Virus record (IMG/VR): IMGVR_UViG_3300036770_005682
Location: 64,001 to 128,000 of that record
Source: a virus
Length of the DNA stretch: 64,000 bases
Reading direction: 5' to 3' (one strand)
Below the pieces are notes generated by a model. The model was not told the origin of the DNA. It worked only from the letters and a program-made list of their open reading frames with translations, and ran no database searches. The translations under genes and the position numbers were made by a program. Of this stretch, positions 1 through 64,000 are shown piece by piece (positions within the stretch are counted from its first letter, which is position 1; each line of letters opens with the position of its first letter).

Positions 1-27
1 TTCCCTGCGGCGAATCATGGACATATT

Positions 28-1224
28 TTATCCCGGGTATCTGCCGGATGTTGCTTTCCAGTGATGCATTCCGCCATTATCGTAAAGATAACGAGCTACA
101 GCCAGATTGCAGCTGGGCCGTAACAAGACGGTCATATCCCCCCACTTTGACTTGCAGACCCGGGATGTAACGGTAACCCACGAGCTATTAATCTGCAAGA
201 GGCCACTGTCATACGACTTGACTGCATCGCACTTTTTGTACACCTGAGCTGGTGCCAACTTGCAGCTCCAGTGCCCCATGCCGCTCTTGTAATTCCAGCC
301 GATTGCCTTTGGTTGGCAACGACTCTCCCTCCACATAATGTACGAAAAGTCCTTTACTGGGAGCTTGTATTTTTTGATTAACTTTTCCCATTTTGGGCAT
401 CGCTTCACGGTCTCTTTTGTGCTTTCGGTATTGGCGCTCTGTGCGGACACCGTGCCGCCACCAACCTCCGCCGTGCGTACAGCATGCTTCTTGAGGTATG
501 CCTTGTGTGCTGCTCTGGTTTTGGGGCCGTACCAACCGTCTACTTTGACGCCAAGAAATACCTGCAGGTCGTGGGCGGCTTTGCTTTTTTCATTTCGCGT
601 AAACGTGAAATGAACGACGTCCTGGTAGTTCTCGTAGTAATACATCTGTGGTTTTTGCATGCGGTACTTTCCAGTCGATTTTGACTTGTAGCAGCCCCAC
701 CCATTTAGCCCAACGGGCTTTTGGTTCCATACGTACTGCACTGGAACACCGTTGCGTCGTGCCCAATCGGGGTCCCTGTAAACAATCTGAGAATATCCCT
801 CAACGGCAATGCGATTAGCGACAATGATTTGCTCATCCTTTGTTGCGCGGTCTGGCGATGGGGCAAACTGCTCTCCTCCATACCTTTCCCATGTTCCCAT
901 GGACGGCTTGGGGAAGGAACTATTCGTCATTATTCCTAGGCCGCCTGCAAAACGGCCTCCATCTTTCCAGTTCTGCGCTGTTTCACACTGAGCTAATTGC
1001 TCCCAGAATTGGATGGTGGGGTATGCGTGGTTCCGTGGTGTTGACGATTTTCGAAGGTCATAATTTGAGACCTGTGTGGGATGTATCCCCCTGCGTGAAT
1101 CAATATTTGACCGGCTAACCACCCCCTCTACTGAAGAAGGGCTGGCGGACAGCTTTGCCGGTGCTGCCCCAATAACAACAATACTTAACATGAGAAATGC
1201 GAATAACCGCTTTGCTTTTTCCAA
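28..1224 (-). CDS. Secreted muralytic enzyme: Rpf-like transglycosylase, peptidoglycan-binding domain and C-terminal SLT/lysozyme-like domain
   Basis: Signal peptide; WEQLAQCE...GGLG...TWERYGG...ATKDEQIIVANR matches the Rpf motif; VDGWYGPKT PG-binding motif; IMWRESRC...GLLQIN...NLAVARYLY SLT motifs. Confidence 0.8.
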   Translation of the reverse strand: MEKAKRLFAFLMLSIVVIGAAPAKLSASPSSVEGVVSRSNIDSRRGIHPTQVSNYDLRKSSTPRNHAYPTIQFWEQLAQCETAQNWKDGGRFAGGLGIMTNSSFPKPSMGTWERYGGEQFAPSPDRATKDEQIIVANRIAVEGYSQIVYRDPDWARRNGVPVQYVWNQKPVGLNGWGCYKSKSTGKYRMQKPQMYYYENYQDVVHFTFTRNEKSKAAHDLQVFLGVKVDGWYGPKTRAAHKAYLKKHAVRTAEVGGGTVSAQSANTESTKETVKRCPKWEKLIKKYKLPVKDFSYIMWRESRCQPKAIGWNYKSGMGHWSCKLAPAQVYKKCDAVKSYDSGLLQINSSWVTVTSRVCKSKWGDMTVLLRPSCNLAVARYLYDNGGMHHWKATSGRYPG

Positions 1225-1372
1225 TGTTCGTTCCTTTGTTCGGCCAATATTTCTCCGGCTGTGCCGGGCTACTTAATATGTATCTATCTATTATACCCCA
1301 GGGGCAGAATTTGAAACCCCAAATTTGTGCCAATACTTAACAAGAGCGGCATAAAACCCTTGCCGTATATGG

Positions 1373-1408
1373 AAAAACCGGCTGTGACCAAAGTCACAGC
1401 CGGTTTCC
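1373..1408 (-). terminator. Intrinsic terminator after ssb
   Basis: AAACCGGCTGTGAC-caaa-GTCACAGCCGGTTT hairpin with a T-run on the - strand. Confidence 0.75.
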
Positions 1409-1413
1409 TAGGC

Positions 1414-1893
1414 TCAGAACGGCTCTTCGTCGCTCAAATCTTCGCGGCTGACCGCTGGGCGGGAAGCCTTCTTGGCTGGCTGTGTGGACTTACGAGAAGC
1501 AGTAGCTACGTTCTCATCAGCAATCCCTGCAGAGCCGCCGCCGCGACGACGCTCTACGGACTCGATTGCCATGGAGTGGATTGCGATGTTGTCGGCGATG
1601 ACGACAATCTTGGAGCGCTTCTCTCCGCTCTCCTTGTCATCCCATGTCTGCTGCTCCAGCTTGCCCATGACAACAACGCGGATTCCCTTCTCGACTACGC
1701 GAGCAATGTCTTCAGCGGTATAACGCCATCCTTCGACATTGAAGTAGGACACCTGCTCCTTCTTCTCGCCGCTCTCATCATTCCAGTAACGGTTGACAGC
1801 GAGACCGAATGTTGCCTTGGCTGTTCCGTTTTGGAAGTACTTCAATTCTGGGTCGCCAGTCGCGTTCCCAATCAGGGTGACATATGTAGTCAT
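1414..1893 (-). CDS. ssb: Single-stranded DNA-binding protein
   Basis: VTLIGNATGDPELKY OB-fold start; acidic tail ending DEEPF. Confidence 0.95.
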   Translation of the reverse strand: MTTYVTLIGNATGDPELKYFQNGTAKATFGLAVNRYWNDESGEKKEQVSYFNVEGWRYTAEDIARVVEKGIRVVVMGKLEQQTWDDKESGEKRSKIVVIADNIAIHSMAIESVERRRGGGSAGIADENVATASRKSTQPAKKASRPAVSREDLSDEEPF

Positions 1894-1962
1894 CTTATTC
1901 TCCTTGTTTAGTGGCCGTAGCCTGTGTGAGGACCACTCTACACCCAGTGATAGAGTGTTGCA

Positions 1963-2208
1963 ATGGCAAACGACAAAAAGTTTTCAGAGGCGCTTACCAG
2001 CATTCAAAACTACATAAAAGAAGAATTTCTTGACATGACTGACCCCGGCGACCTGTCAGACAAAGAATTGATAGAGCTTGACAATTCCATGGGGGAGCTG
2101 AGCCGCGCAGTGATGCATATATTGGGTCTCGAGATAACAGAAGTGAAATCCGATACGGAGTTTGTCGCATCTATATCGCTGCAAAGCACGGAGACATTGG
2201 ACATATGA
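1963..2208 (+). CDS. Hypothetical protein
   Basis: ORF overlapping the next gene (ATGA); TAGAGT -10 just upstream, probably leaderless. Confidence 0.6.
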   Translation: MANDKKFSEALTSIQNYIKEEFLDMTDPGDLSDKELIELDNSMGELSRAVMHILGLEITEVKSDTEFVASISLQSTETLDI

Positions 2209-2957
2209 TTCATGAAAATCTTTCGGGCCTTCTGCTCCCGATAGACGCACTGCATCCACTCGAGGGCAACCCGCGTCGTGGCAACGTCGATGCGATTGCC
2301 GCTTCTTATAGGGAGTTTGGTCAGGTCAAGCCCATAGTTGTGAAACCTAACGGTGATGGCTCCTACACTGTAATAGCCGGGAACCACCAGCTTGAGGCAG
2401 CAAAATCGCTCGGCTGGGAAAGTATTGCAGCAGTTGTTCTAGATGTTGATGACAAAGCAGCAATTGCTTTTGCCATAGCCGACAATCGCACAGTAGAGCT
2501 TGGATATACAGACGACTCGGCGCTCTTTGAAATGCTCAACGACGTATCAGATGACTACTCCTACCTTCTGGAGCAGCTGCAGTGGGACGACTTTGAGATG
2601 GCCGCCCTGTCAGAGCATGCCGAGAAATATGACGAAGACTACGTTCAGGGGTATGTCCCACCAGAGATAGTCAAACCAATAGAAGCAATATCGACAATGG
2701 ACCCGACAACCGGAGAAAAACGGCTGGAGGCAAAACCTGACGCAGATAAAACTGTGGCGGCATCACTGGGTAGCACAGCAATCAGTGCAAGCGGCAGTGA
2801 AAAAGCAATTGTCCAGTACACCTTGGTATTTGACTCCGCAGACCAGCAGCGCAGGTGGTACGACTTTATTCGTTACCTCAAGTCTTCAGCTGTATATGGC
2901 GGGAACACAACAGCAGAGCGTCTTTTCGAATTTATCGACGCCCACGCAGACTTTTAA
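2205..2957 (+). CDS. ParB/Srx N-terminal domain protein
   Basis: NPRRG...FGQVKPIVV...VIAGNHQLEAAKSLGW...IADNR motif of ParB-like domains. Confidence 0.85.
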   Translation: MIHENLSGLLLPIDALHPLEGNPRRGNVDAIAASYREFGQVKPIVVKPNGDGSYTVIAGNHQLEAAKSLGWESIAAVVLDVDDKAAIAFAIADNRTVELGYTDDSALFEMLNDVSDDYSYLLEQLQWDDFEMAALSEHAEKYDEDYVQGYVPPEIVKPIEAISTMDPTTGEKRLEAKPDADKTVAASLGSTAISASGSEKAIVQYTLVFDSADQQRRWYDFIRYLKSSAVYGGNTTAERLFEFIDAHADF

Positions 2958-3066
2958 CTATTCCCACATTTCGTGGTGGTTGCGTTCAATTCTATTTAGC
3001 CATGAACGCAGAGCAAGAACCCCTGCCGTAGCAATTGATATGGAGGCAATAAATACTGCCGTTACC

Positions 3067-3282
3067 TTATTCTTCGCCATCAGAGCCTGCCTTACAATCG
3101 ATTTCTTTTAATTTATCGCGCATTGCTCTTACTAGGTACTTTTCGCGCCAGCGGTCGCGTGACTCTGTCATTACTCGCAATTCATTGGAAAGCGCATTGT
3201 TTTTGGTGTCTTTTTTAAAACACGTCAATCGTCCCAAAATGAAAGAGCACACAATAGATACAGAGAAGATTACGAATTCCAT
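3067..3282 (-). CDS. Small membrane-anchored hypothetical protein
   Basis: N-terminal hydrophobic helix, coiled C-terminus. Confidence 0.5.
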   Translation of the reverse strand: MEFVIFSVSIVCSFILGRLTCFKKDTKNNALSNELRVMTESRDRWREKYLVRAMRDKLKEIDCKAGSDGEE

Positions 3283-3503
3283 ATAGCCCCCGTAAAGATT
3301 TATTTGTCGTTGCGATTTTTCTTTTGCCGCGAGCCGAGAGTAAATCCAACCATCAACCCAACGGTACTACCAACCGTCAAGCCACTGAAATACATGAAGT
3401 ACATATGAAATTCCACCTCACCACCCCAGTAACAGCACAGCTATACCAAGGATAATCGCTCCAATAGCTACGCAGGCAGCAGCTTTTTGTTCATTTTCCA
3501 TAG

Positions 3504-3576
<73 letters not shown>

Positions 3577-3582
3577 GAGATG

Positions 3583-3882
3583 TCAGTCTGCGACTGATTC
3601 CTTCTCCTGCTGCCGCTTTACACGGCGCAGAACATCGACAGTCACAGGAAGGCCACGCGCAGCACGCTGCTCATCTGTCTCTCCTCCCCATATCCCGGAT
3701 GACTGCGTTGCCACCCCATACTCACGGCAAGGGTCGGACACTGGGCACTGCCCACAAATTTCCAACGCCTGCTGAGTGAGCTTGGCACGCTTGCGGCCAG
3801 TCACGTTGCTCGGCGGGAAGAATAGGTGCCCCTTGCCGCGACACAGAGAAAAGTCCATCCAGTTAATATTTATGTAGGTCAT
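3583..3882 (-). CDS. whiB: WhiB family transcription factor
   Basis: C...CGQCPVSDPC...GIWGG motif. Confidence 0.92.
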   Translation of the reverse strand: MTYININWMDFSLCRGKGHLFFPPSNVTGRKRAKLTQQALEICGQCPVSDPCREYGVATQSSGIWGGETDEQRAARGLPVTVDVLRRVKRQQEKESVAD

Positions 3883-3924
3883 GGTTGCAGTGTAGCCCTC
3901 CTGTTTTAATTTGTCAACTATTTT

Positions 3925-3999
3925 TGGAGCCCCCGGTCGGGATTGAACCGACGACCGCTCGCTTACAAGGCGAGTGCTCTACCACTGAGCTACAGGGGC
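3925..3999 (-). tRNA. tRNA-Thr(UGU)
   Basis: Cloverleaf, anticodon loop CTTGTAA, encoded CCA. Confidence 0.92.
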
Positions 4000-4003
4000 G
4001 GGA

Positions 4004-4291
4004 TTATGAGAAATGTTTAATTATCGCTGTCGTCGCCAGAATTACCCACAGGACATTGAACAAAATTATTGTTGGAAGAGTTTTGACAGTAGAGGACCAT
4101 ATCAGGGCAATGCTGGATGCGATGGCAAAAATATACAGCCACCAGAACTGTCTTCCAAACAGCAGGCCAGGGAAAATTATTGCAATTTTTGTCGCGAAAC
4201 CCCAAGCTTCAACAGTATTGGCTTTATTCCAATACCCAGCCGAGCTCATGGTTTTAACCGCGTTCATTATGTTCGTGAAAAATTTTTTCAT
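4004..4291 (-). CDS. Small multi-pass membrane protein
   Basis: About three hydrophobic helices; start moved to the ATG downstream of tRNA-Pro. Confidence 0.65.
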   Translation of the reverse strand: MKKFFTNIMNAVKTMSSAGYWNKANTVEAWGFATKIAIIFPGLLFGRQFWWLYIFAIASSIALIWSSTVKTLPTIILFNVLWVILATTAIIKHFS

Positions 4292-4295
4292 CTTG

Positions 4296-4369
4296 TCCGG
4301 ACAGCAGGATTTGAACCTGCGACCCCCTGCTCCCAAAGCAGGTGCGCTACCAAACTGCGCTATGTCCGG
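4296..4369 (-). tRNA. tRNA-Pro(UGG)
   Basis: Cloverleaf, anticodon loop TTTGGGA. Confidence 0.92.
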
Positions 4370-4384
4370 GTAACACGAGAATAT

Positions 4385-5011
4385 CTATTCTATGTCATAA
4401 AAATACCTGTCATCATCTGACGTGCGCCATTTTGCTGCATCTTCGACATCCCATTTGCGAGTGTTTATCAACCTCTCTATCAACGTTCCCGACTTTGTCG
4501 TAAAAGAAGGGTCAAATAAACGCACCCTATTATTTGGCTGAATAGCGAAATTTCCATCATCTCGCAATATCACATGTCCGCACTTGTGTTGCCCAGGGTT
4601 CAGACTAAAACCAGCATTGATGACGTTGTCGTCTGGTGCGTGCCAGTCAAGTGTGAATAAATACTTGCCATTGACGAACTCTCCAGACCTAGCAACATAT
4701 GTCATACGCATGTTGCGCATTGCTTGAAATTCTGTGACTGTCACGTGTGAACTGAACGAGTTCCACAGCACAAGCTCATGAATATCTACTTCTTTAATAC
4801 CGGGCTCTGCGCAGAAAGCAGATATTGGCATTCTCCACCAAACTCCACCATCTTCCATAAGAAAATGAAACAATGGGGACCTACCTTGTATTGACGCAAT
4901 ACCAAAAATCATGCATGGGAAGTATTGGTCATGAGAATCAACTTGATTGCGTAGATAATTCCCACGAACATAGCATTCAATAGCTGGAATATTTGCATTT
5001 AGTTCTGGCAT
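4385..5011 (-). CDS. Conserved phage hypothetical protein
   Basis: Long ORF starting MPELNANIP; HKCGH and QPNNR motifs; upstream extension overlaps tRNA-Gln. Confidence 0.7.
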   Translation of the reverse strand: MPELNANIPAIECYVRGNYLRNQVDSHDQYFPCMIFGIASIQGRSPLFHFLMEDGGVWWRMPISAFCAEPGIKEVDIHELVLWNSFSSHVTVTEFQAMRNMRMTYVARSGEFVNGKYLFTLDWHAPDDNVINAGFSLNPGQHKCGHVILRDDGNFAIQPNNRVRLFDPSFTTKSGTLIERLINTRKWDVEDAAKWRTSDDDRYFYDIE

Positions 5012-5035
5012 ATCTGCTACATTACATTCGTTTTG

Positions 5036-5107
5036 CTGGGGAGCGAGGACTCGAACCCCGAACTTCAGGACCAAAACCTGACGTGTTGCCAATTACACCA
5101 TTCCCCA
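5036..5107 (-). tRNA. tRNA-Gln(UUG)
   Basis: Cloverleaf TGGGGAATGGTGTAATTGGCAACAC..., anticodon TTG. Confidence 0.92.
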
Positions 5108-5112
5108 TGGAG

Positions 5113-5185
5113 CGCCCTCGGCAGGACTCGAACCTGCGGCCAACGGTTTAGGAAACCGGTGCTCTATCCGCTGAGCTACGAAGGC
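5113..5185 (-). tRNA. tRNA-Arg(CCU)
   Basis: Cloverleaf, anticodon loop TTCCTAA. Confidence 0.9.
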
Positions 5186-5189
5186 AAAG

Positions 5190-5262
5190 TGGGCGTAGTG
5201 GGATTCGAACCCACGCTGAAGGGATTTTAAGTCCCCTGCCTCTGCCGCTGGGCTACACGCCC
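5190..5262 (-). tRNA. tRNA-Leu(UAA), short variable arm
   Basis: Cloverleaf, loop CTTAAAA; short-arm form as in many actinobacteria. Confidence 0.88.
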
Positions 5263-5372
5263 TTCGGTTTATTTCAGTGAACGACCCATAAAAATGCCAC
5301 AACATAAGACGGCGACATAGCCGATAATCATGGAAATAAATTCTGACATATTTCTCCTTTTTCGTAGGCGCT

Positions 5373-5624
5373 TCAGATTACTTTGCCACAGCATCCATCG
5401 CAACCGTGCACCGTTTCTACTTCAGGGAGTTCGTCTGGGTCCGGATGCCCAACTCCATGTTGACAAATACGTTCCATTATTCCCCTGTCGAAACGGTAAT
5501 TCTGTGGCCAAGAGCGCATGTGGTGATTGCTTCGATTATGTACTGTGCAAAACTCTCCGAGGCACTTCGCTAAGTCATGAACGCTTATCTCAACGTCAGA
5601 GTTTTCCAACTTTACTTTTTCCAT
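5373..5624 (-). CDS. Hypothetical Cys/His-rich phage protein
   Basis: MERICQHGVGHPDPD...HGCDGCC. Confidence 0.7.
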   Translation of the reverse strand: MEKVKLENSDVEISVHDLAKCLGEFCTVHNRSNHHMRSWPQNYRFDRGIMERICQHGVGHPDPDELPEVETVHGCDGCCGKVI

Positions 5625-5626
5625 TG

Positions 5627-5698
5627 TGGGCGCTGAGGGTCTCGAACCCCCGACCTACTCGGTGTAAACGAGTTGCTCTACCGCTGAGCTAAGCGCCC
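5627..5698 (-). tRNA. tRNA-Val(UAC)
   Basis: Cloverleaf, loop TTTACAC. Confidence 0.92.
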
Positions 5699-5704
5699 GC
5701 TCTA

Positions 5705-5887
5705 CTAGTTGTGTTTCACGTAGTAGTTGATGCACTCAATGATGAACATTGCTTTATCTTTTTCCACTCCACGGACAAAGATTTCACCAGTAGCATCTTC
5801 CGTGTCTACTTCGATTATGTCGCCCATATCTGCAGACTCATCTTGAAATGGGCCTGCCGGGTACTGAACGAAAATCATTTTGTTCAT
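5705..5887 (-). CDS. Hypothetical protein
   Basis: ORF with AAGGAGAG RBS. Confidence 0.6.
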   Translation of the reverse strand: MNKMIFVQYPAGPFQDESADMGDIIEVDTEDATGEIFVRGVEKDKAMFIIECINYYVKHN

Positions 5888-5923
5888 TTTCTCTCCTTGT
5901 TTTGTTTTGTTAATTCGAGCCGG

Positions 5924-5996
5924 TGCCCCCGGCGAGAATTGAACTCGCGGCCAACACTTTATAAGAGTGCTGCTCTAACCACTGAGCTACGAGGGC
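5924..5996 (-). tRNA. tRNA-Ile(UAU)
   Basis: Cloverleaf GCCCTCGTAGCTCAGTGGTTAGAGCAGCACT-CTTATAA-AGTGT; anticodon TAT. Confidence 0.85.
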
Positions 5997-6044
5997 GTGT
6001 TGTCACGGCCGTATTCGTAGAGCAGTTAGAGACAGCATCTCTAA

Positions 6045-6290
6045 TCAGTCTTCGTTTGCTTGGATGTTTGCGAGTTCGCGCTGGTACAGCTCGGAGAACT
6101 CGTCGCGGTAGTTGTGCTGCAGAACCATCGCTGCACGACGACGGGCTTCTTGGCGCTGGCGATTTGCGAGATTCTCGCGCTCCTTGCGCTCAGCAATTTC
6201 CTTTGCGGTGAGCTTTGTCTTCTTGCGGCCGCGCTTTACTTCGCCAGCCTGCTTCAGCTCTGAATATGAACGTGGTTTCTTTGTTGCCAT
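6045..6290 (-). CDS. Basic helical hypothetical protein
   Basis: AGGAGG RBS; K/R-rich. Confidence 0.65.
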   Translation of the reverse strand: MATKKPRSYSELKQAGEVKRGRKKTKLTAKEIAERKERENLANRQRQEARRRAAMVLQHNYRDEFSELYQRELANIQANED

Positions 6291-6402
6291 ATCTCCTCCT
6301 TCGAGATGTTCTTGATATTAGCCTCGTCGCTAACGCCTTGCAACCTATCCGGCAATTTTTTTATTAGTTGATTTTTTCGCTGCTGCATGATAGACAATAG
6401 TC

Positions 6403-6852
6403 ATGACTGGCTACTTCCCGCAATACGATATCGCTGCCCCAAATTTCCTGAAAGACTTGGAGTTCGGCCAGCAAGGGGAAGGGCTAATCGCTAAATTTAT
6501 CGACGACATAGCCTCCGGCGATATTGAAGTGAAAACGGACAGATACCGCAACGGGAAAATGGTCATAGAAACAGAGCAATGGCCTGGTCGGCGTCGTGAT
6601 GCACAGGGAAACGAAATATGGGTTCTTAGTGGGATAAATGTCACAACAGCAAAGTGGTGGGTGTATCAATACCACCTAGACGGCGCATTTACCGTAGTGG
6701 CAGTTGACAGAATCAAACGGTATCTGCGTAAAAATAGTTCGCTGTTGAGTAAAACGACATTTGCGGGCAGCAGCGACAACCCGGCCAAAGGCTTTCTGCT
6801 ATTGCCTCATCAGGTTTCTGACCTAATGCTCAATGAACAATATGATTTGTGA
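6403..6852 (+). CDS. PD-(D/E)XK-like nuclease family phage protein
   Basis: DLEFGQQGE...IEVKTD...GKMVIE...SGINVTTAKWW. Confidence 0.6.
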   Translation: MTGYFPQYDIAAPNFLKDLEFGQQGEGLIAKFIDDIASGDIEVKTDRYRNGKMVIETEQWPGRRRDAQGNEIWVLSGINVTTAKWWVYQYHLDGAFTVVAVDRIKRYLRKNSSLLSKTTFAGSSDNPAKGFLLLPHQVSDLMLNEQYDL

Positions 6853-6968
6853 CATTGCGTTAGTGTGTATTTAATTATTAGCTTACTAAACGTTAAGCGT
6901 AGCTTCCCGTGCAAGGCAGAATCTTGTGCCATAATTGTTCAAACGGTACAACACCATAAGGAGAAACC

Positions 6969-7319
6969 ATGTCAACTGCAGTTCTTGCACCAACAACAAT
7001 CACGCTAACCATTCCTGGCACGCTCAGCACATCGAGCGTCGTCACAATGGCAATGCCTTTTAACGGAAAAATCACAGGCGCATATGTAGCCGTCACGACA
7101 GCACCTGCCGGCTCAGCCCTTACTGCAGACCTCAAGGTTGGCTCTGACGTTGCTGCTGCGTTCTCTATCGCCGATGCTGGTACTTCAGACGAGGGAACAC
7201 TAACCGCTGCAAACGTCGACTTCGTCGCGGGTGACCTTGTCAGTCTCGATGTTTCTGCTGTCGGTTCAGGCACAGCTGGCGCAAACATGACAGTTGCTTT
7301 CACGGTCACACAGGGCTAA
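6969..7319 (+). CDS. Small beta-rich putative virion (decoration-like) protein
   Basis: Strong RBS, own terminator, A/T/G/V-rich beta composition. Confidence 0.55.
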   Translation: MSTAVLAPTTITLTIPGTLSTSSVVTMAMPFNGKITGAYVAVTTAPAGSALTADLKVGSDVAAAFSIADAGTSDEGTLTAANVDFVAGDLVSLDVSAVGSGTAGANMTVAFTVTQG

Positions 7320-7334
7320 TACAAGTACTCTCCG

Positions 7335-7371
7335 AAAGAGGGCGCTCCCTTTATTGGGGGCGCTCTTTTTT
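7335..7371 (+). terminator. Intrinsic terminator
   Basis: AAAGAGGGCGCTCCC-tttatt-GGGGGCGCTCTTTTTT. Confidence 0.75.
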
Positions 7372-7395
7372 GTGCCCCAAAATAAAAGTTGGTGT

Positions 7396-7424
7396 TGACG
7401 GTTTCGAAGAAAACCAATATGATG
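7396..7424 (+). promoter_or_regulatory. SigA/sigma70-type promoter
   Basis: TTGACG-N17-TATGAT. Confidence 0.65.
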
Positions 7425-7654
7425 GAAATGCTCAAAGACCATTGAAAAAACGACAACATTTTTGCATAACAGCTCAAATGAAGTGCAGAATCAATGCATC
7501 CGATGAGTTACACCCCAAGAGGGGTCCCCAGTTTCGGCTTGGGCGGTCTTAGTAGCCTGGCGACGGCGCTACTAATCCGGTTTTAAAGCTTCGTCGCGCA
7601 GGTTGGCCTAGGGGGTACTATTTCTCCTAGGCTTTCCTGTTTAGAAAGGATGAA

Positions 7655-7912
7655 ATGTCACAAGACGATAACCTCGCCAAACAACTTGGTATCCGGAAAG
7701 AAGATATCAATGTCGAATATTTGGTAAATAAGGTGATAGAAGAGTTCCTCTTCCATGAAGAAATGGCAGAGATAACAATGAACAAGATGGCGCAGGCCAA
7801 AGACAAAACATCAGAGTTTATGGCGGCGTTCGACGTGTACAACAACATGTCCTACCTACTCCGTGACATGCTGCTCAAGGCAACGGACAAGGAAGACAAT
7901 GCCGCTAAGTGA
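7655..7912 (+). CDS. Hypothetical protein
   Basis: GAAAGGA RBS, helical ORF. Confidence 0.6.
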   Translation: MSQDDNLAKQLGIRKEDINVEYLVNKVIEEFLFHEEMAEITMNKMAQAKDKTSEFMAAFDVYNNMSYLLRDMLLKATDKEDNAAK

Positions 7913-8081
7913 CCCGGAAAAGCGCAGGGACTACGAGCGCGAAAGAAAACAAAAACTCAGGCTCGAGAAAATCATGAGCCTTCCGGAAACAGAAAAAACA
8001 ATCGCCCTAGAACGCAATCAGCGCAGGCGCGGCCATTCGATGAGGTGGAAACGTCACTCTTCTTCGCCGAATGACTTATAG
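7899..8081 (+). CDS. Small basic hypothetical protein
   Basis: MPLSDPEKRRDYERE start typical of small phage proteins. Confidence 0.5.
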   Translation: MPLSDPEKRRDYERERKQKLRLEKIMSLPETEKTIALERNQRRRGHSMRWKRHSSSPNDL

Positions 8082-8239
8082 ATAAGCTCGACACGTTCTT
8101 CTTCAGTCATCTTCATCGACTTTTCGGTTGCTCCCCAGAGCCATTCACCATCTTCATTCACGCCGATGACCTCGATAAGGCCAATCCGGCGCAATTCTTC
8201 CATGTCACGAAACAAATCTTCTTTGCTGTAGTCGCTCAT
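8054..8239 (-). CDS. Hypothetical protein
   Basis: ORF immediately downstream of tRNA-Ser, with RBS. Confidence 0.55.
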   Translation of the reverse strand: MSDYSKEDLFRDMEELRRIGLIEVIGVNEDGEWLWGATEKSMKMTEEERVELIYKSFGEEE

Positions 8240-8269
8240 ATTTTTCCCTTCGTTAAATTTATCCGACAC

Positions 8270-8357
8270 TGGCGGAGAGGGTGGGATTTGAACCCACGGT
8301 GAGTTGCCCCACGCTTGTTTTCAAGACAAGTGCCTTCGGCCGCTTGGCTACCTCTCC
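8270..8357 (-). tRNA. tRNA-Ser(UGA)
   Basis: Cloverleaf with long variable arm, loop CTTGAAA, encoded CCA. Confidence 0.92.
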
Positions 8358-8380
8358 AAAGAGCCACGTTCACACCGTGA

Positions 8381-8602
8381 CTAAATACTACCCGCTTCTG
8401 CTTCATCAAACAAGTCCAAAACTTCATCGTATCCGCACTTGCATTTGTTCATGTTGCACAAGCAGCCATATAACCCCAAATGAATGCGCAGCACTGTAGC
8501 GACATGACGCCAATTGTCACGTTCTTTCTCGAGGCATACGTAACACAGGTGTCCATCCATATTGGCGCAGTCACATTTCGCAACTTGAGAGATATCTCTC
8601 AT
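8381..8602 (-). CDS. Cys-rich hypothetical protein
   Basis: Multiple CxC/CxxC motifs. Confidence 0.5.
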   Translation of the reverse strand: MRDISQVAKCDCANMDGHLCYVCLEKERDNWRHVATVLRIHLGLYGCLCNMNKCKCGYDEVLDLFDEAEAGSI

Positions 8603-8627
8603 TTTGTGAGAAATACGTCGGATAAAT

Positions 8628-8981
8628 TTATCCGCCACCCGTCTCACCCTCTGTATTTTGGGTGAAGTAGATATTTGTGAAATCGAATTCACCGGCGTCC
8701 AATCTTCCCTTCAACGTCAATGACTCTGTATACCACTGACAATCTAGACACTCATCATTTAAGTGACCATCAGGGGGAGCGCCGAGACTTATCCCATGCT
8801 CCACTTCTTTTTGCATATAGGGAAGAAGTTCGTCGATAGCTTTTTTCATGCGCTCAATAACATCGGCAGCATTCATCATAGTCTCACCAGGGAAATAGTC
8901 ATTCCCGTCGTTATCCGTGAACCATTCGTCGAAAATTTCACCTTCGTGACGTAATTGCGCTATAAAAGTGATTAATTCCAT
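8628..8981 (-). CDS. Hypothetical protein (AADxIER family)
   Basis: AADVIERMK motif shared with neighbouring genes. Confidence 0.55.
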   Translation of the reverse strand: MELITFIAQLRHEGEIFDEWFTDNDGNDYFPGETMMNAADVIERMKKAIDELLPYMQKEVEHGISLGAPPDGHLNDECLDCQWYTESLTLKGRLDAGEFDFTNIYFTQNTEGETGGG

Positions 8982-8986
8982 TCTTC

Positions 8987-9205
8987 CTACAATTCGTGTT
9001 TCGTGTTCTGCGCCTCTATCCACACCCGTGCGCCACAAGAGTCTGGCACATCCGACTGTACAACTGTTGCCGCAACATGTCCACAGCCACAGGGGCAAAT
9101 AATGTCAACACGACGGTGATGAGTCGAACCTTTATAGGTCCGGTCAATAATCGCATCCAAGCCTTTGCGTATCTTCTGCTGATGTACATGAAGTATGTGT
9201 TTCAT
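8987..9205 (-). CDS. Hypothetical phage protein
   Basis: IHVxQ...CGARVWIE pattern; coupled to the upstream gene. Confidence 0.65.
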   Translation of the reverse strand: MKHILHVHQQKIRKGLDAIIDRTYKGSTHHRRVDIICPCGCGHVAATVVQSDVPDSCGARVWIEAQNTKHEL

Positions 9206-9534
9206 TTTGTTGTCTTATTCCGAAGCTGATGTATTCTGCGCGCTTCACATAGTGTCTCTAGGGCTCCATCAATAGCTCGGTGAAGTGTTGGCCATTCCTT
9301 GCGATGTTTTTTCATTACCGCCCGATGGTACGACGGGCTGGGTCCTTCGTCAACGATTGCTTTTTCAATCTTTGCAAGTGCTCCCCGTAGGCGTTCAATC
9401 TCATCTGCTGCGTCAGTTATGAACATTTCTGCCCATACCGCCTCAAGGCATCCACATTCGGAGTAATTCCACGCTCCGCAAGTGCATCCTTCTCCGTGAG
9501 ATTCTCGTAGTCGGGTCACAATGTCATCACTCAT
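9202..9534 (-). CDS. Hypothetical protein (DDIVTRL...AADEIERLR family)
   Basis: Paralogous to 9534..9815. Confidence 0.65.
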   Translation of the reverse strand: MSDDIVTRLRESHGEGCTCGAWNYSECGCLEAVWAEMFITDAADEIERLRGALAKIEKAIVDEGPSPSYHRAVMKKHRKEWPTLHRAIDGALETLCEARRIHQLRNKTTK

Positions 9535-9815
9535 TAGATTCCCCTACTCATACAAAATGATTCCCATAGATGTTCAGCACCATGCCAGCCACAGTCGGAA
9601 TGGGCGCAATAACCAAACTCATCTTCGTATTCCCGACATTTTCCTTCATCAGCGAAGAGTTTTGTTATATCTAGCAGTTCTTTAATGTCCGCCCGCAGGC
9701 GTTCAATCTCCTTGACGGTATCGCTAAGCAACTTCGCTTCAGCAAGAACATGAGGATGGATTGCGTATGGGATGCGTTCCTGTAGTCGGGTCACAATGTC
9801 ATCAGTCATTTCCAT
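9534..9815 (-). CDS. Hypothetical protein (DDIVTRL family)
   Basis: Paralogous to 9202..9534. Confidence 0.65.
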   Translation of the reverse strand: MEMTDDIVTRLQERIPYAIHPHVLAEAKLLSDTVKEIERLRADIKELLDITKLFADEGKCREYEDEFGYCAHSDCGWHGAEHLWESFCMSRGI

Positions 9816-9957
9816 AACACTCCAAACTCATGCTTGCCAATAATTATAGTGAAACCACCCCACCTGCTGATACGGATAAAAGGCCTCATCGGCGGGTTCA
9901 TCTTTTGTTGCTTGTGATGGTGTAGTCGCAGACGTGTCACGGCATCATTTTCCATAG

Positions 9958-10037
9958 TGGGCCCGGAGGGACTCGAACCCTCACTCCGTGGAACCAGGAC
10001 CTAAACCTGGCGCGTCTGCCAATTCCGCCACGAACCC
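9958..10037 (-). tRNA. tRNA-Leu(UAG)
   Basis: Cloverleaf with variable arm, loop TTTAGGT. Confidence 0.92.
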
Positions 10038-10258
10038 TAAGTGTCTGCCTTCCACCGTCTGACATTTTTGATGTAGACGACGATGTAAGCGATAGAACCA
10101 AGGATAAAGCCATATGTGCCAGTTTGCAAGGCGAAAACTATCCACAGGCATTCCATGACGATGAGCCACAAGAACGCCTCCCAGCGCTTCTTGCCGACGA
10201 AATACATGCCGGCGACGCCCATGCACGCCAAAAGCCAGGACCACTGTAGTTCGCTCAT
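10037..10258 (-). CDS. Small membrane protein (PnuC-like repeat, tentative)
   Basis: Three hydrophobic segments, GKKRWEAFLW. Confidence 0.6.
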   Translation of the reverse strand: MSELQWSWLLACMGVAGMYFVGKKRWEAFLWLIVMECLWIVFALQTGTYGFILGSIAYIVVYIKNVRRWKADT

Positions 10259-10280
10259 AAGGGAATTAGCTTATACCCAG

Positions 10281-10353
10281 CGCCCTGAGTAGGGGTCGAA
10301 CCTACAACCTACAGATTAGAAGTCTGTTGCTCTATCCATTGAGCTATCAGGGC
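10281..10353 (-). tRNA. tRNA-Arg(UCU)
   Basis: Cloverleaf, loop CTTCTAA. Confidence 0.92.
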
Positions 10354-10498
10354 CTTCCAGGTAGAATAACGCACAAGCACCGGGGGATTTCGGATAAATC
10401 CAGCCGAAGTCCATGAGGTGAAAATTGTGGCGTACGCTCCCACACACACCACCACGGCGAGTGGAAAGTTTACAAGAGCCCCGTTACTCGCAGGACAT

Positions 10499-10541
10499 TT
10501 GATGCCGCCACATATAAATATTTATATTGATGCCGCCACAT
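10499..10541. repeat. 15-bp direct repeat flanking a 16-bp AT palindrome
   Basis: TTGATGCCGCCACAT at 10499 and 10527; ATATAAATATTTATAT at 10512-10527. Confidence 0.85.
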
Positions 10542-10584
10542 GTATTAGCGTTTGAGGCCGGCGTCGCCAGTGTCCCAAACGACA

Positions 10585-10613
10585 TTGACAAACCTGACAC
10601 ACAAGAGTAACGT
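10585..10613 (+). promoter_or_regulatory. SigA-type promoter
   Basis: TTGACA-N17-TAACGT upstream of ORF 10638. Confidence 0.65.
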
Positions 10614-10637
10614 TGCTGATGTAGAAAGGCAGAACCT

Positions 10638-11078
10638 ATGAACAACCTGCTCCCAGAGACCCTTTACCACGCCACTTTCCCAGACGCCGTCGATGCAATC
10701 CTAATGTCAGGCTTAGACGAAAACCAAGAAGGCGTAGTCAACCTAGCGAACAACCCTATCTATGCAGCAGGATTCGTTTCGATACGAGACTTCTCCCGCC
10801 TGGGGGAGATAACTATTGTGGATATCGACGGTATCCCGACTCCCAATATCGACCGCCAGCGCTTCGATGTGGCTCAGGTGTTGGCGATAGATGCGCGACG
10901 CCTTGACCCAGAGAAGCTTGAGATTAACCACGAAGAGGTTCGTGCCTCAGCAATAGGGGCTTTGCCCAGCGACCTAGTCACCTACCGATACAAGGGGCAC
11001 ATCCCTCGTGAGGCGATTCACATAGCTGACATATTCATTCGTAACGACAGCCGCATCCCGCCCCACTTCGCTCCATAG
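10638..11078 (+). CDS. Putative ADP-ribosyltransferase-fold (Tpt1/KptA-like) protein
   Basis: LYHAT...AILMSGL...VNLA...VLAID...YKGHIPREAI pattern. Confidence 0.5.
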   Translation: MNNLLPETLYHATFPDAVDAILMSGLDENQEGVVNLANNPIYAAGFVSIRDFSRLGEITIVDIDGIPTPNIDRQRFDVAQVLAIDARRLDPEKLEINHEEVRASAIGALPSDLVTYRYKGHIPREAIHIADIFIRNDSRIPPHFAP

Positions 11079-11095
11079 TCCACGGGTGACACGGG

Positions 11096-11725
11096 TCACA
11101 TCCACTGACAAGCGAAGCCGCGTTTCATAAGACCATCGCCTATCGCTGCGTAGTAGGTCGCCTCGTCTTCAGGTGGCATCTCGTTCTCCACCTCTCGCAG
11201 TACCCTGCCAAATAAGTTTGGATACATGGCATTCTGACCCCTCACCTTGGTGCTGCCAGGAAAGTACAGCTCCTCGTCCCACTCAACCTTCCTGCCCCAC
11301 ATCTCTTTGTAAGGCTTGGCTATGAAGGTGACCTCGTCGTTTTCAACGTGTGTGATAGTCAGACAAGTGCTCACGGGTGACTCTGGCGCAAGATAGGCGA
11401 CATGTAGCTCCTGTCCTGCTGTTGCTTCAGGATTGGTACTGACCCACCCTTCTGCCACCATCGTGAACGCATCTATGTGCCATGCCTTCTTGACTATGCA
11501 CACAGCATCACTGACACGCTTGAACCGCTCAGTGTGGTCTCTCACCTCAGGCGTCAACGCCATAGATAGGACTAACTCTAAAGCGTGGTCTTTCCAGCAA
11601 AAGATTGACATAGGCAGGTCTTCTCCTATGCCAAATTCCTTGACACACTGCTCCTTTGCATTGACAGCACTGAGCATAGATATAGCAATCTTGTCAAGAC
11701 GATGTGTATAGCGAACGTTTCCCAC
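11096..11725 (-). CDS. Hypothetical protein
   Basis: 209-aa ORF. Confidence 0.7.
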   Translation of the reverse strand: MGNVRYTHRLDKIAISMLSAVNAKEQCVKEFGIGEDLPMSIFCWKDHALELVLSMALTPEVRDHTERFKRVSDAVCIVKKAWHIDAFTMVAEGWVSTNPEATAGQELHVAYLAPESPVSTCLTITHVENDEVTFIAKPYKEMWGRKVEWDEELYFPGSTKVRGQNAMYPNLFGRVLREVENEMPPEDEATYYAAIGDGLMKRGFACQWM

Positions 11726-11783
11726 ATCTGAATACTAGCCCTACTTCCGCCACGGGTGACATCGGACGACTAATGTATGGCAC

Positions 11784-12122
11784 ATGGCTCAGAAGAAAAC
11801 CAATAAGACAAAGAAGACTGCAGAGAAGAAGGCTCCGGCAAAGAAGAAGCCAGCCAAGAAAGCTGTAGCTAAGAAGACAGCAGCTAAGAAGACTCCTGCG
11901 AAGAAGGCTGCGCCTAAGAAGGCAGCACCCAAGAAGGCGGTACCAAAGGCTGTCGCAACAAGTTCCCAGACAAGCACAAGCACAGTCGACGCTGATGTGA
12001 TTTGGACAATCTTCAATTCAGAGACCACTGTCGACGCCACAGTAAACGGCGAAGTCATCTATGCAAATGACGTCAAGCCTGCTTCAGTAAAGAAGCGTTT
12101 CCTCGCCTGGTTCAAGCGCTAA
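11784..12122 (+). CDS. Histone H1-like Lys/Ala/Pro-rich DNA-binding protein
   Basis: PAKK/KKAA repeats as in the actinobacterial HupB tail. Confidence 0.7.
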   Translation: MAQKKTNKTKKTAEKKAPAKKKPAKKAVAKKTAAKKTPAKKAAPKKAAPKKAVPKAVATSSQTSTSTVDADVIWTIFNSETTVDATVNGEVIYANDVKPASVKKRFLAWFKR

Positions 12123-12155
12123 AGGCTCACGGGTGACCCCGTGTAAAATATTCAA

Positions 12156-12470
12156 GTGAGCGATTCATTCAGAAGTCAAGACACTGTATTCGGCATACCC
12201 ATACTTAGAGCAGGTAGAGCAGAGTGTCCAGTCTGTCAGCATCCCACTGGCGACTGTTCGGAACATGAAGGTATAGAGCCAGCTGGATTGAATCACATCG
12301 CATTCACTGACAGCACTATCGAAACAATGAAAGACATACAAACAGTTCTTGTCGAAGAAAATATCTATGAAGACAGACAGATAACTCCCTTTACAAAAGT
12401 TCGCGTGATTGTTCATCACAAAGGAAGTTATGTGACAGTAGACAAAGCGAAAGAGTTAGGAATTATCTAG
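12156..12470 (+). CDS. Hypothetical protein
   Basis: CPVCQHPTGDC; TAAAAT -10 six nt before GTG (leaderless). Confidence 0.65.
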   Translation: MSDSFRSQDTVFGIPILRAGRAECPVCQHPTGDCSEHEGIEPAGLNHIAFTDSTIETMKDIQTVLVEENIYEDRQITPFTKVRVIVHHKGSYVTVDKAKELGII

Positions 12471-12536
12471 ACTGACTTGCCTACGGGTGCTGCTGTACAA
12501 TAGAGTTTCCTATCGTAAGGGACCTATACAGAAAGC

Positions 12537-14468
12537 ATGGTTATGTCGGTATTCACCTCAGAATTCCTCTCTTCATACGCATCAAAACAGACCCCTTGGG
12601 GGTTTGGCGGCCTAGGGGAGGTCGTATATCTGAGGACGTATAGCCGCCCTATTGATGGACTTAATCGTAATGAGACTTGGCCTGAAACCATCGTACGGGC
12701 TATTGACGGCGCTATTGAGATTGGTGCGCCACTCAAACAAGAGCAAGCAGAAAAACTCTTCGACCACATGTTCAATCTCCGTTGCTCTCTATCAGGGCGC
12801 GCACTGTGGCAGCTTGGTACACCTCTGGTGCAAAAGTTCTCTGGCACTTCACTGAACAACTGCTACTTCACAAACATCGAGAAGATTGAGGACTTCGAAC
12901 TGCTGTTTGACTATCTCATGCTTGGTGGCGGCGTTGGCTTCTCAGTAGAGCGCAGCAAGATTCACGAACTGCCAAAAGTAAAAGCAGGCGTCAACATCAC
13001 ACATGAACGTACCAATGACGCAGACATCATCGTGCCAGACAGTCGCACAGGATGGCGTCGCCTTTTGCACAGCGTCTTGAAGTCGTTTTTTGACACGGGT
13101 AAGTCTTTCTCGTACTCCACAATTCTGGTTCGCGAATTTGGAGCACCACTCAAGACATTTGGTGGAACAGCAAGCGGACCTGGCGCGCTCATCGAAGGCA
13201 TTGACGACATCTGCAAGGTGATGAAGAATCGCGAAGGAAAGAAGCTTCGCTCCATCGATGTTCTCGACATCTGCAACATCATAGGAAAGATTGTCGTATC
13301 AGGTTCATCGCGTCGCTCTGCACAGATTGCTATTGGCGACCCCGATGATGTTCTCTTCCTCCGTGCAAAGAATTGGTCCACGGGTAATGTTCCGGCGTAT
13401 CGTGCGAACTCCAACAACAGCATCTACGCAGACCACTTCGATGAGATTCTGCCAGAACTATGGAAAGGCTATGACGGTTCAGGCGAGCCCTATGGTTTGG
13501 TCAATCGTCGTCTCGCACGTACACATGGACGTCTTGGAGAGCGCAAGCTGGACAACACCATCGAAGGCTTCAACCCATGTGCCGAGATTGGTCTCGGAGA
13601 TGGCGAGTCGTGCAACTTGTCAACGCTGTTCTTGCCGAATATCGAATCGTTTGAGCAACTGTGCGAAATCTCCGAACTTCTCTACATCGTTCAAAAGAGC
13701 ATCACTCGCCTGAACTACCCATATGACAAGACGACAGACATCGTCCGCAAGAATGCTCGTCTTGGCCAGAGCATCACGGGTGTTCTTCAGTGTTCGCCAG
13801 AAAAGATTTCATGGCTGTCACCTGCTTACGAAAAGCTCGAAGCAATGGACAAGGAATACTCAAAGAAGCACGGGTTGCCAACATCAGTGCGTCTGACGAC
13901 AGTCCAGCCATCCGGAACGCTGTCCCTTCTTCCTGGTGTGACCCCAGGCATCCACCCTGCGTACGCTAAGTACTACATCCGTCGTGTTCGCTTTGGTGCC
14001 GCTGACCCACTTGTCGCAGCATGTCGTGCTCGCGGGCACAAGGTCCAATGGGATATCGGTCTCGACGGCCGTGAAGACCATACTCGCTATGTTGTGGAGT
14101 TCCCATGCATGTCGCCTGAGGGCTCTGTGCTCGCCGCCGAGATGACGGCAATAGAGCAACTTGAGTGGGTGAAGAAGATGCAGACGGAGTGGGCTGACAA
14201 CGCCGTATCTGTGACCGTTTATTACCGCAAAGAAGAGCTTGCGGGAATCAAGGAATGGCTCGAAAAGAACTACGACAGCAGCGTCAAGAGTGTGTCGTTC
14301 CTTCTCCACACAGACCATAACTTCCCACTGCCGCCATACGAAGAAATTGACGAGCAGACGTACAGCAAGTTGGTCAACAAGCTAGATATGACAGTACCGC
14401 TCCAATTGACTACGGGTGGCCTGTTGGAGTTGGACGATTGCTCTACGGGAGCTTGTCCGGTTCGCTAG
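12537..14468 (+). CDS. nrdJ: Class II (B12-dependent) ribonucleoside-triphosphate reductase
   Basis: YLRTYSR, SGRALW, NNC, GGGVG, RRSAQI, NPCAE, QPSGTLSLL, C-terminal CSTGACPVR. Confidence 0.93.
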   Translation: MVMSVFTSEFLSSYASKQTPWGFGGLGEVVYLRTYSRPIDGLNRNETWPETIVRAIDGAIEIGAPLKQEQAEKLFDHMFNLRCSLSGRALWQLGTPLVQKFSGTSLNNCYFTNIEKIEDFELLFDYLMLGGGVGFSVERSKIHELPKVKAGVNITHERTNDADIIVPDSRTGWRRLLHSVLKSFFDTGKSFSYSTILVREFGAPLKTFGGTASGPGALIEGIDDICKVMKNREGKKLRSIDVLDICNIIGKIVVSGSSRRSAQIAIGDPDDVLFLRAKNWSTGNVPAYRANSNNSIYADHFDEILPELWKGYDGSGEPYGLVNRRLARTHGRLGERKLDNTIEGFNPCAEIGLGDGESCNLSTLFLPNIESFEQLCEISELLYIVQKSITRLNYPYDKTTDIVRKNARLGQSITGVLQCSPEKISWLSPAYEKLEAMDKEYSKKHGLPTSVRLTTVQPSGTLSLLPGVTPGIHPAYAKYYIRRVRFGAADPLVAACRARGHKVQWDIGLDGREDHTRYVVEFPCMSPEGSVLAAEMTAIEQLEWVKKMQTEWADNAVSVTVYYRKEELAGIKEWLEKNYDSSVKSVSFLLHTDHNFPLPPYEEIDEQTYSKLVNKLDMTVPLQLTTGGLLELDDCSTGACPVR

Positions 14469-14775
14469 GCCGATTACGAGCATAAAGGTGCTCGGGATAG
14501 TATTCCATGACTATCTCGGGCACCTTTCTGCATATTCCGCACGTTCCGCGTCTATAGAGTGCCTCTGGGTAGTGGCATGGCCAATCCCTGCAACAGCGAA
14601 GAATGATTAACCCGTCAGACGGAGGCATTGGGCTTATTTTTCCGCTTCTTTATTTTGTAGCCATTCAGGCGCAGCACCGTCTCGATGTGCTCAGGTATTC
14701 CATCAGTAATGGGGATGCCCTTGTGATTTAGTGCTTTGCGGATTATGTCTTGTTTCTTGCTCATGTTTTATCCAG

Positions 14776-14848
14776 TCGGTCTGGTGGGACTCGAACCCAC
14801 AACTCTCGGGTTAAAAGCCCGTTACTCTGCCAATTGAGTTACAGACCG
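14776..14848 (-). tRNA. tRNA-Lys(UUU)
   Basis: Cloverleaf, loop CTTTTAA. Confidence 0.9.
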
Positions 14849-14854
14849 GAGTCA

Positions 14855-15172
14855 TTAACCCAAATAAGCTTTTATTTTCTCTACGAACTTGTCTTTAGGG
14901 TATGCGCCAACAACCTGTTTGTCAACACGCCCATCAACAAATACGAGAACCGTAGGAATACTCATGACGCTGTAGCGCTGAGCAATATTGGGGTAGTCGT
15001 CAACATTAAGCATGCCCACGGAAATATGCTGAGCATGCTCACGGGCTACTTCCTCAATAATAGGGCTAAAGAATGAACATGGGCCACACCAGGATGCCCA
15101 TACGTCTACCAGCACGGGCTTATCAGAAGACCTGATAAAGGAATCAAAATTCTTGTCTGTTAGCTCATTCAT
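14855..15172 (-). CDS. trxA: Thioredoxin
   Basis: WASWCGPC active site; SIPT cis-Pro loop. Confidence 0.95.
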   Translation of the reverse strand: MNELTDKNFDSFIRSSDKPVLVDVWASWCGPCSFFSPIIEEVAREHAQHISVGMLNVDDYPNIAQRYSVMSIPTVLVFVDGRVDKQVVGAYPKDKFVEKIKAYLG

Positions 15173-15461
15173 TGTTTATATCCGCCATCAAAACTTCTCT
15201 CATAACCCGAATCTGCTTGATTTTGGCGAGTTTCTCATTATACAGTCTAACTACTTCGGAACAGACCAAATCATTTATTTCGTCGTAATGAAAAGGGTCG
15301 AGTTTTGTTCCTCGAATGGCGTTTGCAATGTCTGGGTGCTCCAGGTGCATGATATTGAAGAACGCCTGCCCTAGTCGCTCCATTTGACGCTGAGCTCGAT
15401 ATCCAGCAGCGGGCAGCAGAAATGCCAAGTACTCCTCACCTGTGGAAAACCGAGGTTCCAT
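15165..15461 (-). CDS. Hypothetical phage protein
   Basis: RLGQAFFN...IRGTKLDPFH. Confidence 0.65.
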   Translation of the reverse strand: MEPRFSTGEEYLAFLLPAAGYRAQRQMERLGQAFFNIMHLEHPDIANAIRGTKLDPFHYDEINDLVCSEVVRLYNEKLAKIKQIRVMREVLMADINNE

Positions 15462-15469
15462 ACGTCTAT

Positions 15470-15796
15470 TTAACCACTCAATCTCTTATTGCACGACAAA
15501 CAGAATGTTGCCCACGGGTAATTCTTGCGGGATTCAACTGGGTGTTGACAGTCTCCAGCCTTAACGCATGCGTCATTGACTGCAAGACGTATGAACTCAG
15601 CCATGGACATCCCAGACTTCTCTGCTGACGATTTCCATATCTCGTGGTCAGCATCGGTTACCCGGACAATTACCTGCTTCTGGGCTGGTTCGCCAGGAGC
15701 TGAACCAGTATTCTTCTTGCGGGTTGGGGTTATCCCCTCAGCAACCTTGGCCATCGCGGCATCGAGGTTGTCAATCTGCTCGTCTTTACTGGTCAT
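15470..15796 (-). CDS. Ribbon-helix-helix DNA-binding protein
   Basis: KQVIVRVTDADHEIWKSSAEKSGMSMAEFIR. Confidence 0.65.
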   Translation of the reverse strand: MTSKDEQIDNLDAAMAKVAEGITPTRKKNTGSAPGEPAQKQVIVRVTDADHEIWKSSAEKSGMSMAEFIRLAVNDACVKAGDCQHPVESRKNYPWATFCLSCNKRLSG

Positions 15797-16427
15797 CTTC
15801 CATGTCCTCCACAACCTCGGCGTCAACTATGTCTTCATCTGGAATAGTAATCGTCTCCAGCTGTCTACCCTTGTTAAGTATTGAATCAATGTAGTCAGCT
15901 GGCATGACACCTGACTTACCCATCAATTCAAGCAACTTGCGTGCTTCTGCCTCTGGGCTGAATTCGTCGATGGCAGCCTTGGGCGTAGCACCAGCCAAGA
16001 CAGCACGGGCTGGAATCCGTTGCCCGATATCCACATTCACGTTCACATTCTGTTGGTCCATGCCCAGGAGCTTTGCTCTTCTATCCATAATCGACAGCAC
16101 TGACGTAATGGCCTTCAGGTCGGGCTCAATCTGGACTTCACTGCCGTCCGGCTGAGTCATCTTGCGATGCTGTGTCATGGGCCAGATGGCCTGCTGGAGG
16201 GCATCAAGGCGCTCAAGCTCCATACGGAGGACTTCTGGGTATGCCAGCAACGCCTCTTGGTTAAGTTTCTCTAACTGCCTTGAAATAGCATTAGTGACAG
16301 CTTTTGTCGTGATGTTGAATCGCCGTGCAATCTCGTTATGCGGCACGCCAGCTTGGCGCATCTTGAATATTCTCAAGTCGCGCTCGGCAAGGAACTCGCG
16401 TGTCAAGCCATTGGATTTTTCCGCCAT
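15786..16427 (-). CDS. HTH protein, terminase small subunit-like
   Basis: MRQAGVPHNEIARRF HTH; MELERLDALQQAIW...MDRRAKLLGMD. Confidence 0.6.
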   Translation of the reverse strand: MAEKSNGLTREFLAERDLRIFKMRQAGVPHNEIARRFNITTKAVTNAISRQLEKLNQEALLAYPEVLRMELERLDALQQAIWPMTQHRKMTQPDGSEVQIEPDLKAITSVLSIMDRRAKLLGMDQQNVNVNVDIGQRIPARAVLAGATPKAAIDEFSPEAEARKLLELMGKSGVMPADYIDSILNKGRQLETITIPDEDIVDAEVVEDMEDDQ

Positions 16428-16435
16428 ACTATTTC

Positions 16436-18229
16436 CTAAGAGTGTTTAGTAAATTCTAGTACGACGAATGGCCAATCTGTGCCACGGGCGAGCTGCTTGG
16501 GCCAGTCGCGCTGGTCACGGGCTCCACGGAAGTGCCCCACGTTGTACACGTATCCGCTGGGGTTTGTCGGGTCTGGGGTGAGTGCGAGACCAAACTCGGG
16601 CCAGCGAGACCATACAGAAGACCCAAACGGACGCAGGTCACGAGACGACATGGAGGTTCCCAGGGGGGCGTGGTGTTCAAGCCACAAAGCGCACCCATAC
16701 ACATCACGAATCATGTCAAGGTACTTTGCTACCTCAACGGCGAGAGCCTCGCTTGTACGGGTGCCATTGTCAACAAAGGACTTGTACATAGGGCCCATGC
16801 AGATGAGTTGAGGCTGGATTTGCTCAATGTATTGCTCAATGAGAATACGGTCGCGAGCACTCGTAAGGTCCAACCCATCTGGTTTCACGACCAAGTGCGC
16901 ATCTACATGCTTTGCACCAGAGTGACGTATCGCCTGTTGCATGATGCTGCGTGAGGTACGACGAATAATGCGCTCTGGGTTTTCCAGGTCAATTGTCAGC
17001 GTTCTGACGGGTGGGATTTTTTGGAAGGTAAATGGGTGTACCCCAGCCGCTGCACAGAGTGCGACTTGGCGGGCCAGCATTGTCTTGCCGACGCCCTCCG
17101 CAGCAACGACCATAACGCGCTCGCTGCGTTCCAAAATTCCAGGAATAACCCATTCATATGATTCATCATCTGCCTCCTCTAGGAACTCCTGCCACACGAC
17201 AAGGCGGCCAGGGTTGGGATTAATGTGTTGGGTGTCAGCGCTGTTCAGCAACAGCACCGAGCGATTTATTTTCTGCTGAAGAGTGAGCTTGTCTTTGTCA
17301 AATACATCAATGATTTGAGCCAGCAATGAATCCTCTGGCTTGTCTGTCTCTTCGATTTGCTCTAACTCCGGCAGCGACGATGCGCGCTCATAAAACTCGA
17401 GCTCTACTAAATCCTCAATGTTCTTGCCAGCCGTTATGTGGTCAGTAATGTCCTTACCTACGGGTGACATCCATATGTTGCACCCACGGGCTCCCGCTGC
17501 CTTCAATAGTGCTGCCACAGCAAGAGCGTGCTGCTTTCCTACTTCATCATTGTCGGCCACTATCTCCACATGGGCTCGTGACAAGATTTCCGTATAGGAC
17601 TGGTCCCACTTGCCAGCACCGCTGTCCATAGTCGTTGCACAGATACCCAGACCAACGAGGGTTTCTACGTCTTTCTCACCCTCAACGAGCCATACGGGCT
17701 CCCCTGCTTCAATAGCCTTGATAACGCTGGGCAAACGATAGAGAACACGACGAACCGGCGGGTCCTTGAGATTCCAAATGAATTCACCAGGGCGATTTGG
17801 GTCTGGCTGTCGGTTAGCGAACGACTTACCGCCATCATCCAGGCGGAAGCGAACCTTCTCATAAAGCAGAACTCCATCTTCGTCATAGTAGGGATATGTG
17901 GTCTCTACTTTCTTTCCGACGTTGCGCTTAGCAGATGGGCTACGAGTATCTGTTTCAAACTTTGGTGCAGGCACCCACTCGTCATCGTCATCAGCGAATA
18001 GTTCACGCGGCTCCATCCCTATCGACTTACATATCTCATCGAGCGAACATGAATTTCCACGATGACAGTGCAGCAGCGCAGTGCCCTCTTCGTTCTGCGA
18101 GATTGCTAGCGATGGATTTGAGTCATCATTACGACAAGGACAGCGTGCCATCCACTGATTGCGTCCTGTTTGTCGCACGCCATCAAGGAGGCCAAGGACT
18201 GTGTCTACTGGTTTAGAGATGTTGTTCAT
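16436..18229 (-). CDS. Primase-helicase (Zn finger, TOPRIM, RecA-like AAA_25)
   Basis: CPCRNDDSNPS...HCHRG..C; VEGEKD; ADND; AAEGVGKT Walker A. Confidence 0.88.
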   Translation of the reverse strand: MNNISKPVDTVLGLLDGVRQTGRNQWMARCPCRNDDSNPSLAISQNEEGTALLHCHRGNSCSLDEICKSIGMEPRELFADDDDEWVPAPKFETDTRSPSAKRNVGKKVETTYPYYDEDGVLLYEKVRFRLDDGGKSFANRQPDPNRPGEFIWNLKDPPVRRVLYRLPSVIKAIEAGEPVWLVEGEKDVETLVGLGICATTMDSGAGKWDQSYTEILSRAHVEIVADNDEVGKQHALAVAALLKAAGARGCNIWMSPVGKDITDHITAGKNIEDLVELEFYERASSLPELEQIEETDKPEDSLLAQIIDVFDKDKLTLQQKINRSVLLLNSADTQHINPNPGRLVVWQEFLEEADDESYEWVIPGILERSERVMVVAAEGVGKTMLARQVALCAAAGVHPFTFQKIPPVRTLTIDLENPERIIRRTSRSIMQQAIRHSGAKHVDAHLVVKPDGLDLTSARDRILIEQYIEQIQPQLICMGPMYKSFVDNGTRTSEALAVEVAKYLDMIRDVYGCALWLEHHAPLGTSMSSRDLRPFGSSVWSRWPEFGLALTPDPTNPSGYVYNVGHFRGARDQRDWPKQLARGTDWPFVVLEFTKHS

Positions 18230-18543
18230 AGGTTTTCAGTAATAGGAATCTTTGTAAATAGTTTGAGCGTGCCGTCTTTCTTGCGTTGACGGATTACCTT
18301 CTCTCGTTCTTCTAGGCTAAGCCCTCCCCAGATGCCGTGCATTTCCTGTGCTGATATTGCGTATTCAAGACATTCTGACTTGACATGGCACTCACGACAT
18401 ATTTCCTTAGCAACTAGAAAGTCTCGTGCTCGTTCCCCTTTTGCATGCCTCTCTGGAAACCACCAGTCAGTTGGATAACCGATGCATGCACCATCCTGAG
18501 GTGGATGCACTTCGTATGGTAGTACCCAGCGTATTGCTGACAT
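18226..18543 (-). CDS. whiB: WhiB family transcription factor
   Basis: AC...AKEICRECHVKSECLEYA...GIWGG. Confidence 0.92.
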   Translation of the reverse strand: MSAIRWVLPYEVHPPQDGACIGYPTDWWFPERHAKGERARDFLVAKEICRECHVKSECLEYAISAQEMHGIWGGLSLEEREKVIRQRKKDGTLKLFTKIPITENL

Positions 18544-18601
18544 TTAGCCTCCCTGCGTGACAGCAAGTGAGACTAGTTCGTCAAGAACAAAAACGCAACG
18601 G

Positions 18602-19069
18602 CTAATCGAACAAATCTGCTACGCGGCGAATTGCAGAGGCGACACGCTCGCGAGCTGTGCGCCGAATGCCTAAGTGGTTTTCGACAAACTCTTGCGCATG
18701 ACGATTTGACACTGAAGTTATCTCGTACACCATGTTGCGATATGAATCGGAATTAATGAAATGCTCCCACAAGAATGGGTCAAAGCCATCAAACATGTGG
18801 AACGTCATTGACTCAAGACCAGCTTTGTCAGCAATTATCTCAAGACGCCAATCAGTGTTCTTTTCGATAGCTATGAGCAATTCCGTCATAGCTGTTGCAC
18901 CATCATTATTGAATGCTGCCTTGACAAAAGCATTTATTTGACGCTGCCGGTGCAATGTCCATGCATCGTCAATCTCTTCTAGCTCCTCATCCGTCATGGA
19001 TTCGGTGCTCACCTCGATGTCGTCGTCGTCTTCCCAGTCGAACATGTCATCGGCGAAAAAATCTCCCAT
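18602..19069 (-). CDS. Acidic hypothetical protein
   Basis: 155-aa ORF following DUF932. Confidence 0.65.
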   Translation of the reverse strand: MGDFFADDMFDWEDDDDIEVSTESMTDEELEEIDDAWTLHRQRQINAFVKAAFNNDGATAMTELLIAIEKNTDWRLEIIADKAGLESMTFHMFDGFDPFLWEHFINSDSYRNMVYEITSVSNRHAQEFVENHLGIRRTARERVASAIRRVADLFD

Positions 19070-19073
19070 GTGT

Positions 19074-20102
19074 CTAGTTTAGCACCAACGAATGAGTTAG
19101 CAATTTTTTCTGAGTGACACTTGATGTATCGTCCATTGACGCCATCGCATTGCTGTACTTGTCATCTGTTCTTGAGTGGTCTAAGAACTCACCTATTGCG
19201 TTATACAAAGCCCACCCATTAAAGCCATATCCGCCTGCATTGCGGTCATTCATATAAATGTCGAGCACGTGCTCAATCAGTGATTCCCTATTTTGCTTCT
19301 GTCTTTCTGTCTCATTGCGCTGAGCGGGGAACACGCCATTGATTACATCGCTGAGTTTTTTGCTTCGCAGAGGGGTGTTTATGGAAAGCATGCGCTCGGC
19401 TTCCTTCTTGAAAGAATCGCTCCATGCAGTAGAAAGGCGCAGCACTGTCTTGGCGTCATCTATTACTGTGTCGACATTTCTTGTGTGGCGAGCAGTGAAG
19501 ACGCGCTCAGCGTTGCGAAGGCCGAGGACAACGGTGTTATTGCAGACAGCACGAATGTCGGTGTTGGCGTAACGAATTGGCCACACACCATCATGCCCTG
19601 TTGACACGACCAGGTAACGAGCAATCTTGTCATTGACTCCGGCTGGGTCAACGAATGTTGCACCCATCTCAATAGTGGCGAAGAAACGAGCTCCACCTCG
19701 GAGACATCCGACAGTATCCATGACAGCATCGCCGGATGAAGCACCAACAACTGCTAGCGCCCTCTCTAGTACTTCCCTGTTCTGCCTGACGACATAACGG
19801 GTGCCCACTGTCGCGATTGGGTCAATACTGCCGTCAGTATTTTGACGAACAGTTGCCCTGCTGTCATTGATAATCACTACAGAGCCGTCTGAATTGCGTA
19901 TTAGTTCGCCATTGTCGTCCACTGCGGCTACGCGTGTCAGGAGTACGTCATAATCAGCATCGGCTGCTTCTAGCATCGCATCAACCGTCTGGAGACCAGC
20001 CATGGGTGTTCCAAGCCTGTGCCAGGGGATTACCCTGTCACCCCCTGTGGCATAAGCCATGCGAGCTTCGCCGTTTGCCCTGAAATCTAGTTCGTGACTC
20101 AT
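19074..20102 (-). CDS. DUF932 / phage-plasmid (TIGR03299-like) protein
   Basis: MSHEL...PWHRLG...YVVRQN...GHDG...RAVCNNT...RHT...WALYNAIGE. Confidence 0.85.
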   Translation of the reverse strand: MSHELDFRANGEARMAYATGGDRVIPWHRLGTPMAGLQTVDAMLEAADADYDVLLTRVAAVDDNGELIRNSDGSVVIINDSRATVRQNTDGSIDPIATVGTRYVVRQNREVLERALAVVGASSGDAVMDTVGCLRGGARFFATIEMGATFVDPAGVNDKIARYLVVSTGHDGVWPIRYANTDIRAVCNNTVVLGLRNAERVFTARHTRNVDTVIDDAKTVLRLSTAWSDSFKKEAERMLSINTPLRSKKLSDVINGVFPAQRNETERQKQNRESLIEHVLDIYMNDRNAGGYGFNGWALYNAIGEFLDHSRTDDKYSNAMASMDDTSSVTQKKLLTHSLVLN

Positions 20103-20247
20103 ATAAATTCACCTGGAAGTACAATAGCAGCAAGGCTTTGCGGGGGGCAGAACATTTTCTGTGCTAAGGGGTTGCAAATCCCTTGAACTCATGTCTATCA
20201 TGACTCCATCCCCAACGTAGGGTTGGGGCCTTACCCGAAGGAAACCT

Positions 20248-21285
20248 ATGATTATCAAGGGAACCGACGCGGCGAAGACACCCGCGACTGGCACGGCAGA
20301 CACCGTGAGCATCATCAACACTGGAATCCAGACTCTTGGTTCATACAACCATGGTCGTGGGCTGACTATGAACGACATTGTCGTGACGTCTCTTACCCAG
20401 CCTGGCCACGTGATGAAGGCAACAATCACCCCAGAGCTTGCTCAGGCAATGCTTGAAACAATCAATGGCGAAAATCGCCCGCTGTCCCATGCCCGCGTCA
20501 AGCAGTATGCAGACGTCTTGACCCGCGGCCAGTACGTGTTCAACGGGGAATCAATCCAGGTTGGAGTCAAGGATGACAACACACTCGTCCTGCTCAATGG
20601 TCAACACCGCCTCAGTGCATGCGTGACATCCGGTGTGTCGTTCGACACAGTGCTTGTTCTCGGCCTCCCTCAGACAGTGTTCTCCACAATCGACCGTGGC
20701 AAGACCCGCAGTCATGCCGATGTGCTGTCCGTTGCTGGATACAAGAACACTCACAACATCCAGCCTGCAGCACGTATTCTCGTGTCGATGGAGGCAGGAT
20801 TCAGCCCGACAGTGCGTTCAACCCTGAACCTCGTCACCGCTGAGGACATCCTGCAGTACGTCAAGAACAACGAGGAGTTGCTCCAGGAGGCGCATGCGAT
20901 TGCCTGCCGCATCAACTCTGTCGTTGGAGGCATCAGCAGCGCATGGATTATCGCCTACGTCCGCTTGATGCAGGAGCGCCAGGCTGCTGGACACTCTGGC
21001 ATCGAGGTCGCTCAGTTCTGCCACATCGTGGAGACGGGAATCGGCCTCTCGTTTGGGAACCCTGCTCTCGCACTGCGTCAGTGGTTTGGGCGTGGCGGCT
21101 CCAAGCGCAAGGGCGCATCTGGCAAGAACGTACTGGAAGCAGCAACAATCATCACGACTTTCAACAAGTGGGTCAATGGTGAGGCTCTCCAGGTCTGTCG
21201 TCCTTGGTCTGCAGACTCAACTGACTTCCCGTCAGTCACGACGGCACCACTCAGCGCAACTGCCATTTGGCACATTGGTCGCTAA
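20248..21285 (+). CDS. ParB-like (DGQHR-type) domain protein
   Basis: ITPELAQAML...NRPL...LLNGQHRL...TIDRGKTRS. Confidence 0.75.
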   Translation: MIIKGTDAAKTPATGTADTVSIINTGIQTLGSYNHGRGLTMNDIVVTSLTQPGHVMKATITPELAQAMLETINGENRPLSHARVKQYADVLTRGQYVFNGESIQVGVKDDNTLVLLNGQHRLSACVTSGVSFDTVLVLGLPQTVFSTIDRGKTRSHADVLSVAGYKNTHNIQPAARILVSMEAGFSPTVRSTLNLVTAEDILQYVKNNEELLQEAHAIACRINSVVGGISSAWIIAYVRLMQERQAAGHSGIEVAQFCHIVETGIGLSFGNPALALRQWFGRGGSKRKGASGKNVLEAATIITTFNKWVNGEALQVCRPWSADSTDFPSVTTAPLSATAIWHIGR

Positions 21286-21384
21286 TGATTAAGGCGCTCT
21301 GAGAAGCGCTATCATCGTTTGGAACGTTCGTCAGCGTCGCACAAGTTCGAACGCGGCGCTGGCGAACTCCATACGGGAGGAAAT

Positions 21385-21621
21385 ATGCCAGTTGAATATG
21401 GACACGGAGTGAAGCAACACCTCTCGGATACCGAAGGTGCCATCACCCAATACACAAAATGGTTTGAAATGCATGGGTATGACTACAGCCTCATGTATCA
21501 GAACAAGTCTTTCTACGTTTTGGCCTACAAGCGTGGAACAAGCGAAACAATCCGCTGCGAAGCCGCTGACACCGTGCAAGCAGCACTACATAACGCTTAT
21601 TGCAAAATTAAATACAAGTGA
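21385..21621 (+). CDS. Hypothetical protein
   Basis: GGGAGG RBS before ATG 21385. Confidence 0.6.
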   Translation: MPVEYGHGVKQHLSDTEGAITQYTKWFEMHGYDYSLMYQNKSFYVLAYKRGTSETIRCEAADTVQAALHNAYCKIKYK

Positions 21622-21627
21622 GGGGTA

Positions 21628-22047
21628 ATGCAAACCTTTGTACCTTATGACACGTTCGCTCTGTCTGCGGCATGTCTTGATTATCGTCGCCTTGGGAAAC
21701 AGCGGGTAGAGACCTACCAACTTCTCCGCGCAAACCTTGGTATTGCTGGCGGGTGGAAGAACCATCCTGCTGCAGTGATGTGGCGCGACAACCCCAACGG
21801 CCTCATTGCATATGGCGTCGCAATGTGTGATGAATGGGTCAAGCGTGGCTACAAAGACACAACAAAAGAGAAAATTCTTGCGCTTGGAGAATCAAACGCA
21901 TTAGACCTTCCTTGGTGGTGGGGAGATGAGGCCGTGCACTCTTCGCATCGTTCTAACCTGCTCCGCAAGGACGCCGTATGGTATTCCCAGTGGGAATGGG
22001 AAGACGACCCAAATGCACCATATGTCTGGCCCGCGCTTGTAGCATGA
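21628..22047 (+). CDS. Pyrimidine dimer DNA glycosylase / endonuclease V family (MSMEG_6728-like)
   Basis: MQTFVP...LDYRRLGKQRVE...NHPAAVMW...SHRSNLLRKD. Confidence 0.88.
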   Translation: MQTFVPYDTFALSAACLDYRRLGKQRVETYQLLRANLGIAGGWKNHPAAVMWRDNPNGLIAYGVAMCDEWVKRGYKDTTKEKILALGESNALDLPWWWGDEAVHSSHRSNLLRKDAVWYSQWEWEDDPNAPYVWPALVA

Positions 22048-22051
22048 TTGC

Positions 22052-22246
22052 ATGAACCGCCGAACCTTCCTCCGCAGTGCTGGCTCCATTGCAGCAATCT
22101 CCCCGGTTGTGCTGATGTCGAAGCTCGCTGATATTGGACGACAAAAACGTGAACCAATGCAGCCGATGAAAACAGGTCAAGTGCTAACTGCCTCGTACCT
22201 CAACGAAATCACAGACCGAATAAATGAATTAGAGCAGCGCCTGTGA
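22052..22246 (+). CDS. Small protein with twin-arginine-like N-terminus
   Basis: MNRRTFLRSAG. Confidence 0.55.
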   Translation: MNRRTFLRSAGSIAAISPVVLMSKLADIGRQKREPMQPMKTGQVLTASYLNEITDRINELEQRL

Positions 22247-23394
22247 CACGACAACGCCTATTTCTTGATATGACATGTGTCGATGCCGCGCGTGAGCGCA
22301 TGCGTCACGTATACGACACATTTGACACTGTGTGTGTACAGTTCTCAGGCGGGAAGGACAGTACTGCTGTTCTATATCTAGCTAAAGAGATTCACGAAGA
22401 ACGAGGCCTAGGACCAGTTAAAGTCATCTTCCGTGACGAAGAAATGGTCTCACCTGCAGTAATCAGGTTCATTGAAGAAGTCCGTGATTACGACTGGGTG
22501 GATATGGAGTGGTACTGCCTACCCACCGGACAAGAGGTATGGGTGCTTGGTCGGCGCGAATACTGTCTGCTGTGGTCCCCATACAGGGCTTCGCAGGGGC
22601 GATTGGTCAGAGAGATGCCGCCATACGCTATTCGTGCAGAGCACTTCGGGTTGAACCCCTCAGAAGTGCTGCCGCAGTCAATCGATTACTACACAATGCA
22701 GGGTAAAAAGGGGCGTGTTGCGTTCCTCACAGGGGTGCGGGCTAATGAATCAATGATTCGCTACCGCTCCTGTGTGCAAAAGCTGCATGAAAACTACATC
22801 GTCACCCCTTACCGCATGAAGAAAAATATCCCCCTGCGGTTTGCTAAAGTTATATATGACTGGACAACAGACGACGTGCTCAAATTCATTACTGAAGAGC
22901 ACGGTGCGACGTACTGTGAGTATTATGACCGCGCTGCGATTACAGGGTCTAATACAAGGGTTGGTATACCTCTCCATGCTGTGGCAATTCGAAGACTCAA
23001 TGATGTCTGCAATACGGAGCCAGAGTTCTATGACCGACTCTACGAATGCTTCCCCCACATCGACGCCCAAAGGCGACTCTGGGCAGACTACGACCTAGAC
23101 GCCCGCATCATGTCATACGCAATAGACGGTTGGAATGGTGTTCGCCGTTGCGTGGAGGAGAACATCGTCACTCCTGGATTGAAGAACCGAGCTATGGCGT
23201 TTTGTTCCGAGTTTCGCAAAAAGCACAACAAAGACCCACGCTCTTACCCTCTGCATTGGTTGGTGCGAAATCTTCTGATTAATGAATTCAGCGTCACTTC
23301 GGTAACACCAATTGGACCAGGCACACGTGCCTACACGATTCAATCACAAATCGATGAGTCGCTAGACAGGTTTGATGAGATTATTGATGGCTGA
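22243..23394 (+). CDS. PAPS reductase family PP-loop protein (YbdN/IbrA/DUF3440-like)
   Basis: VQFSGGKDS, FRDEE, GVRANES, IYDWTTDDV. Confidence 0.85.
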   Translation: MTRQRLFLDMTCVDAARERMRHVYDTFDTVCVQFSGGKDSTAVLYLAKEIHEERGLGPVKVIFRDEEMVSPAVIRFIEEVRDYDWVDMEWYCLPTGQEVWVLGRREYCLLWSPYRASQGRLVREMPPYAIRAEHFGLNPSEVLPQSIDYYTMQGKKGRVAFLTGVRANESMIRYRSCVQKLHENYIVTPYRMKKNIPLRFAKVIYDWTTDDVLKFITEEHGATYCEYYDRAAITGSNTRVGIPLHAVAIRRLNDVCNTEPEFYDRLYECFPHIDAQRRLWADYDLDARIMSYAIDGWNGVRRCVEENIVTPGLKNRAMAFCSEFRKKHNKDPRSYPLHWLVRNLLINEFSVTSVTPIGPGTRAYTIQSQIDESLDRFDEIIDG

Positions 23395-23808
23395 GGGCCC
23401 CAAAAACACCATCGCCTGAGACACGACCATCTCTCCTGTCTCTGTCTCCGCAACGATTAGCTCGACATCGGATACCGTCACGCCCAGTGCGGCTGCAAGC
23501 GAAGCCCGCATGCGACCCACTTCCTGCTCCTTGGTTGCTATTTCTGTAGCGAATACATCATGGATGTCGGCAGTGTCTACAAACACGGGTGAAGCGCTGG
23601 CTAGTGTCGCGAGTGTGTCTTCTGCCATCTTTGCTTTGACACAGCCTGTGCAGGCAATGTATTTAGTGCCTGAAACCCGCTTCCTGGTCTCGGTGTGGCC
23701 ACACTCCAGCCTGTGCAGGTACTCAACATGCCCCCAGTGGCCAGTTTTGATTATTTCAAGTACCGCCCTTTGTGGGGCACTCTTCTTGTTAATCTTCATC
23801 ATCTTCAA
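23362..23808 (-). CDS. Hypothetical protein
   Basis: LECGH...CTGC. Confidence 0.6.
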   Translation of the reverse strand: MKMMKINKKSAPQRAVLEIIKTGHWGHVEYLHRLECGHTETRKRVSGTKYIACTGCVKAKMAEDTLATLASASPVFVDTADIHDVFATEIATKEQEVGRMRASLAAALGVTVSDVELIVAETETGEMVVSQAMVFLGPSAINNLIKPV

Positions 23809-23951
23809 ACATATCAGCGATGAGCTTGGTGAATTCGTGGAATTCTGGGGTTAGCTTGAACAACGGTTCACCGTCGAAGCCTTCACCGATGAATTCAACC
23901 AGCCCGTTCTCGAGCATGAAAAATAACTGCCACTCGAGTTCCCACTCGTCG

Positions 23952-25934
23952 TCAGTCATCCACTCCATTTAATTTGCTCCGGCGTAAGCCTTCTGCAAAG
24001 TAGTCAAGAACAAGCTGCTGGTTTCCATCACTAAATTCTACATCGCTATTCGTATGAATAGCTTCTAGGTCGTTACCTTCTGTGGCTTGATTGACAACAT
24101 CGCGCTTCGACTCGATGAGACCATAAATCTTTTCATCGATTGTCCCTTCAGCGAGAATGTACGTAGCCATGACGGAGCCCTTCTGTCCAATGCGATGGCA
24201 ACGACTATAAGTTTGGTCGACATCGGCGGGCGTCCATGGAAGCTCAACAAACACGACATCCTGTGCTGCAGTTAGTGTGTGACCCGTCTTTGCTGCCTGG
24301 ATGGAGAGAACCATCACGGGAGCGTCGTCTATCGGCATCGTCTGGAAAAGGCGCTTGTTCTCTTCGACGTCCTCTACCCTCATGCCGCCTTGAATCTTTA
24401 GGCCCCCGTACTTCTTTGCAATGAGGTCAACTATTTCTCGGTGGTGAGCCGCAACAACAACCTTGTCTCCGGCTGTCAGTTTTCCGTCAATCCACTCATT
24501 CACCGCATCCATCTTTGCCTTGGCAGCAAGACGGCGAAGCACGGATATTCGGACTAGGTGTTCATTGGATTCAGCTTTGATGCGGGCCTGCACGGCTGCA
24601 GAGTATGGAGACTTGCCGAGTTCCTTGGCTAGCTCTTTGGCGCGATTTGCCATGTACTCGATGATGTCGTCTTCAGCCTTGGTGTATTCAGCCATGGCTG
24701 TGGGGTTGGGTGCAACAACTATCTTCGAATGCCGTACGGGTGGCAGCTCTTCGAGTACATCTGCTTTGATGCGGCGGATATAACACTGGCTGCGCAGCAT
24801 GTCATTCAGTTCGTCAAGATGTGATGCACCGTCGATATGCCACTGCCCGAACCTGTCGCGGAATGCTCCGCAGTACCGCCGGTAGAACCCCCACAGGCCG
24901 CCAAACTTGTTTAGGTTCCCCAGGATGTCCAGCTGGCTGGCATACTCGGCTGGCCGGTTGGTTATTGGTGTACCAGTGAGACACAGAACAATTCCCTCTT
25001 TGGGGGCGGAACGAGCCATCTTGACGGCAGCCTTGGTCCGCTTTGCCGTAGGCGTCTTTGCGTAGTGCGACTCATCGTAAACATACGACCGATGACCCTT
25101 TAATTCATTCTGCCAGTGGTCAATGTTGCTATACCCAACAACAAGGACATCATAAGTCCCAGCTTCAGGGAAGTCTTTGCGGTTAGTGACCGTTGCGACA
25201 CGTCGTAGTGGCAGCCACTTTTCGTATTCCTTTGCCCAGTTGAGAACGAGGGTTGGAGGACAAACGACTACAGCCGGGTAGGAGTCATGGACGTACTCGA
25301 GAGTTGCTATGGCTTGCATTGTTTTGCCTAGGCCCATGTCATCGGCAATGAAGCAGCGGCGCGCATTGGCCGCATATTTGACCCCGGCACGCTGGTAGGG
25401 GAGAAGTTCGCCCTGGAGATTCGGTATCCGTATCTCCGCATCTCGTGCCCTGGATGCTGCGATGGTCTCGTTCTTGCTCTTCTCCATAGCGGAGGCAATA
25501 ACCCTGACCCGCTCGGCTATCGGTTCATCGAACTTGTCGGCCCAGGCTATGGCGTCATGAATAACCGCCAGTGGGACTCGCCATGCCTTTGTTGGTGGGT
25601 GCCATGTAACGGATGGCAACGACTTGACAGAACGCACTTTTACTGGGTCATACAAAAAACTGAGATACACCCAGTCTTCGTCAACGTAGACACCGGCGGC
25701 TTTGTTGGTCGACTCTGGCAGATTGAACTTGAGTACCTCATTGTCAACTTTGAACCGGTTACGCTCGGCAAACTCACGGGCTTCGTGCAGGCTAGTCATG
25801 GGTATGCGCCACACCCTGGCTACCTTGTCCCACTTTGACCCCGGTATCGCCTTGACTTGAGATACTTGCTCAGCGTTGTATGGGAAAGATGCGGCAAGGT
25901 GGTCATCCCAAATAAATAGCGTACTATCATCCAT
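23952..25934 (-). CDS. SNF2/SMARCAL1-like helicase with HARP-like N-terminal repeats
   Basis: ADDMGLGKT, DESH, LTGTP, RCHRIGQ; two WDKVARVWRIP-like repeats. Confidence 0.92.
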   Translation of the reverse strand: MDDSTLFIWDDHLAASFPYNAEQVSQVKAIPGSKWDKVARVWRIPMTSLHEAREFAERNRFKVDNEVLKFNLPESTNKAAGVYVDEDWVYLSFLYDPVKVRSVKSLPSVTWHPPTKAWRVPLAVIHDAIAWADKFDEPIAERVRVIASAMEKSKNETIAASRARDAEIRIPNLQGELLPYQRAGVKYAANARRCFIADDMGLGKTMQAIATLEYVHDSYPAVVVCPPTLVLNWAKEYEKWLPLRRVATVTNRKDFPEAGTYDVLVVGYSNIDHWQNELKGHRSYVYDESHYAKTPTAKRTKAAVKMARSAPKEGIVLCLTGTPITNRPAEYASQLDILGNLNKFGGLWGFYRRYCGAFRDRFGQWHIDGASHLDELNDMLRSQCYIRRIKADVLEELPPVRHSKIVVAPNPTAMAEYTKAEDDIIEYMANRAKELAKELGKSPYSAAVQARIKAESNEHLVRISVLRRLAAKAKMDAVNEWIDGKLTAGDKVVVAAHHREIVDLIAKKYGGLKIQGGMRVEDVEENKRLFQTMPIDDAPVMVLSIQAAKTGHTLTAAQDVVFVELPWTPADVDQTYSRCHRIGQKGSVMATYILAEGTIDEKIYGLIESKRDVVNQATEGNDLEAIHTNSDVEFSDGNQQLVLDYFAEGLRRSKLNGVDD

Positions 25935-25969
25935 GAACAGAAGTCTAATGCGTTAAGGATTGGAAGACA

Positions 25970-26284
25970 ATGCCGGAAGAAGTATTTTACGACCCAGAAG
26001 ACGTGTCTCGTTCGTGGACCGAATTGAACATCGGCACACCCGGTATACGCACTACTCCACCGTTGCTCGAGTACTTGGAGCTGCTCGAGTCAGTCCGGTG
26101 GATGCTGCCGCGCGTAATGGCCTACTACTCCGAGCAGGACTGGTGTGCTGGTTGGCTTGTAGACCTCGAAAAGATACTTCCCGACCGCTACCCACAAATA
26201 GGCGTAGCAGCTAAGCATCTTGGGTCAATCTGTACATACTGGGACGGCAGCGAAGGCAGTCCTGGTGAATGGGGAGAGTTTTAG
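25970..26284 (+). CDS. Hypothetical protein
   Basis: SEQDWCAGW motif. Confidence 0.6.
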   Translation: MPEEVFYDPEDVSRSWTELNIGTPGIRTTPPLLEYLELLESVRWMLPRVMAYYSEQDWCAGWLVDLEKILPDRYPQIGVAAKHLGSICTYWDGSEGSPGEWGEF

Positions 26285-26622
26285 TCTTCTCCCCGCAACG
26301 AACGTCGGTTAGCGTTGCGCTTTGACACCCTGATGTAGCCGTCAAGTCCCTTGGCTGTTATTGAATACTGGCCATTCGGAAGTTTCTGGATGAAACCCAT
26401 CGTGGCGAGCTTCTTTATTGCATTGGTGAACATTTCCTTCTTGGGTGGAGAGGTAACTCGAAATGAGCAGTAGTCCTCATAACTGAAAATCCCACTCGGT
26501 CGTATCTTCCGCACAAAGAACGCGTATCCGAGAACCCTCTCAGCCCAAGAGTTGCGATTGAGAACCTTGAATGGGATTCCATAGTCTGGGTAACGCTGGT
26601 CCCACGGGATTTGCTTAGACAT
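26281..26622 (-). CDS. Winged-helix-like hypothetical protein
   Basis: IKKLATMGFIQKLPNGQYSITAKG. Confidence 0.55.
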   Translation of the reverse strand: MSKQIPWDQRYPDYGIPFKVLNRNSWAERVLGYAFFVRKIRPSGIFSYEDYCSFRVTSPPKKEMFTNAIKKLATMGFIQKLPNGQYSITAKGLDGYIRVSKRNANRRSLRGED

Positions 26623-26778
26623 ACTGGCAGTCTACGGCCGCCACCACAAAATCAAACATACGGGGCTTTTAAGAACCCCGTTATTAAAAGCCGGGGCTGC
26701 GAAGCAGTTGTGAAGCGAGGTGTTCTGGGGCAAAACAAAAGGGGCGCACCAGAAGGTACGCCCCCAAAGTTCAGGCTT

Positions 26779-26832
26779 TTATGATGTCGCCATCAAAGCG
26801 ACTAACGCCAAAGTGACAACTACGGCAACCAT
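26779..26832 (-). CDS. 17-aa hydrophobic micropeptide
   Basis: MVAVVVTLALVALMATS; GGGGGTG RBS, terminator downstream. Confidence 0.45.
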   Translation of the reverse strand: MVAVVVTLALVALMATS

Positions 26833-26833
26833 C

Positions 26834-27028
26834 TCACCCCCCTATCTCGGCTGTTGGGTCAAAGTACGGGTCGGGTACTGTCGTATCCCACGGACACGGG
26901 TAGTGAAAGTACTCGCAGTCGGGTACATCGCTCACGCCGAACTCCATTTTGGAACAAGCGAACGCTCCAAGACAGAGGCAGATGAACAACAAACCCCACC
27001 GCACGCACGAGCGTACGAAGTAGTACAT
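26834..27028 (-). CDS. Small membrane/secreted cassette protein
   Basis: GAAAGGA RBS; hydrophobic N-terminus; own promoter. Confidence 0.6.
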   Translation of the reverse strand: MYYFVRSCVRWGLLFICLCLGAFACSKMEFGVSDVPDCEYFHYPCPWDTTVPDPYFDPTAEIGG

Positions 27029-27060
27029 AACAGTCCTTTCTTAGGACTCCGCCCATCTGA

Positions 27061-27115
27061 AATGTACAGGTGACAAGAGCAAATGTCAAGGTTTTCGCCT
27101 GTGTTCTCCGTCACA
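27061..27115 (-). promoter_or_regulatory. Cassette promoter with CRP-like box
   Basis: TTGACA-N17-TACATT; TGTGA-N6-ACACA 10 bp upstream of -35. Confidence 0.75.
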
Positions 27116-27264
27116 CGGCTCAAAGTCACCGAAAGCCGTCGGGCGACCTGCCGGAAGAACTCCAACTGACCGGCGATGCTGGCTCAACAGTCCCGTATAG
27201 CTCTTAGAGCTCTACGGGGCTAACGCGGCGGGAAGAAGGTTTCCTGCGGGAAGTTCCGCAACCT

Positions 27265-27370
27265 AACACGAAAAACTCAAAAGTCAAGTTTTTGGAACCT
27301 TGAAAATAAAGGATTTCAAGTTTTGGGTTTTTGAAAATAAAAAACAAGAAACTGAAAACTCGGTTTTGCC
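27265..27370. other. A/T-tract-rich non-coding segment (likely bent DNA)
   Basis: Closely spaced A4-6/T4-5 tracts inside otherwise GC-rich DNA. Confidence 0.55.
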
Positions 27371-27645
27371 GTCGGCACGAGTGCCATCTGAGTCCCCGTG
27401 CGGCTGACCTCGGCAGCCCCGCCGCCAGCATCTCAAAAAGATTTGACGGTGGCGGAAGAGCGGGTTCGGGTCAGGGTTTTGTGCCAAACCTAGACGCTCA
27501 GAACGGCTCAGGCTGAAACGGGGTCACCGATACCGCAGAAGAGGACGAACTCCCGTGAGAGGGCGTGTGAGGGGGCTATCCGAGGCGTTTAGGGGCATGG
27601 CAAAGCCGACCCACCCAACTGGCAGGTCGGCTCAACCGATAACTA

Positions 27646-27696
27646 CTAGACGAAGAACAGCGCAGTCAAGGCGATGACTACAACGATGGCGGTCAT
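27646..27696 (-). CDS. 16-aa hydrophobic micropeptide
   Basis: MTAIVVVIALTALFFV; ATGA overlap with the upstream gene. Confidence 0.45.
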   Translation of the reverse strand: MTAIVVVIALTALFFV

Positions 27697-27965
27697 GCTT
27701 GGGGAATACCCAAAGCGGCGAGCGTTGGGTGCGTTGAGTGTGTTTCTCCCTGTGCGTCTACCCACACAACAACATCACGACGAGGTGGTTCTTGCCCGCA
27801 TGGGTAAAAGGCTGCCTTGTGCCAACCCTTAGAGCCACAGTTGTCGCAGTAGCGTTCCCAGTCTTGCGGGTCGTCCCACCACGCATGAGTTGCGTAGTTC
27901 GCATCTGCTTCTTCTTGTGTCCCAGCGAAAGGGACTGGTTCGTTTATGAGTTGGATTACCTTCAT
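27693..27965 (-). CDS. Cassette hypothetical protein (Zn-ribbon)
   Basis: ATG 7 nt after -10 (leaderless); CDNCG. Confidence 0.65.
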   Translation of the reverse strand: MKVIQLINEPVPFAGTQEEADANYATHAWWDDPQDWERYCDNCGSKGWHKAAFYPCGQEPPRRDVVVWVDAQGETHSTHPTLAALGIPQA

Positions 27966-27972
27966 GTTGTGA

Positions 27973-28001
27973 AGTGTACCTAGCACATCGCAGAAAGTCA
28001 A
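27973..28001 (-). promoter_or_regulatory. Cassette promoter
   Basis: TTGACT-N17-TACACT. Confidence 0.75.
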
Positions 28002-28353
28002 GCGATGTCGGAAGAAACTTTCGAGACCTTCCTGGACGCCTGGCTGATGAACCCGATAGTCCCGTATCCCCAAGATGGGTATACGGGGCTGATGGCACGG
28101 GAAGGAAAACTTCCGGAGTTGACTTTTCACGGGCGGCTTGTTAGGTTATGCGTTTTGGTGTTTTGAGGTTTTTCACCACTTTTAGTGGTTTTTGAGCAAA
28201 GTTCGCCACGGAAAGTGGCGATTCCGAGAAAAACAACAAAACAACAACGAAGTTCTCGCCCGCCGAACGTGCGCTGAGCCGACATCAACTGGGTCGTCTG
28301 CGGGGCTGATGACCCAGTCACATTTACGACGGTGGCGGAAGACGGGCAACAAG

Positions 28354-28385
28354 AAAGCCCGCCCCCTTTCGGAGACGGGCTCTTG
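28354..28385 (-). terminator. Intrinsic terminator
   Basis: AAAGCCCG...CGGGCTCTT hairpin. Confidence 0.65.
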
Positions 28386-28439
28386 GTCAAACTGCCAGCA
28401 GAAGAACAACTGCCAGCGTAATCACTAACGCTGTCACTC

Positions 28440-28637
28440 TTAGTTTGTGTCCCCCTCTTCGGGGGAAACGATGTAATCAACATCGCCCCAAACTATTTCG
28501 TGCTCTCGCACTGCTTTTACTTTTCCCAATTCGTTGGTGATGAGGTCAAGGTATGCCTCCACCTTCGCTTCTGCTTCACTTTCTGACTTTGCGTCAAAAG
28601 TGTGAACCATCAGCGTGATGTTCGCTATGTATTTCAC
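28440..28637 (-). CDS. Cassette hypothetical protein
   Basis: GTG 6 nt after -10 (leaderless). Confidence 0.6.
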   Translation of the reverse strand: MKYIANITLMVHTFDAKSESEAEAKVEAYLDLITNELGKVKAVREHEIVWGDVDYIVSPEEGDTN

Positions 28638-28643
28638 AGGTGG

Positions 28644-28688
28644 AATGTACACCCTGTACAACACAACGTCAATGTGTTCTGCGTCACA
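28644..28688 (-). promoter_or_regulatory. Cassette promoter with CRP-like box
   Basis: TGTGA-N6-ACACA abutting TTGACG-N17-TACATT. Confidence 0.78.
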
Positions 28689-29097
28689 CCTACGTCCAGC
28701 CGATGACCTGTCGTTGCTGTGAGATGTCAGCCGCCGCAGCGATGACCAGCATCTCGTGGGCTGAGCCCCAGGTGGGCAAAAGCCCCGATGGGGTAATACC
28801 CCAGCACGGGGCTGCCAGGCGCAACCGGCCGGAAGGCCTCGATGGCCGGCCCTCCCCGAGTTATTCGAATAAGTTTTGGTCTTTGTCGAGCAAAAACGAC
28901 CACTTTTTGTGGTTTTTGGATAAATCCGACCACGGAAAGTGGTTTTTCCTAAAACTAAAACGGAAAAGTCGAGCTCAGCTCCTCGAGCTCACGTAGCTTC
29001 GCCAGCTATGCGGGGTTGTGGGGCGGGGCTCACAACCCCGACGCATCTACTTTGACGGTGGCGGAAGACGGCTAGCGCACCTGAGCCGAGACAGCAA

Positions 29098-29135
29098 CAA
29101 GCCCGCCGTGCGGGGGGAAGGGGCACGGCGGGCTT
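29098..29135 (-). terminator. Intrinsic terminator
   Basis: AAGCCCGCCGTGC...GCACGGCGGGCTT hairpin. Confidence 0.7.
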
Positions 29136-29155
29136 GTGCGATTGGTGAGAATGGA

Positions 29156-29518
29156 CTACTTCCAGCAGGCAGCGGAATAGACGACTTCGCTCAGGTTGTC
29201 GCAATAGACATCAAGCACTTCGTGCTCAACGACTAGCGTACCTTTCGCTTCGCCACGGTTCACGAGTCGGACACGGCGCACTTCGTACAGGTCTAGGTAG
29301 TTGAGTACCACCTCAACCGCACGACTCTCTCCGCACAGCATTAGCAAGCCAATGGTCACGCCATCGCTAGCGTTCACCTTTGCCCACTTTCCACCGCACA
29401 CAGCGAGAAAGGTCATCTTGCCCATTTGGGCTATGACCTCTTGCGGGTCGCAGTCACGACCTGAACGGTCAAGGTTGCGCAAGGCAATCAGAGACAGGTC
29501 GGTTTTCGTTGCTTTCAT
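29156..29518 (-). CDS. Cassette hypothetical phage protein
   Basis: GAAAGGGGGTG RBS; LDLYEVRR...DVYCDNLSE. Confidence 0.7.
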   Translation of the reverse strand: MKATKTDLSLIALRNLDRSGRDCDPQEVIAQMGKMTFLAVCGGKWAKVNASDGVTIGLLMLCGESRAVEVVLNYLDLYEVRRVRLVNRGEAKGTLVVEHEVLDVYCDNLSEVVYSAACWK

Positions 29519-29541
29519 TTCTTCACCCCCTTTCACCTTGC

Positions 29542-29586
29542 AGGGTACAAGTCGCAAGTGGGTAAGTCAATAGGACAAGTGTCACA
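29542..29586 (-). promoter_or_regulatory. Cassette promoter with CRP-like box
   Basis: TGTGA-N6-TCCTA abutting TTGACT-N17-TACCCT. Confidence 0.72.
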
Positions 29587-29597
29587 CTCGCCAGCCA

Positions 29598-29638
29598 GCC
29601 CGCCCGCACGCCCGCCCGCACGCCCGCCCGCACGCCCG
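29598..29638. repeat. 12-bp tandem repeat GCCCGCCCGCAC x3
   Basis: Seen directly in the linker. Confidence 0.8.
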
Positions 29639-29783
29639 TACGCACGCGCGCGTAAGAGTCCCGGACGGGATTTATTCCCGACGGGGCTCCCGCACGGGAT
29701 TGACGGTGGTGGAAGAGTTCCGATGCGGGCACAAACAAAATGCCCGCCCCCTTGCGGAGACGGGCAGTTCGTTGGAGTTTCAG

Positions 29784-30140
29784 TTAGCGGTCTGGATTCG
29801 GCGTTGCCTTCACCGTAAAAGTTCCGCTTGCATCGTGGTGGGCGAGGTGGCAAGTGAGCACTTTCGTTTCAGGGTCAAGCGAGTAACGCAATGACCATTC
29901 CGAACGGACAGTGATACTTTCCAACAACTTCATCGGAGTATCGGCGTGGAAAATGCCGTCTATCGTGCGTGCCCACAAAGGGAATCCTTCAATGCGCCAC
30001 CAAGTGTCGCCTTCGTGAAGTTCCTTGTTGTGTTCAAGCATGACTTCGGCAGTCATGGCAAACAAGTCTGTCGCCATGTCCCACTCCCACTCTTCGGAAG
30101 TGTTGCTTACCTCTTCCCACTCCAAGTCGGAGTCAAGCAT
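29784..30140 (-). CDS. Cassette hypothetical protein
   Basis: GAAAGGGGGG RBS; C-terminal HHDASGTF; terminator at 29737-29770. Confidence 0.7.
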   Translation of the reverse strand: MLDSDLEWEEVSNTSEEWEWDMATDLFAMTAEVMLEHNKELHEGDTWWRIEGFPLWARTIDGIFHADTPMKLLESITVRSEWSLRYSLDPETKVLTCHLAHHDASGTFTVKATPNPDR

Positions 30141-30170
30141 GACTCCCCCCTTTCATGAGTTGAGAATGAC

Positions 30171-30225
30171 AGACTACCGACTTAGTAGCGATTAGTCAAG
30201 TAGGCATCGTGTGACATTAGGCACT
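30171..30225 (-). promoter_or_regulatory. Cassette promoter with CRP-like box
   Basis: AGTGC-N6-TCACA 10 bp upstream of TTGACT-N17-TAGTCT. Confidence 0.72.
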
Positions 30226-30465
30226 TCCGAGTAAGACGATAAGAATAAGGACTACAAAGATAGGCACTAATGACATGACAGCAACTTACCGCACCTGAGC
30301 CGAAAAAACAACAACCCGATGTCGGCGATGTCGGGATGGGACGGGAGCCCCGGAGGCCCGCTGCCGGCCCACGGGGCTAACGGGTATCCGACGGTGGCGG
30401 AAGAAGGGCTCGCACTTCTCGTCGGGCTGACTTGGTCTGCTCAGTTTCAGTCGTGCTGTTTCGTG

Positions 30466-30542
30466 CGAACGCCTGTTCGGGTCGTGAGACGCTCTGCCCC
30501 TGTGTGTCTCATGCGAACACCTGTTCGGCGAACATCTGTTCT
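30466..30542. promoter_or_regulatory. Three LexA/SOS boxes (CGAAC-N4-GTTCG)
   Basis: 30466-30479, 30514-30527 and 30529-30542 (last ends GTTCT); matches the Gram-positive/actinobacterial LexA consensus. Confidence 0.75.
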
Positions 30543-30585
30543 GTGACAAACGACACTTGCAATGTGTCCTTGACACCTGTACCCT
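30542..30585 (+). promoter_or_regulatory. Cassette promoter with CRP-like box
   Basis: TGTGA-N6-ACACT overlapping TTGCAA-N17-TACCCT. Confidence 0.7.
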
Positions 30586-30590
30586 ACTAG

Positions 30591-30692
30591 GTGGGACAAC
30601 CTGCCCGCCTAGCCTGTGGTGAAGCGACCTGCGTCACGGGGGGAACTAGAAAAGGTAGGGGGTGCGCCGTAGGGAAGGCGTACCTGTCCCAC
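30591..30692 (+). ncRNA. Candidate structured 5' leader RNA
   Basis: GTGGGACA/TGTCCCAC closing stem; inner CCTGCC/GGTAGG and GGTGCGCC/GGCGTACC stems; starts at the predicted TSS. Confidence 0.45.
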
Positions 30693-30719
30693 TCAACATA
30701 AGAACCGAGAAGGGGAACC

Positions 30720-30896
30720 ATGACACGCAAAGATTATGTCTTGCTTGCCAGTCATCTCCGCTACGCTCGTACGGGCGTTTCCGTCTCTCTGCTTGCAGGG
30801 TTTGACGAAGCCGTAGAAGCAATAGCGGACGCACTCGCAAGTGAGAACCACCGTTTTGACCGCGATAAGTTTTTGGAAGCGGTGAACCCGAACTAA
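30720..30896 (+). CDS. Small phage early protein (MTRKDY...RFDRDKF type)
   Basis: 58 aa, below the ORF-track cutoff; GAAGGGGA RBS; terminator follows. Confidence 0.75.
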   Translation: MTRKDYVLLASHLRYARTGVSVSLLAGFDEAVEAIADALASENHRFDRDKFLEAVNPN

Positions 30897-30920
30897 ACAT
30901 TCCCAACACCACAGGCACAG

Positions 30921-30957
30921 AAAGCCCCATGCCGTTTGGCGTGGGGCTTTTTGTTTG
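30921..30957 (+). terminator. Intrinsic terminator
   Basis: AAAGCCCCATGCC-gttt-GGCGTGGGGCTTTTTGTTT. Confidence 0.8.
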
Positions 30958-31133
30958 CCCTCAACTCCCAGTCGGAACACCTCGCCAGATGGCTTTGATG
31001 GCATCTGGTAGCCCCGGAAGCCGTGCGGCAGCAACGGGGCTCCCACAGGAGTGCGACGGTGGTGGAAGTCCCCTGGTCTCCGCCTCTCCTCGCCTACCTC
31101 GCCCGCTGTCATCATTCGTCTGTCTCAAACTGA

Positions 31134-31178
31134 TGTGACAAACGTCATGTTGTGATGTGTACCTGACAGGTGTAGTGT
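31134..31178 (+). promoter_or_regulatory. Cassette promoter with CRP-like box
   Basis: TGTGA-N6-TCATG abutting TTGTGA-N17-TAGTGT; ATG 7 nt later. Confidence 0.68.
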
Positions 31179-31185
31179 GCTATGT

Positions 31186-31773
31186 ATGGAAACAGCAACG
31201 AAGGAAGCCATAGCACTACGGGTGCTTGCCGAATACTGGCAGACAGATGTAGCCCCAATGGTGAACCCACGAGCCTGTGTGCTTGCTGGACGCTTGGCGA
31301 CTGTTGTGCTTGGTCGCATCGGCATTTCCACCGCCGTCTACCACACCGACACCGTTGCTATGAATGACCTGTGGTACAACCTGTTCATCGTCAAGGGGCT
31401 TGGTCAGCAGTTCCTTCCCCCTGAGGCATGGTGTGTTGGTGCTGTCACCGCAGATGTCAAGGGAACGCACAGCACGATGGTTGGCGGTTTCAGCGGTCAC
31501 CTTGTTGTGACAACCCCGCACCACTTTGTAGACCTGAGCGCAAGCCAGTTTGACCGTCCCTCACATGACATCGTGACTGGCTCGCCACTCATCGTCCCCC
31601 GTGAGAACATCACAGACACGCCACATGGCAAGATGGTTCCGATACAGCGTGGTGTTTACATCACGAAGCCTGCCGAGAACCCTGCGTCATACCAATGGAC
31701 ACCCGACTGGCAGACCAACTACAAGACCTTTGCGAAGCCACTCATCACCCGCCTGCGGGAGATGTTCTCGTGA
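31186..31773 (+). CDS. Cassette hypothetical protein, possibly transglutaminase/papain-like
   Basis: ACVLA...GHLVV...VDLSASQFDRP gives a C-H-D order. Confidence 0.65.
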   Translation: METATKEAIALRVLAEYWQTDVAPMVNPRACVLAGRLATVVLGRIGISTAVYHTDTVAMNDLWYNLFIVKGLGQQFLPPEAWCVGAVTADVKGTHSTMVGGFSGHLVVTTPHHFVDLSASQFDRPSHDIVTGSPLIVPRENITDTPHGKMVPIQRGVYITKPAENPASYQWTPDWQTNYKTFAKPLITRLREMFS

Positions 31774-32027
31774 CCGTACGAGACTGGTACGAGTTTGTGG
31801 AAACGGACTTGGAGAACTACGAGCGTGAGAAGTTTCGTGAGATGCTGTCCGACATCGGCTTTGATGACCTGTATGTGGAACGCACCGATGACCACGGCAT
31901 TTGCTACTTGTGCGAGCGTGATGGAGTGTTGTACCTTGTAATGAACAGAGGACAACTGCGTGAGACAAATGCCTACTACCTTTGCTCTACCTGTACTAAC
32001 GAGATGAAGCGAAAGACCGAAGAATGA
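31770..32027 (+). CDS. Zn-finger hypothetical protein
   Basis: GTGA overlap; CYLC...CSTC. Confidence 0.6.
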   Translation: MTVRDWYEFVETDLENYEREKFREMLSDIGFDDLYVERTDDHGICYLCERDGVLYLVMNRGQLRETNAYYLCSTCTNEMKRKTEE

Positions 32028-32182
32028 CCGGAATGTTGTATTCGCAGCGCAACGCACACTCATGCCCGTGGGGGTGCTGTGGCGATTTCGTCAAGGGTCG
32101 TGGAACGAAGCACCGCTGTAAGAAGTGGCATCGCATCTTGCGTACCCGTGAGAAGCGCAACTGGAAGAAAGAGGAATGGTGA
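32024..32182 (+). CDS. Small basic Cys-containing protein
   Basis: 52 aa MTGMLYSQRNAHSCPWGCC...; ATGA overlap. Confidence 0.5.
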   Translation: MTGMLYSQRNAHSCPWGCCGDFVKGRGTKHRCKKWHRILRTREKRNWKKEEW

Positions 32183-32649
32183 CTGCACCCGAATACGAAA
32201 GTTGGTGGGACAGCGATGCTGGCAAGCCCGCCAGTCTCTGCGATGCCTGCGGGCAGAAGCAACTACTAACCCAACAGACATCGCCCGCCCTTCCTGATGG
32301 GGGCTGGATTATGGAGTTTGAGCATTTCGGCTATTACGGCGGGTTCTCTGACGACATTGAGGTTGCGTTTGGCAAGCGAGACAGTAACTCATGGTCGCTT
32401 TGCCATGACTGCGTTGTGAAGTTCTTTGAGACATTCCCTGCGCTAGCGGAGAAGTTCGGTCGGGGGCACCACCCCAACTTCATTCACACAGACGACCTGC
32501 CGTACAGTGAGCGAGGCACATCTAGCCCGTCATGCTGTCGCTTTGCGTGGACATGGAATGTGACCGTTGAGAACGGAGAGAAGGTCTACGAGACTTTCTA
32601 CGGAGATGGCACAGGTGGCTGGGTTGCCCAGTCTAAGGAGCGAGTCTGA
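32176..32649 (+). CDS. Zn-binding hypothetical protein
   Basis: CDACG...GYYGGFSD...LCHDC. Confidence 0.65.
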   Translation: MVTAPEYESWWDSDAGKPASLCDACGQKQLLTQQTSPALPDGGWIMEFEHFGYYGGFSDDIEVAFGKRDSNSWSLCHDCVVKFFETFPALAEKFGRGHHPNFIHTDDLPYSERGTSSPSCCRFAWTWNVTVENGEKVYETFYGDGTGGWVAQSKERV

Positions 32650-32695
32650 TGGTTGTCAGCATCGTCGCCCTGATAGCCATCCTTCTGCTGTTGTC

Positions 32696-32908
32696 CTAGA
32701 ACAGCATTTCCCCGCTACTGCCCTCTTTCTTTTTTCTGCTTGTCTCTGTCTCTACGCAGATGGAGTGGGCGTACTTGTGCTGGTTCTTCACGCCCCTGAT
32801 GCCTGTGTTGTTGTCACGCACCCACGCCAACACGAGTTTCATAGTTCCACTTTGGTTCGGAACTACCTCTTGGTCACAGAACTCACATCGGAAGCGAACG
32901 TACGACAT
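32696..32908 (-). CDS. Zn-ribbon hypothetical protein
   Basis: CEFC...HSIC. Confidence 0.45.
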   Translation of the reverse strand: MSYVRFRCEFCDQEVVPNQSGTMKLVLAWVRDNNTGIRGVKNQHKYAHSICVETETSRKKKEGSSGEMLF

Positions 32909-33047
32909 TATGGAAATAATACCGGCCGGGGCTCCCGAGCGCAACAGCATCTTCTTTGACGGTGGTGGAAGAAGCCCCTGAACGGGGACAGCAGAAAGCC
33001 CACACCCGTTTCCGAGTGTGGGCTGACTGTTGGAAGCGAGTTGTGCG

Positions 33048-33503
33048 CTAGTTGTTCTTGGCGATGAGTTGGTAAAGCGTGGAGAGCAGAGCGTCTGCGA
33101 GAGAGCCGTGCGCTTCACCTTCGTCTGTCATCGGTTCATCGGGGTCGTGCTGAAAGACGACTGCCGAACCCATTGTTCCGTCACGCTCAACGCAAGCACA
33201 GAGACGCACACGCTGACGGAGTGGGTGCTGGCTTGGTGCGCCTTCCACTTCGCCGTTGGAGTTGAGTGGGGAAGCCCACCCCGTCGTCAGGACACCAATG
33301 CCCTGCTCGTACTCCTGAATGTTCTCAATGCTCGGCAGGCTCGCAAGCCCTTCGTAGATGTCTCCTGCTGTCGCAAGGACACGGAAGCCGTCGGCACAGT
33401 ACGCAAACAGGACTGCCTGTTCCATACTGAAACCTTCGTCTCCTTCCTTGGAGAGTGAGTGCTGGGCGAGTAACGCCATACGCACAGGTGTTGGTGTTGT
33501 CAC
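33048..33503 (-). CDS. Cassette hypothetical protein
   Basis: GAAAGGGG RBS; terminator at 32995-33025; GWASP...PSQHPLRQRVRL. Confidence 0.72.
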   Translation of the reverse strand: MTTPTPVRMALLAQHSLSKEGDEGFSMEQAVLFAYCADGFRVLATAGDIYEGLASLPSIENIQEYEQGIGVLTTGWASPLNSNGEVEGAPSQHPLRQRVRLCACVERDGTMGSAVVFQHDPDEPMTDEGEAHGSLADALLSTLYQLIAKNN

Positions 33504-33533
33504 TTGTTCCCCTTTCGTAGTGGTGACAGTTAC

Positions 33534-33578
33534 ACACTACACAGAACACAAACAAATGTCAATGTGTCGTTAGGCACA
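33534..33578 (-). promoter_or_regulatory. Cassette promoter with CRP-like box
   Basis: TGTGC-N6-ACACA abutting TTGACA-N17-TAGTGT. Confidence 0.75.
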
Positions 33579-33769
33579 GCCGGCAAGTCCAAACTTTGAC
33601 CGAGTCCAAACTTTGAGCAGGTCAAGACCGACAAACCGGAACGCCGGTGACATCTGGGGCTGAGAGCCCCGCGCCCCGCCGCAGCCCAACGGGGCTCCAC
33701 ACCACTTTGACGGTGGCGGAAGAAGCCCTCGTGTGCGCCTGCGTGTGTGCGCCTGCGTGTGTGCGTGAA

Positions 33770-33824
33770 TGTGCCGAATGTCACTACGCACCCCTATTGA
33801 CTTGCTGTTCCTGTCAAGTACACT
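33770..33824 (+). promoter_or_regulatory. Cassette promoter with CRP-like box
   Basis: TGTGC-N6-TCACT 11 bp upstream of TTGACT-N16-TACACT. Confidence 0.7.
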
Positions 33825-33856
33825 CAACAACACCTACTAACCGAAGGGACGGAACA

Positions 33857-34441
33857 ATGGGAATGGACGTAATCGGGAAGAACCCGAAGAACAAGAAGGG
33901 CGAATACTTCCGCAACAATGTGTGGTGGTGGCGACCCCTGTGGCAATACTGCGAGTATGTCGCACCCGAACTGACCGACAAGGTGGAATACGCTGGCTCT
34001 AATGACGGAGACGGGCTGGACGGAGATGACGCTCGCAAGTTGGGCAACGCTCTGCGGAAAGAACTCCGCAAGGGCATGACCGCCGTGTACATCTCTGCTC
34101 GTCAGGAATACTTGGACAGCCTGCCTGTTCGCCCGTGCGCCCATTGTGAGGCAACGGGAACTCGCAAGTGGCTGGTCAATGCCACTACAAACGAGCGCAA
34201 GCCGGCTGTGACCTACAACTTCTTGGAAGCGTTCACCAACGAGCAGACGAACAACGGGCAACTGCCGACTTACGAGTACCACACGCCCGAAGAAGGCTGG
34301 GTGGAAGAGACAACCGAATGTAATGGTTGTGAAGGCACGGGTGGACAGCCTGCGTGGGAACGCTCGTACCCCCTCACCGAAGAGAATGTTCGTGAGTTCG
34401 CCACCTTCTTGGTGAACTGCGGTGGATTTGAGATTTGGTGA
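33857..34441 (+). CDS. Phage early hypothetical protein with DnaJ-like CxxCxGxG motifs
   Basis: GEYFRNNVWWWRPLW...CAHCEATG...CNGCEGTG...GGFEIW. Confidence 0.78.
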   Translation: MGMDVIGKNPKNKKGEYFRNNVWWWRPLWQYCEYVAPELTDKVEYAGSNDGDGLDGDDARKLGNALRKELRKGMTAVYISARQEYLDSLPVRPCAHCEATGTRKWLVNATTNERKPAVTYNFLEAFTNEQTNNGQLPTYEYHTPEEGWVEETTECNGCEGTGGQPAWERSYPLTEENVREFATFLVNCGGFEIW

Positions 34442-34659
34442 TGACCCCCGTACATGACCTTGTGCTGCGCTTCATGCGCTCAAACCTCATTGGCAAGCGT
34501 GTCACTTTGTTGTTCACTTCCGACCCCTACACCAACCTCACACGGGGTGATGAAGGCGTTGTGGACTACATTGACGACATTGGTACTGTGTTCGTCAAGT
34601 GGGACAACGGCTCTCGCTTGGGTCTTGTGGAAGGAGAAGATTTGTGGACATACAACTGA
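34441..34659 (+). CDS. DUF4314-like SH3-fold protein
   Basis: GKRVTL...DPY..L..GDEGVVDYIDDIGTVFVKWDNGSRLGL. Confidence 0.75.
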   Translation: MTPVHDLVLRFMRSNLIGKRVTLLFTSDPYTNLTRGDEGVVDYIDDIGTVFVKWDNGSRLGLVEGEDLWTYN

Positions 34660-34898
34660 CAGATGAATGGGCTGACATCTCTATTGCTGAGTTGGCTGAC
34701 CTCATGGAAGAGAACTACTACCTGCTCGCAAGTACGGGTCAGGACGCTTTTTTGGCGTTCGCAGATGATGTGTTGCGTGGTGCGTTCACCGAGTATCACG
34801 GCATGAGCGAGGAACGGACTGCTTTGCTCATGGTTGAGTTTGTCAAGCGTATGGTTCTTGTGTGGGACAAGCCTGCCGTGCCTTACGAGGTGCGCTAA
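34644..34898 (+). CDS. Hypothetical protein
   Basis: AAGGAG RBS before GTG. Confidence 0.6.
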   Translation: MDIQLTDEWADISIAELADLMEENYYLLASTGQDAFLAFADDVLRGAFTEYHGMSEERTALLMVEFVKRMVLVWDKPAVPYEVR

Positions 34899-34963
34899 TG
34901 CTGTGGTTTATCGGTATGTCGGCACTCGCTAGTCTTATTTTGTACCTGCGCTTCTCTGACTAA
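34898..34963 (+). CDS. 21-aa hydrophobic micropeptide
   Basis: MLWFIGMSALASLILYLRFSD; TAATG overlap, GAGGTG RBS. Confidence 0.45.
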   Translation: MLWFIGMSALASLILYLRFSD

Positions 34964-35010
34964 GTTCTCCAACAGGGGTAATCCGTCCCCCCTTTCACCT
35001 CTGTTGGACT

Positions 35011-35056
35011 GAAACCCCCAAGTCGTGTCTCACGCTGGCACGGCTTGGGGGTTTTC
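35011..35056 (+). terminator. Intrinsic terminator
   Basis: GAAACCCCCAAGTCGTG...CACGGCTTGGGGGTTTTC. Confidence 0.75.
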
Positions 35057-35246
35057 TCATGTCCGAACTTCGGTGGCCATCTACGGCCAGCATCACAGAT
35101 GGTAAATACGACCCGCCGGGGCTCCCGCCCGCCCGCCCGTCACTACTTTGACGGTGGCGGAAGAGCAGGGACACGAGAGTGGGTACACGAGAAAGGGGTC
35201 GCCCACCGCATTTGGCAGGCGACCCCTTAGCAGGGACGGTCAGTTG

Positions 35247-35822
35247 TCAGTTCTGCGAGTTCTGATAGGCGTGACACGCCTTCGTGAAGGCACGGAAGAT
35301 GTCGGAGACAACGCCGTGGAGTTCTCCATCAGCGATGTCAGGCTCGTCATACACAGGCAGTCCGTTGTCGTCATAGCGATAGAACACGGTCGCACCGATG
35401 GGTTCTCCGTCCCACGGATACACGCTGACGATGATGCCTTCACGAACATCGGTGGAAGGGTTCGTCTTGTATTCCTCTTCGTACGCACCACGGTCGTGAT
35501 TTTCCAACTCTTCTTCGGTCACACTTCCAGCAGGCTTGGCGTAGCCTTCCACGATGTAGGCGAGCCACTTCCAGCGAACAGACTGAAAGTTGTCCACCAT
35601 TCCTTCTGCGAGTCCTGACAACATCAACGGCAAGGTGTCGGTCGGGTGTCCTTCCATCAGGTCGGGCATAATGAAGCCGTCACCGCTCGGCAGTTCACCA
35701 ACAAGGGTGGGCGGTGCGTCCGTTATCCCTTTGTTCTCTTCACAGATGCCGTACTTGGCTTCCATCGCACGGGCAACGACAGCCAACAGAATGTCTGTTG
35801 GCGTCATCTCTTCTTCTTCCAT
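35247..35822 (-). CDS. Acidic cassette hypothetical protein
   Basis: AAGGGGG RBS; terminator at 35192-35228. Confidence 0.72.
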   Translation of the reverse strand: MEEEEMTPTDILLAVVARAMEAKYGICEENKGITDAPPTLVGELPSGDGFIMPDLMEGHPTDTLPLMLSGLAEGMVDNFQSVRWKWLAYIVEGYAKPAGSVTEEELENHDRGAYEEEYKTNPSTDVREGIIVSVYPWDGEPIGATVFYRYDDNGLPVYDEPDIADGELHGVVSDIFRAFTKACHAYQNSQN

Positions 35823-35857
35823 TTGGTTCCCCCTTATGGGTAGTAGGTACAGGTGTC

Positions 35858-35901
35858 AGTTTATGGTGTGTCCAACCTGTTGTCAAGTGCCATCGGTCAC
35901 A
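35858..35901 (-). promoter_or_regulatory. Cassette promoter with CRP-like box
   Basis: TGTGA-N6-GCACT overlapping TTGACA-N17-TAAACT. Confidence 0.75.
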
Positions 35902-36064
35902 CGCCTGAAACTTGGAGTCAGTCCAAAGTTTGAGCAAGTCCAGCCCGCACCACGAGCCAGAAGGTCTGGCTGAGGGCAGAAGCCCCGCGCCCCGATGCTG
36001 CCGTCCGGGGCTCATCAGCCTGACGGTGGCGGAAGAAGCCCCTGCGCCCTGTACCCTGTACCGT

Positions 36065-36226
36065 ATGGGTCGGCGTAAGCACATCGCACAACCGAAATGG
36101 ACGGCAGACGAGCGCACAGCGTTCGGTGATGGGGTGCGTACACGAGCAAGCACCGTGCCTGACAAGCGCAAGCGGGAGAGCAAGCGAGCCTGCCGACAGC
36201 CTGTGACGGACGACACAGAGAAATAG
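36065..36226 (+). CDS. Small basic protein
   Basis: TACCCT -10 seven nt before ATG; RASTVPDKRKRESKRACR. Confidence 0.55.
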   Translation: MGRRKHIAQPKWTADERTAFGDGVRTRASTVPDKRKRESKRACRQPVTDDTEK

Positions 36227-36295
36227 TTGCTTTTCGTGTGTGGGGTGTGTAGTGTTCCCCTTGTACCTGACACCCACAGCAGGAAGCGATAAGGG

Positions 36296-36350
36296 TGTGG
36301 CGAATGTCACACAAGAACCTATTGACAAGTGCTTGTGTCCCCTGTAAGGT
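36296..36350 (+). promoter_or_regulatory. Cassette promoter with CRP-like box
   Basis: TGTGG-N6-TCACA 10 bp upstream of TTGACA-N17-TAAGGT. Confidence 0.75.
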
Positions 36351-36388
36351 ACACATTGTCCACAAGTCCCCAAACAAGAAAGAAGGAA

Positions 36389-36811
36389 ATGACCGTGGCA
36401 CACTCAGTAGAGCAGGCAACCCGCCTGTACCTGTTGGCAAAGGAAGCCAGCGCACAAGCGGAAGCACAGAAGAAGGAAGCGGAACAGGCGTTGCGTGAGG
36501 CACTCGCCATCGCAGGCATCAGCGCAAGCGTGGTGGACGGCATCAAGGTCGCCATCGTGGAAGGCGAGCGCAAGTCCTACGACGCAGACAAGTTGGCGAT
36601 GCTCGTGAAGCCCGCCACCTACAAGAAGGTCACCAAGCCCGTCGTGGACGGGGAGATGCTCGCAAGCGCAGTCAGCGTTGGCATCATCTCGCAGGAAGTG
36701 GCAGACACCATCACAAAGGTCACCACCTACTCGCAGGTGCGTACCACCGCCGTCTCGCCCGATGCGAAGGCGAAGTCCCTGTCCGACAACGGCAAGGCGC
36801 AGGTCGCCTAG
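36389..36811 (+). CDS. Hypothetical protein with N-terminal coiled coil (Gam/Gp157-like architecture, tentative)
   Basis: AGAAGGA RBS; helical N-terminus followed by a beta-rich region. Confidence 0.65.
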   Translation: MTVAHSVEQATRLYLLAKEASAQAEAQKKEAEQALREALAIAGISASVVDGIKVAIVEGERKSYDADKLAMLVKPATYKKVTKPVVDGEMLASAVSVGIISQEVADTITKVTTYSQVRTTAVSPDAKAKSLSDNGKAQVA

Positions 36812-36952
36812 CACCCACAAGTCTCGTGTGGGGTGGGAGACACCGCAGATGCTCGCCCACCCCACACAAGAAAGTGGCTACGCAGGTTGTGACTATCAAC
36901 CGAAGTGGCTACACTCCACAACACCAACAACTCCCACGAAAGGGGAACCCCA

Positions 36953-37693
36953 ATGACAAGTGTGGCAGACACACAAGAGACACTTCCCGCCTGTTGGCAG
37001 GAAGTCCACGATGCGCTGGAAGCGGGCATTGACCGCCTTATCCTGTTCGGCGTTCCAGGAACAGGCAAGACCTACGCAGGTCTGAACTACGGCAACACCG
37101 ATGCGGGTGCGTTCCGTCTCATCTGTACCGATGACATGACCAACGCCGATGTGACAGGGTGCTGGCAACCCAATGACCACGGCTCGTGGTCGTGGCTGGA
37201 AGGCTCGGCTATCCGTGCGTGGAAAGGCGATGGCACAGTCGGTGGTCGTCTCGTCATTGACGAGATAGACAAGGCTGGTGGCGATGTGTTCGCTACCCTG
37301 CTTGCGATGACCGACAGCCCTGAGAGCGCAAAGTGGGAACACCCGCACACCCGCAAGGTGTTGCGCCCCAACGCAGGTTTCAGCGTGGTGATGACCACCA
37401 ACATTGAGCAGATGAGCGACCTGCCGATGGCACTCAAAGACCGTTTCCCCGTGTGCGTCCGTATCAACGAACCGCACCCGTCAGCACTCGCCCGTCTGAG
37501 CGAGGACTTGCGTGACTACGCCCGTCAGATGGCAGACGCAGGCGAACGCCGTATCTCTCTCCGTGCGTTCTACGCCTTTGACCAACTGCGTACCGCACTC
37601 GGCACGAAGCGGGCGGCGCAGATGGTGTTCCGTGACCGTGCTAAGAGCGTGGTGGACGCTATCGCCATCAACACCATGACCCCGCAGAAGTAG
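36953..37693 (+). CDS. MoxR/CbbQ/NorQ-type AAA+ ATPase
   Basis: GVPGTGKT Walker A, LVIDEIDKA Walker B, TTN sensor, ALKDRF. Confidence 0.88.
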   Translation: MTSVADTQETLPACWQEVHDALEAGIDRLILFGVPGTGKTYAGLNYGNTDAGAFRLICTDDMTNADVTGCWQPNDHGSWSWLEGSAIRAWKGDGTVGGRLVIDEIDKAGGDVFATLLAMTDSPESAKWEHPHTRKVLRPNAGFSVVMTTNIEQMSDLPMALKDRFPVCVRINEPHPSALARLSEDLRDYARQMADAGERRISLRAFYAFDQLRTALGTKRAAQMVFRDRAKSVVDAIAINTMTPQK

Positions 37694-37698
37694 GGGTC

Positions 37699-39231
37699 AT
37701 GTCCAAGAGCAACGAAACGCCTGTTGAGGCGACCATCAAGAAAGGCGCAACGCCACAGTATCCCGAACCTGAGATGCTGTCTCGTGGTGACCTGACTGCC
37801 ACAACCGACAACAAGCGTTGGAACATCGTGAATGTCCAACCTGTGCGTGGCGAGCCAATGACGGAAGTGACGCACCGTGAGATGCGTGTGCCGATGTACG
37901 ACACCGAACACTCACGCCACATACGGGCGCACGAGATGACCCACGCCAAAGTCTCGCCAACTGCGAAGCAGTTTGAGAAGTGGGTCGCTCGTGGCTACGC
38001 CAAGCCCGCAACGCTCGTGCGCTGTGAGGAACTGCGTGTGAATGTGCTGTGCGCCCGTGCGGGCTTTGAGCCGATGACGCACCTGACGGACGGAAGCGAG
38101 TATCTCGCAGGCAAGCGCACAGCAGAGGCGAGCGACTTTCAGAGTGCCGTGCTGGACGCTATCTCGTTCCGTGGCACGGCAGGATACGCACCGTACTTGG
38201 AAGGGGTGAAGCAGGTGAAGCCGATGTGGGCAGACCTGCTGGAAGCCATCTCCAAGACGGGCGAGGACTACTTCACGAGCGTCACCGACAACCCACGCTC
38301 GCAACCGCAACTGTGGGACACCCACAGCCGTCTCCACTTGTCAGGCTTTGGCTATGTGGAGAACTACGCCAAGTGGGTAGAAGAACAGGTGGGTGCGCTG
38401 TGCGACAACCCGACAGGCGAGCCACAACCACAGCCCGCAGGCAAGGAAGGCGAGGGCAAGGAAGGCGAGGGCAAGCAACCTGACAAGTCACCTGCCGAAG
38501 CAACTGCCAACGCAGGTGAACGCCTGACGCAAGACCGGTGGGGTCGTGGCAGTATCCCGAAGCGTGGTCGTGCGACCTTGTGGGAAGAACTGCGTGTCGC
38601 CACGCCTGCGTTGGAACGGAATGTGATGGGTGCTATCGGGCGCAAGCGTGTGGCATCGCAGACAGGGCGCAACCCACGCCGTCTGTCTCGTATGCTCACC
38701 GACCCTGAGAAGCGCATCTTTGACCGCACCGTGAAAGGCGCAGGTGGCGTGGTACTCATTGACACAAGCGGGTCAATGTCGCTAGACCACGATGAAGTGA
38801 TGGCGATGGTACTGAACGCACCGTCAGCACTCGTGGCGCAGTATTCGGGTGGCAAGCCATCACGCCCCAACCTGTATGTGGTCGCCAACAAGGGCAAGTG
38901 TGTGAACCAACTCCCGACACCGAATGGTGGGAACGGAATGGACGCACCCGCCTTGCGTTGGGCTATCTCCAAGCGTCAGCGCAACACCGCACCTATCATT
39001 TGGGTCACAGATGGTGGGGTCACGGGCAAGGGCGATGGCTGGTACGAGGACTTGGCGATGGAATGTATCAACCTTGTGAAGCGTCACGGCATCTACACCG
39101 CCGAAACGCCTGAGCAGGCTATTGAGATGTTGCGGGCGATGTCAAAGGGCGAGAAGGTCAAGAGCATTGTGCCATCGCACCTGTCAGCCGTCTATCAGTC
39201 CATCACGGGTCACGAACTGACCTTCCGCTAG
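37699..39231 (+). CDS. vWA-domain partner of MoxR with N-terminal HExxH motif
   Basis: HEMTH; LIDTSGSM MIDAS; WVTDG. Confidence 0.82.
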   Translation: MSKSNETPVEATIKKGATPQYPEPEMLSRGDLTATTDNKRWNIVNVQPVRGEPMTEVTHREMRVPMYDTEHSRHIRAHEMTHAKVSPTAKQFEKWVARGYAKPATLVRCEELRVNVLCARAGFEPMTHLTDGSEYLAGKRTAEASDFQSAVLDAISFRGTAGYAPYLEGVKQVKPMWADLLEAISKTGEDYFTSVTDNPRSQPQLWDTHSRLHLSGFGYVENYAKWVEEQVGALCDNPTGEPQPQPAGKEGEGKEGEGKQPDKSPAEATANAGERLTQDRWGRGSIPKRGRATLWEELRVATPALERNVMGAIGRKRVASQTGRNPRRLSRMLTDPEKRIFDRTVKGAGGVVLIDTSGSMSLDHDEVMAMVLNAPSALVAQYSGGKPSRPNLYVVANKGKCVNQLPTPNGGNGMDAPALRWAISKRQRNTAPIIWVTDGGVTGKGDGWYEDLAMECINLVKRHGIYTAETPEQAIEMLRAMSKGEKVKSIVPSHLSAVYQSITGHELTFR

Positions 39232-39345
39232 ACCGCACAGGCGGACTGTTCCCCCACCCACAGGGACAGCCCGCCCAAGCGTGGCGGGCGGGTGGCACTT
39301 CCCCCTTTCAGTCACCCGCCCGCCTGAACACGAAAGAGAACGCAG

Positions 39346-39507
39346 ATGAAGTGGAACACCACAGCAGTCATGGGTCACATTGTTGAGACTGTGACCACCG
39401 AAGCAGACGACATTGACACCGCAACGGAGATGGCATACGACCTGCTGGAAGGCAAGGGCTATGACCTGTCAGCCTTTGACGAAGTGACAACGGAGAGCGA
39501 GCGATGA
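39346..39507 (+). CDS. Small acidic hypothetical protein
   Basis: 53 aa, GAAAGAG RBS, ATGA overlap with the next gene. Confidence 0.55.
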   Translation: MKWNTTAVMGHIVETVTTEADDIDTATEMAYDLLEGKGYDLSAFDEVTTESER

Positions 39508-39764
39508 GCAAGTACCGTGTTCAGGTCATGGTCGGCGTAGATGTCTCAGCCGACACAGATGGCGAGGCGATGGTGAACGCCGTTGCGAAGGTGCGTGGCA
39601 TTATCGGGGAGAACCCGACAGAGCCAATGCCGAAGGAAGCGTGGGTGACGGGCATCGCACTTGCCGACCCCGCACATTGGCATCACACGAGCGTTGAGGG
39701 GTACATGGTATTCCGACAGCCCGACCGAGCCGAGGACAACTCTTTGACGGTGGCGGAAGACTAG
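39504..39764 (+). CDS. Hypothetical protein; 3' end contains a polar motif copy
   Basis: ORF track; motif at 39743-39760. Confidence 0.6.
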   Translation: MSKYRVQVMVGVDVSADTDGEAMVNAVAKVRGIIGENPTEPMPKEAWVTGIALADPAHWHHTSVEGYMVFRQPDRAEDNSLTVAED

Positions 39765-39988
39765 TCGCTGAACACTTTTTTGTCGTAGATGCGTAGGGCA
39801 TTTACGGCAAGGCTGGTCACGGCGCACTTCCAGTAAGGTGCGTTCCAGTCTGTGATGTCAGACGAACGCAAGAACCACAGCACAACCCACAGCACTCCGC
39901 CGTAAATAGAACCCGCAAGTCCAGCCCCTGCTAGCGTAACTAAGAACGCTGGTTTGGGGCTGTTTGTTATCTCAGGGTGTTTAGGCAT
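39761..39988 (-). CDS. Small membrane protein
   Basis: Start moved to MPKHPEIT; hydrophobic segment. Confidence 0.5.
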   Translation of the reverse strand: MPKHPEITNSPKPAFLVTLAGAGLAGSIYGGVLWVVLWFLRSSDITDWNAPYWKCAVTSLAVNALRIYDKKVFSD

Positions 39989-40355
39989 TGACGGTCTTGC
40001 CCAAGCGGTTGATGATTTGGTGAACGCGCTGGCGCGACAACCCGTACTCATCACCGATGCTTTGGAGCGACCTGCCATTTTGACGGGCAACGAGCATGGC
40101 GTTGTCCCTGTCGGGATTACCTGATGGGCCGGGCTTACATGGCCCCCATGCCCACCCTGCGAACTTCTCCAACTGTGCGATGCGCTCAGGAGACAGAGTG
40201 CCTGCCCGATACTTGATACGCACATAGGTCACCCATGACCCAAGTGAAACTGTCTCTCCGTCCACCGAACACTTGTACGAGGTCGGTACAAGGGCTGTTC
40301 CGTGTTCTGAAACGTAGGTGGATAGTGCTTGAATGTTTTTGTCCCATCGGCTCAT
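39981..40355 (-). CDS. Helicase-associated (HA) domain fused to a sigma-region-4-like HTH
   Basis: WDKNIQALSTY..EHGTALVP...LGSWV...LSPERIAQLE; SLQSIGDEYGLSRQRVHQI. Confidence 0.75.
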   Translation of the reverse strand: MSRWDKNIQALSTYVSEHGTALVPTSYKCSVDGETVSLGSWVTYVRIKYRAGTLSPERIAQLEKFAGWAWGPCKPGPSGNPDRDNAMLVARQNGRSLQSIGDEYGLSRQRVHQIINRLGKTVNA

Positions 40356-40554
40356 AGTCTTGACATTACTCGACCGGCCACCGGCTGCGGCGGAACCGGC
40401 TTGACAGCCCCGCGATGCGGCCGCCAGCTTCCGGGGCCCCTGATGACGGTGGTGGAAGACAGGGCCGGCCCTCGAGAAAGTTTTCGCCACGTGTTGCATT
40501 TGTCAGTTGTACTGGGTAGTGTGACGGCACCACTTCACAAGGAAGGAGAAGGAA

Positions 40555-40764
40555 ATGGAAACCTATGACAAAGAAGCAGTAGAGAAACTGCAACCAGAGA
40601 AAGCACGGGGGGAAGTGGGAGTGCTCTCAATGGAAGGACTAGATGTCGGCGTCAAAATCGCAGACGTTCGTGTCCGCTTCGGTCATATTGATTACCTAGT
40701 CAAGCCACTCAACGGCAAGGGCGAGGTATGGGTGGAGCGCCACCGTGTCAAAGTGATGGCGTGA
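40555..40764 (+). CDS. Hypothetical protein
   Basis: Promoter TTGCAT-N17-TAGTGT at 40494-40522; strong RBS. Confidence 0.68.
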   Translation: METYDKEAVEKLQPEKARGEVGVLSMEGLDVGVKIADVRVRFGHIDYLVKPLNGKGEVWVERHRVKVMA

Positions 40765-40803
40765 CAAACGTCACTTGACAAACTGGCTTGTGGGGTGTAG
40801 CGT
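40760..40803 (+). promoter_or_regulatory. Promoter with near-consensus CRP-like box
   Basis: CGTGA-caaacg-TCACT overlapping TTGACA-N17-TAGCGT. Confidence 0.78.
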
Positions 40804-40844
40804 GTACCCCACAAGTCACTACTTATCTATTAGCAAGGGGAACA

Positions 40845-40994
40845 ATGTCAGACGAACTGACCTACTGGAACTGCCACAAGTGCAAGGACACTTGGGAGCC
40901 GTACTACGGCATGCTGAGCATCAAAGACGATGTCACGCCCGCCATCATCATCTACACCTGCATCAACTGTATGCCAGACGACGAGGAGGAATGA
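40845..40994 (+). CDS. Small Zn-ribbon protein
   Basis: CHKC...CINC; AAGGGGA RBS. Confidence 0.55.
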   Translation: MSDELTYWNCHKCKDTWEPYYGMLSIKDDVTPAIIIYTCINCMPDDEEE

Positions 40995-41155
40995 TGCGTA
41001 CCCTCATCATCACACTCACCACACCCGACGAGATTGACCCATCAGAGGTCGCTGAAATCATGGTTGACGACTTTTACTACTCAAACCGTGCTACCGAGGA
41101 CTTCGGCCCGCACATGGAGGAGATTCTCATCTCATGGAAGGAAGAAGAGAAATGA
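40991..41155 (+). CDS. Small acidic hypothetical protein
   Basis: GAGGAGG RBS; ATGA overlaps. Confidence 0.55.
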   Translation: MMRTLIITLTTPDEIDPSEVAEIMVDDFYYSNRATEDFGPHMEEILISWKEEEK

Positions 41156-41472
41156 GAGCCATAGCAAGCGCTCCGATGCGCATCATGCCCATTACTGAAG
41201 CGATAGAAATCCGCTTCAGTTCCACGTCATACAAAGGCGACGTCACAAAATGGCAACTGCTCGCCAGCGTGAACACAAACGGCACCATCTCCTACACGCT
41301 TCACCGTGTTCCCCGTGCCTCGTACGGTTACTCATTGACCAGCCTTGTGGGTACCTCTCGTGTGATTCTTCCGATGAAGGCCTACGATGGGTGGCACGGC
41401 GATGTTCTTGAGTGGGTTCGTGACCACACTCTGTCAGGCAAGACCGTCTACGAGATTGAGAAGGTGCTCTAA
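41152..41472 (+). CDS. Hypothetical protein
   Basis: Coupled ORF. Confidence 0.6.
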   Translation: MRAIASAPMRIMPITEAIEIRFSSTSYKGDVTKWQLLASVNTNGTISYTLHRVPRASYGYSLTSLVGTSRVILPMKAYDGWHGDVLEWVRDHTLSGKTVYEIEKVL

Positions 41473-41930
41473 TGGCTACGCGTTCTGTTGTCGCTCGCTT
41501 GACTGAAAGCGGTATTGAGGGTCGCTACGTTCATTGGGATGGTTACCCCATCCACATGATGACAGCGCTCTACGAGTTGATTCGCCGTGACGGCTACGAG
41601 ACCGTCACACGTGTTCTTCTTGACGAACACGACGGGTGGTCATCCATCAACCCGTTCCAAGAAGAAGACGACGACACGATTGGACACGTGGAGACGCTTG
41701 AGTACTGGGGCAAGTACTACACGGACACACCGAACGAACCATTCTTCACGACATTGAGCGAGGCGTACGACGCTTGGGCGGAATACGTGTACATCATCGT
41801 CGCAGAGGGTGAACAGCCTGTGGAGATTCGCTGTTACCGCCAAGACACAGACGAACCGATTCAGGTGATGCAGGTGCTGTGCGACCATGAATACGACTCG
41901 TACTGTGCGAACTGCGGGGTGGACTCATGA
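41472..41930 (+). CDS. Phage early hypothetical protein (YxHWDGYP family)
   Basis: MATRS...YVHWDGYP...EYVY. Confidence 0.75.
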   Translation: MATRSVVARLTESGIEGRYVHWDGYPIHMMTALYELIRRDGYETVTRVLLDEHDGWSSINPFQEEDDDTIGHVETLEYWGKYYTDTPNEPFFTTLSEAYDAWAEYVYIIVAEGEQPVEIRCYRQDTDEPIQVMQVLCDHEYDSYCANCGVDS

Positions 41931-42070
41931 AAGATTTGATTGAGGAAATCATCAACATTCTCAACTTGCCTGGTGAGCAATACACAGACGGCGAATGCCT
42001 GGACCTCATCGCAGAGTTGTTGACGGAAAATGGATTTGAAGTTTTTGAGGAGCAGAATGAAAGCGCATGA
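41927..42070 (+). CDS. Small acidic hypothetical protein
   Basis: 47 aa; TDGECLDLI; ATGA overlap. Confidence 0.5.
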   Translation: MKDLIEEIINILNLPGEQYTDGECLDLIAELLTENGFEVFEEQNESA

Positions 42071-42308
42071 ACTCATCAAGCAATTGATGGAACTTCCGCC
42101 AGACGAGCCCGTCTGTGCACTCGTGTGGACAAAAGCAGAGTTTGATTTCAACGACGAGTATGACGAGTTGGAATTGACCCCCGAGGGTTGGCAAAAGGTC
42201 TGCGACGACTTCTACAGTTCCCTGAACGTGCTGTGCCACACGATTGACGAAAGTCTCAACAACGCAGTATTGGACTACGCAATAGAAAAGAGTTTTGATG
42301 CCGAGTGA
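42057..42308 (+). CDS. Acidic hypothetical protein
   Basis: MKAHELIKQLMELPPDE; GAGGAG RBS. Confidence 0.6.
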   Translation: MKAHELIKQLMELPPDEPVCALVWTKAEFDFNDEYDELELTPEGWQKVCDDFYSSLNVLCHTIDESLNNAVLDYAIEKSFDAE

Positions 42309-42705
42309 ACAAGTACTCGTAAACGACGACGGGGAAATCCAATGCATATGCATGAACGAGCCGTCGTGGGATGGGTTCAGCGCATGCCACCGCAATGGCC
42401 AAGTGGATGACAATCTGCTTTCAAAGCACAACGTCGACAGCGTCTACTACCTGTGTCAGCGCTGTGGCCGAATCATTAACGAAACAACCCTCGAGGTTGT
42501 GGCAGTGCTGCAGTCAGATGAAGAAAATTTTGATGACCTGTTCACTGCGGCCGTCGGGATGAAGGAACGTGCACACCGCATAGCCCAGCAGGCGCTGGAG
42601 GAGAAACCATGGAACGTCGAGGAAATGATGGGTGACCTCTCGAGTATCGAGCGACTTCTGGTGTGCCTCCAGAAGGTGAAACTCCAGGAGCTCCAAACGT
42701 TCTGA
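42295..42705 (+). CDS. Zn-binding hypothetical protein
   Basis: CICMN...CQRCGRII. Confidence 0.6.
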   Translation: MMPSEQVLVNDDGEIQCICMNEPSWDGFSACHRNGQVDDNLLSKHNVDSVYYLCQRCGRIINETTLEVVAVLQSDEENFDDLFTAAVGMKERAHRIAQQALEEKPWNVEEMMGDLSSIERLLVCLQKVKLQELQTF

Positions 42706-43015
42706 CAACTCTTTTACGGTGGTGGAAGAGGTTGTAATTACATAACGAAGTAGCTATTATGACTAAACAAATGCTGACGCCTGATATGACGCTCCGCTCG
42801 ACACTGTGCGAGCTCAAGAAATTTGAACACCCTCCAGTGAGCCGCTTTAAATTAGGCAGTCCTTGTCGTTTCATCCGAACAATTGACATATTTGTCCACA
42901 TCGTTATCCCCGAACTTGTGGAAAAACCTTTTCCACATCTCGCGCGATATCTGCGCAACACATCCCCTCGCTGGGGCCGCAGCTGGCGGCACTGGTAACT
43001 ACAGAAAGGAAAACC

Positions 43016-43324
43016 ATGTTTGACGACATGCCCAACCCATACGAAGACCTCTATATCTGGGATTCCCTGGAGAAACGCGGCTTCCCTATCGGCTCGGCCG
43101 TGCAATGCATTCATCTCAACGCACCAGGCGTACGTGAGGTAATTGTCAACGGAGACCCCGAAGCAATCCAGACTCTCATGAATTCCGAGGGCCGTGAGCT
43201 CAGCGAAACCATGGTCGAGGTCCTGAAGACGTTCGTCGGAATCATGTTCAAGGTTTACGCTGACCAGCCAGACGAAAAGCGGATGGAAATCCTCGAGTAC
43301 ATCAAAGGCCTGGCTGGCCAATGA
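43016..43324 (+). CDS. Hypothetical protein
   Basis: GAAAGGA RBS. Confidence 0.62.
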   Translation: MFDDMPNPYEDLYIWDSLEKRGFPIGSAVQCIHLNAPGVREVIVNGDPEAIQTLMNSEGRELSETMVEVLKTFVGIMFKVYADQPDEKRMEILEYIKGLAGQ

Positions 43325-43396
43325 TGGCCACATTAATATTCGCTGCGGCGGTAGTAGCGCTATTCACGTGTAACTGATGTGGTACCATCCCGGACC

Positions 43397-43573
43397 ATGT
43401 CGAAAAGATTTATCTGGAAATGCCCCAAGTGCTCGAACAAGCTCGAGGTGCGTGTGTCTTTGTCGACCGCCCCAGTCTGTGCGAACAAGAAAAGTCACAC
43501 CTCGAAGCCCCAGGTCATGGAGCTCATCGAGGGCGGCGAAGGGGCCATCGTTAAAAAACCAGCCAATAAATAA
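43397..43573 (+). CDS. Small Zn-ribbon protein
   Basis: WKCPKC...PVCANKKSH. Confidence 0.5.
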   Translation: MSKRFIWKCPKCSNKLEVRVSLSTAPVCANKKSHTSKPQVMELIEGGEGAIVKKPANK

Positions 43574-43618
43574 TCACTGACAACTCTTTTACGGTGGCGG
43601 AAGACCTAGTATTACTGC

Positions 43619-44104
43619 ATGAACACAACCGCATACAACATCGAAACCTGGAATGATGGGGCCGCCGCTGCGGCAGAGAAGATATTCGACTTCCCAGTCC
43701 CCCACCCCGGTTTATCCATCATCGAGCTCCGGTCGAGCTTCACAAAGATGGAAGATTATTTCGCCCGTCATGAAAACAGTGGCATGTTCTCTATTGCCTG
43801 GTCAGACGTAGGCAACGTAGCTGCGCGCTATGCCGCTAATAGCGGCCATCGCTTTACGCAGGATGAGCTAGTTGAGACATTAGTTCGCAAGCAACGTGAC
43901 TACGGTCATAATAATATTCTCCGTTTTGGCACGTATGGCGTCATCGTCCGCTGCCACGACAAAATCGCACGCCTCGAGCACCTCCTCGAGAACGGCAAGA
44001 CACCCCAGAACGAATCAATCAAAGACAACTTGATGGACGTCGCCGGCTACGCGGCAATTGGCATCATGCTCAACCATGGATGGTTCGAAAAAGAGCTGAA
44101 GTGA
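43619..44104 (+). CDS. Nucleotide modification associated domain 1 (DUF1599-like) protein
   Basis: KQRDYG...RCHDKIARL...ESIKDNLMDVAGYA. Confidence 0.78.
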   Translation: MNTTAYNIETWNDGAAAAAEKIFDFPVPHPGLSIIELRSSFTKMEDYFARHENSGMFSIAWSDVGNVAARYAANSGHRFTQDELVETLVRKQRDYGHNNILRFGTYGVIVRCHDKIARLEHLLENGKTPQNESIKDNLMDVAGYAAIGIMLNHGWFEKELK

Positions 44105-44200
44105 GGGGAGTCTCAGCGCAGCCAACCTACCCACAAACCGCGCTGAGACTCTAACCCTCGTGAGGGGAAGGGGACCCTCGAGGTCCAGGTTACACCATTA

Positions 44201-44214
44201 CGAACACATGTTCG
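44201..44214. promoter_or_regulatory. LexA/SOS box
   Basis: CGAAC-ACAT-GTTCG. Confidence 0.65.
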
Positions 44215-44634
44215 GGGATGCCGGGGCTCCCACCCACGTTGCGCTCATTAACATTTGACGGTGGCGGATGACCCCAAAAAAATTTCCCGAATCTGCTTGC
44301 AGCCGCCACACCCTCCTGCTACAGTTCCTCCCACAACCGAAGGCCGGCCTAAAACCTTCACTTTCAACGTTGCCCAAATCCAGCAACGTTATTTGTGTTG
44401 CCCCAACTCATGTTTTTTACCCCTGCCGCCTAGTGGGGGGGACTACAGGGGGGGGGTAAGTCACCTTACTGAACAATAATTGCGTTCTAGTACATCAGCT
44501 AGCGCTGATTGTTCTAGAAGCGTGAAATAACTTGAAGTTCTATAGTTCTTGAGTAAGGTAAGTCATAGTTAGTACTACAACTCCCCTACCAGTATGTTGT
44601 AGTACCAATGGTCGCGTAGAAGGAGTAAGTAATT

Positions 44635-44991
44635 TTGGCGCGGAAAAAATTGTCCGATAAAAAAGTTCCGGTAGAAAACCTCCCATACTTTTCCTCCGTA
44701 ACAGAAGATTCGGTATTTCAGGTTTTCACTATTTGGGTGGATACTTTTTGGTCCGGACGCGGACGACGTCCTGAGTTGACGCATAGCCGGCGCGACGCCA
44801 TCACTCGAGGAATAGCTGGACATGGCCTCCAGAAGGCTATTAAGGCCGTACGGGGCTGTTCACAGTCCGAGTTCCACATGGGCGGGAACGACCTGGGGAA
44901 GCAGTACACGTCGCTCGAGCTCATCTTCCGCGATGACTGGCGCATCAAGAAATTCGCTAGCATGTACAAACCGACGGTGGAGGAAGAATGA
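44635..44991 (+). CDS. Replication initiator C-terminal-like domain protein
   Basis: LTHSRRDAI...AVRGCSQSEFHMGGND...SLELIFRD; directly upstream of a helicase loader-like gene. Confidence 0.55.
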   Translation: MARKKLSDKKVPVENLPYFSSVTEDSVFQVFTIWVDTFWSGRGRRPELTHSRRDAITRGIAGHGLQKAIKAVRGCSQSEFHMGGNDLGKQYTSLELIFRDDWRIKKFASMYKPTVEEE

Positions 44992-45458
44992 CCAAGGATG
45001 AAGTAGTCAAAGCAGTAGAACTTCTCTACTCGCACTGGAATGACCGCCTGCCCAGCTCAGATGCCCCCAAGAAGGCCGCTCTGCGTGCCTGGGCCGAGTT
45101 TCTTATTGACCTTGACTACGAAGCCGTCGTCCGAGCCATATCGCACGCAGCCGTCTACGACACGTACATGCCGCGTCCAGGTCAGATTCGGAAAGCCGTA
45201 CTCCAGGAGTGCAGCCAATTACCAATCCCCCCGACTCCCGTGGAGGCTTGGGGTCAAGTTCGCTCTCTATGCGAATCAGTAGCGACTGGGACTTACAGCG
45301 AAGATAGCTTTCATCCCTGCGTGCTCGCCACAGTACGACAAATGGGAGGCATCGCCGGCGTCTCAGTGAACACAAACGGGGACCGAACATACTTCTTGGA
45401 AGCGTATCAGGAGCAAGTACGAGCCTGGGAAAAGCTCCACTATAAACTGATTCCGTGA
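44988..45458 (+). CDS. Replicative helicase loader/inhibitor (G39P-like)
   Basis: MTKDEV...AWAEFLIDLDYE...MPRPGQIR...PTPVEAW. Confidence 0.7.
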   Translation: MTKDEVVKAVELLYSHWNDRLPSSDAPKKAALRAWAEFLIDLDYEAVVRAISHAAVYDTYMPRPGQIRKAVLQECSQLPIPPTPVEAWGQVRSLCESVATGTYSEDSFHPCVLATVRQMGGIAGVSVNTNGDRTYFLEAYQEQVRAWEKLHYKLIP

Positions 45459-45472
45459 ATTAACATCTTGCC

Positions 45473-45652
45473 ATGCGCAAGAGGATGGGCCGACCGGCCA
45501 AACACGCTGCCGGCGACACGACGATTACTTTACGCGTCCCTGCCGACATCAAGAACCGGATTGTCGACATGGCAGACGCTTACGACATGACGATTACCGA
45601 GTACCTCTTGACACTTGTGGAGAGAGATGTCTCGGACACCCCAGCGCGCTGA
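45473..45652 (+). CDS. Ribbon-helix-helix DNA-binding protein
   Basis: 59 aa MRKRMGRPAK...TITLRVPADIKNRI...MTITEYLLTLVERD. Confidence 0.65.
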   Translation: MRKRMGRPAKHAAGDTTITLRVPADIKNRIVDMADAYDMTITEYLLTLVERDVSDTPAR

Positions 45653-45965
45653 GTTACCAGACGGTAAGTACAACCTCGTCGTCCAGATACCGGGCTGGCT
45701 GAAGAACGAGATACTCGACGCCTGCGGGGACGCGAGAATCAACCAGTGGGTTTCGACGGTGTTGTATGAGGCTGTGCGCGAAGCACGCGGCCTGCCGCCT
45801 GCGCCGCCACCAGCCGCGCCGAAGCCGACGACTGCCGACCAGATACGGGCCTACATGGTTGGTGAAACACTGCTCCAACCGTGTGGGAAGACCGACTGCG
45901 AACCAGTCTGGCAGGAAATACAAAACATGCAGTTTTGTGAAAAATGCGGTGTGCGGGGTATCTAG
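45627..45965 (+). CDS. RHH-like protein with C-terminal Zn finger
   Basis: LVVQIPGWLKNEI...INQWVSTVL; CEKCG. Confidence 0.55.
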   Translation: MSRTPQRAELPDGKYNLVVQIPGWLKNEILDACGDARINQWVSTVLYEAVREARGLPPAPPPAAPKPTTADQIRAYMVGETLLQPCGKTDCEPVWQEIQNMQFCEKCGVRGI

Positions 45966-46000
45966 CGCCCTTTATTCACCACGGTGGCGGAAGTGTGTTA

Positions 46001-46351
46001 TCAGTCGCCCCACATTTGCGACAGCGTCGGTCTAGTCGGTCCGATTCCCCTACGTCTCTGTTCTGCCGCCAGTTGTCGGCTCGTCATTCCTGCCCATATC
46101 CCATGCATGTCAGCCACAGGGAACTCCAGGGCGTAATCCAGACACTGGGTTCGTACGAAGCATCCGTCGCATAGTGCTCTTGCCCCAGGTATGTAGCTGA
46201 TGTCCTTATGCCCCTTCGGGAACATCTCGTTCGTACGTCCTTTACAGTTTGCGTAGAACATCCAGCCGTTATCTTGTATATCTTGTTCCGATGGTGGCTC
46301 GGGTACTTCTAGTACGTCTTCTTCACCGGGTACTTCTAGTTGTTCTTCCAC
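46001..46351 (-). CDS. whiB: WhiB family transcription factor
   Basis: WMFYANC...LCDGCFVRTQCLDYA...GIWAG. Confidence 0.88.
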   Translation of the reverse strand: MEEQLEVPGEEDVLEVPEPPSEQDIQDNGWMFYANCKGRTNEMFPKGHKDISYIPGARALCDGCFVRTQCLDYALEFPVADMHGIWAGMTSRQLAAEQRRRGIGPTRPTLSQMWGD

Positions 46352-46973
46352 TGACTGCCTTTGGCTTAGTGGTAGGTTCTTGGATATGGGTCGAGTACGG
46401 TGCCCCTGTGCCAGGGTCGTACTTCGCAGCAATAGCAATAGCCTTGAGGGCTACCCTCTTCGCCTGCTGCAGTTCTAGCTTTTTTCCATTCACCAGAGCT
46501 TGTATTGCCCCCAGGGCGTACTGTGCTCCACTGCCGATGGCGTATAGGCCAGAAGAATCAATAATCCACGAATAATCACTGTCAACTATGTAAATGACTC
46601 CATTTACCGAAACCATGAGTGTGGAACCATGTTCGGCTACATGTTGACTAGAGTCTCTTTCGGGTAAAGAATATCCGTGATAATCAAAGCAGGACCGTAG
46701 TTCGGGTATGAACTTTAGGGTCATGTAGGCGTCAAGCTTTTTCCCAGTGACAGCCGGTGGCGGTGGTGGAACAAAAGCATGCGCAAGGAGATTTATGGCT
46801 CGTAGGTCTCCGGCAGCACCCAGTAGGAACTGTTTACTGTTGGTAATCTTGTTTACTCCCCCGCCAAGCGTAGAAGTAGACAAAATCTCTCCATCTCTCC
46901 CTATATCGGATATACGAGAGTCTCCTACCATGAGAGAGTATCCATCTCCCTGTATTCCTATTATGGTGGTCAT
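46323..46973 (-). CDS. Proteasome beta/HslV-like N-terminal Thr hydrolase
   Basis: MTTIIGI...GDSR...K...GAAGD...AIGSGAQYALG...D. Confidence 0.8.
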   Translation of the reverse strand: MTTIIGIQGDGYSLMVGDSRISDIGRDGEILSTSTLGGGVNKITNSKQFLLGAAGDLRAINLLAHAFVPPPPPAVTGKKLDAYMTLKFIPELRSCFDYHGYSLPERDSSQHVAEHGSTLMVSVNGVIYIVDSDYSWIIDSSGLYAIGSGAQYALGAIQALVNGKKLELQQAKRVALKAIAIAAKYDPGTGAPYSTHIQEPTTKPKAVSGRTTRSTR

Positions 46974-47020
46974 CGCTGCCTCTGCTTTACGTTGCGGTTT
47001 GAAATGCCGCGCGTCTTTAG

Positions 47021-48193
47021 TCAGACCTTATATTCAGTGCCACGGAAGGCGCACCAACCGTCATAAATCAGGACCGACTCATAGGAGAAGCGGTGTTCTC
47101 CGCTGTCCTCGTATGTCACGACACCAAGCCCCTGTTGCCAGTCCTCATGGCGCACCAGAGGGCGTCCGTCAAGGTCTACTCCGCCTTTTGTTGACGGGAT
47201 AGCACCGTCAATACGGGCCAGACAGCCTGGTGATGCTGCCATCACCGTCTTTGGGCCGTCGTAATCCTCGCGGGTCTTGTATGCCATCTCGATTCGGTGG
47301 ATATGTCCATAGATAACGGACACCTTTTCATTACTCAGGTATCGGGTTGCTGTCACGCCATTGGAATTGACACGGTCGCCGTGGATAACACGGAGCTTCT
47401 CATTTATCCAGCAGTGTGATGCGGGATAACCAGGGAAGTACTCCACTCCGTACTCGTCCATACGGCACAGGTAAGGGACAGTCATTACTGGCCAATCGGC
47501 TGGGGTATTTCCCCTGCGAAGTCCATAGGCCGCCGCCGCATTGGTCAGAAGGTACTTGGGCAGTCTTTCCTCATGGTTTCCTGCCAACCAGCGTATTGCC
47601 GCCCCTGGTGCTGCCGCTCTCATCTGTGCGCATAGGGTCGTTGCAGCGTCAATAGACGCTTGCGTTGTCTGCTGAAATGCCGGCGTCGTCAGGTACTTAC
47701 CCATTTCCGGTAGGTCCAGGTTATCGCCCACACAGACAATCAGGTCAGGCTGAAGGTCTGTGATAATCGCCAGAGCGATACTGATAGCACGCTCGTCATG
47801 AGTGGGCTCGAGCTGCCCATCAGCATTCCTGAAATATCCGATTTGGATATCAGGTACTATCACGGCTGTTTTGAACCCTTTTGTACGTTTCTTGGGAATC
47901 TTGACTTTTGGTAATTGCACTGACGGCCCAGGATGAATAACTGGCCATTGAGGGCCGTCTTCAAAGGCCGGAGAGAACTGAAGTGCCACCAAATCGTGTA
48001 CTTCGGCTTCACCTTCTTCGTTCTTTGTCAATGATTGATACAAAGACACTCTTTTAATGGAGCCGACTTCGTCAATATTGATGTTCTTCCTCTCCAGCAT
48101 GGCCGCGATATCACCAAGGACCTTTGTGCGGTTGTCCTTACGCTGTTGCTCTGTAGAGAGGTTCTTCAGATTGTCTGCTAGTTTCTTAGTCAT
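47021..48193 (-). CDS. Calcineurin-like metallophosphoesterase
   Basis: PDIQ, GDNLD, GNHE, HG, GHIHR. Confidence 0.85.
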   Translation of the reverse strand: MTKKLADNLKNLSTEQQRKDNRTKVLGDIAAMLERKNINIDEVGSIKRVSLYQSLTKNEEGEAEVHDLVALQFSPAFEDGPQWPVIHPGPSVQLPKVKIPKKRTKGFKTAVIVPDIQIGYFRNADGQLEPTHDERAISIALAIITDLQPDLIVCVGDNLDLPEMGKYLTTPAFQQTTQASIDAATTLCAQMRAAAPGAAIRWLAGNHEERLPKYLLTNAAAAYGLRRGNTPADWPVMTVPYLCRMDEYGVEYFPGYPASHCWINEKLRVIHGDRVNSNGVTATRYLSNEKVSVIYGHIHRIEMAYKTREDYDGPKTVMAASPGCLARIDGAIPSTKGGVDLDGRPLVRHEDWQQGLGVVTYEDSGEHRFSYESVLIYDGWCAFRGTEYKV

Positions 48194-48501
48194 TAGACTT
48201 CCTCTGTGTATTTGTCAGGAAAGCACTCGCAGCGGCTGGAACCAGCAGCAGTGAAGCACGCCCTCTTTTGTACGACTGTGGAACGTGCAATTGTGAACCC
48301 AGCCTCACGGAGACTGTTGCAAATGCTGTTGGAGCTAGCTGAACTACGCATTGCGTCGAACAGCGCCTCCCGCGTTTCCGAGTCGAGCTCGTTGGCAAGC
48401 CGACCGAAAGCGCAGCTACCCGCGCTTGTTACAGTCAGGCTATTCAGCCTGTCCTTCAGAGACAGAGCTTGTGGTTGCTCTGGTTTGGCATGTATGCTCA
48501 T
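48193..48501 (-). CDS. Hypothetical protein coupled to the phosphoesterase
   Basis: TAATG overlap; helical core flanked by Cys. Confidence 0.6.
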   Translation of the reverse strand: MSIHAKPEQPQALSLKDRLNSLTVTSAGSCAFGRLANELDSETREALFDAMRSSASSNSICNSLREAGFTIARSTVVQKRACFTAAGSSRCECFPDKYTEEV

Positions 48502-48549
48502 GGATAATCAACCTCCCGCATGGATTGCCATTGATGAATAATACTATTA

Positions 48550-48563
48550 CAAACATATGTTCG
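48550..48563. promoter_or_regulatory. Probable LexA box in a divergent intergenic region
   Basis: CAAAC-ATAT-GTTCG (1 mismatch). Confidence 0.45.
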
Positions 48564-48582
48564 CGAGTCAAGGATAGTTCGG

Positions 48583-49011
48583 ATGTCAATAGATAAAAGG
48601 CGAAAAGAGTATGGTGGCCTCACTGAGCCGCTCGAAGCCCTCATCAAGCAGGGAATCACTGAAAAGCGTTCACCCCAGGAACTAGCAATAGAAATAGCTA
48701 AGGCACTTGATGGCAAAAGCGCACAATACGCATCTGATGGAATATCGATGCTGACAGCACCAGCAAGGATGCTCATCACCCTTCTTCTTGAGCCTTCGAT
48801 GACTCAGCGCGCACTATCTATTTATCTGGGTATTTCAGAGGCCGCAGTGCAGAAAACGATACGCCAATTGACCGACATGAAGCTCGTAGCAAAGACAAAA
48901 GTTCAAAACAAAAATATGTACACAGTTGATGTCGACAAGTTTCTCAACTTGAGTGATATCAGGTACCTTCAGCAGGCAGTTTCGGCCGCTATCGAGAGCG
49001 AACCGTTCTAG
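48583..49011 (+). CDS. Winged-helix (MarR/AsnC-like) regulator
   Basis: PSMTQRALSIYLGISEAAVQKTIRQL. Confidence 0.75.
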   Translation: MSIDKRRKEYGGLTEPLEALIKQGITEKRSPQELAIEIAKALDGKSAQYASDGISMLTAPARMLITLLLEPSMTQRALSIYLGISEAAVQKTIRQLTDMKLVAKTKVQNKNMYTVDVDKFLNLSDIRYLQQAVSAAIESEPF

Positions 49012-49325
49012 TTTTGGGCTTCAGCCCACGCAGAAAAGATTTCGTCCTTAGTGGGGATTATCCACAACTGAGACGCTTCTAGGGGGTTGTCAAAGTCCCC
49101 GATAAAAGCCCAAGCAAAATCGAGCATCGGTTCTGCGTTTACCACCCCAACATTGCACTCAAGACCATAAATGTCAATAAACAGCTTAAATACGCAGATT
49201 CCGTGCTTATTTCTGCAGGGTCCGGTTTCCGAGGGGCAGTTGATTGCGGAGATTATTAAATTCGACTTATCAATAATGAACTCTATTGAGTGGCCATCAT
49301 TGTGCCACGTCATCTCTTTTTCCAT
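49008..49325 (-). CDS. Hypothetical protein
   Basis: ORF track. Confidence 0.6.
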   Translation of the reverse strand: MEKEMTWHNDGHSIEFIIDKSNLIISAINCPSETGPCRNKHGICVFKLFIDIYGLECNVGVVNAEPMLDFAWAFIGDFDNPLEASQLWIIPTKDEIFSAWAEAQN

Positions 49326-49507
49326 TACTGAAGTTTATCTACTTCTCGTTGCAGGAGCATGACCGCCTCGCCTATACTGGGGTTGTCTAGGTTGCGAATG
49401 CGAATATTGCGAAGAAGCCAGCGTACGTTCTCTGGCTTGCTGATGTCACGCCGCATAGCAGGGACATCCATTTCTCGAAGAAGAATATTTAAACGAATAG
49501 GTGCCAT
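49325..49507 (-). CDS. Hypothetical protein
   Basis: MDVPAMRRD...NVRWLLRN. Confidence 0.55.
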   Translation of the reverse strand: MAPIRLNILLREMDVPAMRRDISKPENVRWLLRNIRIRNLDNPSIGEAVMLLQREVDKLQ

Positions 49508-49595
49508 AGGCGCATACTACAGGGGTTTCAGGTAGGCGCGGATAAATTTAGAAAAAATCCTACATCCCCTTGACGGGCGCATAGGCCCACTTATA

Positions 49596-49862
49596 TTATA
49601 CAGCCTTTGAGCGTGACTTCTTTGCTGCGGTCATTGAATTATCTCCACCAAAAGCAGCAGATATTTCATCCTTGTCGAGTACGCCGTCGTCAGCATATGA
49701 CTTGAGCAGCGACTCGGTGACTTTTGCAGCAGCCATCACGCCAGCGATAGCAGCGCTCTTCCACAGCTCTACACCGAAAACGGCACCACCAGCTATCGCG
49801 GCAAGGGCGCTGGAGCCAAACACCGCACCAACGCGGCCAACTAGAGATAGAAATGTTTTCAT
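49596..49862 (-). CDS. Holin-like membrane protein
   Basis: Two hydrophobic helices within the lysis cluster; GAGGAA RBS. Confidence 0.55.
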   Translation of the reverse strand: MKTFLSLVGRVGAVFGSSALAAIAGGAVFGVELWKSAAIAGVMAAAKVTESLLKSYADDGVLDKDEISAAFGGDNSMTAAKKSRSKAV

Positions 49863-50095
49863 GATGGAACTTCCTCTTTTTTCATAGTGACAGAAGTCAC
49901 ACAATTCTTTGAGCAATATCTGGATTCGCCAATAATGCGAATCATCCCACGAACAGTTTCGCGGCCACATTTGTCGCAGGCGCACCTAGCTGTCTTGGAA
50001 CCAATGAACATGGTGAGTGTGCCATATATTGCTGGGTCTTCAGCCTTTTGCTTCGACTGTCCTGCAATCGGTTTTGCTGGTTTTTTGCCGGCCAT
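49859..50095 (-). CDS. Small Zn-finger protein
   Basis: CDKCG...YCSKNC. Confidence 0.55.
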   Translation of the reverse strand: MAGKKPAKPIAGQSKQKAEDPAIYGTLTMFIGSKTARCACDKCGRETVRGMIRIIGESRYCSKNCVTSVTMKKEEVPS

Positions 50096-50325
50096 TATTC
50101 TTCTCCATCGCTTTTGCTCTTACCGGCGAAATATCCGCCAATGATTCCGATGAGACCAACTAGGGCATTCTGTACCAGGGCTATGGCTTCGGGGTTTGTC
50201 GCAACTGTTTCACCGGTCTGGTTCTGTGCATACAGCAGAGATGCATACTCACCCAAGACAACAAGCCCAATGAAACCCAAAATACCCAGGGTTATATAAA
50301 TCATGAGCTTGTCTTTTATTTTCAT
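50095..50325 (-). CDS. Two-TM holin-like protein
   Basis: Two TM helices, basic tail, next to the endolysin. Confidence 0.6.
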   Translation of the reverse strand: MKIKDKLMIYITLGILGFIGLVVLGEYASLLYAQNQTGETVATNPEAIALVQNALVGLIGIIGGYFAGKSKSDGEE

Positions 50326-50573
50326 TAGAATTCGCCTTTTGCGTGGTCCCTGATGTGCTGGTCAATTTTTTGCTCTGTCCGCTCCACTCCCTTTTCCACT
50401 CTGTCAATGGAAATACCGAGAGATTTACCTAAGTTGTCAATCTTGTCGACAACAAAGTTGTGGTCTTGTTTATTTTCATCCCAGCGAGAATTGTTTTTTC
50501 TTCTCCCGGACTCAACCATGGCTACAAGAATCGCGCCAAAGGTCGTGATAAGTGCAACGTATACGGCTTCCAT
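50325..50573 (-). CDS. Membrane-anchored coiled-coil lysis-cassette protein
   Basis: N-terminal TM; KIDQHIRDH. Confidence 0.6.
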   Translation of the reverse strand: MEAVYVALITTFGAILVAMVESGRRKNNSRWDENKQDHNFVVDKIDNLGKSLGISIDRVEKGVERTEQKIDQHIRDHAKGEF

Positions 50574-50588
50574 GGCGAAAAGTGGCTA

Positions 50589-51389
50589 TCAGCCGAACAT
50601 GGCCTTCCATGTTTTAGGACCGACCTTGGTGCCTTTTCCTAGGCCGTTCTTCTCGCGCCATGCGGATACTGCCTGGCCTGTCTTTGCCCCAAAATCGCCG
50701 TCTGGCTTGGCTCCGACCTTTGCTTGAACGAGTTTAACCGCTTTTCCCTTTGAACCAACATCCAGGTCACCAGGGAATGCAGGGCCGGATGGGCTTGCAG
50801 CAGGGGCAGCAGGTGCGGCTGGGGCAGCAGCAGGTGCAGAGCCGCCACTAACAGCGGCAGGAGGGGTATCGCCGCAGACGTACTGCCAGTGCCATGCTTC
50901 AAACTCTGGTGACTTCGGGTTATCCCCTTGGAGGTAGAAACCGTACTTTGGTGCGTTTTCGCACATCCATTCGAGGCACTTCCCGCCCATCGAGGTGAGT
51001 TTGCCTTTTACTTCGTAACCAAGGTCTATCGCGAGACCAAATCCATGATTTGAATTGCCAGGGGTTGAGCTTGGGGCTTTACCGGGCTTGAGGTACCAAG
51101 TCTTGCCTTCGTACTTACGGGTGACCTGTGGTTTTCTACCCATGTCTTTCTCGCTGTAACGGTCTTTGAACATTGCAAGCTGACCCTCGAACGGGCGGAA
51201 GTCGCCGACGTTGCGCAGTTTGAACCCGGCTGCAAGTGCTGCGTCATACATCATGTTGAATGCATCAGCAGCTTCTGTCCACATGACACCGCCGGTCTTG
51301 ACCTTTTTTAGCATTTTCGGCGTCAACTTGCCGTTGCCTACTTTTTCAACTTCCTTAGGTAGCACCATCTTTTTGTATGGATACTTCAT
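50589..51389 (-). CDS. Endolysin: M15/VanY-type peptidase with PG-binding domain
   Basis: FRPFEGQ, PGNSNHGFGLAID, EAWHW; DGDFGAKT. Confidence 0.88.
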   Translation of the reverse strand: MKYPYKKMVLPKEVEKVGNGKLTPKMLKKVKTGGVMWTEAADAFNMMYDAALAAGFKLRNVGDFRPFEGQLAMFKDRYSEKDMGRKPQVTRKYEGKTWYLKPGKAPSSTPGNSNHGFGLAIDLGYEVKGKLTSMGGKCLEWMCENAPKYGFYLQGDNPKSPEFEAWHWQYVCGDTPPAAVSGGSAPAAAPAAPAAPAASPSGPAFPGDLDVGSKGKAVKLVQAKVGAKPDGDFGAKTGQAVSAWREKNGLGKGTKVGPKTWKAMFG

Positions 51390-51491
51390 CTTGTTCCTTT
51401 TAAGTCGTAGTGGACGTATGCGAGAAGGCATATGCATATTTTACAACACAAATAAAGCTACTTGCGTTAACAACTAAAAGTAAGAAGTGTA

Positions 51492-52925
51492 CTATTTGTA
51501 AGACTTCTTGACGCGGCCAAGAGTAGAAATTGCCACGCCGATACACATAATCCACAAGCCAATAATTAAGGTCCGCCAAGAATCGCTACCAGTCTCGGGG
51601 AGTGGTCCGTGACTATGAGTGCTGTGGTCATGGACTGTCGTGGTTGTTGATTCCACCATCCGCCCGTCAACTGTTTGCACAAGGCTCGTTGTTGGGGCGA
51701 CAGTCGTAGTATCCGCAACTGTCGTTGTGGGCGCATCGGTCGTAGGAACAGTTGTGGGCGCAACAATTTCAGGGGAAGTAGTTGCGGGTGCAACTGTTGT
51801 AGTCGTAGGGGGTTCTGTCGTGGTCGTCGGAGGATTCCATGAAACCGTCGCAGATACGGTTTTTGCCACACCGTTTACTGTTGCTGTGGCCGTGTAAACA
51901 GCCGTGCCCTGAGTGTTTGTACGTACAGTTATTGTTGCAACTCCACTTGAGTCGGTTGTCGCTGTGAATGTTTGGCCAGCATCAGGGCCGGCGCTCACTG
52001 TCACCGTTACCGTTACGCCAGATTGCGGAACGCCAGCCAATGTTTGTGCGGTTGCTGTAATTGTTAGGTCCTCTCCGGCGTTGGGATTCGTAGGAGAAAT
52101 AGCCAAAGTGAAAGAACTAGGAAGAGACACCGAGCCGCCACCAATCGATACGGCCACTCTTGCGCTAGTTGGAGAAGGGTATGGATAGTCAACTAGGGTT
52201 TTTAGAGTTCCTACGTTCCCAGTAAAGTATCCATGCCAACAGGCAGCAGTCATTTCATTTGTTAGACCAAAATCTGCCATTCCATCCGGTGTTGCGTCTG
52301 GGCCACCGTTGCAACCACCATTGTTATACACAGCATTTGGTAAAAGCGCAGTCAGCCAGCCGTATGTTCCCATGTTTGCAAACAATCCACCGCCAGAGTT
52401 GACGAAGTCTGCTATCACTTCTGCGTTGGATGTAAACACTGATTCAACAGCAGTTGGGCGACTCCAGTTGTCTGGTATCCATATGATTGCTGGCCTAAGA
52501 GTGTTTATGTTTGAAAAAAAGTTATTTACTTCTGTAGCGGAGTTGTAGAAATTAACTGTTGGCGCTGCGGTGAACTGCCCTAGATACTTTGTGGTCAGCA
52601 GTGTGTTCCAGTTTCCGCCACACGAGTTTGTTGTGCCATTTGTTCCCAGAATAGCTATGGTGCCATTGTTCACAGAACTTACTGAGTCATAGGTTTTCTT
52701 CAATACCTGGGCTATGTATCCCCATGTTCCTTCGTATCCAGAATGGCAAACCGGGTCCATTCCGTCCAAGACAATTGGCCCGCCTGTCCCAGATGCATTA
52801 GCAACGCTAATTATTTCAGTGTTGGTAAACGGAATAGACGAACCGAGCGATAGGCTCGAGAACACCATGATTGCTCCAAAGACGACAAGCAATCTGGAAA
52901 GTGACTGTTTAATATTATTTTTCAC
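51492..52925 (-). CDS. LPXTG cell-wall-anchored surface protein with Ig-like (Big) domain
   Basis: Signal peptide; TTDSSGVAT Big motif; Thr/Pro stalk; LPETG, TM helix and RVKKSYK tail. Confidence 0.8.
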   Translation of the reverse strand: MKNNIKQSLSRLLVVFGAIMVFSSLSLGSSIPFTNTEIISVANASGTGGPIVLDGMDPVCHSGYEGTWGYIAQVLKKTYDSVSSVNNGTIAILGTNGTTNSCGGNWNTLLTTKYLGQFTAAPTVNFYNSATEVNNFFSNINTLRPAIIWIPDNWSRPTAVESVFTSNAEVIADFVNSGGGLFANMGTYGWLTALLPNAVYNNGGCNGGPDATPDGMADFGLTNEMTAACWHGYFTGNVGTLKTLVDYPYPSPTSARVAVSIGGGSVSLPSSFTLAISPTNPNAGEDLTITATAQTLAGVPQSGVTVTVTVSAGPDAGQTFTATTDSSGVATITVRTNTQGTAVYTATATVNGVAKTVSATVSWNPPTTTTEPPTTTTVAPATTSPEIVAPTTVPTTDAPTTTVADTTTVAPTTSLVQTVDGRMVESTTTTVHDHSTHSHGPLPETGSDSWRTLIIGLWIMCIGVAISTLGRVKKSYK

Positions 52926-53133
52926 TAGAATCTTCCTCGTCTTCTTTTTTCATTGCTTGCCAGAGGGAACCAACAAGATGTACGACCAGGGCAGCTACCG
53001 AAATCCAGATGCCCTGTGAGCGAGTGTCTCCAGAGAGGGTTATGAGAACCGTTCCGGTTCCAGCCAAAGTCCAAGCAAGGGCGTGAAACTCTGTCCCTAA
53101 CGCCTTGACAAACTTAATGACGAAACCTTTCAT
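52915..53133 (-). CDS. Small membrane protein
   Basis: Two hydrophobic segments. Confidence 0.6.
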   Translation of the reverse strand: MKGFVIKFVKALGTEFHALAWTLAGTGTVLITLSGDTRSQGIWISVAALVVHLVGSLWQAMKKEDEEDSSEK

Positions 53134-54881
53134 TACTTCCTACCCCCGGTGGTAGCTACAGAAACATTAGCTAATCCCACAGTAGATAATACAACACTTA
53201 CAGTCACTATGGCGCGACGCGCGCCAACAGAAACCACGGAACCAGTTGGTACATAGGTGTCAAACTGTCCGCCGTATACGTTGATTTCTTCCTCGAAGGC
53301 TGCCCTAACCTCCTCGGGCGCAGACTGGACTGCTTCAATTATTTGTTCGGCTTGTTCTTCCGTAAGTTCTTCAACCGGAATGGCTGCAAAAACCTCAGCA
53401 GCCTGCTCTTCCGAGAGAGCCTGTACAACTTCGGTGCTAGTTGCCAACTCCAGAGCAACTTCATCTGATATTGCTTCTTCTTCAATAAGTTTGGTAAGTA
53501 TTGCATCAATCTGTTCCTCGCTAGCGTCCCCCGATAAGAGAACGTCAACAGCAGCAGATATGTTTTCGTCTGTAATCGGCTCATTTAGTAAGTCATCTAC
53601 CGCGTTTTGTATTTGGACCGCTTTTTCTTCATCTTCGTTGTCTGGCGCTGGTTCAGGTAACGGAGTCTGCGGACTCGGCTCAACAGGTGCCTCCTGTGTA
53701 GTCGTTGGTGTAATTATAGGTTCTGGCTCAGTAGTGGTAGTGGTAATAGGTTTTAGAGAACTCGTAGTAGACGGAATAGTTGTTGGGGTATCTGTCGTAG
53801 TTGGTTCTTGAGTAACTACCGGAGCCTCTGTAGTAGTTGGCTCAGGCGCGACAGTAGTTGTGGTTGTTTCTGGGGCAACAGTGCTAGTGGTTGTACTAGT
53901 AGTGGTGGTAGTACTGGTGGTAGTTGTACTGGTGGTAGTTGTACTGGTGGTGGTGGTGATTACACCCCCTGAATATTCAAGAACAATGTAAAGTCGTTTA
54001 TACGTCCCACCACATGGGTCGCCGAATATGGAATTATTAGAAGAAATTGTGGCAGACGATAAACCAATAAACGATTCAGATACTTGCTGTATCGTGTTTG
54101 TCGCGTGACATGGACCCTGCGTGAACTGTCCATTCAGTCCTTCGGGGTTGCCGTAGCTAGCAAAAACAACAGAGGTAAACGTCCCATTGTTTGGTGCCTC
54201 TATGAATAAATCCCAACCTTCATCTGCTTGCGCCCAAACCATATTGTCCGTCAATTGATAGGGAACATTGTCAACAGGGAAAACAGGAGCGGGCGGCGAA
54301 TAAGCGCATGGACGACCCCCTCCGCCACCAGAACATTCCTGCCATCCAATGTCCGATGTCCAGTTATTGGTCCCATTGAATTCCGTATTTTGGAGAAGTT
54401 CATCTCCGTCAACCGTGAGTGAAGCGGATTCAATTCTTGTTCCGTAGTTACCGGCCCAAAATTCCCCATCGCTTCCGTATATCGAAACCCTGACAGTCGC
54501 TACAGCAGACCAACCTGCGTCGCCAACTCCGTTTTTATCAACAGTCAATGAAAAATCAGAAAAAACAGTCGAATCAACAGAGATATTCCCAGTTGAGTGT
54601 TGGTATATAAGTCCGCCACCTTGCCCGTAGAGCAATATGCCGATATTTAGTACGTCTGAAGATGGTTTCCAGTCCTGTGTTTCAGAAGCACTGACTTTTA
54701 GTTCTAACGTAGATTTGCCATTGAGGCTGGTGTACACATCCTGATATATGTTTGCACCCTGGAATCCAAACACAAAAACATTTCCGTCAAGAGCATGAGC
54801 TGTCCTGGGGATTGCTGAAACTGATATCCATGCGCACAATGTCAACAGAATCCAAATACCTCGAATACTGCGCAATCGCAT
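53133..54881 (-). CDS. Membrane-anchored lectin-like protein (FBA-like and SUEL/Gal_Lectin domains, mucin-like stalk)
   Basis: GSDGEFWAGNYG; VFASYGNP...CHA...FGDPCGGTYKRL; poly-Thr; C-terminal hydrophobic segment. Confidence 0.72.
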   Translation of the reverse strand: MRLRSIRGIWILLTLCAWISVSAIPRTAHALDGNVFVFGFQGANIYQDVYTSLNGKSTLELKVSASETQDWKPSSDVLNIGILLYGQGGGLIYQHSTGNISVDSTVFSDFSLTVDKNGVGDAGWSAVATVRVSIYGSDGEFWAGNYGTRIESASLTVDGDELLQNTEFNGTNNWTSDIGWQECSGGGGGRPCAYSPPAPVFPVDNVPYQLTDNMVWAQADEGWDLFIEAPNNGTFTSVVFASYGNPEGLNGQFTQGPCHATNTIQQVSESFIGLSSATISSNNSIFGDPCGGTYKRLYIVLEYSGGVITTTTSTTTTSTTTTSTTTTTSTTTSTVAPETTTTTVAPEPTTTEAPVVTQEPTTTDTPTTIPSTTSSLKPITTTTTEPEPIITPTTTQEAPVEPSPQTPLPEPAPDNEDEEKAVQIQNAVDDLLNEPITDENISAAVDVLLSGDASEEQIDAILTKLIEEEAISDEVALELATSTEVVQALSEEQAAEVFAAIPVEELTEEQAEQIIEAVQSAPEEVRAAFEEEINVYGGQFDTYVPTGSVVSVGARRAIVTVSVVLSTVGLANVSVATTGGRK

Positions 54882-54977
54882 TACACCTCCAGACTAGCTA
54901 ATTTTATCATTAGCCAGCATGGCTAATGGGGTCATTCTTTCGTTGTATAATTAGCAAAACGCGTTTAGTGAGGTGCA

Positions 54978-55859
54978 ATGACTCTTCAGGTATTTACAGC
55001 TGGGCAAACACTTACCGCAGCACAGATGAATACGCTGCAGGCAAGTACTTACAACTATCCACTGTCAACAGTTTCAGGAACAACTTATACAGTTGAATCC
55101 GATGACGTGGGCCATATTTTGGTTTTTACAAGCAATGCCAACCCGGTGACAGTAACTGTTCCAGCAAGCTTGAGCATTAACAATGGCGACTCAATAGAAA
55201 TTGTTTATGGAGGGACTGGCTCGTTGTCAATTAGCGGCGCAGTCGGGGTGACAATCAATTCAGAGGGCTCTCTTACTTCCATCAGCAGCAGATGGGGAAG
55301 GGTGTCGCTGGTAAAAACCGCCGCCGATACTTACCTGCTTTCATGGATGACATCAATCACGGAAGCCGAAATATCTGCTGGCTCAGTAACCGAAGGGAAA
55401 ATTGGTACTGGAGCAGTAACATCAGCAAAACTTGGCTCAGACCTAGACCTCAATGGCACAACAGAAATTGACGAAATTGTAGAGACGGTTGTTATAAATG
55501 AAACTGCCTTGACGGGGACGGTAAACATCGATGCCAAAAGCGGCGCTGTTCATTACTTCACGTCGAATTCATCAGCCAACTGGACATGGAACTTTAGGGG
55601 CGATGGTTCAACAACTCTTAACTCAATGTTAGATACAGGCCAATCAATGACATTTGCTTTATTTGCCACAAATGGTGCTAATGCATACAAGCCAACGTCC
55701 TTAACCGTCGATACAACAGGAACGGTATCGGTGAAGTGGTTTGGGGGGAACTCGTATCCATCCGGCAATGCCAGCTCCGTTGATTGCTATACAGTTACAA
55801 TCGTTAAAACAGCAGCAGACACGTATACAGCATTTGCTAGCCAATCAAAGTTTGCGTAG
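54978..55859 (+). CDS. Tail fibre/virion structural protein
   Basis: FTAGQTLTAAQMN start; VTEGKIGTGAVTSAKL repeats; VKWFGG..P...D.Y C-terminus. Confidence 0.75.
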   Translation: MTLQVFTAGQTLTAAQMNTLQASTYNYPLSTVSGTTYTVESDDVGHILVFTSNANPVTVTVPASLSINNGDSIEIVYGGTGSLSISGAVGVTINSEGSLTSISSRWGRVSLVKTAADTYLLSWMTSITEAEISAGSVTEGKIGTGAVTSAKLGSDLDLNGTTEIDEIVETVVINETALTGTVNIDAKSGAVHYFTSNSSANWTWNFRGDGSTTLNSMLDTGQSMTFALFATNGANAYKPTSLTVDTTGTVSVKWFGGNSYPSGNASSVDCYTVTIVKTAADTYTAFASQSKFA

Positions 55860-55865
55860 GTAATC

Positions 55866-57071
55866 ATGCCGTTTCTTGGAGGACGCGGACAGTCATCTAG
55901 GGGTTATTTCGGTGGTGGAACAACGCCTGACGCCCCTACCTCATTGTCCTCGACTGCCGGCGACCAGCAGCTATTCATAGCATTTACCGCCCCAGCGTTC
56001 AATGGCGGCCTTGATATAACCAACTACGAATATGCCATATCGTCCAACGGCGGTTCGACATACAGCGTGTGGACACCGATATCTCCTCCAGACACAACGT
56101 CGCCAGTAACAATTCCAGGCTTAATAAACGGCACCACATATTACGTTAAATTGCGTGCAGTAAACTCTCTTGGTGGCGGCGTTGAATCCGCTGCACTGAG
56201 CACCAACACAACTCCATACACAGTCCCATCAAGCCCCACTGTCACAAAAACAGCAGACACAGATACCACAGTTACGTGGACATGGTCGTCCAACGGTAAC
56301 GGCGGAAATGCAATTACACAGTGGGGATATAGTCTATCTACAGACAATGGGGCCACATGGGGAGCAGAAACAGTAGTCGGCGCAGGAACTACAACATTTA
56401 GCAAGACCATTCAAAGCGGCTCTACGTATGATACGAGTAGCTACCTTCTTAGGGCTAGGGCTTACAACGCTGCAGAATGGGGTCCATATGGGCAGGCAGC
56501 GTCGCAGTCTGTTCCATGGGTCTACGAAACGCGCAATACAGTCGAGACGGACACTAGCTGTACAGATGGAAGCTGTTCTTCAACATCGTCGACTTCACGC
56601 TCGTGTGGAACATGCGGTACAGAGTCTGGAACAACAACCGGCACAAGAACAAGAAGCAGAACTCGCACTAACGTAGAATACAGATACACAAAAACTGGAT
56701 ACACGGCATCCGCATGGGAGGTTTCAACGTATGGCGAGTGGTCTGCATACACATACACTGATTGGTCTTACTCGACATCCTGGAGTGGAACATGTACCGA
56801 AAGTGGATGCGGCGGTGCGGGATGGACAAATGTCGGTTCAGAATATCATGGACAGTACGTCACTGCTAGCGGCTTAACTCTATTTATCACATACTGGGAC
56901 CTCGATGCAAACAATACTGGCCCAACTGGATACGGTGGTTCAATCCAGAACGGATGTAGCGAGTCTACGCCATCTGGATACACTCAGGCCGTTTACTACC
57001 TCTACAGATGCACAGCAACTGGAGCACTATGCTTCTCCTATGCTGGATGCTGGGCTGTACCGGACACATAA
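55866..57071 (+). CDS. Fibronectin type III repeat virion protein with Cys/Trp-rich C-terminus
   Basis: PDAPT...NGGLDITNYEY...LINGTTYYVKLRAVN; second FN3; Cys/Trp-rich tail. Confidence 0.8.
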   Translation: MPFLGGRGQSSRGYFGGGTTPDAPTSLSSTAGDQQLFIAFTAPAFNGGLDITNYEYAISSNGGSTYSVWTPISPPDTTSPVTIPGLINGTTYYVKLRAVNSLGGGVESAALSTNTTPYTVPSSPTVTKTADTDTTVTWTWSSNGNGGNAITQWGYSLSTDNGATWGAETVVGAGTTTFSKTIQSGSTYDTSSYLLRARAYNAAEWGPYGQAASQSVPWVYETRNTVETDTSCTDGSCSSTSSTSRSCGTCGTESGTTTGTRTRSRTRTNVEYRYTKTGYTASAWEVSTYGEWSAYTYTDWSYSTSWSGTCTESGCGGAGWTNVGSEYHGQYVTASGLTLFITYWDLDANNTGPTGYGGSIQNGCSESTPSGYTQAVYYLYRCTATGALCFSYAGCWAVPDT

Positions 57072-57081
57072 AGGAACATGA

Positions 57082-57666
57082 ATGTCGCAAACCTCGAATA
57101 AAGAGATGCTCAGGCTAACTGGATTCCCTAGGAGCGGGAACAAGTTTGTCATATCCGCAGTAAAGCTTCTTTACTTCCCAGAGCTAGACCATAATTCTAC
57201 ATACCACTCACCAGATGGTGTATTTTCTAATACGGAATATCCTAATTTATTCGTTGTTAGAAATCCAAAAGATGCAGTTTCATCCTGGGTGTATCATGCG
57301 CGACACAATATGGGGGAGAGGAATAACCCCAACTACGCGCCACCTGGTTCCCTTTTGTTTTATGAATCATTTCTGTTGGCAGCCCTAAACAATATAGAAA
57401 ATGTCTGCATATTGTCATTCGACAGCTTTACTAACGATATTGAATACATAAAACAAAGAATAAACAATGCTTTCATGATTGAAAATACTGGCGAAGCAAC
57501 GGTGCAAGATGTAAAAGACTATATGACAACTAATTCGATGGAACTAAGCTTGCCCTCAGACGCAGACCTAACAGGGCTAAGAATTGAAACAGAGTCAGAC
57601 CCCGAATATGCAAGAATATACAGCCTGTATCAAGACATTATAGAAGCACACGACATTCAGGGCTAG
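57082..57666 (+). CDS. Sulfotransferase-like protein
   Basis: GFPRSGNKF 5'-PSB-like loop; VVRNPKDAVSSW 3'-PB motif. Confidence 0.7.
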   Translation: MSQTSNKEMLRLTGFPRSGNKFVISAVKLLYFPELDHNSTYHSPDGVFSNTEYPNLFVVRNPKDAVSSWVYHARHNMGERNNPNYAPPGSLLFYESFLLAALNNIENVCILSFDSFTNDIEYIKQRINNAFMIENTGEATVQDVKDYMTTNSMELSLPSDADLTGLRIETESDPEYARIYSLYQDIIEAHDIQG

Positions 57667-57927
57667 TTACCATTTCCCAATTGGGCAAGTTGCACCAAGA
57701 AGTGTGGTTTTTAAGTTCATAAAGCACCCACACTCTTTACATCTAGACGATTCACTGATGAAGTGCTCACATTCAGTACATATGGCAAAACGTTCATCTT
57801 GCACCTCTTTGCTCGCGTAGGTTGTCAGTGGGTTAACGAAACTAAGCGGTGTGACACCATTTTTTAAGTGTTTTTGTAGTTTTTCTTGCTTCCACTTTTC
57901 CCAAAACGAAATGTCCATAAATGCCAT
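57667..57927 (-). CDS. Small Cys-rich protein (DUF6171-like)
   Basis: R..IC..C...C.ECGCFM..KT....CPIGKW. Confidence 0.75.
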   Translation of the reverse strand: MAFMDISFWEKWKQEKLQKHLKNGVTPLSFVNPLTTYASKEVQDERFAICTECEHFISESSRCKECGCFMNLKTTLLGATCPIGKW

Positions 57928-57975
57928 TTACTCCACTGGATTCCGATATTATTGACGTACTGACGAAAGGTTATC

Positions 57976-58728
57976 ATGATAGTTCTAGTAATTGGATTGC
58001 CGGGGTCTGGTAAAACAGCACTTGCAGAGCAGCTATCAAAGCGGACAAATTCTGTTCACCTAAACGGAGACGACGTCAGGTCTGAACTGAGTTCAGACTT
58101 AGGATTTTCTCACGAGGACAGACTTGAGCAGGCCAGAAGAATGGGTTCCATGGCCAGAATATTGGAACGCCAGGGACTTGACGTAGTCGTAGACTTCGTA
58201 TGTCCTACTAACGAAACTCGCCTATCTTTTGGACATGCAGACCACATCTTGTGGGTAGACAGAATCGATAAAAGTAGATATGAAGACACCAATTTAATGT
58301 GGGAAAATCCTTCTTCTTACACTCTTCGCATAAAACACGGCTTATCGATAGAAGACGAGGTTCATGCGTCTATTTCTGCTTGCGGGATGTTTGACTGGCG
58401 CAAGCCTACGACGCTAATGCTTGGAAGATACCAGCCGTGGCATGAAGGACACGATGCATTGCTGCAGGAATCTCAAAAAAATGGTGGACAGCATGTGCTG
58501 GCAGTACGCGATACGTACCAAACATCGGTAAAAGACCCATTTGATTATGAATTTGTTAAGTCGAAAATTCTGGAATCTCGCCCTGAAGCTTTTGTTATAA
58601 AAATGCCAAACATTACGAAAATAGTATATGGACGAGATGTCGGGTATTCAATAGAAAAAATTTCCCTTGATGAAAAGACGGAATCAATCTCAGCAACAGA
58701 CAAACGCAAAGAGATGGGGATAATCTAA
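57976..58728 (+). CDS. cysC: Adenylylsulfate kinase fused to an HxGH nucleotidyltransferase domain
   Basis: GLPGSGKT; LNGDDVR..LSSDLGFSHEDRLEQARR; GRYQPWHEGH. Confidence 0.8.
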   Translation: MIVLVIGLPGSGKTALAEQLSKRTNSVHLNGDDVRSELSSDLGFSHEDRLEQARRMGSMARILERQGLDVVVDFVCPTNETRLSFGHADHILWVDRIDKSRYEDTNLMWENPSSYTLRIKHGLSIEDEVHASISACGMFDWRKPTTLMLGRYQPWHEGHDALLQESQKNGGQHVLAVRDTYQTSVKDPFDYEFVKSKILESRPEAFVIKMPNITKIVYGRDVGYSIEKISLDEKTESISATDKRKEMGII

Positions 58729-58944
58729 ATGGCCAAAGAAGCTCGCCCGTGGGACTTATTTAAACGTAGCACTCAGTATGTATCAGATGAGATTCAAGAA
58801 GCACGTTATTCAATTTGTGAGAACTGCGAGTTCTTCAGACATTCGACACGCCAGTGCCGCAAGTGTGGATGCTTCATGCATATCAAGACAACTATGGCTC
58901 ATGCAGAGTGCCCGATAGGCAAATGGTCAGCCGTTAATCTGTAA
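58729..58944 (+). CDS. Small Cys-rich protein (DUF6171-like), paralog of 57667..57927
   Basis: RYSICENC...CRKCGCFMHIKT...CPIGKW. Confidence 0.75.
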   Translation: MAKEARPWDLFKRSTQYVSDEIQEARYSICENCEFFRHSTRQCRKCGCFMHIKTTMAHAECPIGKWSAVNL

Positions 58945-59638
58945 AAAGATACTTGCCTTGCGGCGTATCGTCTGTGTCTGCCACGAAATCGAGAACACGT
59001 TTTTCTGAGTATAGAAATGAACTAATGATTAGTTTGGGCCCAGATATGGGTATTCGCGCCTCGTGAGGGTGCGTCCAGTTTGCCGGGAATATTGCGATGC
59101 GTCCTTTTTTGGGTTTCACTAATACGTTCTGATACCTAAAAGCTGTTTCGCCGCCCTCTATTACGTCGTTCATATACATAACAACACCCGCAACTCGACC
59201 ATTGTTGTGTTGATTATCGTTCCATGGGTCTCCATCTATGTGTTCTTTGTACATCCCGACTTTTGGCTCATACCACTGCCACTGATACCCACTATCAAAT
59301 ATCCCTGGGGAGTAATTGAGCCAGTCATAAATCCGCATGTACTCAGAGACACAAGCATGAAACGGGTCGTATATGGCTGAACACAACCCGTCGTACTCCA
59401 TACGTTCTGACGAATAATCGTTGTCTTTGAATCTAAATTCTTCTGTCCATTTTACGGATGGGTCCGTACCGCCGATTGTGTAACCACCAACAGCTAAGTC
59501 TCTGTGTGTCTCAAAAAAATCAAAAATTGCGTCACAAAGGTTTGCGGGTAACGCGTTATCAAAAATAACTATTCCGCCACCATGGCCAGCTGGCATATCA
59601 ACAGAGATATTTACTTCTTCTTGAATTTTTGTTTCCAA
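58934..59638 (-). CDS. 2OG-Fe(II) oxygenase (prolyl 4-hydroxylase-like)
   Basis: HID...YMNDVIEGGET.F...FPANWTHPH...K. Confidence 0.88.
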   Translation of the reverse strand: METKIQEEVNISVDMPAGHGGGIVIFDNALPANLCDAIFDFFETHRDLAVGGYTIGGTDPSVKWTEEFRFKDNDYSSERMEYDGLCSAIYDPFHACVSEYMRIYDWLNYSPGIFDSGYQWQWYEPKVGMYKEHIDGDPWNDNQHNNGRVAGVVMYMNDVIEGGETAFRYQNVLVKPKKGRIAIFPANWTHPHEARIPISGPKLIISSFLYSEKRVLDFVADTDDTPQGKYLFTD

Positions 59639-60438
59639 TTTTTTGTTCCTTCTTCTTGCTGTCGCAATTCTTCATCAATTTTGGCTTTTTCTTGGCGGTA
59701 AGATTTTCCAGCATCAGACCTGTCGCCAACAAGATGGCCTATAGGCATAATGTATCCAGAACCAAGCCCTCTACCTGTCGCTAGTTTAAATTTGTCTTCG
59801 CTTTCAAATATTATTTCAGTTAGTTCAGGAGAGCGTTTAAAAGGAATGATGCGCGCTATCGGCGTATTCCATTTTATTACAAAGGGCTGGTCTCCCTTAA
59901 GGTTAAGAACAATATTTGCATTGTGATAAAAATCTGTATGCACAACTGCTGGCAAAACGTCGTAGTGCTCATTTGGCTCATACGGAATAGGCATAATTAT
60001 AGATGACCAACCTGGTGCTGTGATGAAGCACCAAGGGTTGACCAGTTTTGGGTATTCGCTGTTTTCTATTTTTCGCACGCTTGTCATTGGGCATGCTCCA
60101 GTTGATTCATATGAGAAAGGGCTATTTTCGAACTTTAGCGGTTCTGTTGAAAAATCCCCCATAGCGAATTCCCATCCAAGCCCTATCGGTGATGGCCTGA
60201 AATGAACATTTGTCCACATCGGTATCGTGACACCCATTGTGAGCAAATCCTGTGTACCTGCACATTTTCTAATAGAGCCTTTATGTTTACCGGCTGACTT
60301 GAACCATCCAGGCAAATTGACCATTGAATTGATGTATGGTGCGGCATCAAATAGACGTTCGTCTTCTGGAACTATGACTATTTGCCCAGGCTTTGGTTTT
60401 GTTATTTTTGAATAACCTTTGTTACTGCCGAATTTCAT
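59611..60438 (-). CDS. Conserved phage protein typical of 2OG-oxygenase clusters (dUTPase-like fold, tentative)
   Basis: LPGWFK...IRKC...KLVNPW..ITAPGWS...VVHTD...TPIARIIPFKR. Confidence 0.65.
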   Translation of the reverse strand: MKFGSNKGYSKITKPKPGQIVIVPEDERLFDAAPYINSMVNLPGWFKSAGKHKGSIRKCAGTQDLLTMGVTIPMWTNVHFRPSPIGLGWEFAMGDFSTEPLKFENSPFSYESTGACPMTSVRKIENSEYPKLVNPWCFITAPGWSSIIMPIPYEPNEHYDVLPAVVHTDFYHNANIVLNLKGDQPFVIKWNTPIARIIPFKRSPELTEIIFESEDKFKLATGRGLGSGYIMPIGHLVGDRSDAGKSYRQEKAKIDEELRQQEEGTKNWKQKFKKK

Positions 60439-61897
60439 TGAGCGCCTCTGCATGGTCTACCAATTCATGGTTGTATCGTCCAAGCCTGAATTCGGACATG
60501 TCTTTCGAAACCATAACCCGTATATCTAGTCTGTCTATCGCCCGGGATGCTACCGCTTCGTTCAGCACGCCCTGGCCCTGGGCAACATGGAACATGTGTG
60601 GCCCCAGAAACATCTCTCCATGAATATGTGAGTAATCGTTTCTTGTTGGTGGACGCTCTTGCCATAGCTCGAGCATTTCGGCAAGTGAGTCATTGACTTT
60701 TGCGTTTTTAGAAGCCACCCAAAATTCTGAGTTAGTTTTGTCAGTGTAATAGTGCAACCTAATCATTGACAAAATATTGTCCATCATGATGGATATCGTC
60801 TTGTTGTAGTGCTTCTGTGATGCAGTGTGCACTTTGTCGTATGTTGCAAGATACGGTATCAAAAGTTTTATTTGTTGAATTGTTGAGCCGATGCTTGTTG
60901 CCTCAAGCGGCTCTACAAAGCCTGAAGCAAGACCTACGGCGACGCAGTTTTTCACCCATTGTTGCTCGAGGTAACCGGGGTCAAATTTAAAAACGCGCGG
61001 TGACGTTGGCTCCACTCCAACCATATCTGCGGCTTCACTGATTGCTTTTTCATCTGAAATAAAGCCAGATGAATAAACGTACCCATTACCCCGACGTTCC
61101 TGTGTTGGGATTTCCCATATCCATCCAGCGCTGGCTGCCCGTGCTCTCGTATATGACTTGATTTTTCCTGATGGGTCCGATGCTGTCGGGAAAGCAATTG
61201 CAGAATCGCACAATAGGTATTCTGAGAAGCTGACCCAATTTGCATCTGATATTTTGGATATCAGAGTTCTAGAAAAACCAGAAGCATCAACCCAAAAATC
61301 AGCTTGAAGCGTTAGTCCATCTGTGGTTTTTACTTCCGTGATTGTCCCATGCTCTGGTTCGACTAGGCAATCTTCAACCTCTCCGTCAACCATTTTGATT
61401 GCCCTACTGAAGCACAGTTCGATAAAAAATGCATTCAATTTGAAAGTATCAAAATGAAACTGGTTCACATTGTTGTGAAGATTGTGTCTCTGTACTTTGT
61501 CTTGTATGAGGCCAGCAGATGACGTTTGACTGGTGATGCTTCTTCCAGATTCAAGTATCCCCATGTAGGTGGCATAATGCCCCCACGCAAAAACATTTTC
61601 GTCTCCAGTGACGCTGTGGAAATAGTCAGGGAAAGCGTTCGACCACCCCTCAAAACGTATCCCATATTTATGCGTGGCTGCAGTCTTGCTTAATAAATCA
61701 GCCAGCGGTATGTCGCATACCTGCATAAACTGCTTCCAGTGCTCCGTGCTTCCCTCTCCAACGCCAACTATTCCAATCTTGCTAGAAGACAAAATAGTTA
61801 TTTCAGCACGTGGGAAGGCGCGTCTAAGCATTAAGGCCGAAATAAGGCCAGCTGTTCCGGAGCCAATTATTCCAATAGAAAACTTTTCTCTATTCAT
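60422..61897 (-). CDS. Flavin-dependent tryptophan halogenase family protein
   Basis: GSGTAG, VGVGEGST, K.GIRF..W, WIWEIP, GFVEPLEATSI. Confidence 0.9.
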   Translation of the reverse strand: MNREKFSIGIIGSGTAGLISALMLRRAFPRAEITILSSSKIGIVGVGEGSTEHWKQFMQVCDIPLADLLSKTAATHKYGIRFEGWSNAFPDYFHSVTGDENVFAWGHYATYMGILESGRSITSQTSSAGLIQDKVQRHNLHNNVNQFHFDTFKLNAFFIELCFSRAIKMVDGEVEDCLVEPEHGTITEVKTTDGLTLQADFWVDASGFSRTLISKISDANWVSFSEYLLCDSAIAFPTASDPSGKIKSYTRARAASAGWIWEIPTQERRGNGYVYSSGFISDEKAISEAADMVGVEPTSPRVFKFDPGYLEQQWVKNCVAVGLASGFVEPLEATSIGSTIQQIKLLIPYLATYDKVHTASQKHYNKTISIMMDNILSMIRLHYYTDKTNSEFWVASKNAKVNDSLAEMLELWQERPPTRNDYSHIHGEMFLGPHMFHVAQGQGVLNEAVASRAIDRLDIRVMVSKDMSEFRLGRYNHELVDHAEALNEIRQ

Positions 61898-61899
61898 GC

Positions 61900-62610
61900 T
61901 CAACGCTTTATGAGTGTGGTGACGGCAACAAAACCCTGTGCATGATAAATATCAAAGTCACCCCTATTTTTGATATTGAGATGTGTTTCTTTTGTAAAAG
62001 AATCGCCACCATACATTTCGCCTGCGATGCTCGACTCATTGATACACACAACGCCGCCAGGTTTAATTGAATCAAGAATCGTATTTAGGAGTGATTCATC
62101 GATAAGGGTCATGCCTCCAGAGATAAGACCAAAATCGTATTGTCTGTCGTCAATTTCATCGAAACCTATGACATTGAGGTTTGACCATTTTGATGTGTCA
62201 AGATACCTGTCCGCTAGAAGAAGTTGAAGGCTTGACGGCGTGTACACATTCTGGCTTGCGATACATGCCATATCTATTGCCGAAGCGAAGCCAATGACAA
62301 AACAATCAACAGGGTCGCACATTCTCAGGTGCATTTCAACTGGCGCTACAACAGACTTAATCATCGACCTGAATGCCGGCAACACAGGAATTGTGTAGTG
62401 GTAATAATCAGTAAGGACCCCAAGAATTCTGGAATCTACATTTCTAGAATTCCATATTTCGTTAACCGTATTGTAAAACTCTACAAAGCTATCCTCGTCT
62501 GGAAGAATACTCTCCTCACGGGATGCCACGGTGTGAAAATCCGTTACTTCTGCTGCTGCAATTGCTGCCTGTACAGCTGCAGGAACGTCGTTTGATGAAG
62601 TATCAGACAC
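61900..62610 (-). CDS. Possible SAM-dependent methyltransferase-fold protein
   Basis: YDFGLI...LDSIKPGGVVCI. Confidence 0.45.
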   Translation of the reverse strand: MSDTSSNDVPAAVQAAIAAAEVTDFHTVASREESILPDEDSFVEFYNTVNEIWNSRNVDSRILGVLTDYYHYTIPVLPAFRSMIKSVVAPVEMHLRMCDPVDCFVIGFASAIDMACIASQNVYTPSSLQLLLADRYLDTSKWSNLNVIGFDEIDDRQYDFGLISGGMTLIDESLLNTILDSIKPGGVVCINESSIAGEMYGGDSFTKETHLNIKNRGDFDIYHAQGFVAVTTLIKR

Positions 62611-62839
62611 CCTCCACCTCCAGGCCGCGCAACATTTCCACTATGTAAACAATTCTGCGCAATTCATATTTCAGACGTTTTTTGGTTGTTTGGGATACCG
62701 GGCATGAAGATATGGCATCCCTAACTTGTGTGTAATTTGAACTATCTGGAAGCACTGGCTCAATACCGGCTACAGAACAAATATATGTAGACCGGGACAG
62801 AATGTAGTCCATATGTTTTTCATGGTCGTAAAGGGGCAT
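62603..62839 (-). CDS. Hypothetical protein
   Basis: Resembles 63678..63908 (GIEP/GIDP). Confidence 0.55.
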   Translation of the reverse strand: MPLYDHEKHMDYILSRSTYICSVAGIEPVLPDSSNYTQVRDAISSCPVSQTTKKRLKYELRRIVYIVEMLRGLEVEGV

Positions 62840-62851
62840 GCGCCGATACTA

Positions 62852-63103
62852 TCAGTCGTCTTCCGACTCCATGGGAATGTACGGTGCTAGGGAATCGAGA
62901 CCCCAGCACCCGCTGATGCCAGCAGCGACGTCACTAGATAATCCATTTCCCCAATCAAGGATATATATTGACTGGAGCTCTCCTTCATTAAGTTGTGTGA
63001 CCGCTATCTCAGGACTGCCCTGTGGCAAGTTGCTCTGGTCTCCGACAAATATGCGGCTTTCTGTGTTTCGTGGAGAGGTCATATCGGAGAACTCCTGTAC
63101 CAA
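62852..63103 (-). CDS. Hypothetical protein
   Basis: ORF track. Confidence 0.45.
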   Translation of the reverse strand: MVQEFSDMTSPRNTESRIFVGDQSNLPQGSPEIAVTQLNEGELQSIYILDWGNGLSSDVAAGISGCWGLDSLAPYIPMESEDD

Positions 63104-63681
63104 GTGACCATTGAATATTTAACTCCGGTATGAACCGGGTGAGCTATGTGTATATATGGGAAGTTGGCAGGAAATATGACAGTCGTATTTGGTTCAGCTT
63201 CGACAGTGATGCCAAGACGTGGGAATTCCAACTGGCCTTCCCCTTGTGATGTGTTGCCCAAGAATGAAACGACAGAAAATATACGCGAATTCATGCTGTG
63301 ATGGTCGTAGTGGGCGTTGTATCTGCCGCCGCCCTGGTACTTGAGGAGCTCAAATTCCTCGTGTATACAGGGGTCGAGCATGTTTACCTGCTGATAATGT
63401 TCAACAGCCAGAATTACTGGCTCATATACGTGGCGACGGAACATGAAACCCAATGGGCTTGCGTTGTAGTTAGTAAACGGTGGGAACAATGGCACAAGCG
63501 AGCAGCGTAGGGAGCTTCTGTACTCGCTAACTATTCCGTCAGCAATTGTTGAATTTGACCATTGCAAGGAAGACCATTCAGATTTGGTCTCGTTTTCTAA
63601 CATCTCTACAAATGTTGCACCATCTGTGAGGTTTTTGTATCTATGCAGGCCTACGAAAAGCTCTTCGTATTCCATGGTCAC
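63079..63681 (-). CDS. 2OG-Fe(II) oxygenase (prolyl 4-hydroxylase-like)
   Basis: HYD...GQLEF...FPANFPYIHIAHPVHTGVKYS. Confidence 0.88.
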   Translation of the reverse strand: MTMEYEELFVGLHRYKNLTDGATFVEMLENETKSEWSSLQWSNSTIADGIVSEYRSSLRCSLVPLFPPFTNYNASPLGFMFRRHVYEPVILAVEHYQQVNMLDPCIHEEFELLKYQGGGRYNAHYDHHSMNSRIFSVVSFLGNTSQGEGQLEFPRLGITVEAEPNTTVIFPANFPYIHIAHPVHTGVKYSMVTWYRSSPI

Positions 63682-63908
63682 CCAAGAGCCGCTAGTTTTT
63701 CCTCTATTAGGGCGAGGCTTTCTTTTATTTCTCCAAGACGCTGCTGTTCATAAAAAAGTATTACGTCTGGGGTTGTCCAGGTTGATATATCAAAAGTGTC
63801 AGGGTCGATACCCAAAACCAGACACGCCCTGTAAACATCTGCCAACAGAGTTGACTTAGTTTGCTCCAGGATTGTTCTCTTTTGTTGCTCGGAAATATTG
63901 ACAGTCAT
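63678..63908 (-). CDS. Hypothetical protein
   Basis: AGGAGA RBS. Confidence 0.6.
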   Translation of the reverse strand: MTVNISEQQKRTILEQTKSTLLADVYRACLVLGIDPDTFDISTWTTPDVILFYEQQRLGEIKESLALIEEKLAALG

Positions 63909-64000
63909 GTTGTCTCCTATTGATTAAGAATAACATAGGCATAACCAGAGGATGCGCTATACGAGTCTGCATCTGCGGTCAGGCCGGACCTTGTATCGTA

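Follow-up and report, generated by a model that had tools for sequence, protein, structure and literature searches.

Counterparts of the element reported here have been described as the PeSLs of T4-type phages, stem-loops of hyperplastic regions that immediately precede sigma-70-like promoters. As set out in the parts of PMC4122927 and PMC2839356 that deal with them, PeSL stems consist of a G-run and a C-run, PeSLs act as crossover points, and degraded copies have lost the -10 while retaining the -35 and the stem-loop; site-specific recombination was left open by their authors (PMC4122927, introduction; PMC2839356, discussion). A second likeness is with L5-type operators/stoperators, which the relevant part of PMC9283540 describes as asymmetric, multi-copy and one-stranded, occurring at promoters (over the -35) and at promoter-less intergenic spots.

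The linkers studied here resemble PeSLs in placing a stem-loop ahead of a promoter core and in being the sites where cassettes are shuffled, and the motif that they carry shares the listed properties of stoperators. They lie in a 64,000-nt stretch (the window) of a complete 137.8-kb (137,811-bp) genome with WhiB genes, that of a large uncultured actinobacterial phage. Our preferred reading, to which we would assign a probability of roughly 0.45, is that of a strand-polar, PeSL-like "stem-loop + promoter core" linker between small gene cassettes. Each linker would comprise a stem-loop, of which the inverted repeat described below is one form, a spacing of ~7-14 nt and a 17-mer, TTGACGGTGGYGGAAGA, and the linkers would divide small self-contained cassettes in the phage's variable region.

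Composition and strand polarity of the linkers

An earlier note on this DNA drew attention to the inverted repeat AGYCCCG-N18/19-CGGGGCT, and the observation stands: nine loci occur in the window against none by chance. A fixed-gap search for AGYCCCG-N18-CGGGGCY and its N19 counterpart returned the copies in Table 1 (type I), whereas 100 dinucleotide-preserving shuffles gave a mean count of 0.00 for each pattern, placing the arms far above chance for GC-rich DNA. All eight copies listed previously were recovered, although one, 28058-28090, had been overlooked, and the right arm at 40406, reported as CGGGGCT, is in fact CGGGGCC. Six repeats do lie just upstream of the polar motif, as claimed, ending 6-13 nt before its GACGG (6-17 nt for type I hairpin feet overall); those at 27189, 28058 and 28781 stand ~215-240 nt from the next polar motif, with an A+T-rich block in between that ends in a second box. 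The spacer length is also fixed in related phages, at 17 (n=2), 18 (n=17) or 19 nt (n=4); three further repeats in relatives have 10-13 nt spacers, and in 3/3 of these the left arm is mismatched. The spacers, which had been called unrelated, are so only in part, as several are clearly akin to one another and most start with CG or GA.

The polar motif, GACGGTGGYGGAAG, is present in 12 exact and five one-mismatch copies, all on the + strand and all within 27445-45993 of the window; the rest of the 137,811-bp genome contains none at up to one mismatch. The 17-mer is likewise confined to one strand in each of the 10 related records examined (114 copies versus 0, or 87 versus 0 after removal of two near-duplicate records, a control pattern giving 0-1 per record). 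Five window copies stand without any hairpin or box, and orientation in the window is independent of the direction of flanking genes. Most genes point the same way as the motif in G001 (25 + versus 9 -), G004 (29 versus 11) and G005 (11 versus 4).

Such regularity could also be that of a functionless inherited relic, the linkers being paralogous copies of one ancestral spacer whose arms and length would look fixed only because common ancestry and recombination have made them alike. Clear homology links several of the interiors, linkers share further blocks (e.g., CAGATGG/CATCTGG upstream), and junctions made by recombination at identical sequence would necessarily show that sequence intact. 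However, the arms are invariant at 5/7 pairs in 26 copies around interiors that range from related to unrelated with hardly any change in length, the box is retained in three kinds of structure, and the element, 17-mer included, persists between phages whose neighbouring proteins share only 36-67% identity. We regard a relic as decidedly improbable.

Table 1 Linker-associated features of the window (distances refer to GACGG of the next polar motif)
Feature	Coordinates	Strand	Remarks
Type I repeat, AGTCCCG-N19-CGGGGCT	27189..27221	+	Long-form linker, no adjoining polar motif; interior strongly self-complementary, z -4.1
Lone AGCCCCG, left-arm form	27415..27421	+	23 nt upstream of polar motif at 27445
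Polar 17-mer, exact 14-mer core	27443..27459	+	
Type I repeat, AGTCCCG-N19-CGGGGCT	28058..28090	+	Long-form linker; interior z -3.6
Type II hairpin, 11 contiguous pairs	28288..28318	+	Box 28301-28307 at tip; then T-rich tail, then polar motif
Polar motif, exact 14-mer core	28326..28342	+	Preceded by AC instead of TT
Type I repeat, AGCCCCG-N19-CGGGGCT	28781..28813	+	Long-form linker; interior z -2.8
Type II hairpin, 12 contiguous pairs	29011..29040	+	Box 29024-29030 at tip
Polar 17-mer, exact	29052..29068	+	
Type I repeat, AGTCCCG-N18-CGGGGCT	29657..29688	+	GACGG 13 nt downstream
Polar 17-mer, exact	29700..29716	+	Start of homology blocks to G007, G009, G010
Type I repeat, N19	30346..30378	+	GACGG 11 nt downstream
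Polar motif, exact 14-mer core	30388..30404	+	
Type I repeat, N18	31010..31041	+	GACGG 13 nt downstream; sole window repeat after + strand gene
Polar motif, exact 14-mer core	31053..31069	+	
Type III, half-only CGGGGCT	32927..32933	+	GACGG 24 nt downstream
Polar 17-mer, exact	32956..32972	+	Crossover relative to G002
Type I repeat, N18	33665..33696	+	GACGG 12 nt downstream; C-rich, non-pairing interior
Polar 17-mer, exact	33707..33723	+	
Type III, half-only CGGGGCT	35117..35123	+	GACGG 26 nt downstream
Polar 17-mer, exact	35148..35164	+	Crossover relative to G002 and G007
Type I repeat, N18	35981..36012	+	GACGG 9 nt downstream
Polar motif, exact 14-mer core	36020..36036	+	
Polar 17-mer, exact	39744..39760	+	Within last codons of ORF 39504-39764; hairpin-less upstream
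Small conserved protein, helicase-associated (HA) domain + sigma-70 region-4 helix-turn-helix	39981..40355	-	
Type I repeat, N19, right arm CGGGGCC	40406..40438	+	GACGG 6 nt downstream
Polar motif, exact 14-mer core	40443..40459	+	
Polar motif, 1 mismatch, TTTACG form	42713..42729	+	A+T-rich -10-like hexamer ~16 nt on; gene start 42759
Polar motif, 1 mismatch, TTTACG form	43588..43604	+	-10-like hexamer ~16 nt on; gene start 43619
Type III, half-only CGGGGCT	44222..44228	+	GACGG 28 nt downstream
Polar motif, 1 mismatch	44255..44271	+	
Polar motif, 1 mismatch	44971..44987	+	In end of ORF 44635-44991; also next ORF's ribosome-binding region
Polar motif, 1 mismatch	45978..45994	+	

Folding of the repeat and settings of its box

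The fixed geometry had been taken to indicate a protein site or recombination core rather than an RNA stem. Two observations speak against setting the stem aside. Firstly, a T at arm position 3, the commonest variant, keeps a G-U pair on the + strand only; 98.4% of outer-stem cells are paired, and in the main variant U-G (8) outnumbers C-A (1), as expected if the + strand folds. Secondly, this box is also carried at the tip by hairpins with wholly different yet complementary stems. CGGGGCT alone occurs 24 times in the window (6.29 +/- 2.51 expected), all but one copy within 26.6-44.9 kb, and it is found in three settings: as the 3' arm of type I, at the tip of unrelated, perfectly complementary hairpins (type II) and in the 5' arm of small hairpins. 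The half-only boxes reported at 28301, 29024, 32927, 35117 and 44222 are all present, and the first two do lie within another hairpin. Among 49 non-type-I box contexts, 11 have 8-20 contiguous pairs flanking the box, whereas a partner-swap control gives 1.7%. These 11 covarying hairpins have stems of unrelated sequence, with T-rich tails behind them, and the type II foot is mostly 7-13 nt upstream of GACGG.

Care must be taken not to extend this to every part of the type I repeat. A covariation check of its outer arms revealed no compensatory change at all, as would suit a protein recognising each arm as a half-site. Taken together, the interiors show no significant pairing (mean z -0.6; 17/26 below 0; one-sided Wilcoxon P 0.087), and type I hairpins have no T-run and were missed by a terminator scan. 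A minus-strand gene precedes 8/9 window repeats, which places them between the promoter of this gene and the polar motif, to be reached only by read-through, a position that fits a DNA-level as well as an RNA-level role.

An RNA signal other than termination, such as a processing or stability hairpin (RNase III/E-type) or antitermination in putative long rightward transcripts, would agree with a G-U tolerant stem that fits the + strand only, with the constrained total hairpin length, with the box at hairpin tips and with a position that is always intergenic. We nevertheless think it highly improbable: an Rfam search gave no family match (its sole row was a sub-threshold sRNA match elsewhere, E 0.27), and most window copies are antisense to, or between, divergent units. 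In the PeSL-like reading, the + strand is the one on which the hairpin most likely folds, and by analogy with the PeSLs of T4-type phages it may serve as an attenuator, terminator or insulator of transcription just ahead of the promoter core.

Promoter architecture of the 17-mer in relatives

The 17-mer would itself correspond to a sigma-70/SigA-type -35 hexamer followed by 11 nt of conserved spacer. A TAnnnT -10 box is present 16-18 nt after it in 38/121 non-redundant contexts, against ~3.6 at shifted control positions; 27 of the 38 are at exactly 17 nt, with an extended -10 TG in 21/27. With a -10 at promoter distance, the 17-mer in these contexts is a promoter -35 plus spacer, which is not what the earlier idea of a recombination core predicts. 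By the same strict test none of the 17 window copies has a -10, and an unbiased scan found one in only 3/16 contexts bearing the CGGGGCT box, making promoter activity doubtful in the window phage's lineage. In more distant relatives the 17-mer would still drive co-oriented genes via the extended -10. In the window phage's lineage, the -10 would have been lost and cassettes would bring promoters and terminators of their own, in either orientation. The 17-mer is perfectly kept in this lineage despite the missing -10.

To our knowledge, the 11 spacer bases have no role in sigma binding. Their conservation across distant phages is not explained by plain homologous recombination and calls for a sequence-specific reader. 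It is probable that some protein reads the conserved arms and the 17-mer; a candidate for the -35-like 17-mer is the HA + sigma-70 region-4 protein, encoded in every relative checked on the strand opposite the motif.

These features can also be read as a double-stranded regulator site. The arms would be putative half-sites of a dimeric phage or host protein, 25-26 bp centre to centre, and the 17-mer a putative asymmetric operator or "stoperator"-like site for a second protein, possibly the HA + sigma-70 region-4 protein; the variable region would be switched on or off, or elongation blocked, and cassette exchange would be a by-product of sequence identity. Almost invariant arms lacking compensatory change, with 17-19 nt between them even around non-pairing interiors, are what such a site would show, and divergent promoters flank 8/9 window repeats, a setting in which few transcripts are to be expected. 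The asymmetric, multi-copy, one-stranded 17-mer at promoters and promoter-less intergenic spots (cf. PMC9283540, in the part describing such sites), its conserved spacer part and the sigma region-4 protein shared by all relatives checked point the same way. However, many linkers are single-boxed, with the box at the tip or 5' arm of other hairpins and 7-31 nt from the polar motif; given the helical repeat, 25-26 bp would place the half-sites on roughly opposite helix faces; type II stems are unrelated yet complementary, so that the fold is what is kept; and motif orientation in the window is not tied to flanking gene direction. On balance, we consider a regulator site unlikely.

Cassette permutation and crossovers at the linkers

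Across six phages, the segments that polar motifs delimit occur in different orders but without any change of orientation. With the window numbered 0-17, the order is 0,1,.,2,3,6,9,4,8/5,7,10... in G002, 0,.,.,2,4,3,6,9,5,8,7,10 in G007,.,.,3,.,9,4,5 in G009 and ...3,.,9,4,5,8,.,10... in G010, and all matches across these four are in + orientation. Three-way alignments place crossovers at the 17-mer and at the left arm of the repeat. Homology blocks have their left ends no more than 30 nt from a polar motif in 8/45 cases (6.5% expected), while right ends show no enrichment at the motif (3/41, P 0.5). The earlier proposal that repeat and polar motif form a composite site is therefore borne out, in that the site marks cassette boundaries where relatives exchanged and re-ordered cassettes; its att/res architecture and the dismissal of a stem are not.

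An att/res reading needs a recombinase, and none emerged from a six-frame search of the complete genome for Phage_integrase, Resolvase and Y1_Tnp. In a dedicated system for cassette recombination, resembling att/res or integron attC, the hairpin (extruded as a cruciform or folded from one strand) and the 17-mer core would form the site of an unrecognised recombinase responsible for cassette excision and insertion. A polar site bounding cassettes that are re-ordered, gained and lost without a change of orientation, crossovers at the 17-mer, 17-mer conservation beyond what a promoter needs and the attC-like architecture of the repeat (conserved inverse arms, free interior, constrained length) would all suit it. 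We know of no match between the repeat arms and the attC R''/R' consensus, which counts against the likeness. Site-specific recombination was kept open for PeSLs too, in the sections cited above (PMC4122927, PMC2839356). On the other side, scans of the larger ORFs against Pfam and PHROGs gave no tyrosine/serine recombinase, no Y1 transposase and nothing else recombinase-like, the left arm of the repeat and not the 17-mer is the site of at least one crossover, a third of contexts have a -10 at promoter distance from the 17-mer, and five window 17-mers lack a hairpin or box. Such a system appears improbable.

The PeSL-like linker reading can instead account for exchange by homologous rather than site-specific recombination, which we infer to be the route. 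Recombination would take place at linkers because these are the only sequence common to the cassettes, and the likely agent is the phage's own machinery, as it encodes a Rad52/22-family protein (annealase) and a PD-(D/E)XK nuclease (exonuclease). Orientation would be kept throughout. It is at these linkers that cassettes have been shuffled in related phages, through gain, loss and re-ordering.

The inverted repeat and its settings

The inverted repeat AGYCCCG-N18/19-CGGGGCY (the type I repeat) is a real feature of the window and lies far above chance. Fixed-gap searches recovered both its N18 and its N19 form at the positions listed in the feature table, with an expected count of 0.00 per pattern in 100 shuffles. 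All eight repeats of the earlier note were among them, together with a ninth, at 28058, that had been missed; the arm sequences it gave hold in general, the exception being 40406, where the right arm ends in C. On its own the 7-mer CGGGGCT (the box) occurs 24 times in the window against 6.3 expected. Some linkers, the stretches of hairpin or box plus polar motif that separate small gene cassettes, had been said to keep only this half of the repeat, and they are as described, the boxes at 28301 and 29024 capping hairpins of 11 and 12 contiguous pairs. Six repeats end 6 to 13 nt before the polar motif, a 17-mer whose 14-mer core contains GACGG. Those at 27189, 28058 and 28781 open long linkers, where the polar motif is reached only after ~200 bp of A+T-rich DNA followed by a second box or hairpin. 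The three A+T-rich inserts, which run from the repeat to the second box, share small CCAC-N4/5-GTGG hairpins and T-runs.

The source is a tailed phage with an actinobacterial host. Its genome is a single contig of 137,811 bp with 49% G+C, of which the window makes up bases 64001-128000, and IMG/VR rates it as a complete virus (100%) bearing direct terminal repeats. Pfam and PHROGs scans found three WhiB-like genes, ribonucleotide reductase, primase/helicase and helicase; also encoded are baseplate J, portal, T4-type terminase and an HK97-type capsid protein that is 47 to 49% identical to those of Brevibacterium phage Cantare and the Gordonia phages of the GMA6/ChisanaKitsune group. Most ORFs between the polar motifs belong to no PHROG or Pfam family. 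An AAA_5 ATPase and its partner protein serve as the conserved anchor for the region with the motifs in all relatives; the collection of cultured phages gave no match to the partner or to the VWA protein, and megablast with the region found none either. A small protein that combines an HA domain with a helix-turn-helix of sigma-70 region 4 keeps the same position and strand in all motif-bearing relatives checked, and other small proteins are likewise shared by all motif-bearing phages. The G+C content of the cassette region (27-40 kb) is 0.55 to 0.59, compared with about 0.45 to 0.52 in the rest of the phage.

Features of the window and their positions (window coordinates unless marked)
Feature	Position	Strand	Remarks
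12 tRNA genes	3503-14848	-	small ORFs interspersed
WhiB-like genes	3583-3879; 18226-18540		in or near tRNA stretch
WhiB-like gene, third	46001-46435		
Polar motif, 14-mer core	27445-45993	+	12 exact and 5 one-mismatch copies
Inverted repeat, N18 form	29657; 31010; 33665; 35981		AGYCCCG-N18-CGGGGCY
Inverted repeat, N19 form	27189; 28058; 28781; 30346; 40406		AGYCCCG-N19-CGGGGCY
A+T-rich inserts	27222-27414; 28091-28300; 28814-29023		~200 bp, repeat to second box
CAGATGG/CATCTGG block	30985-31008; 33648-33656		examples
G+C-rich tandem repeats	29598-29651; 33731-33765; 35124-35139		periods 12, 14, 4
GTGACAAACGTCAC-like motif	30543-30556; 31135-31148; 40761-40774		0-1 mismatch
TTTACG with A+T-rich hexamer and gene start	42715; 43590		
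AAA_5 ATPase and 510-aa partner protein	36953-39231	+	partner PHROG 33218, no Pfam family
HA/sigma-region-4 protein	39981-40355	-	Pfam scan
Cassette genes with homologues in G001	33048-33503; 35247-35822	-	
Small gene replaced in freshwater contigs	28441-28644	-	
Rad52/22-family annealase and PD-(D/E)XK nuclease	20,336-21,755 (genome)		outside window

In a set of 205 non-redundant polar-motif contexts, drawn from both the window and its relatives and chosen in part for an exact box, CGGGGCT occurs within 52 nt upstream in 70 exactly and in 15 with one mismatch, while a control window further upstream holds 6 exact and 10 one-mismatch boxes. The box has three settings. In type I it is the 3' arm of the reported repeat, and among 26 two-armed copies the spacer is 17 nt in two, 18 nt in 17 and 19 nt in four; the remaining three have spacers of 10 to 13 nt, each with a mismatched left arm. 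In type II the box sits at the tip of a long hairpin, and 8 to 20 contiguous pairs surround it in 11 of 49 non-type-I contexts, against 1.7% after the 3' flanks were swapped between sequences. Type II stems are mutually unrelated in sequence and have T-rich tails, mostly of 7 to 13 nt, that run to GACGG. In type III, a small hairpin has CGGGG as its 5' arm, or no hairpin is evident. The distance from box to motif varies freely between 7 and 31 nt, the foot of the hairpin lying usually ~7 to 14 nt before GACGG. The window itself holds nine type I and two type II hairpins, with the foot 6 to 13 nt before GACGG where the two are adjacent. Several further sequences accompany the linkers. Most linkers, both in the window and in four related records (G002, G007, G008 and G010), carry a semi-conserved CAGATGG, or the complementary CATCTGG, ahead of their hairpin or box; it lies 30 to 60 nt 5' of most boxes. 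In relatives, a conserved block, about CGAACGTGCGCTGAG, lies 5' of the type II hairpin. Short G+C-rich tandem repeats also stand directly beside linkers, for example ahead of the 29657 repeat and behind the polar motif of 33709.

From conserved arms and a fixed spacer, the earlier note had argued for a dimeric protein site or a recombination core rather than an RNA stem, with covariation as the check. This check gives a strong sign of a selected fold in type II, while the type I arms favour neither side. In an alignment of the 26 type I copies, 98.4% of outer-stem cells are paired, five of the seven arm pairs are invariant and compensatory double changes are absent. Pair 3 of the stem is C-G in 17 copies, U-G in eight and C-A in one, a bias that would fit folding of the + strand, though several U-G copies share descent. 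The type I arms could equally be half-sites. Interior pairing is mixed: nine of the 26 copies are clearly structured (z below -1), and some others are C-rich and unpaired. Against shuffles, pairing is not significant overall (mean z -0.6, one-sided Wilcoxon P 0.087). A search of 26000-47000 with the Rfam 15 covariance models (E up to 1) returned only one unrelated sub-threshold match.

Intrinsic terminators are also G+C-rich intergenic hairpins, with a short loop and a T-run after the stem, and type II, with its long perfect stems and T-rich tails, resembles them; the tails, however, are interrupted only, with no plain T-run. Type I differs further, its 17-19-nt interior being often unpaired and followed by no T-run. 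A terminator scan listed none of the nine repeats, though it did list the canonical T-tailed terminators of cassette genes. Placement bears on the same question. A minus-strand gene precedes eight of the nine window repeats, which therefore sit between that gene's promoter and the polar motif and would be reached only by read-through transcription. That placement makes the case for a pure terminator role weaker and leaves room for a role at the DNA level.

The polar motif and its promoter-like architecture

The polar motif, (TT)GACGGTGGYGGAAGA, has 17 copies in the window that fit within 18.5 kb and all point the same way; elsewhere in the 137,811-bp genome it was not found at up to one mismatch. 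The exact 17-mer is present in at least 195 IMG/VR stretches, where we estimate by our own reckoning, not from a tool, that chance would supply ~20 in a collection of that size. Among the 80 matches listed, 19 contigs carry two to seven copies each, and the copies of each contig all lie on one strand. Ten related records searched whole with the 14-mer (up to one mismatch) gave 114 copies on one strand and 0 on the other, or 87 against 0 once two duplicates from the near-identical G002, G003 and G006 are removed, whereas the pattern written backwards gave 0 or 1 per record. Copies in relatives are always grouped in 15 to 20 kb around the conserved AAA ATPase and its ~510-aa partner. In the cultured relatives Cantare, ChisanaKitsune and GMA6, matches appear only at two mismatches and at the rate of the control pattern, which places these phages among those without the motif. 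Both forms of the 14-mer and one reverse complement occur in none of ~8.4 million texts, 10-mer matches there being unrelated primers, and a literature search on actinophage repeats and promoters returned nothing relevant.

Several lines of evidence suggest that the 17-mer is the -35 hexamer plus 11 spacer bases of a SigA/sigma-70-type promoter, a reading that rests on the spacing of the -10 in its contexts and on co-oriented ORFs in three distant relatives. In an unbiased scan of 121 non-redundant contexts, TAnnnT lies 17 nt after TTGACG in 27 and at 16 to 18 nt in 38, compared with ~3.6 at shifted offsets, and 21 of the 27 also carry the TG of an extended -10. ORFs with and against the motif's direction number 25 and 9 in G001, 29 and 11 in G004, and 11 and 4 in G005; in the window, orientation is mixed (21 + and 15 -). 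The full promoter form (17-mer plus TGnTAnnnT) was found in two contigs only among the genomes of 185,579 species. As both are MAG contigs, a host promoter was dropped as the identity of this form. T-box/tRNA-end pairing, a Chi-like site, a primase site, a DGR and a CRISPR repeat were dropped for want of a supporting feature, given no Rfam match, clustering in 18.5 kb only and no reverse transcriptase.

In the window's own lineage the predicted promoter architecture appears to be decayed. TTGACG (or TTTACG) begins ten of the 17 window copies, none has TAnnnT at 16 to 18 nt, and a plausible A+T-rich hexamer with a gene start follows only two. Cassette genes carry their own TTGACA-N17-TACAYT-like predicted promoters and T-tailed terminators, on either strand. 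The 17-mer is still intact, and the conservation of its spacer part extends to phages with 36 to 67% identity in the neighbouring proteins. Homology-driven exchange alone leaves these conserved spacer bases unexplained, and we infer that something must read the 17-mer. The HA/sigma-region-4 protein may be a candidate reader of this -35-like sequence. A palindromic GTGACAAACGTCAC-like motif was also observed, with five window matches against 0.7 expected, including two 2-mismatch sites elsewhere. Its better-matching sites adjoin the upstream side of the -35 in three + strand cassette promoters, and it looks like a candidate operator of the cassettes' own promoters.

A different precedent for the 17-mer, as opposed to the inverted repeat, is the L5-type operator/stoperator of cluster A mycobacteriophages. 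In the part of the source drawn on here, this is an asymmetric short site with more than 20 copies and a strong bias to one orientation, found in promoters and in short intergenic spaces; it is bound by the known monomeric immunity repressor of temperate phages, and its orientation follows transcription (PMC9283540). The 17-mer is likewise asymmetric, multi-copy and one-stranded, and it occurs both at promoters and at promoter-less intergenic spots. Unlike stoperators as this portion of the account presents them, its sites are clustered in ~18.5 kb, are flanked by genes in both directions and stand in a phage with no integrase match. They also have an upstream hairpin, a feature that the same portion does not mention for stoperators. 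As to the orientation rule given there, the motif is co-oriented with genes in G001, G004 and G005 and mixed in the window.

Cassette exchange and the search for a recombinase

Comparison of 26-47 kb with relatives by BLASTN found homologous blocks between polar motifs in changed order, and the order of the cassettes (0 to 17, the window segments between polar motifs) is permuted among six phages. In G002 and G007-G010, all cassette matches keep the motif's orientation. Over longer evolutionary time cassette genes have been inverted relative to the linker, since the homologues in G001 of two minus-strand window genes lie on the motif's strand.

Order of window cassettes in related phage records
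Record	Cassette order
G002	0,1,.,2,3,6,9,4,8/5,7,10-17
G007	0,.,.,2,4,3,6,9,5,8,7,10
G008	...3,4,.,.,8,.,10,11,12,.,14,16/15
G009	.,.,3,.,9,4,5
G010	...3,.,9,4,5,8,.,10,11,12,.,14,16

A four-way alignment of the window linkers 32958 and 35150 with the G002 linkers 5136 and 8238 located one kind of switch. Up to the 17-mer the sequence follows one partner, and directly after GGAAGA it follows the other, which puts the switch point at the 17-mer. Another switch lies at the repeat's left arm: in the G002 linker 6723, the left side matches the end of window cassette 4, but the repeat interior matches that of window cassette 3. Within a resolution limited by sequence identity, two crossovers fall inside the 17-mer or at its edge, and one falls at the left arm; an att/res site would have its crossover at one fixed point of a short core between inverted recombinase-binding arms. 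The ends of homology blocks are a cruder proxy for junctions, as divergence also shapes them. Of 45 left ends, 8 lie no more than 30 nt from a polar motif, where 6.5% would be expected (P 0.008, the ends not being independent), and right ends are not enriched there (3 of 41).

Metagenome contigs from four DNA runs were compared as well, two freshwater runs of which hold a ~92-95% similar variant of the phage. A low-depth contig joint, 35164>32985 (depth 3.6), agrees with the cassette order 8>7 of G002 and G007. The contigs of the four runs contained no circle junction, this back-joint being the relatives' order and not a circle; other joints, with sides below 30 letters, were ignored. In contigs of the freshwater runs X5 and X7, a small minus-strand gene is replaced by 227 unrelated letters, and this replacement (28441>28644) has no polar motif at its site.

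The earlier note had likened the composite of repeat and motif to an att/res architecture, and here its reading fails. Phage_integrase (PF00589) and Resolvase (PF00239) gave 0 matches in all six frames of the complete genome, with controls responding, and a recombinase is also absent from the Pfam scan of 77 ORFs and the PHROGs scan of 69. Y1_Tnp (PF01797) gave 0 matches over the same six frames, control genomes responding; the ends of IS200/IS605-type single-strand transposons, in which sub-terminal hairpins go with a Y1 (HUH) transposase, are therefore not supported. Membership among att/res, attC or IS200/IS605-type sites therefore fails on the recombinase test, and the repeat is not the site of any known type of site-specific recombinase. 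What the phage does encode is a Rad52/22-family annealase with a PD-(D/E)XK nuclease.

The attC sites of integrons were compared as well. They part arrays of cassettes, are polar, and combine conserved inverse arms and a variable interior with a conserved fold; the cassettes may take either orientation relative to the site. The linkers share the polar sites between cassettes, the conserved inverse arms, the variable interior and both cassette orientations. Unlike attC, they occur in a phage with no match to an integron integrase or any tyrosine recombinase, and crossover lies 6 to 31 nt beyond the hairpin, in the promoter-like 17-mer, with at least one at the left arm. The repeat arms presumably bear no resemblance to attC core sequences. 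It is unlikely that the linkers are sites of a dedicated integron-like cassette exchange in a widespread clade of uncultured actinobacterial phages. Such exchange would be run by a protein outside the known recombinase families, or by the Rad52-type annealase guided by a site-specific partner (e.g., the HA/sigma-region-4 protein), reading the folded arms and the 17-mer.

Relation to the PeSLs of T4-type phages

The closest described system is the promoter-early stem-loop (PeSL) of T4-type phages. In the parts of the two accounts drawn on here, a PeSL combines a sigma-70-like promoter, with -35 and -10 boxes about 17 nt apart, and a stem-loop immediately 5' of it, whose stem is made of G-runs and C-runs. 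It recurs in the intergenic spaces of hyperplastic ORFan-rich regions of T4-type myoviruses and acts as a crossover point for the insertion, deletion, replacement and displacement of ORFs (Comeau et al. 2014, PMC4122927; Arbiol et al. 2010, PMC2839356). Degraded PeSLs keep the -35 and the stem-loop without the -10. Recombination is proposed to use the phage's own machinery, and in these same parts the authors left open whether it is homologous or site-specific, as well as whether the conserved stem is read by a protein. Measured promoter and terminator activity, and mini-circles from recombination between flanking elements, are further marks of PeSLs.

The linkers share with PeSLs a stem-loop just 5' of a -35-like sequence, a G-run/C-run stem, a variable region of small ORFs and the rearrangement of ORFs at the elements; all PeSL features that can be checked in sequence are found here, save the -10 in this lineage, which degraded PeSLs lack as well. 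There are also differences. The phage lineage and the host phylum are others, as the WhiB genes and the Brevibacterium/Gordonia-like capsid protein indicate. What is conserved here is the -35 with 11 bases of spacer, which very distant phages share unchanged. The linker is decoupled from cassette expression, the cassettes having their own predicted promoters and genes in both orientations, and three hairpin settings are built around one conserved 7-mer box. In our best reading, the inverted repeat supplies the stem-loop of a strand-polar linker, similar to a PeSL, where the shuffling of cassettes takes place.

Descriptions of PeSL-type linkers have so far come from T4-type phages, and among the literature titles listed none concerned phages of Actinobacteria; here a similar arrangement is seen in a distant lineage. 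Dozens of metagenomic phage contigs share one identical linker core, and the cassettes of relatives are visibly re-ordered. The linker is thus a sequence-defined handle for locating the variable "accessory" regions of these phages and for surveying the pool of cassettes they draw on, in which host-takeover and counter-defence genes are likely. The linker also offers a handle on how phage modules are shuffled, whether by plain homology or by a dedicated factor that reads the conserved hairpin and the 17-mer.

Follow-up and report, generated by a model that had tools for sequence, protein, structure and literature searches.

Which function could be served by a short asymmetric sequence that recurs on one strand, mostly between small genes, within a single block of a phage genome? 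The window, i.e., the whole 64-kb stretch of DNA analysed here, comes from a 138-kb myovirus, an uncultured phage of actinobacteria. Its motif GACGGTGGYGGAAGA is a 15-base asymmetric sequence with 17 copies and a doubtful 18th, each of them on the + strand and within one 19-kb block of the genome. A sequence-only reading of the window had reported about 17 co-oriented copies and had seen in them a directional signal at the DNA level within a modular region. The observation is confirmed, with coordinates right to 0–3 nt, and the interpretation is partly supported.

Motif Copies and Their Polarity

Allowing at most two mismatches, the window holds 18 matches (11 exact, 5 with one and 2 with two mismatches), and the + strand carries 18/18 of them, compared to 0.31 on average and at most 3 in 100 dinucleotide shuffles. 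The same strand bias holds genome-wide: the 13-mer core with at most one mismatch is found 17 times forward and 0 times in reverse, always at genome positions 91.4–110 kb, and the core read backwards, which served as control, yields 0 and 1 matches. The copies are:

27445–27459, + strand: copy 1, exact
28328–28342, + strand: copy 2, exact; minus-strand terminator-like hairpin at 28429–28412
29054–29068, + strand: copy 3, exact; minus-strand terminator 29114–29102
29702–29716, + strand: copy 4, exact; strong minus-strand terminator 29766–29741
30390–30404, + strand: copy 5, exact; variant joints from 30407 and 30412 (3 and 8 nt past the copy)
31055–31069, + strand: copy 6, one mismatch
32958–32972, + strand: copy 7, exact; recombinant joint relative to the related locus L064
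33709–33723, + strand: copy 8, exact
35150–35164, + strand: copy 9, exact; reciprocal joint relative to L064
36022–36036, + strand: copy 10, exact
39746–39760, + strand: copy 11, exact; overlaps the end of + ORF 39504–39764 and abuts a minus-strand ORF stop at 39761
40445–40459, + strand: copy 12, exact; 90 nt upstream of the HA+sigma4 gene start (see below)
42715–42729, + strand: copy 13, one mismatch; 10 nt past the stop of + ORF 42298–42705
43590–43604, + strand: copy 14, one mismatch; the ATG of 43619–44104 follows after 14 nt
44257–44271, + strand: copy 15, one mismatch
44973–44987, + strand: copy 16, GGAGG variant; within the end of 44635–44991, directly before the ATG at 44988, for which GGAGG can act as a predicted ribosome-binding site
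45980–45994, + strand: copy 17, two mismatches; 15 nt past the stop of + ORF 45627–45965 and 7 nt short of the minus-strand WhiB stop
46759–46773, + strand: doubtful copy 18, two mismatches; inside minus-strand gene 46323–46973 and may be a chance match

That nearly all copies lie between genes also stands, i.e., 15/17 are intergenic according to our crude home-made gene caller, which was used for the window and its relatives; the copies at 39746 and 44973 overlap the final codons of + strand ORFs. The next gene after a copy is on the minus strand for 8/17 copies and on the plus strand for 9/17. We found neither an Rfam family in the motif region nor, beyond motif positions −2 to +15, any conserved sequence able to form structure, and no inverted-repeat anatomy of the attC type around the motif. 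None of the RNA sequencing runs searched contained DNA of this phage. The terminal repeat of the record is a 127-bp assembly overlap and therefore indicates no physical genome end.

Gene Units between the Copies

The motif copies delimit the following units and genes:

27460–30389, − strand: four single-gene cassettes (27693–27986, 28440–28652, 29156–29536, 29784–30140)
30405–32957, + strand: two units (30720–30896; 31186–31773 with 32179–32649)
32973–33708, − strand: cassette 33048–33503, promoter from 33562
33724–35149, + strand: cassette with promoter 33797–33824 and genes 33857–34441, 34474–34659 (DUF4314) and 34644–34898
35165–36021, − strand: cassette 35247–35822, promoter 35886–35858
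36037–39745, + strand: conserved unit with promoter 36322–36350 and genes 36395–36811, 36953–37693 (AAA_5 ATPase), 37699–39231 (510-aa protein), 39346–39507 and 39504–39764
39981–40355, − strand: candidate motif reader of 124 aa; N-terminal HA domain, Pro/Gly linker, C-terminal sigma-70 region-4-type helix-turn-helix (HTH)
40460–45979, + strand: conserved gene series, broken up by motif copies 13–16, with the next four genes
43619–44104, + strand: DUF1599 protein
44635–44991, + strand: lambda-O-like initiator fragment
44988–45458, + strand: helicase-loader-like protein
45473–45652, + strand: weak RHH-like protein
46001–46351, − strand: WhiB-family transcription factor (PF02467 at 9.4e-12; phrog_472) at the right array edge

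Units between copies comprise 1–8 small genes on either strand, compared to 1–5 in the earlier description. As had been claimed, variable cassettes of both strands bring their own promoters and terminators. Promoters of the form TTGACN-16/17-TAnnnT precede six minus-strand units (28001, 28672, 29570, 30199, 33562 and 35886, each on the gene's own strand) and two plus-strand units (33797, 36322); the first four, each with a 17-nt spacer (TTGACN-17-TAnnnT), belong to the four single-gene cassettes, whose genes match no family in a Pfam search. Several copies in the window have a minus-strand terminator directly to their right. The region ~30718–32738 has no DNA match in L064, and the 58-aa gene 30720–30896 is missing from variants in runs X7 and X12.

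The WhiB gene is kept in 16 related loci and, to judge by its sequence, marks the host as actinobacterial. Profile searches of the complete genome revealed no integrase, resolvase or sigma factor (PF00589 and PF00239, i.e., tyrosine and serine recombinase, do not match anywhere), which extends the earlier statement that no integrase is visible. The phage thus looks lytic, which makes a role of the motif in immunity repression unlikely.

Related Phages and a Candidate Reader

The motif defines a clade of uncultured phages. Five further genomes carry 8–15 copies each, none reversed (forward/reverse 9/0, 0/8, 9/0, 0/9 and 0/15) and in each case within one block of 12–20 kb. Every source with at least three copies has them on a single strand (31/31: the window and 30 loci, with near-duplicates among them). 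The motif is identical among phages of very different base composition, and the bacterial genome contigs among the matches listed hold one copy apiece, without an array. Across the clade, the site consists of an invariant ACGGTGG half and a clade-specific 3' half (GGAAGA, G[GT]ATGA, G[GT]ATAGCC or GGAAAGC).

Such a site is quite probably read by a conserved phage protein, and on balance we favour the HA+sigma4 protein encoded at 39981–40355 for this role. It matches PF03457 at 3.9e-16 and PF04545 at 4.9e-6 and shows no catalytic domain in Pfam. Its AF2 model (pLDDT 85.6) has two domains joined by a low-confidence linker, and the C-terminal one can be superposed on structures of sigmaA region 4 in complex with −35 DNA (1ku7: 1.7 Å over 48 residues; 1rio: 1.8 Å); the HTH resembles sigma region 4 only locally, and neither the fold matches (E-values of 0.15–1.5) nor the sequence matches (0.3–0.9) reach significance. 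Within the recognition helix, R108, Q109, R110, H112, Q113 and I114 are invariant among 21 sequences with an overall identity of only 35–79%.

The gene of the candidate reader is conserved across the clade and lies opposite to the motif strand in 24/24 distinct loci. Relatives are encoded on 319 viral contigs, and in the best 80 of these 319 loci, chosen via the protein regardless of the motif, 247 core copies lie opposite the reader gene and 0 on its strand. This is also reflected in the bare 7-mer ACGGTGG (606 opposite vs. 91 on the gene's strand, with ~78 per strand expected by chance). Counting against the link, at least four ACGGTGGNG sites are found in only 60/80 of these loci, and in ~18–20/80 no array can be recognised within 10 kb. 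The protein columns most associated with site type are in the HA domain, but this covariation is confounded by phylogeny, i.e., two distant protein clades both have the GGAAGA type, without having diagnostic residues in common. Furthermore, co-occurrence does not single out the HA+sigma4 protein, since these arrays also share other conserved genes, among them those of the AAA_5 ATPase, the 510-aa protein and WhiB.

Position of Sites Relative to Genes

We assessed site positions in 38 non-redundant arrays (329–330 sites). Plus-strand genes end at most 25 nt before a site or overlap it in 60/194 cases, and minus-strand genes end 0–25 nt past a site in 26/98. Minus-strand intrinsic terminators are found directly right of 31/330 sites (random positions: mean 5.0, maximum 12), plus-strand terminators directly left of only 7/330. 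With regard to gene starts, 30/329 sites open an ORF and 29/329 lie 0–18 nt before an ATG. In L164, the core lies within the spacer of four promoters.

The motif is strictly polar and sits at unit boundaries, in line with the directional signal proposed earlier. The polarity had also been taken to be independent of transcription, which no longer holds in full: 750/1136 conserved genes across the clade and the right-hand gene at 211/309 sites are co-oriented with the motif.

Recombination at the Motif

Related phages also exchange gene units at places marked by the motif. Between relatives, cassette order and content vary, and joints lie at the motif, as the sequence-only reading would have it. 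Relative to L064, flanks are exchanged reciprocally at the copies at 32958 and 35150: copy 7 has a left flank resembling that of L064 copy 9272 and a right flank resembling that of L064 copy 12374, and for copy 9 the two are swapped (left as in 12374, right as in 9272). Variant contigs from a freshwater run have joints at motif edges. Run X5 holds the joint 42988→29050, i.e., 4 nt before copy 3, and the back-joint 35164→32985 from copy 9; another variant joint begins at 42732, close to copy 13. For 5/17 listed joints (runs X5, X7 and X12) one side is at most 10 nt from a motif edge, where we estimate that ~1 is expected. Among rearranged junction intervals of at most 300 nt, 9/12 contain the motif vs. 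2.4 expected (p = 0.002); for collinear gaps the respective values are 27/103 and 20.3.

On the other hand, a comparison of unique pairs of adjacent gene families, restricted to intergenic gaps of 60–400 nt, reveals no excess loss of adjacency across the motif, neither in arrays (mean fraction lost 0.57 vs. 0.53, p = 0.37) nor in whole loci (p = 0.50). At least three breakpoints between the window and L064 (~30718, 33774–33828 and 36287) are away from the motif. That is, of the suggested recombination site, the joints stand and a general excess of breaks does not. The motif is probably a preferred crossover point, and recombination would be a by-product rather than a selected function.

Discussion

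We see an even chance that a conserved phage DNA-binding protein recognises the motif as its asymmetric site, in a system comparable to the operators and stoperators of Cluster A mycobacteriophages; that the motif acts as a polar transcription block or operator is a tentative reading. This is near the ordinary operator for one phage protein that had been named as the case against the earlier interpretation, but the system is not an ordinary one.

Transcription could also be affected in the opposite sense, i.e., the motif might be a phage-specific promoter or activator box that replaces the −35 element and lets the HA+sigma4 protein, perhaps with WhiB, redirect the host RNA polymerase rightward, resembling the MotA box and sigma appropriation of T4. 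WhiB family members bind sigmaA region 4, the conserved WhiB gene adjoins the array and the candidate reader has a region-4-type HTH. TTG precedes the core at 104/329 sites, giving the −35-like hexamer TTGACG; TAnnnT is enriched at the matching 17–18 nt spacing (10 and 9 of 329 sites vs. a background of 2.4; in another count 16 and 6 of 150 copies), and the right-hand genes are mostly co-oriented. We nevertheless consider this unlikely: a −10 element is in register at only 23/329 sites (7%), canonical TAnnnT at 0/17 window copies, and many copies point straight into a convergent terminator and minus-strand gene. Downstream of the motif, plus-strand units of the variable half (those right of the copies at 30390, 31055, 33709 and 36022) bring candidate promoters of their own, and for the 59/329 sites that overlap a start codon or lie at most 18 nt from one, a transcript starting ~15 nt downstream would begin inside the gene. 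A signal in plus-strand mRNA, serving 3'-end processing, stability or translation coupling, would fit sites at or just behind plus-strand stops, often just before the next start, and the usable GGAGG of copy 16. It is very unlikely, as about half of the window copies lie between minus-strand units, where no plus-strand transcription is expected, Rfam and structure searches were negative, and the canonical GGTGG/GGCGG core should pair poorly with the anti-Shine-Dalgarno sequence.

The joints raise the question of a dedicated exchange site, i.e., the core of an unrecognised site-specific recombination system that moves cassettes as circles in an integron-like manner. Strict direct-repeat polarity whatever the gene orientation, self-sufficient units, joints exactly at motif edges, the exchange with L064 and the motif enrichment at junctions agree with it, and 35164→32985 would fit a circle junction, too. 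However, 12 letters at this joint resemble the L064-type flank, and therefore a co-occurring variant genome explains it. Together with the missing tyrosine and serine recombinases, a candidate reader without catalytic domain, the adjacency result, breakpoints elsewhere and copies that punctuate conserved, syntenic and non-mobile core genes at 40–46 kb, this renders such a system quite improbable; integron attC sites in particular are rejected given no integrase, no attC inverted repeats and promoters inside the cassettes. Least plausible is a host-directed DNA signal, i.e., Chi-like protection, site-specific nicking or a signal for DNA entry or packaging. Chi, KOPS and the strand-specific nicks of T5-type phages all lie on one strand, as the motif does, and E. 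coli Chi has a part similar to GGTGG. Yet the motif is 15 nt long, identical despite very different base composition, tied to gene boundaries and limited to a 19-kb block of the 138-kb genome (in each relative, likewise to one block); the listed bacterial contigs have no array, and the terminal repeat indicates no physical end. The Chi reading is rejected on the length, confinement, intergenic place and sequence constancy of the motif.

For the preferred recognition site, a single HA+sigma4 monomer would recognise both halves of the site, i.e., the invariant ACGGTGG and the clade-specific 3' part, and the bound protein would be a one-way block to rightward (+ strand) transcription. It would stop plus-strand units at their ends, which mostly have no terminators of their own, and guard the minus-strand units that converge on them (among these the reader's own gene and WhiB) against antisense read-through. 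At the few sites overlapping a −35/−10 pair, it would be an ordinary operator. Unrelated cassettes have no sequence but the motif in common, and its copies are all direct repeats. Homologous recombination between them, within or between co-infecting relatives, could therefore delete, insert or reorder whole units and leave genes unbroken.

L5-type repressors are reported to bind as monomers, with two domains, to over 20 asymmetric 13-mers located in promoters and in short stretches between genes, and the orientation of the site matters for repression (PMC9283540, PMC6550527). The likeness to the Cluster A repressor and its stoperators thus lies in the proposed reading of asymmetric sites by a single monomer. 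L5 stoperators run along the direction of transcription; here, in contrast, 8/17 copies face a convergent gene. With T4-type PeSLs, the motif has in common the shuffling of units without gene breakage, which we propose as a secondary consequence.

Motif copies in the window and the whole genome

The asymmetric 15-mer GACGGTGGYGGAAGA (the motif; copies are named by their start coordinate) has, with up to two mismatches, 18 matches in the window, all on the + strand and spanning 27445-46773, compared to a mean of 0.31 matches in shuffled sequences. In the whole 137,811-bp record, its 13-mer core has 17 forward copies and none in reverse, all of them located within 91.4-110 kb of the genome. That is, the co-oriented, recurrent motif noticed in the sequence-only reading is real. 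Since the 'direct terminal repeat' of the record is a 127-bp exact overlap of its ends, the assembly closes into a circle, such that a position of the array relative to physical ends is not definable.

When 222 copies are pooled, at most 0.25 bits of information are found outside positions -2 to +15, and the profile holds no universal -10 element. Within 24-50 kb, the sole Rfam match (E <= 1) is a sub-threshold sRNA at 26734-26782. Searched by megablast, 50,697 phage records gave no match to the array, and a literature search with six forms of the motif string returned only unrelated matches (primers and the like), none on phages. Contigs among the matches listed from a bacterial genome scan hold a single motif copy each, and no RNA data set with the window's DNA was among those listed. 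At 0.51-0.59, the G+C content of the array (26000-46000) exceeds that of most of the window sequence right of it (0.43-0.52) and of much of the left part (0.46-0.54).

Conservation among related phages

When viral contigs were scanned for exact matches, at least 119 stretches with the motif turned up, many of them from contigs of 75-160 kb and with several co-oriented copies. All 31 sources with at least three copies (some being near-duplicates) carry the motif on one strand only. The same holds for five related genomes, of which two are complete, with 8-15 copies each (strand counts 9/0, 0/8, 9/0, 0/9 and 0/15), which lie within one 12-20 kb block per genome. The 15-mer is unchanged although its flanks vary widely in sequence and base composition. 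Where it overlaps an ORF start (ATG-ACG-GTG-GTG-GAA-GA), even the third codon positions are invariant, thus conservation acts at the DNA level. Across clades, ACGGTGG is constant while the 3' half of the site is clade-dependent (GGAAGA, G[GT]ATGA, G[GT]ATAGCC, GGAAAGC), with clade variants ending in …GGATGA, …GTATAGCC or …GGAAAGC.

The repeated TTGACAGC and TTGACACACC (related loci L156 and L155) were considered as motif variants and rejected, being ordinary promoters instead. Other strand-specific repeats in relatives are CATACCTACTA (9 copies, L145), TACTAGAAAGG (8 copies, L151) and GTACCTACTAC (6 copies, L193), which may represent a conserved -10/leader element. DnaA-box-like inverted repeats (TTATCCACA ... 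TGTGGATAA) precede motif copies with a good -10 element in L075 (~3860-3935, reverse strand), L065 and L164, the last of which also holds TTATCCACAGG six times.

Phage genome and host

Portal, protease, sheath and baseplate genes identify a contractile-tailed phage. The nearest portals, at ~40% identity, come from phages of Streptomyces, Gordonia and Brevibacterium. A conserved WhiB-family gene points to an actinobacterial host. Neither the tyrosine recombinase family PF00589 (matched in all control genomes) nor the serine recombinase family PF00239 has a match in the complete 137.8-kb genome, i.e., nothing points to a dedicated recombinase of these two types, and the absence of an integrase noted for the window extends to the genome. 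Sigma region 2 (PF04542) is likewise absent genome-wide. The phage, a 138-kb myovirus with no integrase, looks lytic. A role of the motif as promoter for a virion RNA polymerase was dropped, since the 3462-aa ORF is a polyvalent protein with no recognisable RNA polymerase. A set of twelve tRNA genes occupies 3503-14848, each of them encoded on the minus strand.

Features of the array and the genome (window coordinates unless marked genome)
28001, 28672, 29570, 30199, 33562, 35886 (starts), minus strand: promoters of minus-strand units, pattern TTGACN-16/17-TAnnnT
33797, 36322 (starts), plus strand: promoters of plus-strand units, same pattern
29536-29542, 31178-31186, 42759-42760, 40355-40375: leaderless-looking starts, -10-like hexamer near the start codon
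39981-40355, minus strand: 124-residue protein, candidate reader of the motif
46001-46351: conserved WhiB-family gene
46323-46973: proteasome-subunit-like protein (PF00227), directly right of the array, kept in relatives
47021-48193: calcineurin-like phosphoesterase, directly right of the array, kept in relatives
genome 50408-60796 (4409-14797 of contig L120), outside the window: polyvalent protein, 3462 aa, with Zeta_toxin, DnaJ, NUDIX and HTH domains, in the head-gene region

Anatomy of the array

Gene calls came from a simple coding-potential method, with the long ORFs of the genome as training set, and promoters from a pattern scan. The block divides into a variable left half (27.4-36 kb) and a conserved right half (36-46 kb). 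In the left half, small units lie on both strands, and every unit has a TTGACN-16/17-TAnnnT promoter in its own orientation. Intrinsic terminators just right of a motif copy (e.g., 29766-29741) close the minus-strand units, whereas the plus-strand units mostly lack terminators of their own and have their candidate promoters downstream of the motif. The proposed autonomous cassettes facing either way are thus borne out for the variable half. Except for one DUF4314, no left-half cassette protein has a Pfam family. Right-half genes are conserved in 16-27 related loci and encode an AAA_5 ATPase, a 510-aa protein, a DUF1599 protein, a lambda-O-like initiator fragment, a helicase-loader-like protein and a weak RHH-like protein. 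Here, the motif occupies very short gaps that separate co-oriented genes.

Several further elements were observed. CGGGGCT is a second co-oriented element, often forming the 3' arm of a hairpin AGCCCCG-N16-20-CGGGGCT, and ranges over 28290-44250 (e.g., 30347-30379, 31011-31041, 33665-33696, 35980-36012). Genome-wide, 13 of its 16 + strand copies lie inside the array, and CGGGGC ends 5-40 nt upstream of the motif in 11/17 copies. Element and upstream hairpin are present in the window's own group (the type of the related locus L064), not in distant relatives. The spacers beside copies 29702 and 33709 contain short tandem repeats rich in G and C that resemble GCCCGCCCGCAC and GTGTGCGCCTGCG (~29590-29650 and ~33725-33775), and L064 has a counterpart with similar repeats. 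Several cassette genes look leaderless, i.e., a -10-like hexamer ends 0-8 nt before the start codon.

Site positions and transcription

We assessed the position of each site relative to genes, promoters and terminators in 38 non-redundant arrays.

Positions of motif sites in 38 non-redundant arrays
TAnnnT spaced so that TTGACG would be a -35: 23/329 sites
Site opens an ORF: 30/329
Site 0-18 nt before ATG: 29/329
Plus-strand gene ends at most 25 nt before the site or overlaps it: 60/194
Minus-strand gene ends 0-25 nt after the site: 26/98
Minus-strand intrinsic terminator directly right of the site: 31/330 (random positions: mean 5.0, maximum 12)
Plus-strand terminator directly left of the site: 7/330

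Overall, few sites lie in promoters and most at gene ends within short intergenic gaps. In the related locus L164, the core is placed within the spacer of four promoters, which is the classic operator position. Together with the terminator asymmetry, i.e., terminators for minus-strand but not for plus-strand units, this is as expected of a one-way, protein-made stop of rightward transcription. Our proposal is hence that the motif, when bound by its reader, would form such a stop for transcription along the + strand; we infer both the binding of a protein and the direction of any block.

Two other functions have to be weighed against this proposal. The motif could be a promoter, with TTGACG as its -35, and a minority of sites does show the required spacing. 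For a promoter in general, the site-position pattern speaks against it, and in the window TAnnnT is found at promoter spacing in 0/17 copies. The motif could also act as an element of the transcript. An RNA element is disfavoured because about half of the window copies sit between minus-strand units.

A candidate reader protein

The minus-strand gene at 39981-40355 encodes a HA domain (Pfam, 3.9e-16) and a Sigma70_r4 HTH (4.9e-6). Among the loci fetched, the arrays of 25 conserve this gene, and 24/24 distinct homologues are encoded on the strand opposite to the motif. Residues R108, Q109, R110, H112, Q113 and I114 of the recognition helix are invariant in 21 aligned sequences of 35-79% identity. 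In the AlphaFold model (pLDDT 85.6), a Pro/Gly linker of low confidence connects two domains. The C-terminal domain can be superimposed locally on sigmaA region 4 in complex with -35 DNA (1ku7, 1.7 A over 48 residues), with E-values that are not significant, and a profile search of PDB sequences gave weak HTH matches only. A reader of this kind, i.e., a small protein with two linked DNA-binding domains, would suit a site without dyad symmetry.

In an alignment-based search, at least 319 viral contigs encode a relative of this protein, and the best 80 of these 319 were fetched with the motif disregarded. In these 80 loci, 247 core copies are located opposite to the reader gene and 0 on its strand; for the bare 7-mer ACGGTGG the counts are 606 and 91, where chance would give ~78 per strand. 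Of the 80 loci, 60 have four or more ACGGTGGNG sites, and about 18-20 have no recognisable array within 10 kb. The link between reader gene and array is strong, not absolute. Other conserved array genes also co-occur with motif arrays. Site type is most strongly associated with alignment columns of the HA domain; as phylogeny confounds this association, protein-site covariation was set aside as support.

A tblastn search of the 50,697 phage records (E <= 1e-3) gave no match, i.e., judged by similarity, the protein is encoded by no cultured phage of the collection searched. A deep profile search of 1.84 billion representatives mostly retrieved large multi-repeat HA proteins, which do not have the two-domain architecture. 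A predicted complex between the phage WhiB (residues 28-116) and residues 78-124 of the candidate reader, its sigma4-like domain, scored 0.00 and weighs neither way.

Recombination and cassette exchange

Cassettes are reordered compared to the related loci L064, L072 and L043 (~70-80% DNA identity). At copy 32958, the left flank corresponds to the left of L064 copy 9272 and the right flank to the right of L064 copy 12374, while copy 35150 shows the reciprocal pattern; in both cases, identity switches within ~25 nt of the motif. Freshwater sequencing runs, which belong to other studies than the likely source, hold a relative of ~93-95% identity that is mostly collinear, with structural joints in minor contigs. 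Among 17 listed joints, 5 have one side at most 10 nt from a motif edge (35164->32985, 42988->29050, 42732->43865, 30407->30538 and 30412->30529), where about 1 is expected by estimate; the last two may stem from a single event. Two changes of gene content were seen in these runs: 28441-28644, i.e., most of gene 28440-28652, is swapped for 227 other nucleotides (runs X5 and X7), and, at 30705-30888, the 58-aa gene 30720-30896 is deleted with 12-13 other nucleotides remaining (X7 and X12).

For 15 closer arrays, whose genome pairs are not independent, the motif is found in 9/12 non-collinear junction intervals of at most 300 nt (2.4 expected, p = 0.002) and in 27/103 collinear gaps (20.3 expected). 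Flank concordance with shifted anchors was too noisy, with 77% discordant at the motif and 47-67% at the shifts. Adjacency of neighbouring genes is lost in 49.8% of the comparisons across a motif vs. 21.1% otherwise before control of gap size and family pairs; when gap size is controlled and family pairs are counted once, loss across the motif is not commoner (p = 0.37, 0.50). At least three breakpoints between window and L064 lie away from any motif. The reciprocal L064 flanks, the joints and the junction intervals speak for the suggestion that cassettes are exchanged with breakpoints at the motif; the adjacency test and the breakpoints elsewhere speak against it. Our conclusion is that, over short time scales, crossovers probably occur often at the motif, and that other crossover points exist too. 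How cassettes are exchanged we can only infer.

One conceivable mechanism is a cassette platform that needs no known recombinase, in which the HA+sigma4 protein pairs motif copies, and self-expressing units leave the genome as circles to be integrated again at any other copy, within or between co-infecting phages. We regard this as quite improbable.

Significance

If the one-way stop holds, the array would be a second, independently evolved stoperator-type system, in which one two-domain protein and one asymmetric site punctuate a whole gene block. Protein-made one-way stops would then extend beyond the temperate Cluster A to lytic-looking large myoviruses, and the HA domain as well as the free-standing sigma region-4 fold would gain a concrete DNA target. 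The clade concerned is large, widespread, entirely uncultured and actinobacterial, with the protein encoded in at least 319 contigs, and the invariant 15-mer provides a simple metagenome marker for it and for its hypervariable accessory region. Since these sites are places at which relatives exchange self-contained ORFan cassettes, the array is also a tractable case of a regulatory sequence becoming a safe crossover point in phage mosaicism. The cassette platform, if true, would be integron-like gene capture of a new mechanistic type in hundreds of uncultured actinophage genomes.

Comparison with known systems

Like integron attC arrays, the block has cassettes separated by co-oriented repeats, and its content varies among relatives. 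This analogy, drawn in the sequence-only reading, does not hold: there is no IntI (PF00589), the inverted-repeat anatomy of attC is missing given the low information outside the motif, and the cassettes are self-promoted in either direction, unlike those of integrons, which are mostly promoterless and served by a common promoter. A polar, Chi-like signal, suggested there as well, is contradicted by a length of 15 nt, by the restriction to only 19 kb of 138 kb, and by an identical motif in phages of very different composition. Chi sites are short, host-specific sequences that occur throughout the genome and act on the end-processing nuclease of the host. The SAS of Cluster K mycobacteriophages lie, as a rule, a few bases upstream of start codons. 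With these, the motif shares an actinophage setting and a conserved asymmetric sequence of 13-15 bp near gene starts, and copy 44973 can supply a ribosome-binding site. Unlike SAS, only 59/329 sites overlap or closely precede a start codon.

The L5 stoperator consensus contains GGTGG and, on the other strand, TTGACA. The array shares with Cluster A stoperators many asymmetric sites of 13-15 bp without dyad symmetry (8-17 copies here), strict polarity, an actinobacterial host, placement in promoters and intergenic spaces, and a proposed reader that is small and has two DNA-binding domains with a linker. According to two reports (PMC9283540, PMC6550527), Cluster A phages (L5, TipsytheTRex) have more than 20 copies, few inside promoters and most in short intergenic spaces, and L5-type operators/stoperators are read by a monomer via two DNA-binding domains and act in one orientation, a picture with which the site positions in our arrays agree. 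The bound repressor blocks initiation and elongation depending on orientation. L5 sites change strand with the direction of transcription, whereas ours keep one strand even at convergent genes: in the window, a convergent minus-strand gene follows 8/17 copies, and across the clade the right-hand gene is co-oriented with the motif at 211/309 sites. Binding and repression are shown for L5 and proposed for the motif. Further differences are the candidate reader (HA and sigma-70 region-4 HTH instead of the HTH and stoperator domain of L5 gp71-type repressors), the confinement to one 12-20 kb block instead of genome-wide sites, and the integrase-free, lytic-looking 138-kb myovirus.

Promoter-early stem-loops (PeSLs) of T4-type phages are short conserved regulatory sequences that flank ORFan cassettes in a plastic region; their copies recombine, which leads to insertion, deletion or replacement of cassettes, with no dedicated recombinase known there (PMC2839356). 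Each consists of a strong sigma-70 promoter and a terminator stem-loop that follow gene direction, and mini-circles were detected by inverse PCR (PMC2839356). The likeness comprises motif-flanked cassettes in a plastic region, joints at the copies, and no recombinase seen. Unlike the loose PeSL composite, the motif is one invariant 15-mer clade-wide that is in promoter register at a small fraction of sites, while promoters and terminators of the cassettes are separate. Mini-circles are established for PeSLs and hypothetical for our array. A member of neither class, the system appears, by analogy, most like Cluster A stoperators in its regulation and most like T4-type PeSLs in its evolution.

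Follow-up and report, generated by a model that had tools for sequence, protein, structure and literature searches.

The uncultured 138-kb actinobacterial phage analysed here carries a 15-kb block of small genes that is almost without the short palindromes of restriction type. In the window, i.e. the whole stretch of 64,000 nucleotides that we analysed, 12 of the 16 4-bp palindromes are nearly absent between positions 26,692 and 42,081 (core 29,005-40,024), and the same zone is near-devoid of GGWCC, CCWGG, CASTG, GCNGC, GANTC and most 6-bp palindromes. This spectrum matches the kind of words that Type II restriction enzymes target. The explanation that we prefer, with moderate confidence, is that the zone is an immediate-early hyperplastic cassette region kept clear of Type II targets, which would keep it intact and expressed before the counter-defences of the phage.

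Extent and depth of the depletion

The zone and the repeated boxes that run through it comprise the following parts, strands being given where they apply.

26692..29004, left margin with an abrupt border, the last normal site cluster being at 26,636-26,691 (site map)
26834-27028, 27693-27965 and 28440-28664, minus strand, small cassettes of the left margin with long spacers between them
28825..29004, site-dense spacer, 20 purged words in 180 bp, CCGG/GGCC and then AGCT/TCGA runs
29005..40024, purge core (site map, Markov and shuffle tests)
40025..42081, graded right margin (site map, codon shuffles)
40370..40495, second site-dense spacer, surrounding a box copy
27446..45994, plus strand, array of 17 copies of the box ACGGTGGYGGAAGA, 14 exact to the pattern and three with one mismatch

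The earlier note had placed the start of the zone at 29,156, while the abrupt border actually lies at 26,692, and the left margin behind it is purged apart from site clusters at 27151-27224 and 28825-29004. The gradual fade described for the right side is real but runs over 40,025-42,081 rather than 40.5-42.4 kb. ACGT, TGCA, GGCC, CCGG and CGCG are the first words to reappear there, and AATT, TTAA, ATAT, TATA, TCGA and AGCT stay scarce until 42,081. The right-margin genes are partly purged, with 3-6 sites against 6-16 in codon shuffles, and the gene at 42295-42705 is normal, with 20 sites against 16.

On recount, all the word counts that had first drawn attention to two segments were correct. 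The segment 36361-39231 (2,871 bp, GC 0.598) has no AATT, ACGT, AGCT, ATAT, CGCG, GATC, GGCC, TATA, TCGA, TGCA or TTAA and one CCGG, together with 21 GCGC and nine GTAC. The same words have zero counts in 31186-32020 (835 bp), which contains one GCGC, five GTAC and three CATG. We compared all 136 strand-symmetric 4-mers in the region 29,001-40,000 with a second-order Markov expectation, and the depletion remains after this correction: the lowest 12 are palindromes only, with ratios of 0.00-0.29, while GCGC (0.69), CTAG (0.79) and GTAC are retained and CATG is down by half. The 12 purged palindromes occur 34 times in these 11 kb against ~470 by the model. The observed/expected ratio in the core is 0.29 for 4-bp palindromes overall and ~0.07 for the 12 purged words. 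For 6-bp palindromes we observed 23 against 182 by base composition, and the observed and expected counts are 8/73 for CCNGG, 2/73 for GGNCC, 10/73 for GCNGC, 11/41 for GANTC and 2/23 for TTNAA. AT-only and GC-only palindromes are both hit. Besides GCGC, GTAC, CTAG and CATG, the zone still holds 14 CCGG, 6 CGCG, 5 GGCC and 5 TGCA, and the survivors in the core lie mostly within GC hairpins 30-60 nt upstream of a one-way box.

The purge is deeper in genes (ratio 0.04) than in spacers (0.29), which retain more sites. Depletion affects 14 of the 16 spacers, and the other two are near or above the expected site count, namely 28665-29155 (20 sites observed, 23 expected) and 40362-40550 (16 observed, 9.5 expected).

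The depletion is not uniform across the genome. The longest gaps without the 12 words measure 2,530 and 1,490 bp in the zone and at most 211 bp outside it (mean spacing 26 bp), and a whole-genome scan found a comparable purge nowhere else in the 137.8 kb. GATC, however, had been wrongly counted among the losses specific to the zone; it has zero copies in the complete 137,811-bp genome and is therefore not a feature of the zone. The GC content is 0.56-0.60 in the zone and 0.48-0.50 in its flanks. Contigs from three runs span both borders, so the assembly is not chimeric.

Zone genes and selection on their word content

The genes and signals of the zone referred to below are as follows.

29156-29557 and 29784-30140, minus strand, cassettes each bracketed by box copies, the second acidic (-15)
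33048-33503, minus strand, acidic cassette
33562 (minus) and 33797 (plus), promoter-like sites of 33048..34898
33860-34441, 34435-34659 and 34599-34898, plus strand, one unit, its second gene DUF4314 (Pfam)
35247..35822, minus strand, 191-aa acidic protein of net charge -25, a self-contained cassette
36389-36811, plus strand, 140-aa ORF of a conserved trio
36905-37693, plus strand, AAA_5 MoxR-type ATPase of the trio (Pfam)
37699-39231, plus strand, 510-aa partner of the trio, phrog_33218 (PHROGs)
39981..40361, minus strand, protein with an HA domain and a Sigma70_r4-type helix-turn-helix (Pfam, scanned as the longer ORF 39981-40499)

The trio (36389..39231) forms the deepest-purged stretch, with 1 site in 4 kb, and the gene for the HA and Sigma70_r4 protein sits at the end of the deep purge. 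We shuffled the synonymous codons within each of the 15 ORFs called in 29,156-39,764, with 1000 shuffles each. The depletion outlasts this control as well: zone genes have 0-2 sites against 10-58 in the shuffles, and the observed count was never reached by any shuffle in 13 of the 15 ORFs, the two shortest giving P values of 0.009 and 0.056. The 510-aa gene has one site against 58 ± 5.8 (minimum 39), the AAA gene none against 33, and the 191-aa gene none of the purged words against 17. The choice of synonymous codons depends on context. Ahead of a GA- codon, Ile is written ATT ten times and ATC never (19 and 49 times elsewhere) and Phe is written TTT ten times and TTC never (17 and 40 elsewhere). 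The reported preference for ATT and TTT at these positions is thus borne out, with ATC/TTC in 0 of 20 cases there and the commoner choice elsewhere; ATC-GA does occur in control genes (14/38).

The purge, its borders and its word spectrum are all the same in three diverged relatives. In L001, L003 and L005, 28-50% of the four-fold sites of the AAA and 510-aa genes differ from those in the window, and these genes keep 0-2 sites against 15-47 under simulated neutral drift; a purge kept despite such divergence indicates that selection is ongoing. All six loci recovered by means of the 510-aa protein have the zone; they belong to three lineages. The abrupt left border lies ~1 kb past the SNF2 gene in five of the ten profiled relatives. 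Syntenic copies of the trio lie next to SNF2 in the distant relatives L147 and L150, which are unpurged, with 15-30 sites in each AAA and each 510-aa gene; the purge therefore arose in place. L145 and L146, whose SNF2 is 63-64% identical, are depleted across their entire 18-22 kb loci and retain AATT, TGCA and ATAT. In the ordinary DNA of relatives the avoidance spectra differ and are lineage-specific. Identity to the same relative is 77% in the zone versus 91% in the neighbouring SNF2 gene, and the cassettes are reshuffled among relatives. Contextual synonymous choice, palindrome specificity and maintenance across diverged relatives together support the depletion being the product of selection on word content.

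We scanned 14 ORFs between 29,156 and 41,930 (12 in the purged core and two in the graded right margin) against Pfam. The only matches were AAA_5, DUF4314, HA with Sigma70_r4 and one weak SNAPC3 below the cut-off, and no anti-restriction family or anti-defence homologue was found among these 14. The 191-aa protein has 23 homologues, none of them named, and its confident predicted model (pLDDT 88.9) gave no clear solved structural relative. A DUF932 protein is present in addition to DUF4314, both families being typical of conjugative elements. Of the interpretation first offered, selection on word content stands and early expression is plausible through the clustering of promoter-like sites, but the proposal that the ORFs of the zone are prime anti-defence candidates is without homology support in the Pfam scan.

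Transcription signals and DNA entry

The zone makes up 11% of the genome and contains 13 of its 23 promoter-like TTGACN-N16-18-TANNNT sites, which are consensus matches only. Seven of the 13 precede a start codon on the correct strand by 8-39 nt, and TTGACA-17-TAAACT is found 36 nt upstream of the 191-aa gene. Every cassette forms a unit of its own that includes a promoter-like site and a terminator-like hairpin. The clustering of promoter-like sites suggests early transcription by the host polymerase, and the genes of the block are probably expressed first. No T7-type RNA polymerase matched in the genome, the control of that search likewise matching nowhere, and sigma-70 region 2 was not found in the genome. 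The ACGGTGGYGGAAGA boxes (17 matches against 0.05 expected) sit at cassette joints, all on the plus strand regardless of gene orientation, and their array reaches 4 kb past the end of the purge.

We infer restriction enzymes as the selective agent, an early timing and the order of entry. Cassettes with their own host-type promoters would be read by unmodified host RNA polymerase upon arrival of the DNA. A local purge would pay only if the rest of the chromosome, where 4-bp palindromes are spaced about 26 bp apart, were shielded at that time, most likely by still being outside the cell, entering in stages or slowly in one direction. If such entry began near 26.7 kb and proceeded rightward, the left border would be sharp and the right one would fade, and we counted these two borders and the 17 rightward boxes in favour of it. 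Counted against it are the placing of the left-side replication genes last, which would be unusual, the terminase gene ~67 kb away from the zone, the surviving sites, the two site-dense spacers and the compatibility with permuted ends. The ends of the assembly overlap by ~100 bp and close it into a circle, as would also be expected from headful packaging with permuted ends; if the ends are permuted, no fixed segment enters first.

None of the DNA methylase families PF01555, PF00145 and PF02086, which might have protected the DNA in place of the purge, was found. The depth of the zone against elsewhere is 45 against 63/58 in X3, 63 against 82 in X1 and 199 against 187 in X2. A T5-style collapsed terminal repeat is excluded, as the depth is not doubled.

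Alternative explanations and known systems

An artefact of composition, whether from higher GC, from codon bias or from amino-acid content, has next to no probability. [quoted passage not shown] It is also very unlikely that the block was recombined in from a wholly purged relative and carries an inherited signature rather than a local adaptation. The whole-locus depletion of L145 and L146, the GC excess over the flanks, the faster evolution of the zone than of SNF2 and the reshuffled cassettes would fit such an import. But the spectrum of L145 and L146 differs, the trio is ancestral, with synteny kept in the relatives that lack the purge, the borders are common to several lineages, and drift over the observed four-fold divergence would have brought 15-47 sites back into each gene.

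We rate as low the probability that the early block avoids the targets of nucleases brought or induced by the phage to destroy host DNA, and not those of the host's enzymes. The same idea was proposed for T5 first-step-transfer DNA and A1 (10.1101/866236), the giant head-module proteins of our phage bear enzyme domains including an RNase_T-type exonuclease, and the spectrum is in our judgement far wider than one host's restriction repertoire usually demands. However, no nuclease of such specificity was identified, a dozen palindromes and several 5-mers would require many nucleases, the rest of the genome must still be shielded, and the lineage-specific spectra in the ordinary DNA of relatives are what host-driven restriction pressure predicts. 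A less remote idea, though on balance an unlikely one, is that the block is expressed early without being injected first: the entire chromosome would enter at once and only the early cassettes would need to stay transcribable during the cutting of the rest. Their products (anti-restriction, anti-exonuclease, repair) would then rescue the infection or aid co-infecting kin. Self-contained cassettes, a purge deeper in genes than in spacers, two site-dense spacers and a circular assembly compatible with permuted ends all favour it, but the depletion of 14 spacers implies that the entire stretch was protected beyond the gene bodies, and an enzyme matching a palindrome elsewhere would cut the chromosome into many pieces. 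Rescue of DNA cut into so many pieces is implausible.

The purge of restriction sites from the first-entering DNA of T5 and T7, given as known in the earlier note, was overstated, since neither phage has a comparable local purge. The T5 first-step-transfer DNA holds 627 4-bp palindromes in 9.1 kb, i.e. 0.84 of the Markov expectation versus 0.98 in the next 30 kb, and so is not purged as our zone is (0.29 overall, ~0.07 for the 12 words). Avoidance in T7 is even and not regional (early region 0.77 versus 0.75 in the rest; 6-mers 0.59 versus 0.65). The likeness to Tequintavirus T5 and BF23 lies in a ~10-kb block of small genes, mostly of unknown function, with host-type promoters and divergent units, bordered by repeat-rich non-coding DNA (as described in PMC10644984 and the T5 record annotation). 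That block lies in a duplicated 10-kb terminal repeat, whereas our zone, seen in assembled contigs, is not doubled in depth. Sites placed in the first-transfer DNA of T5/BF23 are reported to confer sensitivity, restriction acting only there (PMC10644984), and in Autographiviridae sensitivity to Type I systems is reported to depend on early-injected motifs (PMC12455610). The promoters of T7 face the entry direction (T7 record), while our zone has genes on both strands.

Genome-wide under-representation of Type II targets has been described as a passive way for phages to counter restriction (Rusinov et al. 2018, PMC6286503). The avoidance here is instead regional, sharply bounded and directed at nearly all 4-bp palindromes at once, GATC alone being avoided completely outside the zone. 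In the PeSL cassettes of hyperplastic regions in T4-type phages, a sigma-70-like promoter and a stem-loop accompany each of the early genes, which are small, non-essential and shuffled among relatives via recombination at repeated junction elements (PMC2839356). Cassette order likewise varies here, between the window and L001, but the box at our junctions is asymmetric, keeps to one strand and is not obviously the promoter itself, and the abstract of that paper makes no mention of palindrome depletion. The leading regions of conjugative plasmids enter first, are GC-richer and are enriched in anti-defence genes; a study of them reports no clear difference for 4-bp palindromes and only a weak 6-bp signal, and denies systematic depletion (10.1101/2025.04.03.647016), unlike the near-total depletion in our zone. 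On our preferred reading, the purge marks the block as DNA that needs to work ahead of the counter-defences of the phage.

Extent and depth of the palindrome depletion

The palindrome depletion is confirmed and goes further than the earlier note had described. In sliding windows, the 16 4-bp palindromes together number 40-65 per kb outside the zone and 10-23 per kb from 27 to 40 kb. The local Markov expectation for that stretch remains 50-65 per kb, and nowhere in the rest of the genome is a similar depletion seen. Between 29,001 and 40,000 all 12 lowest of the 136 strand-symmetric 4-mers are palindromes, with Markov ratios of 0.00-0.29. AATT, ATAT, GATC, TATA, TCGA and TTAA are at 0 there, and a few copies survive of AGCT (1), ACGT (3), TGCA (5), GGCC (5), CGCG (6) and CCGG (14). 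Of the other four, GCGC, GTAC and CTAG persist and CATG is reduced by half. The two longest runs without any of the 12 words, both in the depleted zone, measure 2,530 and 1,490 bp; no such run exceeds 211 bp in the remaining 121 kb. All the word counts of the earlier note were correct on recount, and the depletion survives both a Markov-corrected and a codon-shuffled test. GATC, which that note had listed as a feature of the zone, is different: it occurs 0 times in the 137,811 bp, with about 328 copies expected outside the zone, and its absence is therefore a genome-wide trait.

Longer words follow the same pattern. The 6-bp palindromes number 23 against 182 expected, and even those built on the kept cores are all at 0 (CCATGG, GCATGC, AGCGCT, GGCGCC, GGTACC, AGTACT, CCTAGG and TCTAGA). 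CCNGG, GGNCC, GCNGC, GANTC and TTNAA are also low. An unbiased 5-mer scan of four lineages, i.e. the window and the related viral loci L001, L003 and L005, found GGWCC 0 times with 98 expected. Among the ten 5-mers with the strongest depletion, six are halves of palindromic W/S/N sites (GGWCC, CASTG, CCWGG, GANTC, GCNGC and TTSAA), and GGATG and GGAGG/CCTCC also belong to the ten; GCWGC ranks just after them. Most of these words are targets that known Type II enzymes recognise.

GGAGG/CCTCC, the Shine-Dalgarno core, is an exception to the palindrome rule: both strands of the four zones together hold 1 copy against 99 expected, and AGGAG is likewise low in these zones (11 against 84). Since the word is not palindromic, its loss may have another cause, either a different target or the avoidance of internal ribosome-binding sites.

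The zone has one sharp and one gradual border. It begins abruptly at 26,692, just past the divergent gene 26281-26622, and fades on the right over 40,025-42,081; the start given in the earlier note, 29,156, has to be moved to 26,692. The intergenic share of the zone is 38% by the ORF calls of this analysis, which were picked from ORF lists, so that start codons are approximate. The purge leaves 0.04 of the expected sites in genes and 0.29 in spacers. Depletion is seen in 14 of the 16 spacers, and a view of the spacers as packed with palindromes was rejected as a general rule for the window; the other two, at 28,665-29,155 and 40,362-40,550, are at about the expected count or above. When the zone was compared with the T5-type layout, in which an injection stop rich in repeats and palindromes lies at the border, spacers dense in sites and carrying repeats were seen at 28,175-29,004 and 40,370-40,495. 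The leftover sites are mostly in GC-rich hairpins located 30-60 nt upstream of a repeat that we call the box, ACGGTGGYGGAAGA.

Other repeats were observed in this region. A 63-nt repeat (ACCACTTTT.GTGGTTTTTG ... CCACGGAAAGTGG), 73% alike in its two copies at 28175-28237 and 28899-28961, is found in two left-margin spacers adjoining the site-dense 28,825-29,004. A GC-rich tandem repeat (GCCCGCCCGCAC-like, with 8-12 bp units) lies between two cassettes at 29589-29661, and contigs of the sequencing runs X1 and X2 break there. GC skew was rejected as a border marker; its profile tracks gene orientation and is silent on the zone borders.

Codon choice and related loci

The depletion was reached through synonymous codon choice and is kept by purifying selection, as observed in shuffles, codon context and a drift simulation, and base composition is ruled out as its cause. 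When codons were shuffled synonymously within genes, keeping the protein and the codon usage, 10-58 sites per gene were obtained against 0-2 observed. The largest contrast is in the last gene of the following block:

36389-36811 (+), 140-aa ORF
36905-37693 (+), AAA_5 gene
37699-39231 (+), gene of the 510-aa protein

The 510-aa gene has 1 site, against 58 +- 5.8 after shuffling and a minimum of 39 in 1000 shuffles. Isoleucine and phenylalanine before a GA- codon take the T-ending form in 20 of 20 cases, with the C-ending form dominant elsewhere, which bears out a remark on codon context made from the sequence alone.

Related viruses carry the same zone. The 510-aa protein, at 68-77% identity, is encoded by six viral contigs, and in every one of them the zone and the box are present and GATC is absent; these contigs represent three lineages, with L001, L002 and L006 near-identical and L004 and L005 alike. 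One word spectrum is common to the zones of the window, L001, L003 and L005. In the AAA and 510-aa genes, 28-50% of the four-fold sites differ between the window and L001, L003 or L005, and each copy has 0-2 sites. Neutral synonymous drift of equal extent would give 15-47 sites in simulation, and selection is therefore ongoing in each lineage. Overall, it is well supported that the depletion comes from selection against restriction targets.

The contigs encoding the SNF2 protein extend this comparison to more distant viruses. We found 21 of them and profiled 10. In five of these (89-99% identity) the border is the same, abrupt and about 1 kb beyond the SNF2 gene. Two (63-64%) show depletion over all of their 18-22 kb, have a narrower spectrum and lack the box, and the remaining three (53-60%) are unpurged and full of GATC. 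In the two wholly depleted loci, L145 and L146, which belong to a sister lineage, ACGT, AGCT, CCGG, GATC, CGCG and GGCC are depleted over all 18-22 kb including the SNF2 gene, while AATT and TGCA are kept, which looks like genome-wide rather than local avoidance. GATC is absent from 13 closer loci, i.e. the six with the 510-aa protein and L132, L133, L137, L140, L143, L145 and L146, and is present at 89-136 copies per ~20 kb in the more distant L147, L149 and L150. In L147 and L150, both unpurged, the three-gene block likewise lies beside SNF2, and the AAA and 510-aa genes there have 15-30 sites each, about half of the shuffle expectation. The block is therefore ancestral and was purged in place.

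The zone has the properties of a PeSL-type region: its cassettes are self-contained, their order varies between close relatives, and a repeated element lies at their joints. The cassette order differs between the window and L001, as it does between relatives in the T4-type hyperplastic regions described in PMC2839356. Run X3 holds two variant contigs of 124-175 nt at both 26044-26218 and 41056-41179, near both zone borders, and the contig between these splits has a depth of 45 against 63 and 58 for its flanks. This suggests a co-occurring strain with the same flanks and a different zone.

Genome, cassette genes and the one-way box

The virus contig, of which the window is the stretch from 64,001 to 128,000, is 137,811 bp long with ends overlapping by about 100 bp, and IMG/VR classes this genome as complete, with direct terminal repeats. 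It encodes a portal-MuF fusion, a prohead protease, an HK97-type capsid protein, a class II ribonucleotide reductase, a primase-helicase, an SNF2 helicase, 12 tRNAs and three WhiB proteins. The terminase and WhiB genes are located as follows:

genome 22.3-23.6 kb, large terminase gene, far from the zone
G000:C1:82298-82495 (window 18298-18495), WhiB-family gene
G000:C1:67661-67861 (window 3661-3861), WhiB-family gene
G000:C1:110073-110264 (window 46073-46264), WhiB-family gene

The nearest cultured relatives of the portal and terminase, at about 40% identity, are Gordonia, Brevibacterium, Streptomyces and psiM2 phages, mostly actinophages. Together with the three WhiB genes, these relatives point to a probable actinobacterial host, with freshwater or subsurface Actinobacteria as candidates. 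Among the four runs holding most of this DNA, three are labelled subsurface metagenomes and one soil. A megablast search of GenBank phages with two 8-kb queries gave no near-identical phage, and tblastn with the 510-aa protein gave no cultured phage encoding a relative. A full-length tryptophan halogenase homologue, an unusual phage cargo, is encoded at window 60422-61903 (-) with a Pfam E-value of 2.4e-100.

Four giant head proteins have Pfam matches to Zeta_toxin, DnaJ, NUDIX, HTH_23, RNase_T and, below cut-off, DUF3626. The 3,462-aa protein (G000:C1:50408-60796, L124) combines NUDIX, HTH, DnaJ and Zeta-toxin-type kinase domains, and a PDB sequence search with it returned DnaJ and NUDIX relatives only. 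A 1,713-aa protein of the head module has an RNase_T exonuclease domain, and the 2,459-aa head protein has no Pfam match and no PDB sequence match. A virion RNA polymerase was rejected, as Pfam shows no polymerase domain in the four proteins. These giant proteins may be ejected effectors able to shield incoming DNA.

Few zone genes match a known family. Matches were obtained only for AAA_5 (MoxR type), the 510-aa partner of that protein (phrog_33218), DUF4314 and a protein with HA and Sigma70_r4, and an NCBIfam search of 10 ORFs (nine in the core and one in the right margin) gave one match, below cut-off. Several cassette proteins are strongly acidic, like DNA mimics, which is a weak hint at function; acidic proteins are encoded at 29784-30140, 33048-33503, 35247-35822 and 41472-41930. 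One of them is

35247-35822 (-), 191-aa acidic protein, net charge -25, with 23 unnamed homologues

We aligned 18 of these 23 homologues and left out P0004, P0009, P0011, P0015 and P0017 by choice. The protein has a confident predicted alpha/beta fold (pLDDT 88.9, pTM 0.85), for which Foldseek gave no match in the PDB at E <= 0.001. The best hit of a wide VIA-align search, a pseudopilin at Z 5.8, is within the noise range stated for the tool. From their position the zone genes may have anti-defence roles, and about 20 cassette ORFs without a known family, one of them having a confident fold and no clear solved relative, are targets for anti-restriction screens.

The box occurs in 17 copies between 27,446 and 45,994, all 17 on the (+) strand, at joints of cassettes of either orientation, and usually lies 10-25 nt past a conserved hairpin arm, CGGGGCTCC. 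Its exact 16-base form is present in more than 117 viral contig stretches; of the at least 117 box-bearing stretches we used only those also recovered by protein search. The box contains GGTGG, a motif also contained in E. coli Chi; this common motif makes it worth asking whether the box acts in the directional blocking of exonucleases or in DNA entry. The box supplies TTGACG without a conserved -10 at 16-18 nt and was rejected as a sigma-70 promoter. The tRNA genes were likewise rejected as its source, with 0 of 12 in the zone.

Transcription, order of entry and comparison with known phages

Early expression of the zone is plausible. The pattern TTGACN-N16-18-TANNNT occurs 23 times on both strands of the genome, 13 of them within 27,089-40,775, and almost no such promoter-like sites are found in the structural modules. 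Seven of the 13 are 8-39 nt upstream of a same-strand start codon, and their -10 hexamers (TACATT, TACACT, TAGTCT, TAGTGT, TAAACT and TAAGGT) avoid TATA, which has 0 copies in the core. Promoter-like and terminator-like sites accompany each cassette. Neither a phage sigma factor nor a phage RNA polymerase (PF00940) was detected in the genome, and the control for the polymerase search was also without any match. Together with these negative searches, the promoter-like sites, as consensus matches, suggest that the host polymerase may read the cassettes directly, i.e. early. T7-type entry uses promoters that all point away from the leading end and a phage polymerase; here the 17 co-oriented boxes are without a conserved -10.

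The zone is a new and extreme case of a known principle. In published experiments, T5-like phages are restricted only via sites in the first-transferred DNA (PMC10644984). The earlier note had taken it as known that the first DNA of T5 and T7 is purged of sites; measured in the same way, neither has a comparable local purge. In T5 the ratio of 4-bp palindromes to their Markov expectation is 0.84 for the first-transfer DNA and 0.98 for the following 30 kb, and in T7 the early region (0.77) is no different from the remaining genome (0.75). For the leading regions of conjugative plasmids, preprint 10.1101/2025.04.03.647016 gives no clear 4-bp difference and a weak 6-bp signal. The zone lies far beyond all of these, at 0.29 for the 4-bp palindromes together and about 0.07 for the 12 depleted words, and is therefore a far more extreme, sharply bounded case. 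Our search of the literature on restriction-site and palindrome avoidance in phages, with subscription journals and supplements outside it, found no regional near-total purge described.

A local purge would pay only if the remaining chromosome were shielded while the zone is exposed, and the simplest shield would be that the remaining DNA is still outside the cell. A search for DNA methylase families found none that would give another protection route. Entry from about 26.7 kb rightward would fit a left border that is sharp, a right border that fades and boxes that all point to the right. The T5 layout, in which the zone would lie in a long direct terminal repeat and be present in two copies, predicts a doubled depth; the contig depths, coarse as one figure per contig, show no such duplication (zone against flanks, 45 against 63 and 58 in X3, 63 against 82 in X1, and 199 against 187 in X2). 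The assembly is circular, closing on itself. The contig breaks coincide with the simple repeat 29,589-29,661 and with strain bubbles, and none marks a candidate end. Contigs of four of the 16 listed sequencing runs, all 16 of which are stored as contigs, show no position where molecules start or stop, and in X4 remnants of adaptors resemble those of tagmentation. We put forward tentatively, and consider rather doubtful, a reading in which the chromosome enters in stages, starting near 26.7 kb at a point that looks internal but is a physical terminus, with no terminal duplication of the T5 kind. The one-way boxes would then be directional signals for entry or exonuclease blocking, and the desert would record, as a footprint of evolution, the amount of DNA exposed ahead of counter-defence.

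Restriction-site avoidance is usually measured genome-wide; the zone shows a regional form of it that is close to complete and has sharp bounds. As T5 and T7 have no comparable purge, this lineage offers a cleaner natural test of whether the DNA that enters first has to be invisible. If DNA exposed before counter-defence is what the desert marks, the pre-early regions of uncultured phages could be found by scanning for palindromes in sliding windows, and such a scan could also yield a shortlist of candidate anti-defence genes and a hint at the leading end. If delivery is indeed staged, the injection order and the pre-early anti-defence set would be readable from sequence alone in such phages.
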